Shown here: one piece after another, positions 1 through 64,000 of the stretch | How the letters are laid out: every line of letters starts with the position of its first letter | How positions within the stretch are numbered: position 1 is the first letter of the stretch | From: Octopus vulgaris | Taxonomy: Eukaryota | NCBI GenBank assembly: GCA_951406725.2 | Contig: OX597821.1 | Span: 7,936,001 to 8,000,000, forward strand | DNA length: 64,000 bases | Reading direction: 5' to 3' | The notes under the pieces: generated by a model | Database searches by the model: none | What the model was told of the DNA's origin: nothing | What the model saw: the letters and a program-made list of their open reading frames with translations, nothing else | Program-made: the position numbers and the translations under genes

Positions 1-2
1 AG

Positions 3-203
<201 letters not shown>

Positions 204-259
204 TTAATGTTTCATGGGAAGAAAGCAAAAGAAAAGATATGAATCAATGAGGAAATATG

Positions 260-489
260 TTAAACCTTTTGATACCAACCCATCCAAAACTGCCCCTGCG
301 TTTATGATACAAACTTTCTATATAAAGTGACCTAGATTAAAATTTCCCATTAAAACTCCATGTTACTCTATGTTCCATTTACCAGCTTAGTTAATGATCA
401 AGATATTTTAGTACATTCTTTGTTATTTTCAAAATTAACTGAAATAAAGAGGGTGTAATTCAACAGAAATATGGTAAGAAATAGGTTAA
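260..489. mobile_element. piggyBac-like MITE, family 1 (degenerate)
   Basis: ttaa-accttttgatacca ... tggtaagaaataggttaa: TTAA ends with imperfect TIRs. Homologous to 13173-13494. Confidence 0.55.
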
Positions 490-1645
490 AAGAAAACGAA
501 AAAGGGTGGTGGAGGTGAACAGGTGAAAAGAGAATTTATGCCAATGAGGAAATATTATAAAAGAAAGGGAAGGAAAATAAGGTTTTATCAACAATTAGAG
601 GTACAAGAATGACTGAGTGGTTAAGAAGCTCCCATTGCAATCATTTGGTTTCGGGTTCAGTCCCACTGCACAGCATCTTGGGAAAGTGCCTTCTACAATA
701 AATGGCTCTGGGCAGTCCAATGCCTTGTGAGTGAGTTTGGTAAATGGAAACTGTGGGGAAGCCCGTCACAATAGAACATGCAATCTAATGAAACAAGTAA
801 AAGAGATGAAAGAATTCGGTTTATGTTTATTTTGTTATTATCATTTATTTATTTATTGGTTTTTAAATGTTCTGGTCCGAAGGAGGAAAAGAAGCAGTGT
901 TCAAGGGTTTCACAATCTCTCTAAGACCAGAAGAACAAATAATGGTTTGTGTGTTTCAACAACTATAAGCCATCAACTGCACAACATGCGACACTGAAAG
1001 CCCGTCTCTGTATGTTTTTTTCACTGGTTTTGGTCATTGTTGTTCAGCTTTCGAATGTTTTGGCCTATCATATCACAAGCATGGTTATGAGTTCAAGACA
1101 CTTGCTTCCCAATCATGTGGTCTTGATTACAGTCCCACTACATGGTACCTTGGGCAAGTGTCTTCTACTATAACCCTAGACTGACCAAAGCCTTGTGAGT
1201 GGATTTGGTTGACAGAAACTGAAAGAAACCTGCTGTGTGTGTGTGTGTGTGTACACACACCTTTGAATAGACATCTTGTGATGGATGTAAATGAGCATCA
1301 CCGTCATACAACTGGTGTTGTTTGTTTCCAGTCTTCCTTGAAAAGACATGTCTGACCAGGGAGAAATATTATCTTACCTGGAAACAGAAGACGGTTGGCA
1401 ACAGGAAGAGCGTCCAACTGTAGAAAACCTGCCCTAATAAACTCCACCTGACCCATGTGAGCATGAGAGAGTGGATGTTAAATAATGATGATGATATTGA
1501 GCCCTAGTAATTTGTTACATTCATATTTTTAGGATTTCATAAGGGGTCGGAAAACAAGCTGACTCTGACATAAAGGGTGGTTGCTCAGATGGAACTTAAT
1601 ACCACGATGTGTTTCTTTATTCAACACAACAATTTTGCTTCACCA

Positions 1646-1693
<48 letters not shown>

Positions 1694-2302
1694 TGAGAGG
1701 TGAAAACTGCACAGAAGTCATCTGAAGCTTCAGCACAGTTTTCACTTTTCAAGTTCCAAAGTTGATTTTAGGCTATGATAGATGAACTACCCACAGAGCC
1801 ACGCAACAGAATCAAACTCAGAACCCCATTGCAGCAAGTTGAACTCCTCAATCTAAATCCAATGCCTCATAGGGGACAGAAAATAATAGTTGTTTTTGAG
1901 CAGAAATGTGGAACAGACACAAAGCAAAGTGAAGTAGATGCAAACAGTGAGACAAAACAGAAACAGAACTCAACTGAAAACAATCAACAACCTCCACAAT
2001 TATTAAGCCAACACATAAAGAAATAAACTCCCGTAACATATACTCTGCACAGCAAATGGACGAAACACTTAGAATAAGATGAGAAACAACAAAAGGAATC
2101 CCAGAAAATGAATCTCAGAATAAAGCAAAACAAATAATGCATACAAGCACCAACCCAGACACGCCACACACCCAGACAGACAGTGCTATGCACTCTGCTG
2201 AAACAGGGTAGTATAACTGAATTAAGCTTGTAAGAATCTTAGATATAAAAAAAATAAATAAAAATAATAATAATAATAATAATAATGATAATAATAATAA
2301 TA

Positions 2303-2668
2303 AAAATTGAGAAAATGTGGCATCTCAAGGCGGTTACAATACCAGTGATCGTAGGAGCACTAGGAATGATCAAGAAGGGAACCGAAAATTATATGAAAAT
2401 GATCCCTGGCTTACCATCCCTGCAAGAAGTGCAAAATATTGTCTTAACTGGTACATCACACGTATTGAGAAGAGCATTGTCGATGTGAGAACTATTACTA
2501 CCCATGTATTTTAATTTAACTTTAAAAAAAAAAATTTTTTTTTTAAATGAACGAACTAGTGAGTTTAGTTTAATGGTCTACCAATGTATACTATGAGGTT
2601 CTTTGCCATAGGAGTCGGGAAGACACTCGGCAAGAAATGGAAGCAAATTTGAAAGAAGAAAAAAAAAG
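2303..2668 (+). mobile_element. 5'-truncated non-LTR retrotransposon with restriction-like endonuclease (R4/Dong-like), 3' end
   Basis: ORF end IEKMWHLKAVTIPVIVGALGMIKK...LQEVQNIVLTGTSHVLRRALSM is typical of the RLE-LINE C-terminus. It is followed by a 3' UTR and A-rich tail and flanked on both sides by (TAA)n. Confidence 0.8.
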
Positions 2669-2937
2669 ATAATGATAATAATAATAATAATAATAACCAT
2701 CATAATGATGATTTCAAATGTTGGCATAACACCAGCAAGTTCAGGGGAGGGGGTAAGTCGATTACGTATTTTATCAACCCTGCAAAGATGAAAAGCAAAG
2801 TTGGCCTTGGCAGAATTTGAACTCAGAACATAAAGACAGATGAAATTTTGCTAAGCATTTTGCCTGGTGTACCAATCAATGATTCTGCCAGTTCACTGTC
2901 TTGATAATAATAATAATAATAAGAAGAAGAAGAAGAA

Positions 2938-3295
2938 GAAGCACTCAGAGAGTGCAAACCTCCATCAAGGCAACACCAACGTCCTCTCAATGATTAGCCA
3001 GAAATGATTTTTAAAATGAGAATAACTGAAATAAACTTGACTGCTCTCACAAATGAGAATACTAAAAATGAACCCGACTGCACTCAAAAATTAAGTGAAA
3101 AAAGAAGGAAAAATAATCCAGAATCCTTGTCTGGTACCAGATCAATCCCAAAATCTAATCAGTTTGTGCCAGTCACAAGGCCAGACATCCCTGAAAGTTT
3201 CACCTGAATCCACCCAGCGGTTATCTTGTCCATGGACAAACAAACAAACAAACAAACACGACTGAAAATAATGCCTTCACTAAGGCGGAGGTAAT
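2938..3295 (+). mobile_element. Non-autonomous Helentron/HINE-like element
   Basis: Starts gaagcactcagagagtgcaaacctcc, ends with (caaa)n then ggcggaggtaa. Subterminal inverted repeat acctcc(a/g)..c / ggcggaggt. Class assignment is inference from this architecture. Confidence 0.5.
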
Positions 3296-3695
3296 AATAA
3301 TAACAAATTTTGCTACAAGGGCAATCATTTTGGGGGAGGAGATGAGTCAATTACATGGACCTCAGTGTATCACTGGTACTTAATTTATCGATCCCAAAAG
3401 GATGAAAGGCAAAGTCAACCTTAGAGGAATTTAAACTCAGAAAACAGTGACAGACGAAATACCACTAAGCATTTCTCCCAAAATGCTAACGATTCTGCCA
3501 GCTTGCCGCCTTAATAATAATCCTTTCTACTAATGGCATAAGGCCTGAAATTTGGGGGGAGGAAATACACTGATTACATTGACCCCAGTGCAAAATACTG
3601 CTAAGCATTTTGCCTGGCATGTTAATGATTCAGCCAGCTTGCTGCCCTAATAACAATAATAATAATCCAAACAAATAGTGTGAATTCTAGACTCA

Positions 3696-3905
<210 letters not shown>

Positions 3906-5039
3906 TTAACAGAGCACTTTCACGGTTTGTTAAATAATATTTATCTATATACTATCAATAGAAACCAAATGAAACAAGATATTACAAGAAATAGTTACAA
4001 AAGCAATATAGTAAAAACAAAAGGAAAAAACAGGATATCCTCTTTTTTCCTCCTTTGAACTGCAAATAGCAATTTTTACAAAATAGCAGCAAATTGTATA
4101 AAAATACTTCAGGACATCACTTTGATAGAAATCAATATATTCTTTAATACAAGCTTTTCTCATGGTTCTCTTCAAACAAACTGTAGAAATATGCAGAAGA
4201 AAATATAAATAATGTAAAGTAAATTTACTGATTTTTATTTGAACTCAAATTCAGTTCAGATTCATATCCTCTCTCCTACCGTTAGGGTTAATAATATAAA
4301 TGATGTACTAATTATGTGTGTATTAATATAGTGGCCTTGTGAATATGAGACTCGTTTTGTTACCAAATGATTGTAAGTTCTATCTCACAGCATAGAGTGA
4401 AATTGGTAGACAGGTATGGTCTAAGCACATGGGTGATAGGAGCAGGTGTGGCTGTGTGTTAAGAAGCTTGCTTCCCAACTACATAGCTTTGCTTTCAGTC
4501 CCACTGCATGGCACCTTGGGTGTCTGCTACTATAGTCCAAGGCTAACCTAAGCCTTGGAATGGATTTGGTAGATGGAAACTGAAAGTCTATCATGTGTGT
4601 GTGTGTACGTGTCTCCTTGCCATGACATTGTGGAATAGCTGTAAGCAAGTGTCACTGTTATGTATGGAGTATTATTAGTGTCTAATCTTTTGTGAAAACA
4701 TGTCAAGTCATGGGGAAATAATATACTTTGCTTGGAAACTGGTGAGGATTGCTAACAAGTAAGGCATCCAGCCATAGAAAATCTGCCTCAATAAATTCTG
4801 TTTGGCCTATGTGAGCATGGGAAAGTGAACATTAAAACAATGATGTTGAACCTGTATGGAAACCTGGCAGGTGAATGCTCATGTGTGTGTATCTAAGTAT
4901 GTATTTATGTGTTGTGGGCACAGGAGTATCAGTGTAACTTTATAATTTGTACTTTCCAAGAAAGTGTTGAGCTAAGAAGTGGTAACATTTGCTGAGGTGC
5001 CTGGTCAAAGACATCATTTGTCAGAGTTGCGGTATGGCC

Positions 5040-5345
5040 TTCAGTTAGGTGAACATAGGAGGCAAATGAGAGGAAGAGAAATACATATTCTAAGCTAGTT
5101 TGCAGACCAATCTCCCTGCAAAGCTTCAACATGCTGGGCTCATAGAAACCAGGAAGTGGAAGGCTAAGACGTTGGCTGTGGATTAGGAAGTGTGAGCTCC
5201 TGGAAGAGGAAGTGGTGCCAGGGGTAGTGCTAATTGGACACAAACTGACTTTTGATCAACCTTGGTTGAGTCACTTGGGTGGGGGTGTCTGGTGTTGAAA
5301 GACCCTAAACAATGATCCCAAGAGACATCACAGGATGACACATGG
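5040..5345 (+). mobile_element. Degenerate 3' fragment of an RLE-type LINE (HERO/NeSL-like)
   Basis: Remnant RRWLWIRK peptide at about 5167-5190, followed by a 3' UTR-like gatcaaccttggttgagtcacttgggtgggggtgtctggtgttgaaagaccc. Recognised by pattern only. Confidence 0.4.
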
Positions 5346-7376
5346 AAAATATATATCTAGGAAACTGAACTGTAGGTCTGACCTTGTCTTTTAACCAACA
5401 ATCATTGTGCCACAAAACTGCTAAATCAGGGCTGTCCCAGAGCTACATCACCATCACCTCCACTAACAACATCCTAAGAAGCCACAAGCCCCAGTTCAGC
5501 TTCCTCAAAGAAGATCTATGATTACAGGCATTCAAGACATGATCATTCCATCCTTATCTTGAACATTACCTATTTAAATCCACATAATCCAATGTGTCCT
5601 TCACTTTTGGGCCATATCTGGCTCAAATATTCTGTATTCTGTTTTAGGTTTAAACTGACCATATCTGGCCTCTCACACCTACTCTGCAATGCCATTCTAA
5701 AAATAACAACTGCACCATTGAAATCTTGAAGCTTTGAAATAATGAATGGTAAATTCAAAACCATATGAATAAACAAGCATTACATTAGACAGAGTAATCT
5801 GAATATTAAACAGTTACACTTTCCTGCTGGATTCCCAAGTACGACCAACTTAACAAACTAAAAAATGAGACAGTCACCTGAATAGAGGAAGGCCTTTGTC
5901 TATTTAGGGTTCTGACCTTGAGTGAAACGACAACCGCAACATTTACTGAAGGTGTGGTTTATGGAACCAAGAACCCGCATTACTAGAATATAAATACATT
6001 ACAAAACCCACTAATAAATTAGTTCCTCTAAGATTGCAGCTGACATCTAACACTTAACAAGCTGAAAATAAAACTTCATCAGGAGATTAGCACAAGAGGA
6101 AGATGAAGAAGATGAAGACGATGAGGTATATCAAAAATATAACTGGGGTAGAAACAGCAGAAACTCTTCATGTTGAAGTAGAATGTTTAATAAAGTGTCT
6201 AAGTACATCAAGTAGTGAAGTAAAGCTGTTTCGGGTATCTCGTTTCTAATACATATCAACTTCAGTTAAAGAATACCAAAGGCAACACCCAAAACAACTA
6301 TCAGTAAACTATCTTTCCACTTCTATTTATTTTATTTGTTTTTATCTAAATAGAGATGTTGGATTGCCAGAAGTAAGTGAAGAGGGTTTCCTGTTTTGCA
6401 TTGATGAAGGAAAACTCAGTAATGTACAAAGACGCAGCACGTATGAGATAGTGACCAGCTGGATCTTACTGAGTAACATAATGAACTAAATAGAGAACAT
6501 AATGAACTAGTGGAATATTAATAGAAAGTCCATGGCTGATAAATCTCTTCACTCTTTTACTTGTATCAGTCATTTGACTGTGGCCATGCTGGAGCAGCGC
6601 CTTTAGTCGAGCAAATCGACCCCGGGACTTATTCTTTTGTAAGCCCAGTACTTATTCTATCGATCTCTTTTGCCGAACCGCTAAGTTACGAGGACTTACA
6701 CACACACACACAGGTGCTGGTGTCACTTAAAAAGCACCTGTACTAGTACTGCATAAATGCACCCGTGCAGGTGATGTGTAAAAAGCACCCAGCACACTCT
6801 GTGAAGTGGTTGGCATTAGGAAGGGCATCCAGCTGTAGAAATCATACCACAGCAAACAGTTGGAATCTGGATAGCCCCCTGCTAGCTAGCTCCATGTCAA
6901 ACCATCCAATCCATGCTAATATGATGATGATGATGATTTTAATGTAAACTTTCCCATCCTTGCATGGGTCAGGCAAAAAAATCCTTGAAGCAGATTTTCT
7001 ACAATCAGATGCTCTTCCTGTTGCCAACCTTCACCTGTTCCCAAGCCAAGTGATACTTCCCTAGTCCTTCGAACATGATAAGCACAATGGCTGGCTGTAC
7101 ATCCTTAAAGGAGGAAAACCAAATGACATTGATACCTGTTCACACTTAACATGTAGCGTCAAAATAGGGAGACACAGGAGAGTTTGACCATTTTAATTAT
7201 TTCAAAAAACAGCACAACTATTATTTTACTGATTACAATCTCTCTCAAATGTCACTTATTCAAGACATGTTTTTGTATAGCCATGTAGTTGGCTAAACAA
7301 TGGATAAATGAAAACACAACTTGCATTCAAGTTGCACCAGAAAAAGATTGAAAACAATCAAAACAGCCTCTCTTTC

Positions 7377-7769
7377 CTCTTTTACTTGTTTCAGTCATTT
7401 GACTGTGGCCATGCTGGAGCACCGCCTTTAGTCGAGCAACTCGACCCCGGGACTTATTCTTTTGTAAGCCCAGTACTTATTCTATCAATCTCTTTTGCCG
7501 AACCGCTAAGTTACGAGGACGTAAACACACCAGCATCGGTTGTCAAGCAATGCTAGGGGGAGAAACACACATACACAAACATATATATCTACATATACAT
7601 ACATACGACGGGCTTCTTTCAGTTTCCGTCTACCAAATCCACTCACAAGGCTTTGGTCGGCCCGAGGCTATAGTAGAAGACACTTGCCCAAGGTGCCACG
7701 CAGTGGGACTGAACCCGGAACCATGTGGTTGGTAAACAAGCTACTTACCACACAGCCACTCCTGCGCCT
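7377..7769 (-). mobile_element. Young tRNA-derived SINE (family A, octopus-type), full length
   Basis: On minus: A box tggctgtgtgg, B box ggttcagtccc, central (TA/TG)n, 3' end gactgaaacaagtaaaagag. Many near-identical copies occur in the window. Confidence 0.9.
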
Positions 7770-7819
7770 ATATATATATATATATCACATATATCATTTT
7801 ATATATATAAAAATATGTA

Positions 7820-7997
7820 TGACAACTGATGCTGGTGTGTTTACGTCCCCGTCACTTAGCGGTTCGGCAAAAGGAGACCGATAGAATGAGTACTGGGCTT
7901 ACAAAGAATAAGTCCCGGGGTCGAGTTGCTCGACTAAAGGCGGTGCTCCAGCATGGCCGCAGTCAACTGACTGAAACAAGTAAAAGAGTAAAGAGTA
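7820..7997 (+). mobile_element. SINE family A 3' half, inverted relative to the adjacent copy
   Basis: Reverse complement of about 7377-7545. Confidence 0.85.
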
Positions 7998-8933
7998 TAT
8001 ATATATATATGTCAGGCTTCTGCACAGTTTGTCTACTAAATCCACTTGTGAAGCATTGGCTTTTGTAGAAGACTCTTGCCTTAAGTGCTGAGCAGTAGGA
8101 AAGAACTTGAAATGAGAAAGTCATGAAACAAATTTCTTCTTATCTCCACAAGCATGCCTGCATCCATGCAGCATTATCGTTATGTTCTTATGTTATCTAA
8201 GTGTATTTTTTTGCTAATGACATCCACATTGAGCTGACGTCAGTTCGAGGCTTTACTGAGTTATCAGCAATGTCCTATATGTATGGCTTCTTTAATTTTG
8301 CAAAGTTTCCTCTTTGGCTCTTCATCAATTATGAAATTGTCATTCTATAGCAACATATAATTTCCTTTCATAAAAGCCCTGTTTTGTATTAATTATCATT
8401 GATGTATATTGGCAAACGATAAAAATATTGTCAAGAAAAAAAGACAAAAAATATTGTTAAGAAAAAAAAAAAATGGTAACACTTTCTTGCCATTTTTCTA
8501 CTCAGAAATGGAGAACCAGTGATTGGTGCATTGGAAACCTGTAACCACTGGAGATATTCTTCACAAATTGTGATATAGATGATTAAAAATCTTCTGCACT
8601 TCATTCTTTCAGGGTTGATGAAATAAGTACCAGTAGAACACTAGGGGTCAATGCAATTGACTAGCCCCTTCCCTAAATTTAAGGCCTTGTGCTTACAGTG
8701 GGAAATATTTTTATTATTATTAACTAAAGCAGCAAACTGGCAGAATCATTAGCACACCAGGTATTTCATCTATCTTTACATTCTGAGTTCAAATTCCACC
8801 AAAGTCAACTTTGCCTTTTATCCTTTTGGGGTCAGTGAAATAAGTACTCTCCCCTAAAATATCAAGCCTATAGTAGAAAGGATTATTTATTATTAACAAC
8901 TCATCTCAAATACTTAGGCATCTGGTTCTACAT

Positions 8934-9160
8934 TTAACCCTTTAGCATTTAATCCGGCCATAACCGGCCCAAATATTCCACCTGTTTTATGTTAAAACTG
9001 TCTGGATCCAACTTCTCACACCTACCCTACTATGTCATTTTAAAAATATATAGCCACACCATTTAAATTTTGAGGTTGCAAAATAATGTGATTAATTCAA
9101 AACAGTATGAATTAAATAAGCAATAAATTTCACAAAGAAATCTGAATGCTAAAGGGTTAA
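8934..9160. mobile_element. piggyBac-like MITE, family 2
   Basis: TTAA + ccctttagcatt ... aatgctaaaggg + TTAA: perfect 12-bp TIR with TTAA target site. Further copies at about 5570-5815, 10782-10990, 13495-13674 and a partial at 43540-43639. Confidence 0.8.
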
Positions 9161-9908
9161 AGGTCAATAAAATTAAGTATTAGTCAAGCACTAAGGTTTA
9201 GCTTGCTTCCTAACCATGTGGTCTCGGGTTCAGTGGTACCTTGGGCAAGTGTCTACTACAGCTCTGAGCTAACTAAAGCCTAGTGAATGGATGAGTTGAT
9301 TTGTACTGAAACAGGCCTGTGATCTGTGTGGTTATATGTCCCTTCATCTTGACATCATCTGATGGCCATAAACAAGCATTGTTGAAATAATAAGAACTTA
9401 ATAAAGAAAAAGGTGAACTTAAGAATTACACGGGTATTGTGTTCTTACTAATTTTTTTATGTATAATTGTTCTAGGAGTCATCATCATCATCATTTAGCA
9501 TCCGTTTTCCATGCTAGCATGGGTTGGACAGTTCAACTGGGGTCTGTGAAGCCGGAAGGCTTCATCAGGCCCAGTCAGATCTGGCAGTGTTTCTACGGCT
9601 GGATGCCCTTCCTAACGCCAAAAGCCCTTCCTAATGCCATGTCTATTTAAAACATAACTCTTTTTCTTTATTAAGTTCTTATTTTTTCTTATTGTGCTAT
9701 TGATGAGTACTCTTTGACAACTCGGATTCTTAAAATGAATTTATTGTCTTTCTGTATGAAACGATCAGCTAGTGAATTGAATAAATATTTTATCCCATAT
9801 TAACACCTAATCTCCTCCATTTATGAAGAATATGATTGAATTTGTCAAACTTCATTCTATAACTTAAATCATATACTTAATATACTTTTATTTATATATA
9901 TAGATATA

Positions 9909-10350
9909 TCATCGTTTAGCGTCCGTTCTCCATGCTAGCATGGGTTGGACGGTTCGACCAGGGATCTGGGAAGCCAGAAGGCTGCACCAGGCTCCAGTCT
10001 CATCTGGCAGTGTTTCTACAGCTGGATGCCCTTCCTAACGCCAACCACTCCGTGAGTGTAGTGGGTGCTTTTTACGTGCCACCCGCACAGGTGCCAGACG
10101 GAGCTGGCAAACAGCCACGGATGGATTGGTGCATTTTACGTGCCACCGGCACGGAAGCCAGTCAAGGCGGCACTGGCATTGGTCACAATTCAGATGGTGC
10201 TTTTTACGTGCCACCGGCACGGAAGCCAGTCGAGGGAGTGCAGGCATCGGCCATGATTCGGATAGTGCTTTTTACGTACCACCAGTCCAGGGGTCCTGGC
10301 ATCTGCCGGGTGCCAGTCATAGGATTGGTTCAATTTCGATTCCACTTGCC
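9909..10350 (-). mobile_element. Retroposon family B with RTE-like (GAT)n 3' tail and internal ~60-bp tandem units
   Basis: On minus: ttggcgttaggaagggcatccagc...catgctagcatgg..agcggacgctaaacgatgat tail; repeated ggtgctttttacgtgccaccggcac units. Other copies at 23631-23985(-), 26027-26280(+), 26535-26891(+), 27948-28197(-), 44341-44720(-), 56121-56390(-). Confidence 0.8.
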
Positions 10351-12721
10351 CCATATATATATAGTAGAATAATAAACAAAAAAGAAAAGGAGGAGAACTT
10401 CTTACAATGCAAGGAAGAAAGTTGAGCAAACTTTATATGCTTCGGGCACAAAAGCCCTACCATCAAAAGAATATGGTTAAGAAATGTCACATATCTAGGG
10501 CTGACTAAACATCAACAATAACTACAGCTTTGCAGAAGAAGGAGACTGACAGACATTATATTGAGATTGTGGATCCAGATTCCTAACACTAATTAAACCC
10601 TAGAAGTAATCACAGCTATGAGAAACCTAATACATGTTTCTAAAACAGATGTTATCTGATTCTAAGAAGTAAATAATCTGTCACCTTTTTTTTTTTTAGC
10701 TTTTTTACCTTGCTTAGCCTAGAAGGAAAATCAGTACCAGTGTCCTTTGCAGGCCCTCTGAGACTAGTGACACTGATACTGTTAAACCATTAGCATTTAA
10801 ACCAGTCATACCAGGCCAAAATAGTCTACTAGTTTTATGTTCAAAGCAGCCAGATCCAGCCTTTCACACACATCATACAAAATATCATGCTAAAAATAAA
10901 CAATCACATCATCGAAATCTCAAAGCCATGAGATAATGGGTTTGAATAATCATTACATATGACAGAGTAATCTGAATCCTAAAGGGTTAATTCTCTGTTT
11001 AAATACTTGCAGGAAAGAGATTCCAGAAGGGTGATGTTCTAAGGAGGAACAACTGGGAACAGTGGTTAGTGCAGGACTAGAGGCGGGGGGGAGGGACAGG
11101 GCAGGGTTTGACTGAATGTAATAAGGGTGATGAAAGGTGGAGAGACAAGTGGGTTGTAAGGACAGAAAAGACAGAAGAGGAGAGACAGTACATGTGTGGC
11201 CCAGAGGCCGGAACATATCTGCTAGTGACTGAATGCCAATGAATCAAGTGGCCCTTCTCCAGATGTAGTCCGTGATGTCTGTGTATTGAGGGCAGCACTG
11301 CCCCAACTGTGGGAGCAACATTCTATTGAGTCCTATGTTAACTGTGTGGATTCTTGGTCAGTTTCAACAATGTGTGTTCAGTTATTTGAACAAATACATT
11401 TCTATTTGTGAAATTTACATATAGTGGCTGAGTATTCCATAGGCATGTATATGATTAACCAAACTCTGAAACCAAATCAGTGTAACATAATGTAACAAGA
11501 CTGGATGTTGAATTACATGTATGAACCAGAAAAAACAGAAAAAGAGAGAGATACAGAAAGAGAGGGCGGAGGGGGGGGGACCATCCCCACTACTAGATTA
11601 GTACTTTACTAATTGATCTCGAAAAAAAAAATGAAACACAAAGTTGAACATAACAGGATTTGAACCGAAAACCGAGAAAGCCAGAACAAATACTGCAACG
11701 CATTCCAGACAACACAATAATGTCTCTGCCAATTCCCCACCCTAGCATACCATAAACACCCTAATGTTAAACAAACAAAATAAACAAAAGAAGTATAAAA
11801 CAAAAGTCATTTATTTACTCAGAATTTAGTTTTGATAAAATCCAATAAATATTTTTTAAATAGTTTCAAACATCCTTAAAAATGGAATTGGGAGTTGTTT
11901 AAAATGGAAAATTATCAGTTGGAGATTAAGGAAGATAAAATAAAAATTAAATAATACTTAAGTTAGAAAATAAACAATCCATAATCATGGCTGTGTGGTT
12001 AAGGAGTCTGCTTTGCAACATCAGGGTTTTGAGTTCAGTCCCACTGTGCAGAAATTTCAAACATGTGTTTTCCTCTATAGGCCTGGGACAACCAATGCCT
12101 TGTGATGGAAGTGGTAGATAGAATGTATAGAAGCCAAGTGTGTGTGTGTGTATGTACATGCGTGCATGCATGTGTGTGTGAGTGTTGCCGGTTGCATGCC
12201 CTTTCTGTTGCCAACCCTCACTTCTCAGTAAGTCAATATTTTCCCATAACTAGACATGTTTTTCACAAAAGACTGGAAATGAAAATACTGCTTGTATGAC
12301 AGTGATGTGATGTCCAGACAATAATAACTATCATTTTAAATGTTTAGATAACTGTATACACACACACACACACACACACACTCACACATGATGGACTTCT
12401 TTCAGTTCCACTCACAAGGCTTTGGTCAGCCTGATGCTACAATAGAAGACACTCAAGTGCCATGCAGTGGGAATGAACCCAAGACTACATGGTTGGGAAG
12501 CAAGCTTCTTAGCCACACACAAATGTATATGAATGGATATATGCATGAATGTTGACATTCGATGACTTCACTTGTCACCTTCTGAACATAGCAGTAATGT
12601 TGAGATACTTTGTTGGCATGACAACTAGTCATTCTGAGTTTTCAAAGAACAAGGAAATTAAATTAAAAAAACCATATTTGAAAAACTCAAGTCATAGAAG
12701 CACTGCTAAGAAAAAACTGAC

Positions 12722-13125
12722 AAGTGGCTGTGTGGTAAGTAGCTTGCTTACCAACAACATGGTTCCGGGTTCAGTCCAACTGTGTGGCACTTTGGGCAAG
12801 TGTCTTCTACTATAGCCTCAGGCCGACCAAAGCCTTGTGAGCAGATTTGGTAGACGGAAACTGAAAAGAAGCCTGTTGTATATATGCATATGTATGTATA
12901 TCTATATGTGGTGTGTGTTTGTGTGTCTATGTTTGTCCCCCCAACATCACTTGACAACCAATGCTGGTGTGTTTACGTCCCTGTAACTTAGCGGTTTGGC
13001 AAAAGAGACCGAAAGAATAAGTACTAGGCTTAAAAAGAAAAAGTCCAGAGGTCGATTTGCTCAACTAAAGGCGGTGCTCCAGCATGGCCACAGTCAAAAT
13101 GACTGAAACATGTAAAAAGAGTAAA
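12722..13125 (+). mobile_element. tRNA-derived SINE family A, full length
   Basis: A and B boxes plus the same body as 7377-7769. Confidence 0.88.
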
Positions 13126-13172
13126 AAAAAGAAGAAAAAAAAAGAGTATCAATCTTAAGTAACACACGCCTT

Positions 13173-13494
13173 TTAACCCTTTCGATACCAACCCACCTAA
13201 GACTGCTCCAGGTTCTATTGTATCAGGACAACTACCCCCGAGGACAATTACCCCCTTACCAATATATTAAGAAGTTTTGAATCATCATCTGTTGTTCTCA
13301 GGAGTAATTGTCCTTGCAGGGTTATTGTCCATGGCAGGTAAATGCTTTAAAGTCAACTAAATTATCATCTTCCATCAAAATTTATGCTAATTTGTTCCAG
13401 ACACCAGCTTAATAATGAGGAAGTTATTTTACCAAATTCTTCCTCATTTTAAAAGCAGCATATGTTGACAGAAATATGGTAACAAAAGGGTTAA
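13173..13494. mobile_element. piggyBac-like MITE family 1 carrying a nested insertion
   Basis: ttaa-ccctttcgatacca ... tggtaacaaaaggg-ttaa. Internal insert at about 13222-13345 with ggacaa(c/t)taccccc and ttgtcc subrepeats. Confidence 0.7.
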
Positions 13495-16338
13495 TTAAAC
13501 ATGTAGACTATTTGGGCCACATCCAGCCCAAATAGTCTACCATTTTTATGTTCAAACCAAGCAGATCCAGCTTCTTACACCTACCCTACAATGCCATTTT
13601 CAAAATAAACAATTACATTATCAAAAGCTTGAAGATTACATTTGACAGACTAATCTGAATGATAATGGGTTATAATTTAACTTCTAACAGCCTCAAAATA
13701 ACTGATATGAGCACAATTACAGGACCTGTACGTACATGAGCAGCTGAGGCAAGATTTTTTTGTAAAACACGAGCAGTTACCCATCCCTGTAAGGCTCCCC
13801 CCCTTCCTCCATGCCACTGATGTTTATCCAAAGGAAAACTAACACCATGGGCCAATGCTGCTTGGCACTAGTGTTGTCATAGGCATTGCTGTCACAGCAC
13901 AGAGAACTGGAACAAACAGTGCAAGGAATCTCGCCTGATCCTCTGATATCAGTCATTATCACTTAGCGTCCATATTCCATGCTAGAATGGGTTGGTTGGT
14001 TTGACAGGATCAGAAGACTGTTTTGGCATGGCTGGATGTCCTTCAGAACAGTTCTGCCAATTCATCAACCAGGACTAGTATTATTTTGTCGACCTCCAAA
14101 AAAAACTGAAAGGCAAAGTTGATTACAGTAGGATTAGAACTCAAAGTGCTAGAGTTGAAACAAACACCATGAGGTATTCTTCCCAACACTCTATTGACTT
14201 TGCCATTTCATTGTCTTATAGGATAATGGTAGTTCTTTTTGTGTTTGTGCACGTCTCCCCAATGAAGGCACATAGCTTAGTGGTTAGGGGATTCAGATCA
14301 CAATCACAAAGTCATGAGTTCAATTCCCAGCGACGTGTTGTGTCCTTGAGTAAGACACTTTATTTCACGTTGCTCCAGTCCACTCAGCTGGCAAAAATGA
14401 AGAGTGCCTGTATTTCAAAGGGCCAGCCTTATCACATTGTGCCATGTTGAATCTCTCTGGAAACAACATTAAGGATACATGTATTCCGTGGAGTTCTCAG
14501 CCACTTGCAAGTTAATTTCACGAGCAGGCTGTTCCAGTGATCGGATCAAGTGGAAGCCTTATTTTCATAACACATTTGTTATGTCTATTGGGCAAATGTC
14601 TATTTTATCCCAGGCCAACCAAAGCCCTAGGAATGGATTTGGTAGACAAAACTGAATTTATATGTGTATGTGTATATGTGTGCACATGCATGTGTGTATA
14701 GTAAAAAAGTTACTGACTCACAAGGGCTAGTTTCATGGTGTATATATTCCCCACCCAGACAGGATACTGGTTCATCGCAGGATTACTCATTTTTGCCAGC
14801 TGAGTGGGGGCTGGAGCAACATGATATAAAGCATTTTGCTCAAGAACACAACACATTGCCTGATCCAGGAATCAAAACTGCAATCTTACAATCATGAGTC
14901 CAACACCCTAACCACTAAGCCATGTACCTCCACCGTGCATGTGTGTTACTGTCTCCTTGCTTTGCCCATAGCATTATAAGTGAAAATGAGTGTCACCATC
15001 ATGCAAGCATTATCCATCACTCTCAATATTCTATGAAAACATGTCTGGTTAAAGGGAAACACTACCTTACTTGGAAATAGGTGAAGGTTGGTCACAGAAA
15101 AGGCATCTTGATGTAGAAAATCTGCTTCAACAAAATTCCATCCGACCCATGCAAGCATGGAAAAGTGGATGTTAAAGCAATGACGCTGCGATTATAATTC
15201 CAACTGTTTTTACCACTACATGGTTTGTCAAGAAAATAAGACTAATAATAATAATGGTTTCAAATTTTGCTACAAAGGCAGTAATTTTGGGGGTGGGGGT
15301 ATAGTCAATTACATTGACCCCAGTACTTGACTGGTACTTAATCTATCGGTCCCGAAAGGATGAAAGGAAAAGTTGACATCAGCGGAATTTGAACTCAGAA
15401 TATAGTGCAGACGAAATACCGCTAAGCATTCTACCTGGCATGCTAATGATTCTGCCGGTATGCCACCTTAATAATAATAATAATAATAATAATAATAGCT
15501 TCAAATTTTGGCACAGGACCAGCAATTTTGGGGGAATGGAGACTAGTTGATTAGATCAACCTCAGTGATCAACAAGAAGTTGTTTTATTGATCCCAAAAA
15601 GGATGAAAGGCAAAGTCGACCGTGGCAGAATTTGAACTCAGAACATAAAGATGGACAAAATGCTGCTAAGCATTTTGCCTGTTGTGCTAACGATTCTGCC
15701 AGTTTGCAATCTTAATAATAATAATAATAAATAATAATAACAACAACAAAAACAACAAACATTTTTTCAGTCAATTGCAAGGTAGTCATATTACACCTAA
15801 GTGTTATTTTAACAAGACGCGCCAAGGTAATTAGTTTTAATGAAATAGAAGTTAGGTTTCTAGTGATGAACTCAACAGACAGAAATAACCAAGATATATA
15901 TATGGAGGATAAAATGTCAAAGACGAATGCTGAATATAATTGAAATGCAAGGATTATTTTTGCAACAAGATTTCTTCTTTAGAAAATAATGCTGAGAGAG
16001 GAACTGATTGGCACCGAAATAAATGGCAGTGAAATTGAAACTTGTTGCTTATCAAGAGAGAATGAATTAAGAACGTTTAATGTTTGTCCAAAATGTTAAG
16101 GACATCTTTTTTTTTTACTTTTTGTATGTTTCGGTCATTTGACTGTGGCCATGCTAGGGCATGCTTTAATGGGTTCAGCTGAGCAAATGTGCCCAGTATT
16201 TATTCTTTAAGTCTAGTATTTACTCTATTGATCGGTTTTGCTGAACTGCTAAGTTACAGGGATGTAAACAAACTAACACCAGTTGTCAAGCAATGATGGA
16301 GAAGCAAAATATACAAACATGCACACACACACAAATAT

Positions 16339-16369
<31 letters not shown>

Positions 16370-17352
16370 CATACACACACATATAAACATACACATTGTG
16401 GGGCTATAATAGAAGACACTTGCCCAAGGTGTCATGCAGTAGGACTGAACCCAAAATCACAGTTGCAAAGTGAGGTTCTTAACCACACAACCTTACTAAT
16501 GACCTGTCATCAAAAGGTTTGTTTAAACAAACAAACAGTATATGATGATGGTGTTAGTAAAAAATTTATATTGTGCAACAATTGAAAATGGTGTTTGTAC
16601 ATTGTAAAGTTGCATATAACAAGATGGTTATGTTCTGTGGCTATATTTTATGTCTGTGCATTTTCTTGCTTTACGTCCATTTTTCCATGCCAGCATGAGT
16701 CGGATGAATAGGTATTGAAATACTGTTTAACAGCTGGATGCTACAAGAATATTAGCAACAGTATGAGAAAAACTGATTTGAAGTTTCTGTACATACCAGT
16801 ACCGTTTCAAAGAATACAAAGTAAAAGACAGATTTACAACAGCTATGTTTGGAAACCAGAAGTTAAAATCTTTGGTCCACCCTAGAATAAGGAGTTTCTC
16901 ATGTTACTCTTTTTCTTACTTCAGTCGTATGACTGCAGCCAAACTGGAGCCTCAACTCAAGGATTTTAGCTACTTTTTATTTTTATTTATCTTCCATTAC
17001 TTATTGAGCAGAAAGCAAAATTACTAGTGTTGGCATCATGATAAAATGGCTTACGCAAGACCTATGGTTACCAAATACCTCTGTCAAGGAGCTAAACGTG
17101 AAGTGAAAAGGACACAATCAATGCTTAAACTGTATATGTGTGTATAGTGACCTTAAATGCACTGGTCACATGTCCAATTTCATTTTGTTGTCATAGGTAG
17201 AAAACGGCAGAGTTGTTAGAGCATCATAGAATGTTTCATGGTATTTGTTCTGAACCTCTGCACTCTGAGTTCAAATCCAGGTATTGTCAAATTTACCTGT
17301 CATCCTTTTGGGTGAGATTGATAAAAAAAGTACCAATCCAAGGCAATTTTAT

Positions 17353-17778
17353 ATAGGCCCTTCACTCCCTATGGGGCATAGGCCATCGACAACTTTCCTT
17401 CACTGTTCTCAACTCTGGGTTGTTTTTTTTTCCATCTGCTTCTCTCCAATTGGGCCCCTGCTTTTCCTCAGTATTCCACCTCCAGCTATTTATTTGGGAG
17501 TCCTCTCTTCTGGCTCTCTTGTGGGTTGTTTCCATGAAAAAAGTCCTTCTTCTCTCACACTTCATTGCTTTTGAATTGTCATAAATGCTTCTATAATTTT
17601 GCTTTTTACTAGGTAGGGGTGATGGCCCTGCATAAACCTATTTTTACTTCTAGGATGAGGTGGTCCATATTAGTCTGGCCTCTATTCTTTGATCTGTCCA
17701 GTAGGAGAGGATCTACTAGGAGCCAGCACTTCACTGGCACAGGACTCAGAGTCACTGAGACACACAAGCCACAGCACT
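17353..17778 (-). mobile_element. Internally deleted non-autonomous RTE-clade LINE derivative
   Basis: On minus, an RTE-like 5' UTR (homologous to 27541-27790 on +) is joined to a decayed RTE ORF end (ggaaagttgtcgatggcctatgccccataggg = KVVDGLCPIG). Confidence 0.55.
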
Positions 17779-19129
17779 GTAACAAAGACTAGGGCCTTGT
17801 GGTAGGACCAATGGCAGTGGATTGGTAGAGATATAAAAACAATGAACTGGATGCCTTGCAGCATTTGTACCAGCTCTTTGTAGTCTGGGTTCAAATCCTT
17901 TCATGGCCTAGTTCGATGATAGACTTAAATTATAGACCCATCTAGTACCACTGGCTGGCACCTTGGGTGCCTCTAGCGGTATCCACTCTGTTGCAAGCAT
18001 TCAGATAAGGTCTCTGGGTTGAGGATGCTGCCCTCCCTCCCACCTGCTTACCAGTTTCAGAGGTGTTGTAAAGGGCCATGGGCACTACTGTCCTTCCTGA
18101 CTTAGATATAGAAAAGAAAAAGGTAAAATTTAATTCCAGAATAAGATAACTAATAAGGTAACCTACATGTGAATGGAATTCAAATAGAAAATGAAGAACT
18201 TGTTTGTTTTGGAATGCTTCGTTGGTTTCAAGACAAAAACTGTAATTGTTACATCTATTTTAGAAGATAATGTTATCAATGTTTCCTTTATCCCAGAAAC
18301 TTGGCTCATTGCAGAACCCCCACCCTCCAAACATGTCCTACTAAAAGTCTTGTATTGCAGTTACATCTACCAGAATATCATGAAACCAATGAGAGAGAGA
18401 AAGAAAGAGAGAGAGATCGCCTCTATGTGATCAATTGACATGCTAGAAATAGTAGCCAACTCTTTTAAATTGCACTTTATTATCTTAAAAGGAAAGAAAT
18501 GTCTAATGAAACATAAGATTTTTTTTCTTCTTCCTGTTCTGTTACTTGCTGGATCTGGAGGAATGGATTGTGCTTGTGGCCCCCATAGATCCTTGTTACT
18601 AGTAAGACTGAAGCTATTAATGTTCCTCTTTAACTACTGCAACTCAATACCTGAGGGAAAGACAAGAGCAAGGAAGGAAGGAGTTCCAGAGGGCCAATGT
18701 TCTAGAAAGAAGAAAGGACTGGGTGTAGTGATTAGCACGACATCCTAATAAAAGATGGGATGGTCATGACTGGAAGACCCTTGATAATAGCTCTATTTAA
18801 TCCCACTGATACCAATTCACTCAAGACTGCACCTGGTTTTATGATACAAACTTCTTGTTTAAAATTAAAACCTTCCACCAAAAATTTCATGTTAAAGTAC
18901 GTTCCAAAAACCAGTTCAATAATGACAGTTATTTTACCAAATACTTCATGATTACTTTCAAAATTAAGGTAGCATATTTCACTATTGTAAAATATACTTG
19001 CACAGGATCTTGGGAAAATGTTTTCTAACAAAACTCTGAGTCAACCAAAGGTTTGTGAGTGGATTTAGCCTATAGAAGCTGAGAGAGGCCTCTGTCTGTC
19101 TGTGTGTGTGTGTGTGCGCGTGTGCGTGC

Positions 19130-19165
<36 letters not shown>

Positions 19166-20057
19166 CTTTGTCTAGACATACGATGATTGTAAATGAACAA
19201 TCATCATACAAGCAAGGTTGTTTGTTTTCAGTCATCTGCAAAGAACATGTCTGGTCATGGGGGAAAATGACCTTGCTTGGAAACTGGTAAGGGTTGGCAG
19301 CAGGAAGGGCATCTGGCCATAGAAGCTCTGCCTCAATGAATTCCATGTGATTCATGAAAGCATGAAAAGGCAGATCTTAAAAGATGATTATGATATGGTA
19401 ACAAAAGGGTTAATTGTAACTGACCTGTGTACCATCAACCAGAAAAGTATCCCCAAGAGTTGGCAGTGCTATAGTAATCATAAAATGCCATTTCTTAAAC
19501 AGGCAGATGCCGTCCAAATCTTACACATCCTTTTGATATGCTGGTTGTAATATAAACTATAAATCAACAGCAAAATGCTACATAAATCAGGGATCAGCGA
19601 CAGGTTGCTCACTGAAGTGTCCAATGTGGGTTTTGAAACTTTTCTGAAGAAATTTCAAATTTAAATTCATTTGTAGCCCTTTGAGCAGATGATGTTTTAT
19701 TAGGAAGTCTTTTTTGTCATAATTTGTTTAACGTTTGCCTACATGAGCATTATCTGTAATGGAAATATGGAGGTGGGATTTGTGGAGATATAGCAGGTAC
19801 AACACAAAACTATGTCAAAAGCTGATAAATATCTAAATGAGGGGAAATTAAATTTTCAAGTGGTTAAGCTTTAATTTAAAGACTCGTAAGTAATCTTATA
19901 TGTAATCTGCAGAAAATAGCTGAAGCATAATCATTCTATTTTGTGGGCTGTTAATGACTGAATAATTTACATGGGAACTAAAGATTAACAAGATTATTTC
20001 AAAAGTCAATTTAGTTAATTTTTAAAACACAAGGAGTGAAGTGTGTATATATACACA

Positions 20058-20097
<40 letters not shown>

Positions 20098-21551
20098 TAA
20101 AATAATAAGATTATCTCAATGGAATCTCTAATTGTTTTAAAACAATGGGTTCACATCATTCATTCTTTTAAGCTGACATGAGATAGGTGCTTCTGATGAT
20201 TAAAGCAAATTGGCAGAGTCATTAAAACATCAGGCATAAGGCTTTGTACTGTTTGCTCTGATTCTTTGCACTGTGAGTTCAAATCCTTTTGAAGTCAACT
20301 TTACTTGTCATCCTTTTGGGAGGGCTTCGATAAAATGCACCAATCCAGGGCAATAGACTGAAAGAACTCTAAGAACATCAGTCTGGAATCATTATCAACA
20401 GCAAGTAGCATTTTCGATGCTGGCATGGATTGGACAGTTTGACAAGAACTGGCAAGGCCAGGGGTTGCACCAGGTTGCATAGTCTGTTTTTGGCTTGGCT
20501 TTTACAGATGGATGCCCTTCCTAATGCCAACCACGTTACAGAGTGTAATGGGTGCTTTTTACATGGCACCCAACACTCAGCATTTTGAGTTCCAATCTCA
20601 CCATGGTCTACTCGGGTAGCAGACTTATTTCATTACCTGATTTAGCACCACCACCTGGCCTTTTAGGTGTCTCTAGCAAGCACAAGCATTTGGACCAAGT
20701 CTTTGGTTTAAGGATACCTTCATTCCTCCCTCCTGCTAATCTCAGAAGCCCTGTAAAAGTCATGGGCATTATCTTCTCCATCATCAACAGCATCATCATG
20801 AACAACAACAATGCTTGGCCCTCACTGTTTTGTGCCACATAAAAAGCACTGATGTCATGTAAAAAGCACCCAGTACACTCTGTGGAGTAGTTGGTGTTAG
20901 GAAGGGCATCCAGCTGTAGAAATCAAGCCAAAACAGACTATGGAACTAGGTGTGGTTCCTGGCCTTGCCCCTTCTTGTCAAGCCATCCAACCCATGCCAG
21001 CATGGAAAACAGATGTTAAATGTTCATGATGATGATAATGGTTTTGTGTGTTTGTATGTGTCTCTGTCTATGTTAAAATCTCTTGAAAAGAAAAAGAAAA
21101 AAAAGAATCTATGTTTATTTCCAGCAAACTTAGTAGTGTGACAAACAGATCAATTTGCTTAATCCAGTTTCCTTGATTGAACAAAAAAAAAAGTGCCATT
21201 CTTACTTTACAGTTGGGTTTAGGTGGCAGTGGTACCCAATTGAACACTTTACAGGAACACAAGCTCTTGTAGTAGTGGTAGAACAAGCAGCTCCATTGCA
21301 AGTATGGGTGTGTGGCTAAGGAGCTCACTTTGCACCCACATGGTTATGAGTTCAGTCCCATAGTGTGGCAGTATGCACAAGTGTCTTCTATGGCCCAGAG
21401 CAACCGATGTCTTGTGAATGAATTTGGTCAATAGAAACTGTGTGGAATCCTCTATGCAGTAGAAAGGGCACCCAGCAGTAACTGCTCCAACTAGTAAAAC
21501 ATCTCATCCATGCAAAAACACACCACCAAATGTATGAAGGTGCATGTATGT

Positions 21552-21595
<44 letters not shown>

Positions 21596-24105
21596 TGCTT
21601 ATGGGAAATGCTTTGAATATGCAAATAAAGCTCTGATTCCATTATGTCAGCCACTGTCTAATGATGCTATAAATTCCATTCTAGGATTATTATAATTATC
21701 ATCATTATATATATATATATAAACATACATATGTAAACAAAAGAATGGAGATGGTATTATATAGCTTAAATACTATATATTTTACATTCATGAATATACG
21801 TATGTATATGATGGATATAAAATTAAAATGGAAAAAGAAAATAGTGAAGCATAAATGATACAACTAATTTTACCATTCATTTTCACTTGTTGGCATCAAG
21901 TGAAAAATGTCTGCAATGAATACTGAGCAAGGTCACTTTTCACATGCTTCTGGGATTTTCTGGGCCTTACAAAAAATAAACCATGCAGTTTGTTACACTG
22001 ATGAGGGAATCTTTATGTGACTGTTTGACATGCTAAAAAAATAGCAGTGACATCTTCCTCAGGTTCCATACTACTGTCTTTGAAGAGGAAATCTTTGTCT
22101 TTCTTTCTTTTCTTTTTACTTGTTTCAATCATTAGACTGTGGCCATTCTGGGACACTGACTTGAAGAATTTTTAGTCAAATCTATCAACTCCAGTGCTTA
22201 TTTTTTTAAAGCCTGGTACTTATTGTACCAGTCTCTTTTGATGAACTGCTAAGTTGTAGGGACATAAACACACCTACACCAGTTGTCAAGTGGTGGTGGT
22301 AGTGGTGGCAGGAGACGAACATAGACACGAAGAGACACACGTACACATATACATACATATATAAATATATATATATATATTAGTTGATAAAGGAAACAAA
22401 AGGTGGATTTAGTGCAACCATTTCCTTTATCGGTTATAAACTCAACAAACACTGCAGATTTCCTGATGTAGATCCAGTGATACTTATATCATTACTGTGG
22501 ATAACATCAGGTAGCCCAAACGGTGAATGTGCTTTAATCGACATACTAATAGATGTACACTCAAAGTCCAAATAGTTGAATAACATGGGATAAACATGAC
22601 TAGAATGCTTTTCACCATTAATCTGTTGAATCAAGATTGACCTGAAGGTAAACAACAACAACACACAGCCCAGTGTTTTACTGTTTTAACTATCATCACC
22701 AGTAATATATTCCAGATTAATGACCATATATAAACTGTTATTCAATTATAGAAACAGGGGAGAGACCTTAATATTTTCACTGTACATCTTTATACAGAGA
22801 ATAAGGTCATCTTAGAACCTAAAACAGCATAAAGATAATGGAACCGTTATCTCTGCTTATTTATAAATTACAGTAAAAATAACAGCCAATCATAATGCAA
22901 TAACACCACTCCATGTAAAATATAGTTGCATTACATCCAATTGCTAAAATCAGAACAACTGTTGTTGATGATGATGATGATGATGATGGCAATGATGAAA
23001 TATTGCAGTTAATGCATAGGATCAAATCTTTTACAAGACAGGCTTATGGCCGATTGATATAAAATGTAATATGTCTGTACGTCAAAGGTGTGGCTGTGTG
23101 ATCAAGATGCTTAGGTTCTGTCCTTCCATGTGGCACCTTGGGCAAGAGTCTTTTAGTATAGTCCTGAGCTGACCAAAGCCTTGAGGATTTGGTTGACAGA
23201 AAGTGAAAGGTGTGTGTGCGTGTGTATGTGTGTGTGTGTGTGTGTGTACCCTTGTCTTGGCATCATATGGTGACTGAAAATAAGCACCTCTGTCACAAAA
23301 GCAGCAATGTTGTTCATTTCCAGTCTTTCATGAAAAACATGTCTGGTTATGGCGGAAATATTACTTTGCTTGGAAATAGGTGAGGGTTGGTGACAGGAAG
23401 GGCATCTGGCTGTAGAAAGTTTGCCTCAACAAATTCTGTCTGACTCATGAAAGCTAGGAAATGTGAATGCTTGATGATGATGATGATGATAATACTTAAC
23501 TTATATGGGTATTCCAACAAAAGAACCTACAAATCCATCTTCCTCTCTCCTGTTGGCTTTTGTTTTATTATTATTTTTTTTTTTAATTAGTTCTTTATGT
23601 TATTACAAAATATTTCCAATAAAACATCAACATCATCGTTTAGCGTCCGCTTTCCATGCTAGCATGGGTTGGACGGTTCAACTGGGGTCTGGGAAACCAG
23701 AAGGCTGCACCAGGCCCAGTCTGATCTGGCAATGTTTCTATGGCTGGATGCCCTTCCTAACGCCAACCACTCCGTGAGTGTAGTGGGTGCTTTTTACGTG
23801 CCAGACGAGTCTGGCAAACGGCCACGATCAGATGGTGCTTTTTACGTGCCACCGGCACGGGGGTCAGGCGGGGTTGGCAACGGCCACGAACGGATGGTGC
23901 TTTTTACATGCCACCGGCACAAGGCCAGTCGGGGCAGCGCTGGCAACAGCCACGTTCGGATGGTTCTCTTACGTGCCACCGGCACAGCGATCAATATTTG
24001 AAAATAGAGACATAAACATTAGCCTTAGTAGATGGTGACTTGCCTGGACATCTAATGCTACATACAGATAGGCATGTTAGATAAACTGATATACCAACTG
24101 AAAGA

Positions 24106-24327
24106 TGCTGTTGAATATAGCCAGAGCTTTTGTACTATTGCCCAATACAACCAGACAGTGTTGCTGACCAATACATCCAGAAGAATTGGTGCTGTTGACC
24201 AATAAGCCAGATAAATTGTGCTGTTGACTGAAACAACCAGCCAACTTGTGTTATAATGACCAATATAGCCAGACAGTTTATGCTGTTGACCAATACAGCT
24301 ACACAGCTTGTGGTATTACAACCAATG
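24106..24327. repeat. Degenerate ~30-bp minisatellite (tgctgttgaccaatacagccagacag..)
   Basis: About 8 diverged units visible; CCAAT at 24142, 24168, 24199, 24260, 24290 and 24322. Confidence 0.75.
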
Positions 24328-27300
24328 TTGCTAGAAGAGGTAATGTCCAAGACCTCTGAAAACACTCTCAGACTTGTCAGATTGATGTGGTTTATAATCA
24401 ACTTGAATGTAAAGTTGCAATACCAGTTAACATTGGGGGTATGAGGTGGGAGAATAATACATAAATTGGGAAAAGGGAAAAAAGTAGAAGGCAGATATGA
24501 ATTACAGAGGGTCACTGATGTTCTGGGAAGGAATGGAAAGGTAGGACCATGTTATAAGCCAGGAATTTCGGCAGTGAGACACAAGAGAGACAGATGGGTT
24601 TAGGTGGCAGTGGTACCCAATTGGACACTTTGCAGGAACACAAGCTCTTGTAGTAGTGGTAGAACAAGCAGTTCCATTGCAAGTATGGGTATGTGGCTAA
24701 GGAGCTCACTTTACACCCAGATGGTTATGGATTCAGTCCCATAGTATGGCACTATGCACAAGTGTCTTCTACTATAGCCCAGGCTGACCAATGTCTTGTG
24801 GGTGAACTTGGTCAATAGAAACTGTGTGGAATCCTCTTTGTGTGTGTGTGTGTGTTTGTCTATTTGTCACTGCTTGACAACTGGTGTTGGTTTGTTTACA
24901 GCCCTGTAACTTAGTGGCTCAGCAAATGAGACCAACAGAATAAGTACCGGAGAGGTGGAGTGGCCATTTGTTTGACTAAACCCTTCAAGACGGTGCCCAG
25001 CAGAGCTGCAGTTCAAGGACTGAAACAAGTAAAAAAAAAAAAAATAATAGAATAATAAAAGAAAACATTAAAATAAAAATCCTTGCACATACTCCATAAG
25101 ATGTGTTTGCTTTAACCACCACCACCACCACCGCCGCCGCCAATGCCTCTGCCACCATTATCGCAAATACTATTCTATTTCTTTCGTATTTCAATTGATA
25201 CGGATTAGTCTGGTGTAGTCCAATCAAATTCAATGCTGTAAATACTCTGTTCTTACAAGCATAAACAGCTCATTCAATTGGCGATAGTTCTGAAATGGTT
25301 AGTCACGGCTTCGACTGAGGCTTTATGTGAATAGAGGAGAGAAAGAGTCAGTATTGATGAATTTTAAGGAAGAAAACACCAGATTCAAACAAATACATCC
25401 AGTAAATTATACATGTGTGTGTGTGTTTATATATATATATATATGTGTGTATGCACATGCATGTACATACATTGACAGATATATGCACACAAACAAACAT
25501 ACCCACAATGATCGATATATATATATACATAGATATGTGCACATATTTATATACACACACAATAAATGTTTCTGCATATGTATTCACACAATATAAATAC
25601 ATGTACACACACGCTCACAACTATTAGATACATATAAGATATATAGCCATAGATTGAAAACCATGCATACATATATACACAGAGGGAGGAAGAAAGACTC
25701 TGTGTGTGTGTGTGTGTTTTCAATCTCTAATGCAACAATAACCATTTTTTAGTTAGAAGTATTTCAAAAATTTTTGATAATGGTTGCAGCAAAATGTTAC
25801 CATTTGTTCAGCTAACAAAATAAGTGATGATAATTAACATACATACAAATAACTCATTAACATTTTGCCTAATTTAACATTTACCAAGCCAAAAACGATA
25901 TTGGTTTCAGTTGACCCATTTACAAATCATAATTATTTAATCCATTCATGGCCAATATTATAGTTTAACAGTTAGAGGTTGCACTATAATAAGAAGGGAT
26001 ATTTTCAAACCTCATCCTTTCAAACCCCCATGCCGGTGGCACGTAAAAAGCACCATCCGTCCGTGGCCGTTTGCCAGCTCCGTCTGGCACCTGTGCGGGT
26101 GGCACGTAAAAAGCACCCACTACATTCACGGAGTGGTTGGCGTTAGGAAGGGCATCCAGCCGTAGAAACACTGCCAGATCAGACTGGGCCTGATGCAGCC
26201 TTCTGGCTTCACAGACCCCAGTTGAACCGTCCAACCCATGCTAGCATGGAAAGCGGACGCTAAATGATGATGATGATGGTGATGATAGTCCAGATTAGTA
26301 GCACTTCATCTGAGCCATACTGCCCACTTGGATGCATTATGAGCTCACAAAGGGCAGAAAAGGTCAAGGTGTGTGTGTGTGTGGGATGTTGCTGGGTGTG
26401 TACTGGGCCATGAGTTTTCTTAGAAATAAAATATTTAAACTCGGAACAATATCCATAGTTTAACCATTTCTGTTCAAATACACTGTCTGATTCAATAAAC
26501 TTTGGAAATAATAATTTAGTAAAATAACTTTTACGGTGGCACGTAAAAAGCACCATCCGTTCGTGGCCGTTGCCAGCACCGCCCCGACTGGCCTTGTGCC
26601 GGTGGCACGTAAAAAGCACCATCTGTTCGTGGCTGTTGCCAGCCCCGCCTGGCCCCCCGTGCCGGTGGCACATAAAAAGCACCATCCGATCGTGGCCGTT
26701 TGCCAGACTCATCTGGCACGTAAAAAGCACCCACTACACTCATGGAGTGGTTGGTGTTAGGAAGGGCATCCAGCCATAGAAACATTGCAAGATCAAACTG
26801 GGCCTGGTGCAGCCTTCTGGCTTCACAGACCCCAGTTAAACCGTCCAACCCATGCTAGCATGGAAAGCGGACGCTAAACGATGATGATGATGAACTTCGC
26901 CATTATCAAGCTAATATTTGGAACATAAGTTAACATGAAATTTTGATGGGAGGTTTTTATTCAGATAATTTAAAACTCAAAGAGTTTCTGGCAGATTGGT
27001 ATCAAAAGGGTTTAAATATTTTTAAAGCTTCAGCATTTAAAATTTATCTTTTATTTGTGTTGATTTCTCGGCTTTATTAATTAGCTATTTCTTTAATGAA
27101 TCACAAGGTTCCATGAGCTTCACTTTTTGTGGGGTTACTTTACAATTAAGCTGCTAGTCTATTATTGCAGAAAGTCCTGTCAGGTATTCTTTAGCTAAAT
27201 TAACTGAAGGGTAATTCAGGATGACTTTGTGTTAAGACAGAATGAAAAGCAAAGTGGTGAATACGAACTGGTAATTTAGGGTTGGAGATCCTATCATTAA

Positions 27301-27540
27301 TCTACTTAGCCAGTGCAATAATGACAAATTTTCTCTAATTTTGGCACAAGGCCAGAAACGTTTGGAAGACAAGGATAGTTGACTACATCAAGTCTCAGTA
27401 TTTGAATGGTACTCTATTTTATCAACCCAGAGAGATGAAAAGTGAAGTTGACTCTGGCAGGAGCTAAACTCAGAAGCTAAACAACCAGAACAAATATTGC
27501 AAGGCATTTTGTCTGATACTCAAATGACTCACCATCACGA

Positions 27541-27790
27541 GGGCCAGTTCTTGTGCACCTCAATGAGCCTGAGACCAAAAGCTACTAGAGAGCAAGCTCC
27601 TGGTAGGGTATTCCATGCTGGACAGGTCAAACGATAGAGACCAGACTAATATAGACCACTTCTTCTCAGAGGTAAAAATGTCTCTGCATAGGGCCAATAC
27701 TCTTGCCTAGAAAAGGGCAGAATTACAGAATCATTCACGACAATTCAAAACCAATATGATCTGGGAGAGAAAGGCCTTTCCGTGAGAATA
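27541..27790 (+). mobile_element. RTE-like LINE 5' UTR fragment
   Basis: gctcctggtagggt...ggacaggtcaaa..gaccagactaatatagaccac, homologous to 17570-17778 on minus. Confidence 0.5.
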
Positions 27791-28915
27791 CTGAAGCAGA
27801 ACTAAAAGAACAGGGATTTCACTGAGGGAAGCAGAAATGACAGGAAATAAATCTATTGATAGCTTAATAGTTTATGCTCCACAGAGAGGAAAGAGCCTAA
27901 GTAAGTGTAATGATTCTGCCAGACAGCTGCCCAAAAATAATAATAATCATCATCATCATCATCGTTTAGCGTCCGCTTTCCATGCTAGCATGGGTTGGAC
28001 GGTTCAACTGGGGTCTGTGAAGCCAGAAGGCTGCACCAGGCCCAGTCTGATCTGGCAGTGTTTCTACGGCTGGATGCCCTTCCTAATGCCAACCACTCTG
28101 TGAGTGTAGTGGGTGCTTTTTACGTGCCACCTGCACAGGTGCCAGACGGAGCTGGCAAACGGCCACGGACGGATGGTGCTTTTTACGTGCCACCGGCAAT
28201 AATAATAATAATAATAATAATAACAATAATCCTTTCTACTATAGGCACAAAGCGTGAAATTGTGGGGGGGGGGCTAGTCGAGTACATTGACCCCAGTGCA
28301 TAACTGATACTTATTTCATTGGCCCCAAAAGGATGAAAGGCAAAGTCAACCTTGTCGGAACTTGAACTCAATAAGACTGACAAAATGACACAAAGCACTT
28401 TGTCCACTGTGCTAATGATTCTGTTAGTTGGCCACCTTAAATAATAATGATGATGGTTTCAAATTTTGGCACAAGGCCAGCAATTTTGGGGTTGGGGTTT
28501 GACACTAGTGTTCAACTTGTACTCATTGGCCCTGAACGAATGAAAGGTAAAATCAACCTTGGCAGAATTTGAACTCAGAATGTAAAAACGGACAAAAAGT
28601 TGCTCAGCAGTTTGCCTAGTACTCTCATGATTCTGCCAGCTCACTACCTTAATAATAATAAGAATCCAAGACATTTCATTTGATGTTGTAACCGTAACTC
28701 AGACTTATAGTAAAGATGAAATGGGATGTAGTGTTGTTCATGCCTGTTCCAGGAGTATTATTATTACTAATACCCAATAAATAAGACCTTCATGCATGAA
28801 TGGCCAAAAGGATGGCTATTGGCTATCTAGCTATGAAACATTCTGGAAAAAGAAAATAAAACAAAAACCATACAAATGTTGAAATTTGCAGATGTAGCCA
28901 AACTCAGAGAAGCAT

Positions 28916-28966
<51 letters not shown>

Positions 28967-29082
28967 TCTTGCTTAGTCATAACCAAAATGTAAAAATTCT
29001 AAGAGATTATGATGATTTTTGTTTTTTCTCTCATGAATACTATAATCAATCACACACACATTACACATACATATATGTATAT

Positions 29083-29135
<53 letters not shown>

Positions 29136-29459
29136 TACACTCACAAACATACATTTATATACACATATATACATCCATTCATTCATATACGCATACAATA
29201 CACGTATATGCATATATGCCTCTATGTGGAAACTCAATTTCTTAGAAACAACAGCCAAGTCGACCCCGAATTTCAACCCAATCATCTTACAATAGGAATG
29301 ACGACGTACAAAGTAGTCGGGATGAACCAAGGATTTGGCCAGGGCTAAACAATAACAACAACAACTAAAGGAAATTCCTCTGAGATCTGCTAGTGCCCAA
29401 CACATCATGGACACACTCTTATCGATTAATTCACACATAGCTCTCTCTCTCTCTCTCTC

Positions 29460-29495
<36 letters not shown>

Positions 29496-30617
29496 ATGCG
29501 TGCATACGTCTGGCATGGCTGCACACAGTTGGGAGTGCAGTGGTGTTGTCAGATGCCTCGTTGAAGATGGGTTTAGACAAAGCTGAATTATTCTTGGTTA
29601 TACATTCACTACCATCGATAGTTTTCAATCGATAGAATTCAGGATTTAATTCTTCTGCTACTAACCAACCACCCAAACGCAATAACGTCCACAGCGAATC
29701 GAGTACGCGTTACGCTGGTTCGTTTCCTGGCTGAAGTCCGTTTCGTTACGCTTGCCGTCTTTTCGGGAAAGGCATGATTGCTACACAATCTATGTCCACC
29801 ATACTATGCACACAATAGTTCTTAGATTGTGTGGAATTACGATAATAAAAGAAAATGGACAGTGGTGAATCATAATGTTAAGTTCTTTCTCTGCAAATAA
29901 TAAAACCGAAGAACAGTTTCGCTTACGGTGTGTGCCGTTTAAAGGTTGTGAAAGGCATGAGAATCACAACTTCCCGTCTCTGTTACCACTGAATGTCTCA
30001 GTAATCATACATGTGAGTAATTCAGGCGTAAATCATGAGGCTGTCTAGCCGTGTCATTGAAGATATCACTAATATTAAAAGTAAAACTGAGGTGGTGGTG
30101 AGAAATCGCGTACCTTTAAATCAAGATTCTTTGTCGTGTCTTCAAATAAAATGACGTTTAAAAAAATGGTATGAATGAAAGATTTACTCTAACAACAAAA
30201 CCAACGAAATAGTTTGTGTTCTCGCGACGTGCTAGAAATAGCAGCAACATTCTTTCAAATTACATCGTACGTCTTAAAGAAGGAAAGAGACAGTGTGTTA
30301 GTGTAAAAGTCGTGGGTGGAACGTCTTTGATAATAAGCAGGTCTCCTCAGTTAGAGATGACATGGGGTTAAACAACAGATAACATAAAAAAACGGACACT
30401 TCCGTAGATTAAGCAACATCCACTACACTAACATACCAGAAGAAAAAAATGTCACAGTTTAAAGTAAGTTGGTCCTTCACGAAAATGATCTTTCTTTCTA
30501 CCAGACTATAAAATAACAACAACAACAGGAATAAATTAAATTTTTAAAACAAACAATTATCAAATAATAAATATACATAAAAAAAAATGTAAGAAACCAG
30601 TGTATATTCATTCTCAC

Positions 30618-30634
30618 CCGTTGTCGACTGCCAT
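30618..30634 (-). CDS. Candidate alternative first coding exon of KIFAP3 (MAVDN-G)
   Basis: ATG GCA GTC GAC AAC GG|gtgaga: phase-2 donor, in frame with exon 2. Lies in non-repetitive, CpG-retaining sequence next to a GA/CT tract. Confidence 0.5.
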
Positions 30635-31021
30635 GGGTAGTGAAGAAGCGAGAGAAGAGAAAACATACCCCGAGTGGAGATGATAACGTGAATGAACAGT
30701 AACAGAATAGAGTAAGAGAGAGAGGGAAGGAGAAAGAGAGAGAGCGTGAGGAGAGAAGAGAGAGAGAGCAGAGAAAGAGAGAGGGAGGGGCACGGCGGGA
30801 GAAAGTAGATAGATACTTAGCAGAACTGTGAAATGATCTTGTCTGAGTCATACCCAAAGGGCACTATTTAGTGACGGCCGTAGTATTGTAGGTGTATGTT
30901 ACGCATATATAGATTGTTTTGCGGCCTGGTTCATGTGCAAAACACTAGTGTGAGTGTGTGTGCATATGTGTGTATAAATATATGTGCGTGAGCATGTGCA
31001 CACACTGAGACGCACACGCAC

Positions 31022-31076
<55 letters not shown>

Positions 31077-32835
31077 AAAACACTATATAATTAGACAAAT
31101 TTTATGACTTAACAAAGGAAAAGTAGAGAAAATTAATTGCCTGTTTATATATATATAATTGGGCAGAGTACAGAAGCTTGTTTAAGCACGAGGATGCAGT
31201 TGTGGGGGTGGTGGGCATGTCGTTTCGCTGTCTAAAGGACATTGGAAAGAGTAAGATGTAAACACAAGAAACCGGAAGGGGTGTGTGTGTGTGTGTATAC
31301 ATACATACATACACACACACAGTCTGAATGCGTATGTAGATAGCATTACTGATAAATTCGCTTAGTGTATAGGTCGTGTGTGTGTGTGCGCGTATGATGT
31401 GTATATGTATGTAGGCCTGTATGTGTGTATGTATGCATGTGAGTACGGTGCATGTATGTATATGTGTATGTATGTTTGTGAGTGCGAGTGGGTAGGTGTG
31501 TAATGCAGCATCCACATTGCTTTCATCATGACCGAATGTTTTTACATTATCTTCAACATGGAGCAGTTCTGAGTTCAAATTTGATTTGTTTCCCACTCTA
31601 ACCTCTCAAATATGTGAACACTGATAAATAAGTACCAGTAATATAATGAACTGATTTACTTCATTGTGTTCCCTTCCCCATATCCTTATAAATGTCGACC
31701 CAATGTCAATTTAGCTCAGGCATGTGCAAATGTTTTCAAGAAGCAGGTTGCATGAGACTTATTCCATCATCAGGTGGGCATTACTGTATATATATATATA
31801 CATATAACATTTCAACAAGTTCTGTTTTCTTTCCCTAACCCCACCCAACTCATTGCCCACCATGTTTTCAGGTTTTGTTGCTTGCTTGATGAAACATCCA
31901 TAGTGAGAACTTTTGACAGAGACAAAGTGAGTGAGCAAGCTCCTAATGTGTATGTATTCAAACATATGCACATACACGTACACACACGTACACACATCTT
32001 TCTATTGTAACCCAAAGCCTACTTGGAATTATAGTAGATTGTTATTGTATTGCTACAACATAGGTTTGAAATGCTCTCTCGACAATGAAATCACCATCAT
32101 CATTGAATTGAAGCAAATCTTCCAGCACTTCGACTTTAATGCTTGTAGCAAGGATTTGAACCCTAACTGATAGATACTCAGTTAAACACCATGACTGAGC
32201 CACCACAGTTTCATGTTATTGATCTATAAACTAACCACTCGGTGTGAAGTTGGCTTGGATGTTCTAGAATTCACCCTCTTGTTGCCCATATAAACTGATT
32301 GGTATCTAATTCATAAGGTAGAATGAGGAGAGCAGCCAAGTGATTCATATGCCTTACCTCTTACCAGGTAGATGACCTCTGACACTCAAGCAGACATCTT
32401 CGGACTTTGTGCAGTTAGACCGATTCTGAACACTCACACAATGTCTTATAAGTAGCTTCTATGGACGTAGTGAAGCTTTTCTCTCCTTCCATTTGGGAAT
32501 TAATATTTTTCATTGTAAATAGTCAACATCAAATAATCCGGCAATAAATATTTGAGTTAAATGTCTGTGAATTTGCTTCAGTTATTCTTTACAGCTGTTT
32601 CCTGGCAAAGAAAGGTCCAGCAACAATACATTCTCTGTGACACAAGCACCAACACTATGACATGCTTAATGTTACTTAACTACTTGTTCAAATTCCAGAG
32701 TCAATTTTATTTTTTATCCTTTGGGAGTAGATAAAATAAAATAAAAAAATCAACTGTTGGGACTGTTTAAATTGGTTGCATCCCTTCCCCAGCAATGCAT
32801 GTAACCTCTTGCTGGAGATGTCTAATAGCATAGAG

Positions 32836-32887
32836 ATGTGGTGCTGATGAAAGAACAAGAACTCCTGAAATGTGCATATACACCCAT
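32836..32887 (+). ncRNA. Type I hammerhead ribozyme motif (Penelope-like), partly decayed stem II
   Basis: atg(t)GGTG-CTGATGA-aagaacaagaactcct-GAAA-tgtgcata-TA-CACCcat. Stem I GGTG/CACC, intact core, self-complementary stem III ATGTGCATAT, AUA triplet. Confidence 0.65.
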
Positions 32888-34189
32888 TACCTAATTTTCT
32901 ATCTTTGCATTGTTTACACTTTCATAACTGGCTCTAACTTCTATAGAAAATTTGTAAAGATAACTTTTTAGATTTGTCTTAAGTAGTGTTTCTCAAATAA
33001 GAACGTAATACCCCTCCCACTTTAGGCCTTAATTTAAATTAGCCCAAAGTCAACCAAAACCAGTCTTCAATAACCTTTGGCTGATCAAAACCTAGGTGCA
33101 GGAATGGTTGCGTGGTTAAGAAGTACGCTTCCCAGCCATGTGGTTTCAGGTTCAATCCTATTAAATGGCACCAGGGGCAAGTGTCTTCTACTAAGTCCTA
33201 GGCTAACCAAAACCTCATGAGTGGATTTGGTAGACAAAAAATGAAAGAAGCTTGTTGTAATTTATCTTTTACTTGTTTCAGTCATTGGACTGCGACCAAG
33301 CTTGGGCACTGCCTCAAAGGGTTTAGTCAAAGAATTCAACCCTAGTATTTACTTTTTAAATTTGACAAAAGAGACCAAAAGAATAAGTGTCAAGTGTATA
33401 AAACTGTTGAGATGACCCTACATTCCAAGGGACAGGTTTTTTTTTTTTCTCCCATCATCTGTATTAAGTCTCCAAAGTAAAGCATAAAGATGAAGATTCC
33501 AATCATCATCATCCTTGTAATGTCCACTTTTCCATGATAGCATGTGTCAGATGGAATACGTTTAGGCAGATTTTCTACAACTGGATGCTCTTCAACCCCA
33601 AAACGATGAAAGGCAAAGTTGATCTCAGCAGTATTTGCACTCAGAACATAAAGATGGATGAAATGCCACTAAGCATTTTGCTCAGCGTGCCAACAATTCT
33701 GCCAGTTCGCCACCTTGAATAATAATAGCAATAATCCATGCTGGTATGGATTGGATGGTTTGACTAAGGACTGGCAAACGAGGAGGCTGCACCCGGCTCC
33801 AATCAGAAACCTTGCAGGTCAGTTTGGAGACTGGTGCAGCCTCCTGGCTTGCCAGTCCTCAGTCAAGCAGTCTAACCCATGCCAGCATGGAAAGCGGATG
33901 TTAAACAATGATGATGATGAATGTGATGAGCAAGGGTGGCAAGCTAGCATGTGCTCAGTGGCATTTTGTCTGTCTTTACGTTCTCAGTTCAAATTCTGTC
34001 AAGGTTGATTTTGCCTTTCATCCTTTCGGGGTCAATAAAATAAGTACCAGCTGAACACTCAGATGATGCAATCGCCTTACCCTCTCCCCAAAATTTCTGG
34101 CCTTGTGCCAAAATTTGAAATCAATAATGTGGTAAGCTGGCAGAATCACTGAAGAATTCACAAAATACCTTGCAGTGTTTCTTCTGGCA

Positions 34190-34590
34190 CTCTTTACTCT
34201 TTTACTTGTTTCAGTCATTTGACTGCGGCCATGCTGGAGCACCGCCTTTAGTCGAGCAAATCGACCCAGGGACTTATTCTTTGTAAGCCCAATACTTATT
34301 CTATCGGTCTTTTTTGCCGAACCGCTAAGTGACGGGGACGTAAACACACCAGCATCGGTTGTCAAGCAATGCTAGGGGGACAAACACAGACACACAAACA
34401 CACATATATATATATATACATATATACGAGAGGCTTCTTTCAGTTTCCGTCTACCAAATCCACCCACAAGGCATTGGTCGGCCCGGGGCTATAGCAGAAG
34501 ACACTTGCCCAAGATACCACGCAGTGGGACTGAACCCAGAACCATGTGGTTGGTTAGCAAGCTACTTACCACACAGCCACTCCTGCGCCT
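34190..34590 (-). mobile_element. tRNA-derived SINE family A, full length
   Basis: Near-identical to 7377-7769. Confidence 0.9.
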
Positions 34591-35352
34591 ATACATTCTA
34601 TACACTGTACATTCTGAATTAAAATCTTGCAGAGGTCAACTTTGCCTTCCATCCTTTCAGGGTGGATAAAATAAAGTAGGTCGTGTACCGAGATCAATGT
34701 AATCCACTTACCCCTTCCCCCTCCATATTACTGGCTTTGTGCCTTTATCATCATTCTCATCATAAAACAAGGCATATAAAGCAATATTTATAGAGCTGTA
34801 AAAATGCAAAATTCTAATGTTCAAGTCACTGAAAACAATTTGTAAAGCAGCTCCAATTAGAGTAATTAATTCCAATGATTTATTATTTCTTTCTCACCAC
34901 CACCACCACCACCGCTGCCACCACGCCACCGCTGCCACCCTCGGCACCAGTTTAGATATGTTTTGCTCAGTACTTAACTGTCTCACCATGACATGTACAG
35001 TGATGATGATGATGATGATGATGATATAAGCCAAAGAGAATTAGGTACTTGAAACTCTGATGATGATGATGATGATGATGACAACTGCAAGTAAATTAAG
35101 GTTAGAAATGCTGTCAATGAGGAAATGTGATCTAAAGTAACACCCACACACTATCAATGCAACATCTACATGCCCTTACTGTCTCCTCCTCCTCCTCTTT
35201 ATCCCCCTCCCCCTACTCCTACTACTACTACTACTACAAGCCTCTCATGTTATAAGCTCATGCTTCTTTGTATATTATTTACATTAGCAAAATAGTAGTC
35301 AATGAATTGGTTCTACTAAATAGGGAAGAGTCTGCGTTTATGTGTGTGTGTG

Positions 35353-35616
35353 TATGGAGTTAAAGGGGTGGATGCTACATGAGTGTGTGTGTGTATGTAT
35401 ATATGTATATATATATGTGTGTGTGTATGGAGTTAAAGGGGTGGATGCTACATGAGTGTGTGTGTGTATGTATATATATGTGTGTGTGTGTGTATGGAGT
35501 TAAAGGGGTGGATGCTACATGAGTGTGTGTGTGTGTGTATGTATATATATATGTGTGTGTGTGTGTATGGAGTTAAAGGGGTGGATGCTACATGAGTGTG
35601 TGTGTGTATGTATATA

Positions 35617-35682
<66 letters not shown>

Positions 35683-35706
35683 GAGTTAAAGGGGTGGATG
35701 CTACAT

Positions 35707-35709
<3 letters not shown>
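35353..35709. repeat. Compound minisatellite: 5 identical 31-bp cores separated by variable (TG)/(TA) tracts
   Basis: tatggagttaaaggggtggatgctacatgag at 35353, 35426, 35493, 35566 and 35679. Confidence 0.95.
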
Positions 35710-35750
<41 letters not shown>

Positions 35751-36059
35751 TCAGTTGCTTTTCCTCTCTCGTTTTTTTCTTTAATTACCAGTTACATATC
35801 AGGATTAGTTCAACATGATTACCTGCAAAATTAGCCTTGTGTCTGAGATGAGTTTCTAAACCTTTCTCTCTACCCCCCCCCCCACACACACACGCTGTAA
35901 AGGTACACAGCCTCACACTGGAAACTGAGAAGAAATGACACGGCACCACTTTTCTCAAGAGCAACAGTGGGACTGAATGAAGCAGTTATTGCAGGATATT
36001 GAAAATGAATCACAATTCATCTCATCACCTAAAAAGAACACACACACAGACAGATATAT

Positions 36060-37277
36060 ACTCTTTTACTAGTTTCAGTCATTTGACTGCGGCCATGCTG
36101 GAGCACCGCCTTTAGTCGAGCAAATCGACCCCGGGACTTATTCTTTGTAAGCCCAATACTTATTCTATCGGTCTCTTTTGCCGAACCGCTAAGTGACGGG
36201 GACGTAAACACACCAGCATCGGTTGTCAAGCAATGCTAGGGGGACAAACACAGACACACAAACATATACACACACACACATATATATACATATATACGAC
36301 AGGCTTCTTTCAGTTTCCGCCTACCAAATCCACTCACAAGGCATTGGTCGGCCCGGGGCTATAGCGGAAGACACTTGCCCAAGATGCCACACAGTGGGAC
36401 TGAACCCGGAACCATGTGGTTGGTTAGCAAGCTACTTACCACATACAAACATGCATGTGTGAGTGTGGGGGGAAGTTGATTTGTTTTTGGCTACACTCTT
36501 CAAGGCAGTGCCCCAGCATGGCCACAGTCCAAAGACTGAAACAAGCAAAAGATGTATACCTACCTACCTACATACCTACATATATATACTCTTACTCTTT
36601 TACTTGTTTCAGTCATTTGACTGCGGCCATGCTGGAGCACTGCCTTTAGTTGAGCAAACTGACCCCAGGACTTATTCTTTGTAAGCCTAGTACTTATTCT
36701 ATCAGTCTCTTTTACCGAACCACTGAGGGATGTAAACATACCAACATTGGTTGTCAAGCGATATTGGGAGTGGGGGGGGGGACAAACACAGACACACAAA
36801 CATATACACACACATACATATATATGTATATATACATATATATGACAGGCTTCTTTCAGTTTCTGTCTACCAAATCCACTCAATTTATATACTCTTTTAC
36901 TTGTTTCAGTCATTTGACTGCGGCCATGCTGGAGCACCGCCTTTAGTCGAGCAAATCAACCCCGGGACTTATTCTTTGTAAGCCCAGTACTTATTCTATC
37001 GGTCTCTTTTGCTGAACCGCTAAGTGACGAGGAGATAAACACACCAGCATCGGTTGTCAAGCAATGCTAGGGGGACAAACACAGACACACAAACAAACAC
37101 ACATACATATATACGACAGGCTTCTTTCAGTTTCCATCTACCAAATCCACTCACAAGGCATTGGTCGGCCCGGGGCTATAGCAGAAGACACTTGCCCAAG
37201 ATGCCACACAGTGGGACTGAACCCGGAACCATGTGGTTGGTTAGCAAGCTACTTACCACACAGCCACTCCTGCGCCT
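36060..37277 (-). mobile_element. Cluster of three SINE family A copies (36060-36441, 36593-36880, 36891-37277)
   Basis: Three tandem minus-strand copies with a small plus-strand 3' fragment between the first two. Confidence 0.88.
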
Positions 37278-38369
37278 ATATATATTTATATAATTTTTTT
37301 TTTAAATCATGCCTGCCCAAATAAGAATTGAACCTATACCTATGCTAAGTGACCAGGTCACTGTACTGACAGCCAGTTGCACTTCAGATAAATTGTAACT
37401 CACCAGCAGTATTGATTAGCAATAAATTACCAAGAGTACAGCAACAACTGATGTTCAAAAAACTTCCGGTAGCGTTGATGTACAATATTTCTAGAAAATG
37501 TATTTAACATCACTTTCTACAACAAATGTAGTGACTGACAACACGACACCTCATGCAGAGCTACCATCAATCATTGATTTCAAGTAATTCCACCAATGAG
37601 GGGGCCTCTATATGGTTACTCAACCCTTCCATATATATATGCGTGTGTGTGTGTGTGAGTGTATGTATATATATATATGTGTGTGAGAGTGTATGTATAT
37701 ATATATATATGTGTGTGTGTGTGTATATATATATATGTTTGATTTGCCTAATAGTGGTTTTATCTCTAATTTAATATAATATAATATAATATAATATAAT
37801 ATATTTATACTATAAAATTGGATTTAATCCTAAATCTGATTTTTCCCTGTAAGTTTGGATTTATTCCCTAAAATTTTATTATATATATATATATATATGT
37901 ATGTATTATTTCCTACAACACATTTATTAAGTTAAATATTTAATCTTTAAGGTAAAAAAATAGAAAAATGTATTTATCTTTGAAGATATAATTTGGCTTT
38001 TAAAAAACTATATATATATATATGTATATATAGCAGCCAAATCTCTGAAATGACACTCTGCTATCTTAAATAAATACAGTAGTCCTAGAAATACCGCTAA
38101 AAAACTGAATGGTCACAGTTGAAATATCTTTATGTCTGCTTGACCATCTGCATGGCAGAATCATAGTGGTATTTAGTCATGGCCTTTTATGTTCTGAGTT
38201 CAAAACCTACCTATATCAATGTTGCTTCTCATCCTTTTGGAGGGATGAAAAAATATGTACTACCTATGTACTTGGATTCATATTCCTTATAATGTGGAAT
38301 CATAATAGATGTGTCAAGGGTTGACTTCATGTTCAACAACAACATCAATCTTACAAATGAATTAGCAAG

Positions 38370-38570
38370 GAAAGCTCTATGTGGTCACTTGATTTGTTAA
38401 AAATACCAGTAAAATCTTCCTCAAATCATACCCTGCTGTTTAAAAAAAATGGAGAAGAAAGACACATTAGATAATATAATTCTTTGTATACAAAAAGACA
38501 GGATGGCCATGGCTGTAACACTTCTGATTATGAGAGGTCTGCTCAATCAGAGTGACAAAGGACTAAACAA
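38370..38570 (+). mobile_element. Old dispersed repeat family D (ctctatgtggtcact..gctagaaatagcagccaaa..ggatggtcatggctggaa)
   Basis: Diverged copies also at about 30200-30375, 50610-50870, 57630-57830, 58780-58980, 59140-59360 and on minus at about 60470-60720. Unclassified. Confidence 0.6.
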
Positions 38571-39333
38571 TCTATCTTCATCCTCACCATTCTCATCAGT
38601 ATTTTATACTTTTGTTTCCATGCTAGCATGAGTTAGACAATTCTTCTGAAGTACTGATTTACAGCCAGATACTCTTCCTGTTGTTAACCCTTCTGGCTAT
38701 CTCTTACGATATGCAGAGATGCTGTGTTCCCATACCAAAACATGGATACAACAAGGGTAAACAATACCAGTCATGAGGAATAAACAAATATATCTAAAGG
38801 AAAAACCCCCATTTACACTTTTGTCGTGTGGTGAGAAGCTTGCTTCCTAACTACATGGTTCCGGGTCCAGTCCTTGGGCTGACCAAAGCCTTGTGAGTGG
38901 ATTTGATAGATGGAAACTGAAAAGAAGCTTGTCATATATACATGTGTATGTGAGTGTGTGTGTATGTGCATGTCTTCGTGTCTGTGTTTGACCACCATCA
39001 CTGCTTGACAACTAGTGTTGGTGTTTATGTCCTGTAACTTAGCAGTTTGGCAAGAGACTGAAAGAATAAGTACAAGGCTTAAAAAAAAGTCCTAGGGTCG
39101 ATTTGTACAACTAAAACCCTTCAAGGTGGTGCCCCAGGATGTCTACAGTCAAATGACTGAAACAAGTAAAATATAAAAGATATTACTGATTAAAATATTG
39201 GATTCTAACTTTGGCACAAAGATATGAATTATTGAGAGAGAAAAGATATTATAATGATCAACATCATTTAAAGTGTACTTTTCCAAGCTGACATGGGTTC
39301 GAGGAAATTACTGATGCAGTTTTTTTATTGCAC

Positions 39334-41150
39334 GGTGTTCTTGTTGCTAACCCCTCATTTCTCCAAGTAAGCTACTAATTCCCCTGGTCTTTTGAACAGA
39401 CAACAGTTCAAAGGTGTTCTCGTTGCTAACCCCTCATTTCTCCAAGTAAGCTACTAATTCCCCTGGTCTTTTGAACAGACAACAGTTCAAAGGTGTTCTC
39501 GTTGCTAACCCCTCATTTCTCCAAGTAAGCTACTAATTCCCCTGGTCTTTTGAACAGACAACAGTTCAAAGGTGTTCTTGTTGCTAACCCCTCATTTCTC
39601 CAAGTAAGCTACTAATTCCCCTGGTCTTTTGAACAGACAACAGTTCAAAGGTGTTCTTGTTGCTAACCCCTCATTTCTCCAAGTAAGCTACTAATTCCCC
39701 TGGTCTTTTGAACAGACAACAGTTCAAAGGTGTTCTTGTTGCTAACCCCTCATTTCTCCAAGTAAGCTACTAATTCCCCTGGTCTTTTGAACAGACAACA
39801 GTTCAAAGGTGTTCATGTTGCTAACCCCTCATTTCTCCAAGTAAGCTACTAATTCCCCTGGTCTTTTGAACAGACAACAGTTCAAAGGTGTTCTTGTTGC
39901 TAACCCCTCGTTTCTCCAAGTAAGCTACTAATTCCCCTGGTCTTTTGAACAGACAACAGTTCAAAGGTGTTCTTGTTGCTAACCCCTCATTTCTCCAAGT
40001 AAGCTACTAATTCCCCTGGTCTTTTGAACAGACAACAGTTCAAAGGTGTTCTTGTTGCTAACCCCTCGTTTCTCCAAGTAAGCTACTAATTCCCCTGGTC
40101 TTTTGAACAGACAACAGTTCAAAGGTGTTCTTGTTGCTAACCCCTCATTTCTCCAAGTAAGCTACTAATTCCCCTGGTCTTTTGAACAGACAACAGTTCA
40201 AAGGTGTTCTTGTTGCTAACCCCTCATTTCTCCAAGTAAGCTACTAATTCCCCTGGTCTTTTGAACAGACAACAGTTCAAAGGTGTTCTTGTTGCTAACC
40301 CCTCATTTCTCCAAGTAAGCTACTAATTCCCCTGGTCTTTTGAACAGACAACAGTTCAAAGGTGTTCTCGTTGCTAACCCCTCATTTCTCCAAGTAAGCT
40401 ACTAATTCCCCTGGTCTTTTGAACAGACAACAGTTCAAAGGTGTTCTTGTTGCTAACCCCTCATTTCTCCAAGTAAGCTACTAATTCCCCTGGTCTTTTG
40501 AACAGACAACAGTTCAAAGGTGTTCTTGTTGCTAACCCCTCGTTTCTCCAAGTAAGCTACTAATTCCCCTGGTCTTTTGAACAGACAACAGTTCAAAGGT
40601 GTTCTTGTTGCTAACCCCTCGTTTCTCCAAGTAAGCTACTAATTCCCCTGGTCTTTTGAACAGACAACAGTTCAAAGGTGTTCTTGTTGCTAACCCCTCG
40701 TTTCTCCAAGTAAGCTACTAATTCCCCTGGTCTTTTGAACAGACAACAGTTCAAAGGTGTTCTTGTTGCTAACCCCTCATTTCTCCAAGTAAGCTACTAA
40801 TTCTCCTGGTCTTTTGAACAGACAACAGTTCAAAGGTGTTCTTGTTGCTAACCCCTCATTTCTCCAAGTAAGCTACTAATTCCCCTGGTCTTTTGAACAG
40901 ACAACAGTTCAAAGGTGTTCTTGTTGCTAACCCCTCATTTCTCCAAGTAAGCTACTAATTCCCCTGGTCTTTTGAACAGACAACAGTTCAAAGGTGTTCT
41001 TGTTGCTAACCCCTCATTTCTCCAAATAAGCTACTAATTCCCCTGGTCTTTTGAACAGACAACAGTTCAAAGGTGTTCTTGTTGCTAACCCCTCATTTCT
41101 CCAAGTAAGCTGCTATTTCCTCTAGTCCTTTGAGCAGACAACAGTTCAAA
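39334..41150. repeat. Tandem satellite, 23 x 79 bp
   Basis: Unit ggtgttcttgttgctaacccctcatttctccaagtaagctactaattcccctggtcttttgaacagacaacagttcaaa; 1817 bp = 23 x 79 with no indels; last unit diverged. Confidence 0.98.
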
Positions 41151-41391
41151 TGGCAGGCATGTTTTTAAAAAAATCTTTATTTTAATTTATATGTAGACGA
41201 GGAGTCAATAAGTTTGGTTGTTGTGAAGAATGTAATCAACTGGTGTTGTGACTTATATAACACACTCAATTGAAGAGTTATTACTCAAAATATCAGCTTT
41301 TCCCCTCCACCATAAAAGAAGAATTTATTGACATTAAAAAATTTTTTTGATCTTTTCCTTTTCATGGGCAGCTCAATTAATTAATTTTCTT

Positions 41392-41625
41392 TAACTAAAC
41401 ACTTTGAAACTTCGTATACTGGCAGAATGTGTCATATAGAACATCTTTTACTCTTAGCGTTGTTGAGAAAAGTTTCTATTTACAAAGTTATTTTGTGTTA
41501 AAGTTGTCGTATTTCCGTAATTTCAACCAATCAATGACGTGTATTCAGCTGAATGAAATTACTGCCGTTGTTTGACAACAACTATCGGCGCTGTATATTT
41601 CGTTTGTCACTGTTATTTATGACAG
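41392..41625. mobile_element. Unclassified dispersed repeat fragment
   Basis: aaacttcgtatactgg.agaatgtgt..ata.aacatc is shared with 62487-62640. Confidence 0.55.
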
Positions 41626-41817
41626 TTGAATAGACATGTAAATAATTTAAAAAGGAAAAAAGAAAATCCTCAATGGAGTTTTTTAGGCGAAAAATTGCAC
41701 AAATCTGTCTTGATTAAGAGGCTTATCTCTCGAGGAAGGCATGCTCTGACATGGAATAAATAAAAATTTATATGACTTTCTATTGTAAAAATTACTTGGC
41801 AACGATGGGATATTCAG

Positions 41818-41851
<34 letters not shown>

Positions 41852-42007
41852 TGGTAAAATAGAAAGATGAATAATCTTGTTGCAGATTAATCAAAAGTTT
41901 AACCGATACCTTGGTAGCAAAAATCACGGCAAAAATCATGTGTAGAATGCAATAAAAGGAATTCTGTTCAATCTTCGTTCAACTCCATTTCTTCAATTCA
42001 CTAATAA

Positions 42008-42048
<41 letters not shown>

Positions 42049-42515
42049 TACAGACACTGATGTATACACAAATACAGAATGACATACACATCTGAGTAGA
42101 CATACAAACATGCAGCTACATATGCATCCAACCACACAAATACATAATTACATACACATCTAAGGAGACATGTATGTATGCGTCTGGGTGTGTATTTTTT
42201 TTACATAAACACAGATGCATATGCATCCAACTAGACAAATATATGCACGCACACACACACACACAAACATACACAAATACAAGGTTACAAACATACATGC
42301 ACACATAAATACAAAGCTAAATAGACTAACATACATACACGCACGCACACACTACTAGCCAATTAATCATATACACAGACACTCAGTTACACTGCACATC
42401 TAACGAGATACACGTACATACACAAACTAATGTCAGACCAGAAACCAGAGAGGGAAATAATTAGCCACAATAACAATTAGAAAACCAAGACAAGAGAGGG
42501 GGGGAGAGACAGGCA

Positions 42516-42547
<32 letters not shown>

Positions 42548-42767
42548 CTGGGTGAGAGAGTTAGAAAAATGAGAAGGAGAGACTGATGGATTAGTGGAAA
42601 ATATATTAAATAAAAACAGTGTGGTAGAGAGAGAGAAGAGATGGACAGGAGATGAGAGGGAGAGAAGAGGAAGGAGTGAGGGTGATGGCTGAAGTAGCTC
42701 TGAGGTGAATTACTCGTTTAGCTTGATCAATAACTGTGTCAATCATGACTTAAGAAGTTCCATTTAG

Positions 42768-42782
42768 GTAACTAGCAACACG
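42768..42782. promoter_or_regulatory. RFX X-box-like motif GTAACTAGCAAC(ACG)
   Basis: Perfect RGYAAC half-site with a degenerate partner; an identical 15-mer lies at 54786-54800. Function is inferred. Confidence 0.35.
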
Positions 42783-43033
42783 TGAGTCAAATATAACCTG
42801 TAGCTTAAAGGACAAGCTGACATTCTCTGATGAAGTGCTAACAACGATGATGTCCAACACACACAAAGGTGTTGCTGTGCAGTAAGAAGTTTGCTTTCCA
42901 ACCACATGGTTCTGGGTTCAATCCCACTGTATGGCACCTCGGGCAAGGGTCTTCTTCTATAGCCCCACGGCAACCAAAATCGTGTGAGTGGGTTTGGTAC
43001 AGGGAAACTGAAAGAAGCCAACTGTATATACAT

Positions 43034-43071
<38 letters not shown>

Positions 43072-43133
43072 ATAGATAGAAAGACTGACAGACAGACAGA
43101 TAGATAGATAGACGGATGGATATATTTATGTAT

Positions 43134-43517
43134 ACTCTTTTACTTGTTTCAGTCATTTGACTGCGGCCATGCTGGAGCACCGCCTTTAATCGAGCAACTC
43201 AACCCCAGGACTTATTCCTTTGTAAGCCCAGTACTTATTCTATCGGTCTCTTTTGCCAAACCGCTAAGTAACAGGGACATAAACACACCAGCATCGGTTG
43301 TCAAGCAATGCTAGGGGGACAAACACAGACACACAAACACATATACATATATACGACGGGCTTCTTTCAGTTTCCGTCTACCAAATCCACTCACAAGGCA
43401 TTGGTCGGCCCGGGGCTATAGCAGAAGCCACTTGCCCAAGGTGCCACGCAGTGGGACTGAACCCGGAACCATGTGGTTGGTTAGCAAGCTACTTACCACA
43501 CAGCCACTCCTGCGCCT
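43134..43517 (-). mobile_element. tRNA-derived SINE family A, full length
   Basis: Near-identical to the other young copies. Confidence 0.9.
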
Positions 43518-43653
43518 GATTGTTAATATTTAGAACTACATTGCTGGGTAGCTGTGCAAAGCCAGATTTGATCAATTTGAACATAAAATAGGTACAATAT
43601 TTGGGTCTGATATGGCCGGTTTAAATGCTAAAGGGTTAACTGTATTCGTCAGA

Positions 43654-43699
43654 CTACCAAACACAGTGTTTCTGTGTGGTTTTGCCTCTTCAGTAGCAA
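43654..43699 (-). ncRNA. Decayed type I hammerhead motif
   Basis: On minus: ttgcta-CTGAAGA-ggcaaaaccacaca-GAAA-cactgtg-TT-tggtag. Stem III ACAC-T-GTGT, stem I with 3 G-U pairs, poorly formed stem II. Confidence 0.4.
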
Positions 43700-44142
43700 C
43701 TACCAGCTCAATTATTTGGAACTAAACTGGAACTTTTGTACCTGTATCGCTACTATAAATAATTCTAGTTTGGCAGGCTTCAGCACATATTGCAAAAGTA
43801 TTGTTTGCTGTTTTCTATTTTAGGTGTCATTTAATTAATGAGAAGTACAAATACGTAAATGCTATTGATTAAGGGGAAAAAAAAACTGGGTTTTTTTTTG
43901 AGAAGCAGCCAAACAAATCATGGAATAATCCATCTAGAGATTTCTTCCCTTTTTTAGCACAAAAAACATAAAAAGGAATATCTTTATATAGTTTTTATTT
44001 CACCTACATCTAGGCTAATATGTATTCATATGTGATCAAGTGACTGACCAGACTCTTTGGATGCTGTTATTTATTGCTAGTCACACTGCACTTTGCATCA
44101 TTTTGGTTTTCAAATGATGTCACTCTGCTGGCTAGGGAGCAG

Positions 44143-44178
<36 letters not shown>

Positions 44179-44933
44179 CTATATATATATATATATATAT
44201 ATGATATTTTTGCATATTTTGAGGCGTTTGTGGGAGCAGAAGATGAAATCACAGACAAAAACATGTTTAAGTCATATTTTAGAGTAATTTCACCAGTCAT
44301 TGAAAAGCTACCCAGAAAGGATGAAAGGAAAACTGTATTTTCATCATCATCATCATTTAATGTCCGCTTTCCATGCTAGCATGGGTTGGACGGTTCAACT
44401 GGGGTCTGGGAAGCCCGAAGGGAAGCACCAGGCCAGTCAGATATGGCGGTGTTTCTACAGCTGGATGCCCTTCCTAACGCCAACCACTCCATGAGTGTAG
44501 TGGGTGCTTTTTATGTGCCACCGACACGTACCAGACGAGGCTGGCGAACGGCCACGCTCGGATGGTGTTTTTTACATGCCACTGGCACGGAGGCCAGGCG
44601 AGGCTGGCACGGCCACGATCAGATGGTGTTTGTTACGTGCCACCAGTACGGAGGCCAGTCGATGCGGAGCTGGCAACAGCCACGTTCGGACGGTTCTCTT
44701 ATGTGCCACCGGCACTGGTACCACAAACTATAAATTCCATTGATGTGGATCGATTTTGATTTGATTCTTTGATTCAAGAAGGAAGGTATGCACAGGTGGA
44801 CTGACTACGTCCCAGGTAGGGGCCATGGGTTATGGCCTCACTTAACCCGTGGCCCCTACCTGGGACATAGCTAATAAATAAGCAGAGGTGTTTTTTATAC
44901 CACTTTTCGATGCATTTGTGGAGAAAGAAGATA

Positions 44934-45801
44934 TGTGGTCTGATCAATAAATATCCGGACTGTTGCCAGAGTAACAAAGCTAAAGCATGCACAGATTGAC
45001 CTTGAACTCTGCTGTACATGCACACTAAGTTTTAACATTCTAGCTCACTTCTGCTGTTTACAGCAGGGCTTGGCAGGAACGTGTGTAGTGTGTGATCATC
45101 ACATTGACCATGACAGAGAAAGTTGAGCAGAGAATCTCCATCAAATTTTACCAAAAGCTTGGTGATACCTGGTGAGAAGCCTACGCAAAGTTTTCAAAAA
45201 GTTTTCATCATTCTTGACACAATCAAAGAGATCTTGTGCAACTGAAACCCAAGTGTCTTTTTGGTCAGCTGAAAGCAGTTTTGGCACAAAATTGGAAGAC
45301 ATGTATCTCATATCCAAATCTTCAGTGATGATGGACTGAACCGAACCGTAACTAATCTGCACATCCTCTGATAACTCACAGATGGTGATTCGATGATTTT
45401 TTTCCCTCACAGCTGCACATGCATCTGTAATGTTTTTCTCAGTTCTGCAGGTTGTGGGTCTCCCGGAATGTTTGTCAATATCAAAATTTTTTTCAACCAT
45501 CTTGGAAACATTTGAACCACTCATACACCTGTGCATGCCTCATACACTTTCTGCAACTTTGCATAGGCCTCTGAGCAAGTATCTCACCATAACTTTCTGT
45601 TTCATGGTCCATGCAATGACCACACACTACACATGTTCCTTCCAAACACTGCTGTAAACAGTGGAAGTGAGCTAGGGCATTAAAACTTAGTGCACAGGCA
45701 CAGCAGAGTTCAAGGTCAATCTTTGCCAAGCAGCTTCACTCTGCATTAGCTTTACCTTTGTTATTATGGCAACATTCCAGATACTCAGTGATCAGACCTT
45801 G
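44934..45801. mobile_element. Mariner-derived element composed of two inverted 5' ends
   Basis: TA-flanked TIRs (ggtctgatca.t.a.tatc.gga.tgttgcca). Transposase N-terminus on + (45110, MTEKVEQRISIKFYQKLGDT) and a longer N-terminal remnant on -. Confidence 0.85.
45193..45607 (-). pseudogene. Mariner transposase pseudogene fragment (HTH region to WVPHEL-like motif)
   Basis: VYEWFKCFQDG / SGRPTTCRTEKNI...RITICELSEDVQISYGSVQSIITEDLDMRYMSSNFVPKLLSADQK. Frameshifted and lacks the DD34D domain. Confidence 0.88.
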
Positions 45802-45977
45802 TATTGATGCAGAGTTTTAAGATGTTACGCCAGTTATTTTGATGTCCATTCACTTTTCTGTACTACCCCCATCATGAAACTGAAAACTGTGAAAAAATGC
45901 TCCACCTTACACACACACACATACAAACATACATCAGTATATATCTATCTATATATAAGTGTATATATATATATATA

Positions 45978-46175
45978 CCGGAGTAAACACATAAATGTGA
46001 AACAAGGTGGAAAAAAGAGTACTCAAATACCAGTGGTAGAGTAATATGCTTTATTTTAAGCAGCAGAAAATTCAACAAAACCTGTTACTCTGGGTTTCAC
46101 GTTCCCGTTCGTCGGACAGTTTTTGCTAGCAAAACTGTAACAGGTTTTGTTGAATTTTCTGCTGCTTTAAATAAA

Positions 46176-46181
<6 letters not shown>
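45978..46181 (-). mobile_element. Penelope-like terminal repeat remnant with a partial inverted copy
   Basis: Hammerhead followed by AATAAA (46055-46050, minus); inverted arms 46044-46087 and 46138-46181; inserted in (TA)n. Confidence 0.6.
46082..46119 (-). ncRNA. Minimal type I hammerhead ribozyme motif (U4C core variant)
   Basis: On minus: CTGT-CCGACGA-ACG ggaa CGT-GAAA-cccagag-TA-ACAG. Stem I CTGT/ACAG, stem II with GNRA loop, GUA triplet, predicted cut after 46086. Confidence 0.65.
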
Positions 46182-46229
<48 letters not shown>

Positions 46230-46326
46230 CTGTGTGCATGTGTTTATTCATATTTTTAAAAATTGTGAAAAAATGCTCCACCCTATATATATACACACAT
46301 ATATCAGTATATATACCTATATGTAA

Positions 46327-46369
<43 letters not shown>

Positions 46370-46404
46370 TGAATATACACACACACACATATATATATAT
46401 ATAT

Positions 46405-46437
<33 letters not shown>

Positions 46438-48658
46438 TTCATATTTAAATAAAAAATTTAATTCCTGTATTTCAACCACAAAATTACAACTTATTAAAAA
46501 CTACAATCGGGAAGAGGAGAGAATAAAACATTTATGATGAAGGATCCGTGACAAAGACTAAAGTTGATGGCAAGGTATCAAGGAACTCACATGGTTCTCA
46601 TAGATGAAACAACAGAAGAAGAAAAAAAAAAAAAAATTCTTCTACTATACACACATGGCCTGAAATTTCAGTGGATGGAGCAGGATAGTTGATCTCACAC
46701 AGCCCAGTGCTTAACTGGTACTTATTTTATCGACCTTGAAAAATTAAACAGATATTGACTCCAGGAGAATTTGAACTCAGAATGTAAATCTGGAGGAACC
46801 GAATCTAAGCATTTTGTCTGGCATCCTAACAACTCTTCCAGCCAGACAACCACATCATTACCACTAATTTACAAAGCAGTGGTTTACACAACACTGGTGC
46901 TATTGTCTGTTCATGAGCATTGTAATTAAGAGTTAACGTGTATAGGCATAACAGGTATAGCAAGATTTAATGAATGCATTGGAATTGATAATTTACTTTG
47001 TGGCGTGTATTGTACTATATTGATGGCTTTTATTAGTTATTAAGTTTGTTATTAGTTATTAAGTTTATTAAGGCAGCAAGCTGGCAGAATCATTAGTGTG
47101 CCAGACAAAATACTTCGCAACATTTCTTCCAGCTCTTTACATTCTGAGTTCAAACTCTACTGAGATTGACTTAGGTTTTTATCCTTTCAGGGATCAATAA
47201 AATAAAGTAGCAGTCAAGCACTGGGGTTGATATAGTCAACTTACTCCCTACTCTTAAAACTGATGGTCATGTGCCAAGATTTGAATTATTTACAAGTTTA
47301 TCAAAAACTTCAAGGATGTCACATTTTTAAGAGATTTCATTATCATCATCATCATTTAAAGTTAACTTTTGCAGGTCTTCCCGAGTCAGATGGAATTTGT
47401 TGCAGCAGATTTTCTATGGTTGGAAGCCCTTGCTGTCACAAACCCTCAATTGTTTCTAAACAAGGTAATATTGCCCCATACCCAGACACATTTTTCACAG
47501 GAGATTGGAAATAAACAACCTCACTTGTACAACTGTGAAGCTTATTTACAACCACTATGTGATGTCAAGACAGATGTACACACAAACATACATATTCTTT
47601 TATTTTTTTACTTGTTTCAGTCATTTGACTGCAGCCATGCTGGAGCACCACCTTAAAGGGTTTTAGTCAAAGAAATCAACCCCAGGACTTATCTGTATGC
47701 CTAGTACTTATTCTATTGGTCTCTTTTGCAGAACAACTAAGTTACAGGGGCAAGCGATGGCAGGGGTACAAAAACATAGACACACGCACATATGACAGGC
47801 TTCTTTCAGTTTCCGCCTACCAAATCCACTCACAAGGCTTTGGTCGGTCCAAGGCTATAGTAGAAGACACTTGACCAAGCTATCACTCAGTAGGACTGAA
47901 CCCAGAACCATGTGGTCGGGAAGCAATCTTCTTACCACACAGCCATGCTTGCACCTATATACATGTATATGGTATGCTTCTTTCAGTTTCCATCAACCAA
48001 ATCCATTCACAAGTCATTAGTCAGCCAGGGTCTACTATAATTGAAGACCCTTGCCCAAGTAGAAAGCACTTGCAGTGCAGTGAGACTGAACCCAAGACCA
48101 CATGGTTAGAAAGCAAGCTTCTCAACCACCAAGTCATATAATTTTTGAAAGGAATTGTAACTATGCATGAGTGTTGGGAAGCCTTTTGCAAAATATGTCC
48201 AAAGACATTTGGCTCAAGCAATGTTGTTTGGTAACCCTGGAGCTAATTTTAGAAATTCAGGCAAAATGCCATGATGAAAATTATTGAAGAATTTGAATTT
48301 GTGCAAGTGTATACATGTCTGAGAAACTTAAAAAGTTGGATATTTCTAGACAGATTAGTCTATCCAGATACTACTGTCCCACTCCTCCTCCCATCACCCT
48401 TGACATGTCCACTACCCTTGGACCTACACTAATCACTCTGCCCTATCTTTTGTCCCAGGCCCACAGGAATTCTTTCCCTGTTCATGTGATTCATGTAGGT
48501 GTTGACTTATGAAGGTTCAAAAAGACCATTAATGACATCACAGTCACCAATTTAAGAGGACCTACAAAAACCAATGGAGATACTAGGCACTGCCTCTTCC
48601 CCTAGACCCCCAGCAACCAAAAAAAACATTTAAAAAAATATCCACAGTTTTACAAGTG

Positions 48659-48813
48659 GAGGCATGGCATAGTGGTAAGAAGCTTGCTTACCAACCACAT
48701 GGTTCAGAGTTCAGTTCCACTTTGTGGCACCTTGGGCAAATGTCTTCCACTATGACCTTGGGCTGACCAAAGCCTTGTGAGTGGATTTGGTAGGCAGAAA
48801 CTGAAAGAAGCCC

Positions 48814-48856
<43 letters not shown>

Positions 48857-49076
48857 TTGTATGTATGTATGCATGCATGCGTGGATTTTTGAGTCTGTTT
48901 CCACCACCACCACACCACTTGACAACTGGTGTTGGTTTGTTTTGTCCCTGTGACTTAGCAGTTCAACAAAAAAAAAAATCAATAGAATAAGTACCAGGTT
49001 TAAAAAAAAAAAGCACTGGAACTCTTTGGGGCAGTGCCCCAGCCTGGTCACAGTCTAGTGACTGAAATGAGTAAAA
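48659..49076 (+). mobile_element. Older SINE family A copy
   Basis: Diverged head, body and tail. Similar old copies at about 600-765, 4440-4590, 23085-23210, 38825-39180, 42865-43020, 47605-47956 and 53960-54230. Confidence 0.75.
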
Positions 49077-49528
49077 AATAATTTTTTAAAATTCTATTTC
49101 TTATCCAAAACTAGTCTTGGGACTCTGCTTCAGTAATTTTAGAATTTACTTGAATAATGAAGCCCCACTTCACGACTCCAAATAATATCAGAGTTGACAT
49201 GACAACTAATGAGATTGATGTATACTTGGAAGCACATATCTAGGAAAATAATTTTTCCTGAGAAATAAGGTACTAATAATAATACTGATTATTCACCTAT
49301 AGGTTAGATTAGGGGCTGGCAAACTTCTTATATGCCACTGACCCCCTTCATGGAATTGTCAACAAATTATTGACCCTTACCCAAGGGGTAAGGGTCAATA
49401 CATATGCATGCATGTATGTGTGTGTATATACATATATATATATATATGTATGCATGTGTGTATGTATATATATGTATATGTATGCATGCATGTGTGTGTA
49501 TATACATATATATATGTATGCATGTGTG

Positions 49529-49569
<41 letters not shown>

Positions 49570-49623
49570 GTATGTATGCATATATATATGTATATATAAA
49601 ATGTCGGCATATACGTGTATGTA

Positions 49624-49658
<35 letters not shown>

Positions 49659-49760
49659 TCGGGGTGAGTACTTGATATTTATAAGCACCTGTATATACCG
49701 TTTGGTGGTGTAGGTGGTGGAGTAAATTGATCAAAATAAAAACATGATGCCAAGGATTCA

Positions 49761-49838
49761 GCGGTACATATGTTTCGGGCCTTTATTAGACAGATTTATA
49801 ACAATGCATAATGTATGTCTGTGGCCTTCTTCAGCCGC
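49761..49838 (-). ncRNA. Type I hammerhead ribozyme motif (mirror copy, KIFAP3 sense strand)
   Basis: Exact reverse complement of 49995-50072. Confidence 0.78.
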
Positions 49839-49994
49839 GCACAACAGCTTCCACAAGGACATGTGTTACATCAAAAATTCTTGGTTGGGGATGCAAATCC
49901 TCTCATTCACGTACGACATAATGCGAATGAGAGGATTTGCATCCCCAACCAAGAATTTTTGATGTAACACATGTCCTTGTGGAAGCTGTTGTGC

Positions 49995-50072
49995 GCGGCT
50001 GAAGAAGGCCACAGACATACATTATGCATTGTTATAAATCTGTCTAATAAAGGCCCGAAACATATGTACCGC
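49995..50072 (+). ncRNA. Type I hammerhead ribozyme motif with palindromic stem III
   Basis: GCGG-CTGAAGA-aGGCC..(41 nt)..GGCCc-GAAA-C ATAT G-TA-CCGC. Stem I GCGG/CCGC, intact core, stem III ACATATGT, GUA triplet (cut after 50068). A-C mismatch at the base of stem II. Confidence 0.78.
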
Positions 50073-50102
50073 TGAATTCTTGGCATCATGTTTTTATTTT
50101 GA

Positions 50103-50144
<42 letters not shown>

Positions 50145-51655
50145 TACATATGTATGTATGCACACACATCACACACACAGATATATATATATATATGTAT
50201 GTATGTATGCACGCACACACGCACACATAGAGAGAGAGAGGGGGGCCTACCAATGCCACCATGGAAAGCCGATGATGATGATGATGACAATGACGACGAC
50301 GAAGTTCATGTAAAAATATTTAGTCAAAAGCACAAGATATAGGAAAAGCAGCACCATAATAATAATAATAATAATAATAGTAAGAATTTCTTTTATAATA
50401 ATAGTAAGAATTTTTTTTAAATGTACTCCAAGGAGGGGGAAGCTTTTCCTTAGGAGCAAGAAAACAATTCTCCTGGGTAGAGCCTTATCTCTTAGAATCC
50501 AGCATGGTGCTTGAAAAGAACACACATAAACTGAAAGATAAAAGGTAAGAATAACAACAGTTTCTTCTATCATTTTAGGAAAGGTATTTTATTCAACTGA
50601 ATCTCCTGGTGGGCTATGGGTCACACAGTGAGCTTTTACTGCTAGAAATAGCAACCAAATTTCCGTGATATCACCCAAACATTTTTTTAACAAAAAAGGA
50701 AGGACACATATTAGATAATGTTGTCTTAACCACTCACCACATCAAAAAAATTTTAAGATATAAAATAAAATCAAAAACAGACAACCTATTGGAATGGTCA
50801 CAACAGGAATGTCTTTAATATCATAGGTTTGCTCAGTGAAGGTTAATGATATGTGGCTAAGCAACAATTAGTAAACAAGAGCAGAACATTTATTTGTGAG
50901 TGTGTGTGTGTGTGTGTGAACAGGAAAGGGGTCTAGACCTTAAAAAACAATACATTGGACTTCATGATCAAAAATCCTTGAATCTGACAGACTGACCCAG
51001 TAACTCTGTCCTTCACAAAGTTCTAGAATTAAAGCAGTCTCCGAGATCTTCAGCATGTGTGAATAAACCACTATTCTATTTGTATAAGGATAAACATAAA
51101 AAAAAAAAAGGATGAAAAAATAACAAAATACAGCAGTCCACTGCTGAATGTATTTTTCATCAAACCTGAAGGGTTTTGGTCACCACTATTAACTCCTTTG
51201 TACTGCAGCATTAACTGGATACTGACCATGTGTTTTGCCAGTTTGAACCGACTGGTGCAATGTGGAGTAAAGCATCTGACACAAGGATATAATGCACCTC
51301 TCAGACCAGGAACGAAACTGATGAGCTTATAACTGAGAGTGTAGTTGCTTAACCAGTAGACTATGTCCCTCCTCATTAACATTTGTAAATTATGATAATG
51401 AGATGGAAGGTTAAAGGTGATGAGCTGGCTGAATTGTTACCACACTGGACAAGATGCTTAGTGGTGCTTCTTCTGGTTTTACATTCTGAGTTCACAGACT
51501 TGCTTCCTGACCATGTGGTTTTGAGTTCAGTCCCACTGTGCAGGACTTTGGGCATGCGGCTTCTGCTATAACCTCAGGCTGACCAAAGCCTTGTGAGTGG
51601 ATCTGGTCAAAGGAAACTGAAAGAAGCCCATTGAATTTGTACAAAGAGGTATATA

Positions 51656-51888
51656 CAGGGTTGGCCAAAAGTCACCCGACAGTAAATCAAAATTCCATAA
51701 ATAATATCGGTAATTCTGTATTGACTTGAATGGGAAAATGTGTCGCTCAAGAAGGACTTCGGTTTGAACAATTTTCATGATGTTTCATATTTAGATACTT
51801 TTATTAAATTCGTTCAGTTGGTAAACATAAATAAATCTTGGAATTAAATGGTTCTGATTTACTGTCAAGTGACCTTTGGCCAACCTTG
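51656..51888. mobile_element. Tc1/mariner-type MITE
   Basis: TA-cagggttggccaaaagtcacccgacagtaaatca ... tgatttactgtcaagtgacctttggccaaccttg-TA. A left-truncated relative lies at 55801-56029. Confidence 0.85.
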
Positions 51889-52036
51889 TACATGTGTTTG
51901 TGCATACCATTGTCTTGACAGCTTAAGTGATGTTTATTTCTAGTCTTCTGTGAAAGATAAGTCAGGCTATGGGGAAATGTTACCTTACTTAGAAACAGGT
52001 GAGAGCTGGCAACAGGAAGTGCATCTGGTTGCAGAA

Positions 52037-52275
52037 AATACCTATTTCTTTACTACCCACAAGGGGCTAAACACAGAGAGGACAAATGAGGACAGACAAA
52101 CGGATTAAGTCGATTATATCGACCCCAGTGCGTTACTGGTACTTATTTAATTGACCCCGAAAGAATGAAAGGCAAAGTCGACCTCGGCGGAATTTGAACT
52201 CAGAACGTAACCGCAGACGAAATACCACTAAGCATTTCACCCGGCGTGCTAACATTTCTACCAGCTCGCCGCCTT
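52037..52275 (-). mobile_element. tRNA-derived SINE family C, young full-length copy
   Basis: On minus: aggcggcgagctgg..gttctgagttcaaattccgccgaggtcgactttgcctttcattctttcggggtcaatta. The central block resembles the Sauria/Meta-type SINE domain (from memory). Older copies at about 2712-2900, 3302-3650, 8725-8880, 15256-15715, 28226-28650, 33595-33715, 46640-46845 and 47070-47285. Confidence 0.85.
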
Positions 52276-53303
52276 ATTTTTGAAAATTCTAAATGTAGAA
52301 AATACCATTTAGTATCCGCTTTCCATGTTGGCATGGGTTAGACAGGAACTGGTAAGCTGGAGAGCTACACAAGTTCCAGTCGAATTTGGCATAGTTTCTA
52401 CAGCTGGATGCCCTTACTAACACCAACCACTCCAGGTGCTTTCATATGTCACTAGAACAAATGCCAGTTATATGACACTGGCACCGGCCATGATTACGAT
52501 TTCACTTGGCTTGTTAAAGGATGATGATATACAGGTACAACTCCTACTTTTAAATGACATCATTTCATACTACAAACATTGTACAAAAGAAAAGGATGGA
52601 TGCCAACTACTATTTTTAATTTTCAGGGGCAGGTTTATCTTTTGGCTGGTTCTCTTTACTCCTTAGAGTAAAGAGCCAAATTTCAGTGCTGGGTGAAGGT
52701 GCTTCCTTCAGTTAGCTTCTCTATAAAGATGAAACAATATATTCAGGTTGAGAATGACAACTCTGATTAGAATGATAAATAGGATAACCAAAAGAATTCC
52801 ACAAGGATCAACTTTCAGCCCTGTATTGTTTGCAATTCAATTTTATCATGCTATATGACATACCACGTGGAATTTACGATGATGCATTGTAAATGATACT
52901 AAAACATATCTAATACCAACCAGTGCCAAAACTACATTCCAAAGACTAAGATTCTGGTTTGAGGTAAGAAAATAGTTCAGCGCTAATCTGCACAGCACAT
53001 ATAACTCATGTTAGTGTTCTGTTGATAAGCAGGCCAGTGCTGTGGCCACAAAGGCTGCAAACAAATGCTTGAGACTATCAACTATCCACATGTTGTAGGT
53101 TCAGAGTTAATCTGCGATCACTCAACAGTAAACCAAAGCAACCCACCCACAAGAAAAAAAAAAAAAAAAAAAAGAAAAGACTATCTGTCTGATTGGCAAA
53201 ACCTCACTCAGTAATACCCTTGAACCACTAAACCAGCGAGATAACCTCTATGTGGTCACTCAATTTGCTAGAAATAGCAGCCAATAATGATGGAGTCATA
53301 GAT

Positions 53304-53478
53304 CAGTGGTTCCCGACCTGTGGTCTGCAATGATAGTACTGGGTGGGGTGGGGTCTGTGAACTAAATTCAAAATTTCATATATATATATACAAAAGCATA
53401 AGCATATTAAAAGGGGTCTGTGGGAGAACTCATTTAAATAAAAGGGGTCCTTCATAGTGAAAAGGTTGGGAACCATTG
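53304..53478. mobile_element. hAT (Charlie/MER5-like) MITE
   Basis: TIRs cagtggttcccgacct / aggttgggaaccattg; 8-bp TSD tcatagat / ttctagat fits NTCTAGAN. Confidence 0.8.
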
Positions 53479-53576
53479 TTCTAGATATATTAGCCACAAC
53501 AGAAAAAAACCCCCACCCAACTTGTTATGGCTGATCTGGGAAAGAGAGTGAGTGAGTGTGTGTGTGGGGGTGGTGT

Positions 53577-53632
<56 letters not shown>

Positions 53633-54785
53633 TTCTATTGCTTGATTATTATTTTATTTATAAACCATCATCAAATTTATTGCATTTCGGAATGTTACCA
53701 TACCAAAGGTAACATACTGAAATTCAGCAAAGTTGATGATGGTTTATGTCAATAATAATTAGTCAATAGGAAAATTAGTGGAAGACTGCGATAAGCTTAG
53801 TTGTGACAAGGAAAGATAAATAATTTAAATTGTTTCATTGTTATATAATGTATATACTACAGATAGCAACAAGGAGTATAACAAAGGATTGTTACATAGC
53901 GTATACGCCATGCCTGCATCGACACACACAGCACTAGAATATTATAATTTATGAATGAATGGCAGGTGTGGCTGCGTGGTAAGAAGTTTGTTTCCCAACC
54001 ACATGGTTCCGTGTTCAGTTCCACTGCGTGACACCTTGGGCATGCCTTCTACAATTAGTCTGAGGCCAACCAAAGCCTTGTGAGCGGATTTGGCTGACAG
54101 AAACCTGTTGTCATGAGTGTGTGTCTATCTGTGTTTATTCCCCACCACTGCTTGGCAACCGGTGTTGGTTCCCTTAACCTAGCAGTTTAGCAAAACAAGC
54201 CGATAGAATAAGTACTGGGCTTTGAAAAAAGACGATAGGTCCAATGAATGAAACAAGTAACAGATAAATAAACCTAGCTTAACTGTGAAGCAAGGAGGAG
54301 GTCTGCTACACGATCTTCGACATGCTAGAAATAGCAGCCAAATCTCCCTTAAATCACTCCCTATTATATAGATACCGATACTAGGCTTAAATAACTCCTG
54401 GGATCGATTTGCTCGACCAAAGGCGGTGCTCCAGCATGGCCGCAGTCAAATGACTGAAACAAGTAAAAGAGTATATCACGACGGGCTTCCACATAGTTTC
54501 TATCTACCAAATTCACTCACTGTTTGGCCCACGGTTATAAGAAGAGCGCAGTGGGAGTGAACCCGAAGCCATGTGGTTGCAATCCGAGCTTGTTAACCAC
54601 ACAGGACTAACAGCGCCTACAAAATATACGCACTTGAAATGTTGGCAGAGAAGATAAACCTCGAAGCTAGTTTTTTTAAATTTATTTATTTATTCTTCAT
54701 AATCGAATCCTATATAATGAGATGGGGAGGGGGAAGAAGTTAAACATAGTCAGAGATAATGACAACAATACAGTGAGATTAATTA

Positions 54786-54800
54786 GTAACTAGCAACACG
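54786..54800. promoter_or_regulatory. RFX X-box-like motif GTAACTAGCAAC(ACG)
   Basis: Identical to 42768-42782; a second half-site gttgcta lies at about 54833. Confidence 0.35.
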
Positions 54801-54909
54801 ACTGGACTACAAACAACATCGGTTAGTTACTTGTTGCTAATATACACACAAACTGACACATCAACAACCGCTTGAGAACTGACGGTTGGTGTCAAATAAA
54901 AGGACCTAC

Positions 54910-54968
54910 GTGTGTGTCACATGTGTATATGTGTGTGTGACCGTGTTTATATAAGCACATATGGGCAT
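54910..54968 (-). CDS. Weak candidate alternative first exon of KIFAP3 (MPICAYINTVTHTYTHVTH-T)
   Basis: actATG start, 59 nt, phase-2 donor |gtaggt at 54909, CpG-rich upstream sequence. The peptide is partly microsatellite-like. Confidence 0.3.
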
Positions 54969-55134
54969 AGTTTCGGTTGTAGTAGCACAGATTTCCGTCG
55001 ATTTCCGTAAAAAACTTTTATTTTTTTACATAAGTAATAAGAGCGAAAGAGACTAAGAGGAAGCGATTTTACGACGAGAAGGTTTCTCTTTGAAGTCGGC
55101 CTGTGTGTGTTTGATGGGGTGTGGGAGACAGACA

Positions 55135-55572
55135 GTATGTTGTGTAAGTGAAGTGCTTCTGTTAGTGTGTGCGAAGAGACAGACATACATATACACATAC
55201 ACCGAGTAAAAAATTACATACATACATACACACACACACATACATAGATACATACACACACACACACATACATACACACACACATACTTACACACACACA
55301 CATAGATACATACACACACACACACACATGCAGACATACATATACACATACACCGAGTAAAAAATTACGATGAATCGGCCATACATACATACATACACAC
55401 ACACATACTTACACACACACACATACATAGATACATACACACACACACACATACATGCATACATACATATACACATACACCGAGTAAAAAATCAGTTATC
55501 TCTCTCTTTCACACATTACTCTCTCTGCCTCTTCGCACACACTAACAGAAGCACTTCACTTACACAACATAC
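55135..55572. repeat. 49-bp inverted repeat enclosing a triplicated CA-rich unit
   Basis: 55135-55183 vs 55524-55572, one mismatch; spacer holds 3 copies of catacatatacacatacaccgagtaaaaaat. Confidence 0.92.
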
Positions 55573-55685
55573 GCTTCCCCCAAAATTTCAGGTCTTGTGT
55601 CTATAGTGGAAAGGATTATTATAATTATAATTACTATTAATCGGCAGAGAGTGACTCAAGGGTCGAGAGTATCGTATGCGTTATA

Positions 55686-55789
55686 CTTTTACAAGAAGAA
55701 TGGTGATAGAGACTCCGAAAGTTTCGGCCTATCAAGGCTAGCAGGCTGAAAACTTCGATGTCACTATCACCACTCTTCTAGGAAGAGTA
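55686..55789. mobile_element. Small fold-back (MITE-like) remnant
   Basis: Imperfect ~47-bp arms, agaagaatggtgatagagac / gtcactatcaccactcttct. Another small fold-back (agtgactcaagggc / gcccttgagttact) lies at about 59929-60012. Confidence 0.55.
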
Positions 55790-56047
55790 TTTACTGTCCT
55801 CCGACAGTAAATCAAAATTACATAAATACTTTATATTCAATTTTATTTATTCATTCATTCCAGTTATGAATGTTTCATAATTGAATGCTGTCAGTTAAAA
55901 TTCACCGGGTTTTTTTTTTTTTTCAAATTTGTCTATTTACTAACGAAATCTCATATAAAATATTTTTTTGTTTTAATCTTGGAATTAAATGGTTCTGATT
56001 TACTGTAAGGTGACTTTTGGCCAACCCAGTATGTGTATGTATAAATA

Positions 56048-56112
<65 letters not shown>

Positions 56113-56511
56113 ATGAATATGGTCTGTGACGCTGGAAGGCTTCATCAGGCCCAGTCAGATCTGGCAGTGTTTCTACGGCTGGATGTCCTTCCTAACGCCA
56201 ACCACTCCGTGAGTGTAGTGGGTGCTTTTTACGTGCCACCCGCACAGGTGCCAGATGGAGCTGGCAAACGGCCACGAACGGATGGTGCTTTTTACGTGCC
56301 ACCGGCACGGGGGCCAGGCGAGGCTGGCAACGGCCACGATCGGATGGTGCTTTTACGTGCCATCGACACGGGGGCCAGACAGAGCTGGCAAGGAAAGATA
56401 AATAATCTAAATTGTTTCATTGTTATATATGCACCAGAATTTTGTATGGTGTTACCCATATAAATCCATGGGGAGAGAGGGATAGATAGATAGATAGATA
56501 TTATATAATAA

Positions 56512-56664
56512 AAAGTTTTTAATGGTACAACAATGCACTATAATAAAGACAATGGGTTATATACTAGTAATTTAGTCATCCAAAGTCTGATATGACTAAA
56601 TTACAACAGGTATACACAGCCCATTGTCTCCAATATAGTGCATTGTTGTACCATTCAAAACTTT
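56512..56664. repeat. Imperfect ~70-bp-arm palindrome
   Basis: aatggtacaacaatgcactat..agacaatggg..gtaatttagtcat / atgactaaattac..cccattgtct..atagtgcattgttgtaccatt. Confidence 0.88.
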
Positions 56665-57548
56665 ATTCTTTACAAACAATATACAATGCTTCTAGCGAAC
56701 TACAATACTCTCATATATATATATATATATATATAATCATATAAAAGAGTTATTAGCGAGGGATTAGCTTTCTGTTACTACACAAGGCTAACAATATTGT
56801 TTAGATTAGTGAAGAACTTCGCGTATATTTGTGGCAGGGTCCGAGATAAATAGTTCATCACCATTCTATACTGTAAATGCAAGGTTATGTTCCAGCTATA
56901 CATGCCTCATCATATATACATACATACGTAGATACACACACACGAGTGGACAAACGAAAGATGCGTTGAACACATTATTAATGAGTTATGTATTATTTAA
57001 CACAGTTTGATTCGATCTCATGTACTTTAATTAATGTTTCTTAGGCTTCCTAAAGAAACCCAGCTCGTAGGGGTCAGCAATAGACCATATGTATGTATGT
57101 ATGTATGTATATGCTTGTGTGTGTGTTGTAGTAAGTGACTGTACTGCGTCACATATCAGTTCTGATCAAACGGGCCTAGGAGCAGAAGTTTTCCAGCTTA
57201 TAACCATCACGATTCTTATTAGCACATACATAGTTCAAGGACAATATTGTCTTACCCCAAAAAACATTTGCAAAAACTCCCGCCCTCTCCTTTATATTAA
57301 TGAAACACCAAAATCAGAGTTTGCATCATCCATAAACTTCTTTCTTCGTTATGGTATTATGTTGTTAGTTTATCTTTCAGCATGTCGGTAATGGCTCGCC
57401 TGGGGTTCGTGAAATTAATGTCCCCGATATATAATTTTTCCCCTGCATTTACTTTTATTTTATGTCGTTCGGTGAATGAACTGCCTTCATTTGTGTATGT
57501 TACTGCGGTATGTAACGTAGGTTTCTCTGGGACTTCGGACAGAAAGAT

Positions 57549-57601
<53 letters not shown>

Positions 57602-60034
57602 TACATGAGAACCAAGGAGATGAGAGAGAACCTCTACCTGGTTACTCGAAACAGCAACCAGATCTCATTCAACTCGCACACTCTAGAGGAGAAGGGTACA
57701 TTAGATAATGTAGTTCTCGATACATCATATCCTTGAAAAAAAAAAATCAACAAGACAAGTACAGTCGCAGTTGGAACACATTTGATTGTATATCTGTAGG
57801 ATCAGTATTGGCCAAGGGTTAAACAGCACCACCATACGATAGTAAAAAATGAAAGGATGAGATGAGGTGGGATGGACCGGATGAGAAATCGCTTGCTTGT
57901 GTTACTTATTATCCCAGCCCCAACCCAGCCTCGCCCAATATGTCAACTAATAAATGGTCGGTCGCCTAAACGGATGACATTTTTGGATGGGGAGAAGAGA
58001 GATGGAGAGGAAAAACGAGTGAGACGGAAGGAAATTACGATAAATAACATCGTGGGGAAGCTGGTGCGGCTCGCGGGACTTTCTGAATAGCACACCTAAC
58101 GAAAAATTACCTAGAATATTTTTTAGTAGTGCAGCAGCCCACCTCATGATGAGACGTGTCTCACGCGGCCCGTTTCTCGAAAGAGGTTGCCCACGCCTCA
58201 TATATAACACTGAACGAAAGAAGGACGTGCCTCTTGCCAGACATAGCAGCCAAACCTCCTTCCTATCAAATTGCCCAGGGGCAATTTCAAAATTAAAAAA
58301 AGAGAAAACCGCATTTGACAATGTTGAAATACAAATGATTTTTTAAAAAAATTCATCTGAAGTAAAAAGAAAAATGATTCTATGCCAAATATCTTATTTA
58401 GACCCAATGAGAAAGATGTCACAGTATGTTGGTTTTGCTTCCATGGGTTTCCGTAGAAATAAAGAGACATTAGTCTATTGATCAGCTATTGTGTATTCTA
58501 GGAATAATCAAGGAATCATAAATAAGAAGCAGAGAAACAAAATGGACAAGCAGGTGTGTCCAAACTAGAATTTCCTAAACAGTTTTTGTTTTCTCTGTAT
58601 TTGTAGATGGAATATATTTTCATTCAACTTTCTAGACAATGTAACAAGAGGTATATTGTTATATACGAAAAGACGGGATAGTCACGGCTGGAATGACTTT
58701 GAATACAGATAACTACTCAATCAGGGCTGATACAGGGGTGGGATACAAAAAAAAAAAAACCAACGCCAAAAGCCTCTTCGTGGGGCCGTTCGATCTACGA
58801 GAATTAGCGAACAATTCTACTCCCAAATCACACCCAATTTACCGTTTTAATAAACAGTGACAGAAAAATGTAGCTGCATATACTCTGCGTAGAAAGAGAC
58901 AGAAACGTGATGGTCGCGGTTGGAATACATTTGATCAGAAGTTTGTTCGACCAGAGCTGATCCAGGGCTTAACTAAACGAAAATGACAAGGTCAAAACAA
59001 TTTGAGCCGTATTTGGCGTTTTTATGTTGGAACCGTTTGGAACCAACGGATGTAATAACAAATTTAGAGAAATATATTGTATATTAATTCATTAATTAAC
59101 CAAGTGATATTAAATGTAATATCGATCGTAAAGATCTACCGATGGAGCCTCAAGGTAGCTACCGGGAAACTACTAAAAATAGTAATAGCAGCCAAATAGC
59201 CCATGTATTATTACAAACCACACCTTACCAGTCGTTAAAGAAATGGAAAGATACCTTTGATAATGTAATCTAGAAAGAAAGAAAGAAAAATGAAAAGACA
59301 GGATGATCACAGCTGGAAAGCCTTAAATCATAGGTTTAATCTAAAGAGATAAACAACAGCAATATCGATCGAATGACATTGTCCCAATCTCTGGGTTGGT
59401 ATTATGGGTTTCTTCGGTATATTCAGTTATTGTGTGTCATAATAACAAACATAAGAAGAGAAAATATATAATTATATTAATAAATTAAGTGATATTTATT
59501 ATAAAATCGATCGAATTATAATTAGAAAAGCGAAATGTCTGTTTTGATGTTTAGCCCGAGGTCAGTCGTGACACATTAGACAAATCCTATGATCAGCAAA
59601 AGCGTTCCACGATATGATCATCCCGTTGTGGTATTTTAAAATCTCTTTTTTCCATTTTAGTTTCAGCCATCTAATAAATATTAGATTATACCTTAGAGTC
59701 ATACATATTTCACCTGGACAGCCTTACATAATTTTGAAGTAAACCAAACTACTATTCAATAGCATATCGGGCAACCTGTTGGCTAGGTTTTCTCTTTTCA
59801 AAGGGATGGATGGATGGATGTGAGTGTGTGTATGCATGCATGTATGTATGTATATGTTTTGGCGAAGCAAATAGGGGAAAAAAGAACTCAAAACATTAGT
59901 ATATATGTATTTGTTGCTAATATATGAGAGAAGTATCAGTGACTCAAGGGCCGAGGGTTTTGTACTTGCTACCGCACGAAACTGCACGCCCTTGAGTTAC
60001 TCCATTACTTCTACCAAACATTAATAATATATAT

Positions 60035-60260
60035 ACATATAGTAAATACCTATAATATATATACATATATAATATATATATAATATATATAGTTAATACC
60101 TATAATACCTATAATATATATATATATAGTTAATACCTATAATATATATATATATAGTTAATACTTATAACATATATATATATATAGTTAATACTTATAA
60201 TATATATATATATATATATATATAGTTAATACTTATAATATATATATATATAGTTAATAC

Positions 60261-60308
<48 letters not shown>

Positions 60309-60330
60309 ATACCTATAATATATATATATA
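60035..60330. repeat. AT-rich minisatellite (tagttaatac(c/t)tataa + (TA)n)
   Basis: About 8-9 cores separated by variable (TA)n. Confidence 0.9.
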
Positions 60331-60820
60331 AATATTTACATCTATGACTGGCTCTCTTGCTATGTATATCATTTGTGTATGTACGTGTATATATTATATA
60401 TATATAATTAAGCAAGTGATACACAATATCGATCGAATGACATTTAAAAAACCAAAACAATTTTGCCTGGTTATTTTGTAGCCCCAGGTCGATCTTGATG
60501 GAACCGACATGGCTTTGATGAAAAGCGTTCCGTTCCAACCTTAACCATCCCGTCTTATTTATGCATACATCGTGGCTTTCGGGCAACAATGTTATTTAAT
60601 TTCAATTTCGCGTATCTTATTTTAATTTTTTTAAATATATTTCAAGGAGAAATTCTTGTAGTTACATGGTGATCTGGCTGCTATTTCTTGCAGGTAAAGC
60701 TACCGTGTAAAGAGAAACTATTGTCTCGCTGGCTCCGATTCTGTTTGCCTTCAGGTTAGCTTTTTGTTTTTTACACTTTTGAAATAAACAGAAACGCATG
60801 TGTATATATATATATATATA

Positions 60821-60911
60821 TATATCCGAAAAAGAAGCATGTATATGTATATACACACACGTATGTATATTTGTCTGTCTCTCTCTTTCTATACATATAT
60901 ATCCTCAAACA

Positions 60912-61001
<90 letters not shown>

Positions 61002-61073
61002 ATAGTAAGAGGGAGACAGACAAATATACATACGTGTGTGTATATACATATACATGCTTCTTTTTTGGATATA
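60821..61073. repeat. ~75-bp inverted repeat around a (TA)n tract
   Basis: 60821-60895 vs 60999-61073, about 3 mismatches. Confidence 0.92.
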
Positions 61074-61259
61074 TGATACATTGACGAAATATATATAGAG
61101 ATAGATAGATAGATAGATATACACACACACAAAGAGAGAGATACACTGGTTATTATATTGTAGGAATATTGAGAGAAACTGAAACAGTAACAGAAATACA
61201 TTTTACATTTATCTCTATTTTATGTACCCGTACCCGACCAAATTTATAAATCTAGATCG

Positions 61260-61294
<35 letters not shown>

Positions 61295-61335
61295 TGTGTA
61301 TGAATACACGATGAAGTAGTAGAAGACAGCCTTAC

Positions 61336-61367
61336 CGTTTCAAATATCTGGCTTCATCAGCCTGCAT
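61336..61367 (-). CDS. KIFAP3: KIFAP3/KAP3 coding exon 1 (MQADEARYLK-R)
   Basis: aagATG CAG GCT GAT GAA GCC AGA TAT TTG AAA CG|gtaag. Matches the recalled human N-terminus MQGEDARYLKR; phase 2 fits exon 2. Confidence 0.93.
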
Positions 61368-61811
61368 CTTGGAACATCCTATAAACTCCAAACTCCAGTC
61401 GCCAGCAGCAGCAAATCGTCCAAAATATTGCAAAGACAAAATTCCATGAAAATAAAAAACAAACACAAAAAGATACTAAACGTAGGCTGGTTTCGCTTTC
61501 CTTCTTTCTTTTTTTCCTTTTTTTTTTTTGTGGTTGTTATTTGCCTTCGATACTGTTTAAAATTTACACAAATAATAAATATAAATATATATTTATACAA
61601 AATATTGTATCTGTTTTCTTTTCTTTTTTTTCTTTTTCATGTACAAGAAAATACGAAAGTTATGCTAGAAGAAGCGGCAATTTTAGACATTATATCAACC
61701 TGAAGAGCTGATACGATAAGAATTACAAGAGAGAGGAAGGGGTGGCTACGAAAAACGATCGGGATGCTTCGGATTTTTCCGTCAAGTTAGTGTACTTTTG
61801 TATGCGCGCGT

Positions 61812-61852
<41 letters not shown>

Positions 61853-62239
61853 TGTGTGTTAGAGAGAGAGAGAGAGGGGGGTTAAATATTTGTGGAAACT
61901 ACATTTGTATATGTAGATCGATAATCGGATGTTATCGGTTATTGTATGAATATGTCCGTCTTGTAGAAGTGGCTTTTTTTGTGTTAGTGTTGATGTTATT
62001 ATTTTGCTATTAATAAATGAAGAGTATTTTCCATTTTGTTGTATTTTTCCTTTCTCATTAAACAGAAATGAATGTCAGCTGAAATAACGAATAAATTACT
62101 GTATACGAGCGACAAAACCTAGCAACAACAAAAGACAAATGTATGTGTGAACGTGTGTGTGTGTGTATGTGTGTGTGTATGTGTGTGCAAGCGCACCTAT
62201 GTGTGGTCTGCATTCTTACCCACATACAGACAGAATTTT

Positions 62240-62407
62240 GTTAGTAAATGCATAATGGAAAATTTTGTCAGTAAATGCTTAAAGGAGAAGCTGAATAAAC
62301 AGGGATTTTCAGAAAGAGAAATAGACCGGCTAATTCGTACATTACAAGTGCAATCTGTAACTGGAACAGTGAAAATATGCAAGACTTTTCTCAAGTTCCA
62401 AATATGA
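62240..62407 (+). mobile_element. 3' ORF fragment of an RLE-type LINE
   Basis: FVSKCLKEKLNKQGFSEREIDRLIRTLQVQSVTGTVKICKTFLKFQI resembles RLE-LINE C-termini (L..LQ.....GT..I). Confidence 0.6.
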
Positions 62408-62953
62408 ATTTGTTTGTGTTAACTACATCCCAAAGATGGAGCCTGGATCTTTTCTTTTTGAACGGCACTTTCTAACAATTTCTAGGTAACTAAAAAGTTT
62501 TAAACTTCGTATACTGGTAGAATGTGTTTATAAAACATCATTTTCTCTTGGCTTTATTGAGAAAATTCTATAGTTTGTAAGATATTTCGTCTGAAATTTC
62601 GAGCATTTCGGCAATTTTAACCAATCAATTACCTCCATTGATGTAAACAACATTCCGTGCTGTATGAATATGTCCCACGTTTAAGAAACAGATTGGGTTT
62701 ATTTACATTTGTAAATAAAAAAGAATACCCTTCCCCCACCCCTAACCCTAAATCTAAAATAGATTGAAATGCAATAGATCGATACTAGAACCATAATTAT
62801 GGGTGACATTTTCATTTGACACCGCTAGAAAAAATCCCATTTTCCGTAGCGGTGTCGTATGAAATTGTCACCTATAATTATAACCCTAGTATCGATCTAT
62901 TGCATTTCAATCTATTTTAGAGTTAGGGTTAGGGGTGGGGGGAGGGTATCTTT
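62408..62953. mobile_element. Unclassified dispersed element with ccctaaccct motif plus an inverted partial copy
   Basis: Arms 62726-62827 and 62847-62949 are inverted; the body is homologous to 41392-41545. Confidence 0.6.
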
Positions 62954-62956
62954 ACC

Positions 62957-63813
62957 TGTCTGTTCATTCCAGTAGACTATGTCCACATACAAAAATAATT
63001 AAAAAAAACAAATGGCCTCTTGGACCCTGTTGTGTCCACTACTCTGATTGGTTGGTATTGCCGCAATTTGTCTCTTGCTCTATTACGCGCCAATGTGCAA
63101 CCCAAACAATCGCAGCCTTCTGATAAGGTCCCGTGACACAGTCTTCTAAATCTCCGTTGGAGCTTCCTAGCTCCTATAAAAGCTAGTTACAACAACCGTA
63201 TTTTGTCTTTGGTTCTAGACCTTCTAAGGTCTAACCACTGAGCACACAGCCAGTTCCAGCGACAACCACACCAGCAGCCCACATGGAGACTCAACTTCGT
63301 CTAGCAGCATTCAGGATCTCCATCTCCGTCGCCTTCATCTTAACGACGTCAACAACATCTCTACGTACACAGCAACAATCGCTCAGGCTTAACTCCTCAC
63401 TGTTTGTGAATTACCTCACCGTGGCTAACAGAAAGTACTACTTGCGAGATCTTCCTGTATCAAGTAACCGGCTCAGCATAGTAGCCACAACCGCTTACAC
63501 GACACGTGCTTCAACCGGCTCTGCATTGTAGCCACAACTTCTTGTTACACCACTTCAACTATTGTGTACCTTACTACGAACTGGTATTTATCTTCATTGT
63601 GTCTGAACTTCTAGCGTCCTATTGTAGACTCTTTCAATGCTCTGTATTTTATCTAACACGCATACACCCTTGTTTGTACACACGTACACATTATGTATGC
63701 ATGACGGCCTGACTATTATTATTATTATTATTATTATTGTTATTATATATGTACTTATGTCACATACACAGACACACACATGTTAACACCTAAATAAAAC
63801 CTTTCTCTTAACA
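62957..63813 (+). mobile_element. Probable solo LTR (left end uncertain)
   Basis: Inverted CCAAT (ctgattgg, 63044), TATAAAA (63175), AATAAA (63793) and a terminal ..ttaaCA (63813) in LTR-like order. TSD not identified. Confidence 0.45.
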
Positions 63814-64000
63814 TTCTATGGTTGTGTCGTTTCTTTTCCTTCTGGCACTCATTCTCATTTATCCTTTTTGCTTTTATTGTAAAGCGACCGTGCGGTGTAT
63901 TAAAGGAGTCATTCATTCGTCACATCTCCTTTCGCACGGTCGTTCTACATATCTATATGTGCACACATAAACACTTCATACATATAGGCTTTCTATTTTC

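What the first reader, a model, noticed from the sequence alone, without database searches (positions are those of the whole stretch)
10431..50103. At least five independent loci of Penelope-type hammerhead motifs in one intron
Seen: hammerhead-shaped motifs with unrelated stem sequences at 49761/49995, 46082, 43654, 32836 and (badly decayed) 10431, ranging from intact to eroded. The better-preserved ones share the minimal type I layout with a self-complementary or near self-complementary stem III. No Penelope ORF is visible in the window. Inference: several ribozyme-bearing retroelement families, possibly non-autonomous and retrozyme-like, colonised this genome. Copies on the KIFAP3 sense strand are antisense-masked or core/stem-mutated, which would fit selection against pre-mRNA cleavage. 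The sample is too small to show this.
Basis: partly seen in the sequence, partly recalled or inferred. Interest (0 to 1): 0.72.

Follow-up and report, generated by a model that had tools for sequence, protein, structure and literature searches.

The report
Penelope retrotransposon tails in KIFAP3 intron
The five hammerhead-ribozyme motifs in this 57-kb intron are tail ends of five different repeat families, at least two of them Penelope-type jumping genes, and they are likely passengers: in 1.4 Mb of other genes intact unmasked copies face the host gene's direction as often as the opposite one (7 versus 6).

Summary
All five loci lie in KIFAP3 intron 1 (minus strand, 3829-61335). Only A (49761/49995) and D (32836) beat shuffles as motifs; B, C and E are supported by relatives elsewhere in the genome (C weakly, 3 relatives). 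A is a young family (98-99% identical copies) whose long copies carry an 835-aa RT plus C-terminal GIY-YIG-type ORF with Hydra-clade motifs; B also has an ORF-bearing relative. So these two are truncated tails of ORF-bearing Penelope-like elements, not separate non-autonomous families; only D looks retrozyme-like (about 374-nt partial tandem). The selection idea is not supported: A's masking arm is shared by at least 15 of 29 other copies, B's U4C is family-wide, E's core decay matches its flanks, the antisense copy D is also stem-damaged, and outside the window intact unmasked copies are 7 sense versus 6 antisense. Caveat: all 7 lie in four dynein genes; the other genes hold 0 versus 1, too few to test. 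Penelope hammerheads are published (2014). This scan noted the same kind of thing before, in this genome (ITPR introns) and in lizard, shark and mussel DNA.

The parts
61336..61367 (-). KIFAP3 first coding exon (MQADEARYLK-R), GT donor at 61335
   Evidence: reading phase joins exon 2
3697..3828 (-). KIFAP3 exon 2
   Evidence: Pfam KAP hit; splice sites read
3829..61335 (-). KIFAP3 intron 1, about 57.5 kb, holds all loci
49655..49908 (-). Family A main arm: 3' end of a young Hydra-like Penelope element, ending in (TA)n; about 68-nt tail 49655-49722 not copied in the inverted arm
49761..49838 (-). Family A hammerhead, sense to KIFAP3, core intact; predicted cut after 49765
49925..50110 (+). Family A inverted 5' arm, followed by (TA)n; pairs with the main arm as a 186-bp hairpin
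49995..50072 (+). Family A hammerhead, mirror copy, core intact
45979..46131 (-). Family B main arm (3' end of a Hydra-like element), ending in (TA)n
46078..46120 (-). Family B hammerhead, sense, family-wide U4C core, 3-bp helix II with GNRA loop
46135..46177 (+). Family B short inverted arm (covers stem I 3' strand only)
43654..43698 (-). Family C hammerhead relic, sense, core intact, helix II eroded; only 3 weak relatives
32835..32947 (+). Family D relic, 5'-truncated at stem I; hammerhead 32840-32884, antisense to KIFAP3, core intact, helix II 3 of 5 pairs
10374..10487 (-). Family E relic; hammerhead 10431-10470, sense, 3 of 11 core positions changed
41935..41993 (+).

Best explanation
The five motifs are the 3'-end hammerheads of five separate repeat families inserted in KIFAP3 intron 1, two of them shown to be tails of ORF-bearing Penelope-like elements, and they are likely neutral passengers that rarely if ever cut the host pre-mRNA. 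Shown: family membership, ORF-bearing long copies for A and B, (TA)n flanks, inverted 5' arms in many copies, no strand excess in the sample. Inferred: the element's RT/endonuclease primed at (TA)n, copied the 3' end of an uncut RNA (genomic copies run about 110 nt past the predicted cut), stopped early and often folded back, giving the inverted arm; the copies then decayed for different lengths of time. Inferred from published work on other Penelope hammerheads: a lone motif with an unstable, self-complementary helix III needs a second copy or the element's protein to cut, so host selection on single intronic copies would be weak.
For: A: 1976 candidates, 39 of 39 other scored full-length copies 98-99% identical; 835-aa ORF L074:1651-4155 with DKT, YRDD, CxCX5C, CxxC, CxH motifs (features); Atlas neighbours carry HTH_animal/GIY-YIG families on 25-99% of members. 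B: L068 has RT and endonuclease remnants about 1.1 kb upstream of the same hammerhead. Inverted arm over the hammerhead in 9 of 29 other A copies within 1.5 kb and 6 more of 16 extended to 9.5 kb; described as typical of Penelope insertions. C at position 4 in 24 of 29 B relatives and in 5 of 7 copies not picked with the B query. Window copies A-D have 0 of 11 core changes against their family majority; E has 3 of 11 against 10 of 67 in flanks, P=0.22. Outside the window, 1.392 Mb in 13 genes: all hits 35 sense/32 antisense, intact 18/14, intact and unmasked 7/6, 95% CI of the sense share 0.25-0.81; a sense share of 0.1 is rejected at P=1e-4. Lone minimal hammerheads did not cut in vitro (PMC4209133); an Anolis Penelope hammerhead cut only with the element's protein (PMC11167929).
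Against: All 7 unmasked intact sense copies lie in four dynein heavy-chain genes (800 kb); 632 kb of myosin, KIFAP3, one other dynein and RIH-domain gene stretches hold 0 sense and 1 antisense (P=0.017 for 0 of 7, but also 1 of 13 for both strands, P=0.006; strand-by-group Fisher P=0.46; post hoc). No ORF was linked to C, D or E (one search used one Hydra-like query only). Family samples are ranked by likeness to the window copy, which biases the majority towards it. No cleavage was measured. A 2026 preprint reports fewer Xenopus retrozymes in introns than between genes.
Confidence: 0.75

Rival explanations
1. Selection removes intact, unmasked sense-strand hammerheads, but only in broadly or highly expressed genes; tissue-restricted dyneins tolerate them.
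For: 0 of 7 unmasked intact sense copies fall in the 44% of sampled sequence from myosins, KIFAP3, DynC2 and RIH genes (P=0.017), while all family hits are spread evenly (27 of 68, P=0.54). The window has no unmasked canonical sense copy. Fast intronic ribozymes are reported to impair splicing (Fong 2009 as cited in PMC10919898; the original was not seen).
Against: Antisense unmasked copies are scarce there too (1 of 6), so no strand contrast (Fisher P=0.46). The split was made after seeing the data, and expression breadth was assumed, not measured. The same passage says slow ribozymes had no effect. An unchecked scan note reports four sense hammerheads in ITPR introns of this genome.
Confidence: 0.15
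2. Families C, D and E are stand-alone, non-autonomous retrozyme-type circles that borrow a Penelope RT, not tails of ORF-bearing elements.
For: D homology is confined to about -350 to +250 around the hammerhead, with direct repeats at 350-400 nt spacing in 4 of 30 loci and two hammerheads 374 nt apart in L036. E forms a 120-nt tandem array in 1 of 20 loci. No Hydra-like ORF in their flanks.
Against: Penelope pLTR partial tandems and strong 5' truncation give the same picture; inverted arms occur in D and E too; only 1.5-kb flanks of old copies were seen; no circular RNA evidence. This is compatible with the best explanation and changes only the class of C-E.
Confidence: 0.35
3. C (and less likely E) is a chance resemblance to a hammerhead.
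For: Neither passes the strict scan and loose levels equal shuffles; C has only 3 relatives at E 1e-5.
Against: C's relatives match exactly over the motif, keep the core (0.06 divergence against 0.21 outside) and L111 has a 4-bp helix II. E's 19 relatives give a majority with a full core and paired stems.
Confidence: 0.07

Closest known systems
Minimal type I hammerheads of metazoan Penelope-like elements (Cervera and De la Pena 2014, PMC4209133; parts 1-2 of 4 of the text read)
   Same: Type I layout, 4-5 bp helix I, small palindromic helix III, many unrelated families per genome, mostly single truncated copies, opposite-strand pairs 100-700 bp apart.
   Different: Octopus-like genome not among the examples in the parts read; family B carries U4C and a 3-bp helix II with a GNRA loop; activity untested here.
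Hydra clade of C-terminal-endonuclease Penelope-like elements (Craig et al. 2021, PMC8557442; section 11 and passages read, supplements not opened)
   Same: Single ORF, DKT, CxCX5C linker, no CCHH, CxxC and CxH near the end, (TA)n targets, hammerhead present, molluscs listed among hosts.
   Different: Family A is at least 4.7 kb with a 2.1-kb 3' UTR (paper: generally under 3 kb); RWA in place of RWK; tails about 68-71 nt (paper: 30-40 bp, stated for Naiads); no tree was built.
Non-LTR retrozymes (Cervera and de la Pena 2020, PMC7229834, passages; Li et al. 2026 preprint 10.64898/2026.07.22.740005, part 1 of 5 and passages)
   Same: Family D: about 374-nt unit, low GC, type I hammerhead, partial tandem, no ORF seen.
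   Different: D copies are old and almost all single; no circular RNA shown; A and B are ORF-linked. The preprint tests intron versus intergenic density; the words antisense and orientation do not occur in it.

Membership tests
Type I hammerhead (PLE minimal type) | CUGANGA, GAAA and UH core closed by helices I and II | tested here: met
   A and D in the window; family majorities of C, D, E. Window copies of B (U4C), C (helix II) and E (core) depart from it.
Type I hammerhead (PLE minimal type) | Small self-complementary helix III suited to dimer folding | tested here: met
   A, C, D form duplexes and A, D no hairpin; not met for the window copy of B.
Type I hammerhead (PLE minimal type) | Self-cleavage | not testable with these tools
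   Only contigs were available, which cannot show RNA ends.
Rfam hammerhead families | Match to a covariance model | tested here: not met
   None listed (best 150 of 164 rows seen).
Penelope-like element, endonuclease-positive (families A, B) | Single ORF with RT and GIY-YIG-type endonuclease upstream of the hammerhead | tested here: met
   A: L074 835 aa, Atlas neighbours; Pfam alone gave no significant family. B: broken remnants in L068.
Penelope-like element, endonuclease-positive (families A, B) | 5' truncation, inverted 5' arm, one-sided tail, microsatellite target | tested here: met
Penelope-like element (families C, D, E) | Linked RT ORF | tested here: inconclusive
   No tblastn hit in 1.5-kb flanks with one Hydra-like query; other clades not queried.
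Hydra clade (family A) | DKT, CxCX5C, no CCHH, CxxC and CxH, (TA)n target | tested here: met
   Read from the ORF against the list.
Hydra clade (family A) | RWK motif and length under 3 kb | tested here: not met
   RWA; at least 4.7 kb. The paper gives length as a general tendency.
Hydra clade (family A) | Placement in an RT tree | not tested
   No reference proteins were fetched; family A is called Hydra-like on motifs only.
Non-LTR retrozyme (family D) | 150-450 nt unit in tandem with a hammerhead in each unit | tested here: inconclusive
   One locus of 30 with two hammerheads 374 nt apart; three more with partial direct repeats.
Non-LTR retrozyme (family D) | Linear and circular monomer RNAs | not testable with these tools
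   No raw reads available.

The most novel reading that the evidence does not exclude
In broadly expressed genes of this genome, Penelope hammerheads survive on the sense strand only when locked in a fold-back or mutated, so the element's own 5'-inversion acts as a safety catch that lets insertions persist in essential introns.
Probability: 0.12. Interest if true: 0.6.

Novelty: new member of a known kind. Interest (0 to 1): 0.2.

Why it matters
As found, it is ordinary: about 20 perfect-core hammerheads per Mb of genic DNA (29 in 1.45 Mb) from many Penelope-type families, as described for other animals. It adds a young, probably still mobile Hydra-like family with an open ORF and a long 3' UTR, a usable substrate for testing what Hydra hammerheads do. 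If the rival held, orientation bias would be genomic evidence that these ribozymes cut in vivo, which is an open question; the present sample does not show that.

Tried and rejected
Rfam scans gave only microsatellite- and hairpin-driven miRNA matches. Pfam did not recognise the family A ORF. A genome search with only the 3' part of B returned nothing, as very common words are skipped, so the B sample stays biased to fold-back copies. The sequence upstream of B in L103 is not family sequence. Single-strand folding gave the hammerhead shape only for A and no z-score beyond -1.5. Sequencing runs: no holder on record as RNA; contigs of 4 runs cover families A and B but cannot show strand, ends or source locus, so not used as evidence. 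The Fong 2009 paper is not held. I considered Naiad for family A and rejected it because the endonuclease is C-terminal. A larger sample of broadly expressed genes could not be obtained, which leaves the first rival open.

Full report
Setting. The window lies in a 2.8-Gb animal genome (G000:C8:7936001-8000000), octopus-like by my inference from size and repeats. Pfam KAP exons run on the minus strand. The first coding exon ends at 61336 and joins in phase to exon 2 at 3828, so intron 1 spans 3829-61335 and holds all five loci. A (49761), B, C and E are sense to the gene; A (49995) and D are antisense.

Is it real? A type I descriptor with a perfect core and at most one stem mismatch finds 3 hits (both A arms and D) against 0.03 and 0.1 in two sets of 30 dinucleotide shuffles, none reaching 3. 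With one core mismatch allowed it finds 5 against about 3, reached by 5-6 of 30 shuffles. B, C and E therefore needed homology. Genome searches gave 1976 candidates for A (40 scored, 98-100%), 773 for D (40 scored, 76-90% for the other copies), 654 for B (40 scored), 20 for E and 4 for C. Family majorities of A, C, D and E have the full canonical core with paired helices; B has C at position 4. C is the weakest case. A sixth relic, cut inside the motif, sits at 41935-41993.

What the families are. I extended 17 of the 29 other A loci to 10 kb. One holds an open 835-aa frame ending about 2 kb upstream of the same hammerhead, and several hold long parts of it. It has RT motifs (DKT, YRDD) and a C-terminal endonuclease with CxCX5C, CxxC and CxH and no CCHH, the list given for the Hydra clade; it differs in RWA for RWK and in length. 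Pfam found nothing significant; Atlas neighbours carry HTH_animal and GIY-YIG families. B has one ORF-bearing relative (L068). The A copies printed (output cut, about 27 of 30 seen) end in (TA)n or a similar dinucleotide run, as do the B copies printed. D shares sequence only from about -350 to +250, shows direct repeats at 350-400 nt in 4 of 30 loci and two hammerheads 374 nt apart in one, which is retrozyme-like but also fits a pLTR tandem. E has one 120-nt tandem array in 20 loci. No ORF was linked to C, D or E.

The selection idea, locus by locus. A: the two arms fold into a 186-bp hairpin (-343.7 kcal/mol), so masking is predicted, but it is symmetric for both strands and common: 9 of 29 other copies have such an arm within 1.5 kb and 6 more of 16 within 9.5 kb; inverted 5' copies are described as typical of these elements. 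B: C4 is in 24 of 29 relatives and 5 of 7 copies met without the B query, so it predates this insertion; U4C is described as lowering activity in vitro yet sufficing for a viroid (PMC3088659, passage). C: core intact, helix II eroded amid 16 of 54 non-core differences. E: 3 of 11 core changes against 10 of 67 outside, P=0.22. D, the lone antisense copy, keeps only 3 of 5 helix II pairs. The family samples are ranked by likeness to the window copy, which favours agreement with it.

The strand test. Gene spans and strands came from Pfam exon hits for dyneins and myosins; 1.392 Mb inside 13 genes was fetched; nested genes were not excluded. A stricter descriptor found 29 perfect-core hits at score 18 or more (17 sense, 12 antisense; 2 of them in the window) against 0.8 per shuffle over 5 shuffles. 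Nineteen family profiles gave 75 hits. Outside the window: 35 sense and 32 antisense in all, 18 and 14 intact, 7 and 6 intact and unmasked. No B copy outside the window passed the helix II rule, one single-copy hit (F13) may be chance, and partners beyond a fetched piece would be missed. Strong purging of sense copies is rejected (share 0.1, P=1e-4); a mild bias is not (CI 0.25-0.81). Against my reading: all 7 unmasked sense copies are in four dyneins that I take to be axonemal from their P-loop exons (class recalled, not tested), and the other 632 kb, including 39.8 kb added, hold 0 sense and 1 antisense. The deficit there touches both strands and the strand-by-group test gives P=0.46.

Mechanism. 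Shown: family links, ORFs for A and B, truncation, inversion, (TA)n flanks, decay. Inferred: target-primed copying of the RNA 3' end, early stop and fold-back. Genomic copies continue about 110 nt beyond the predicted cut, so the template was likely uncut there, in line with the report that unprocessed RNA is the main substrate and that the Anolis hammerhead cut only with the element's protein. Lone minimal hammerheads showed no cutting in vitro, and slow intronic ribozymes are reported not to affect splicing (second-hand). Together these make neutral passage the likeliest reading (0.75).

Known or new. Penelope hammerheads, single truncated copies and opposite-strand pairs are published; Hydra elements with hammerheads include molluscs; an octopus repeat annotation lists recently active Penelope families without the words hammerhead, ribozyme or Hydra (passages). 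In four paper searches (listings and abstract starts) I saw no strand-bias test for Penelope hammerheads; the nearest is an intron-versus-intergenic count in Xenopus. Supplements were not opened and may list octopus families. Earlier scan notes reached similar verdicts on other DNA; I did not check them. Verdict: real, ordinary, new members of a known kind; interest 0.2.

Noticed in passing
window 2310-2700 (+): 3' end of a restriction-like-endonuclease LINE (HERO-like by recall) with a short 3' UTR; other scan notes describe rearranged hammerheads in such UTRs in this genome. The UTR has no intact CUGANGA here.
   Followed up: partly
window 39334-41150: Young tandem array, 23 copies of a 79-nt unit at 98% identity, no hammerhead core.
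   Followed up: no
window 45144-45539 (-): Mariner-type transposase remnant (by recall of the motif).
   Followed up: no
window 62123-62404 (+): C-terminal fragment of another non-LTR retrotransposon ORF about 750 nt upstream of the KIFAP3 start codon.
   Followed up: no
family B, L078-L107: Many copies fold back at the same axis 13 nt upstream of the core; helix II loop varies as GCAA/GGAA/GTAA/GAAA (all GNRA), and U4C has spread through most copies. The sample is biased by the query.
   Followed up: partly
window 49655-49722 and 45979-46049: One-sided tails of families A and B are about 68-71 nt, longer than the 30-40 bp given in PMC8557442.
   Followed up: partly
L074:1651-4155: Open 835-aa ORF in a family with 98-99% identical copies: probably a recently mobile Hydra-like element.
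   Followed up: partly
L117: 120-nt tandem array of a family E hammerhead-bearing unit, each unit with an internal inverted part.
   Followed up: no
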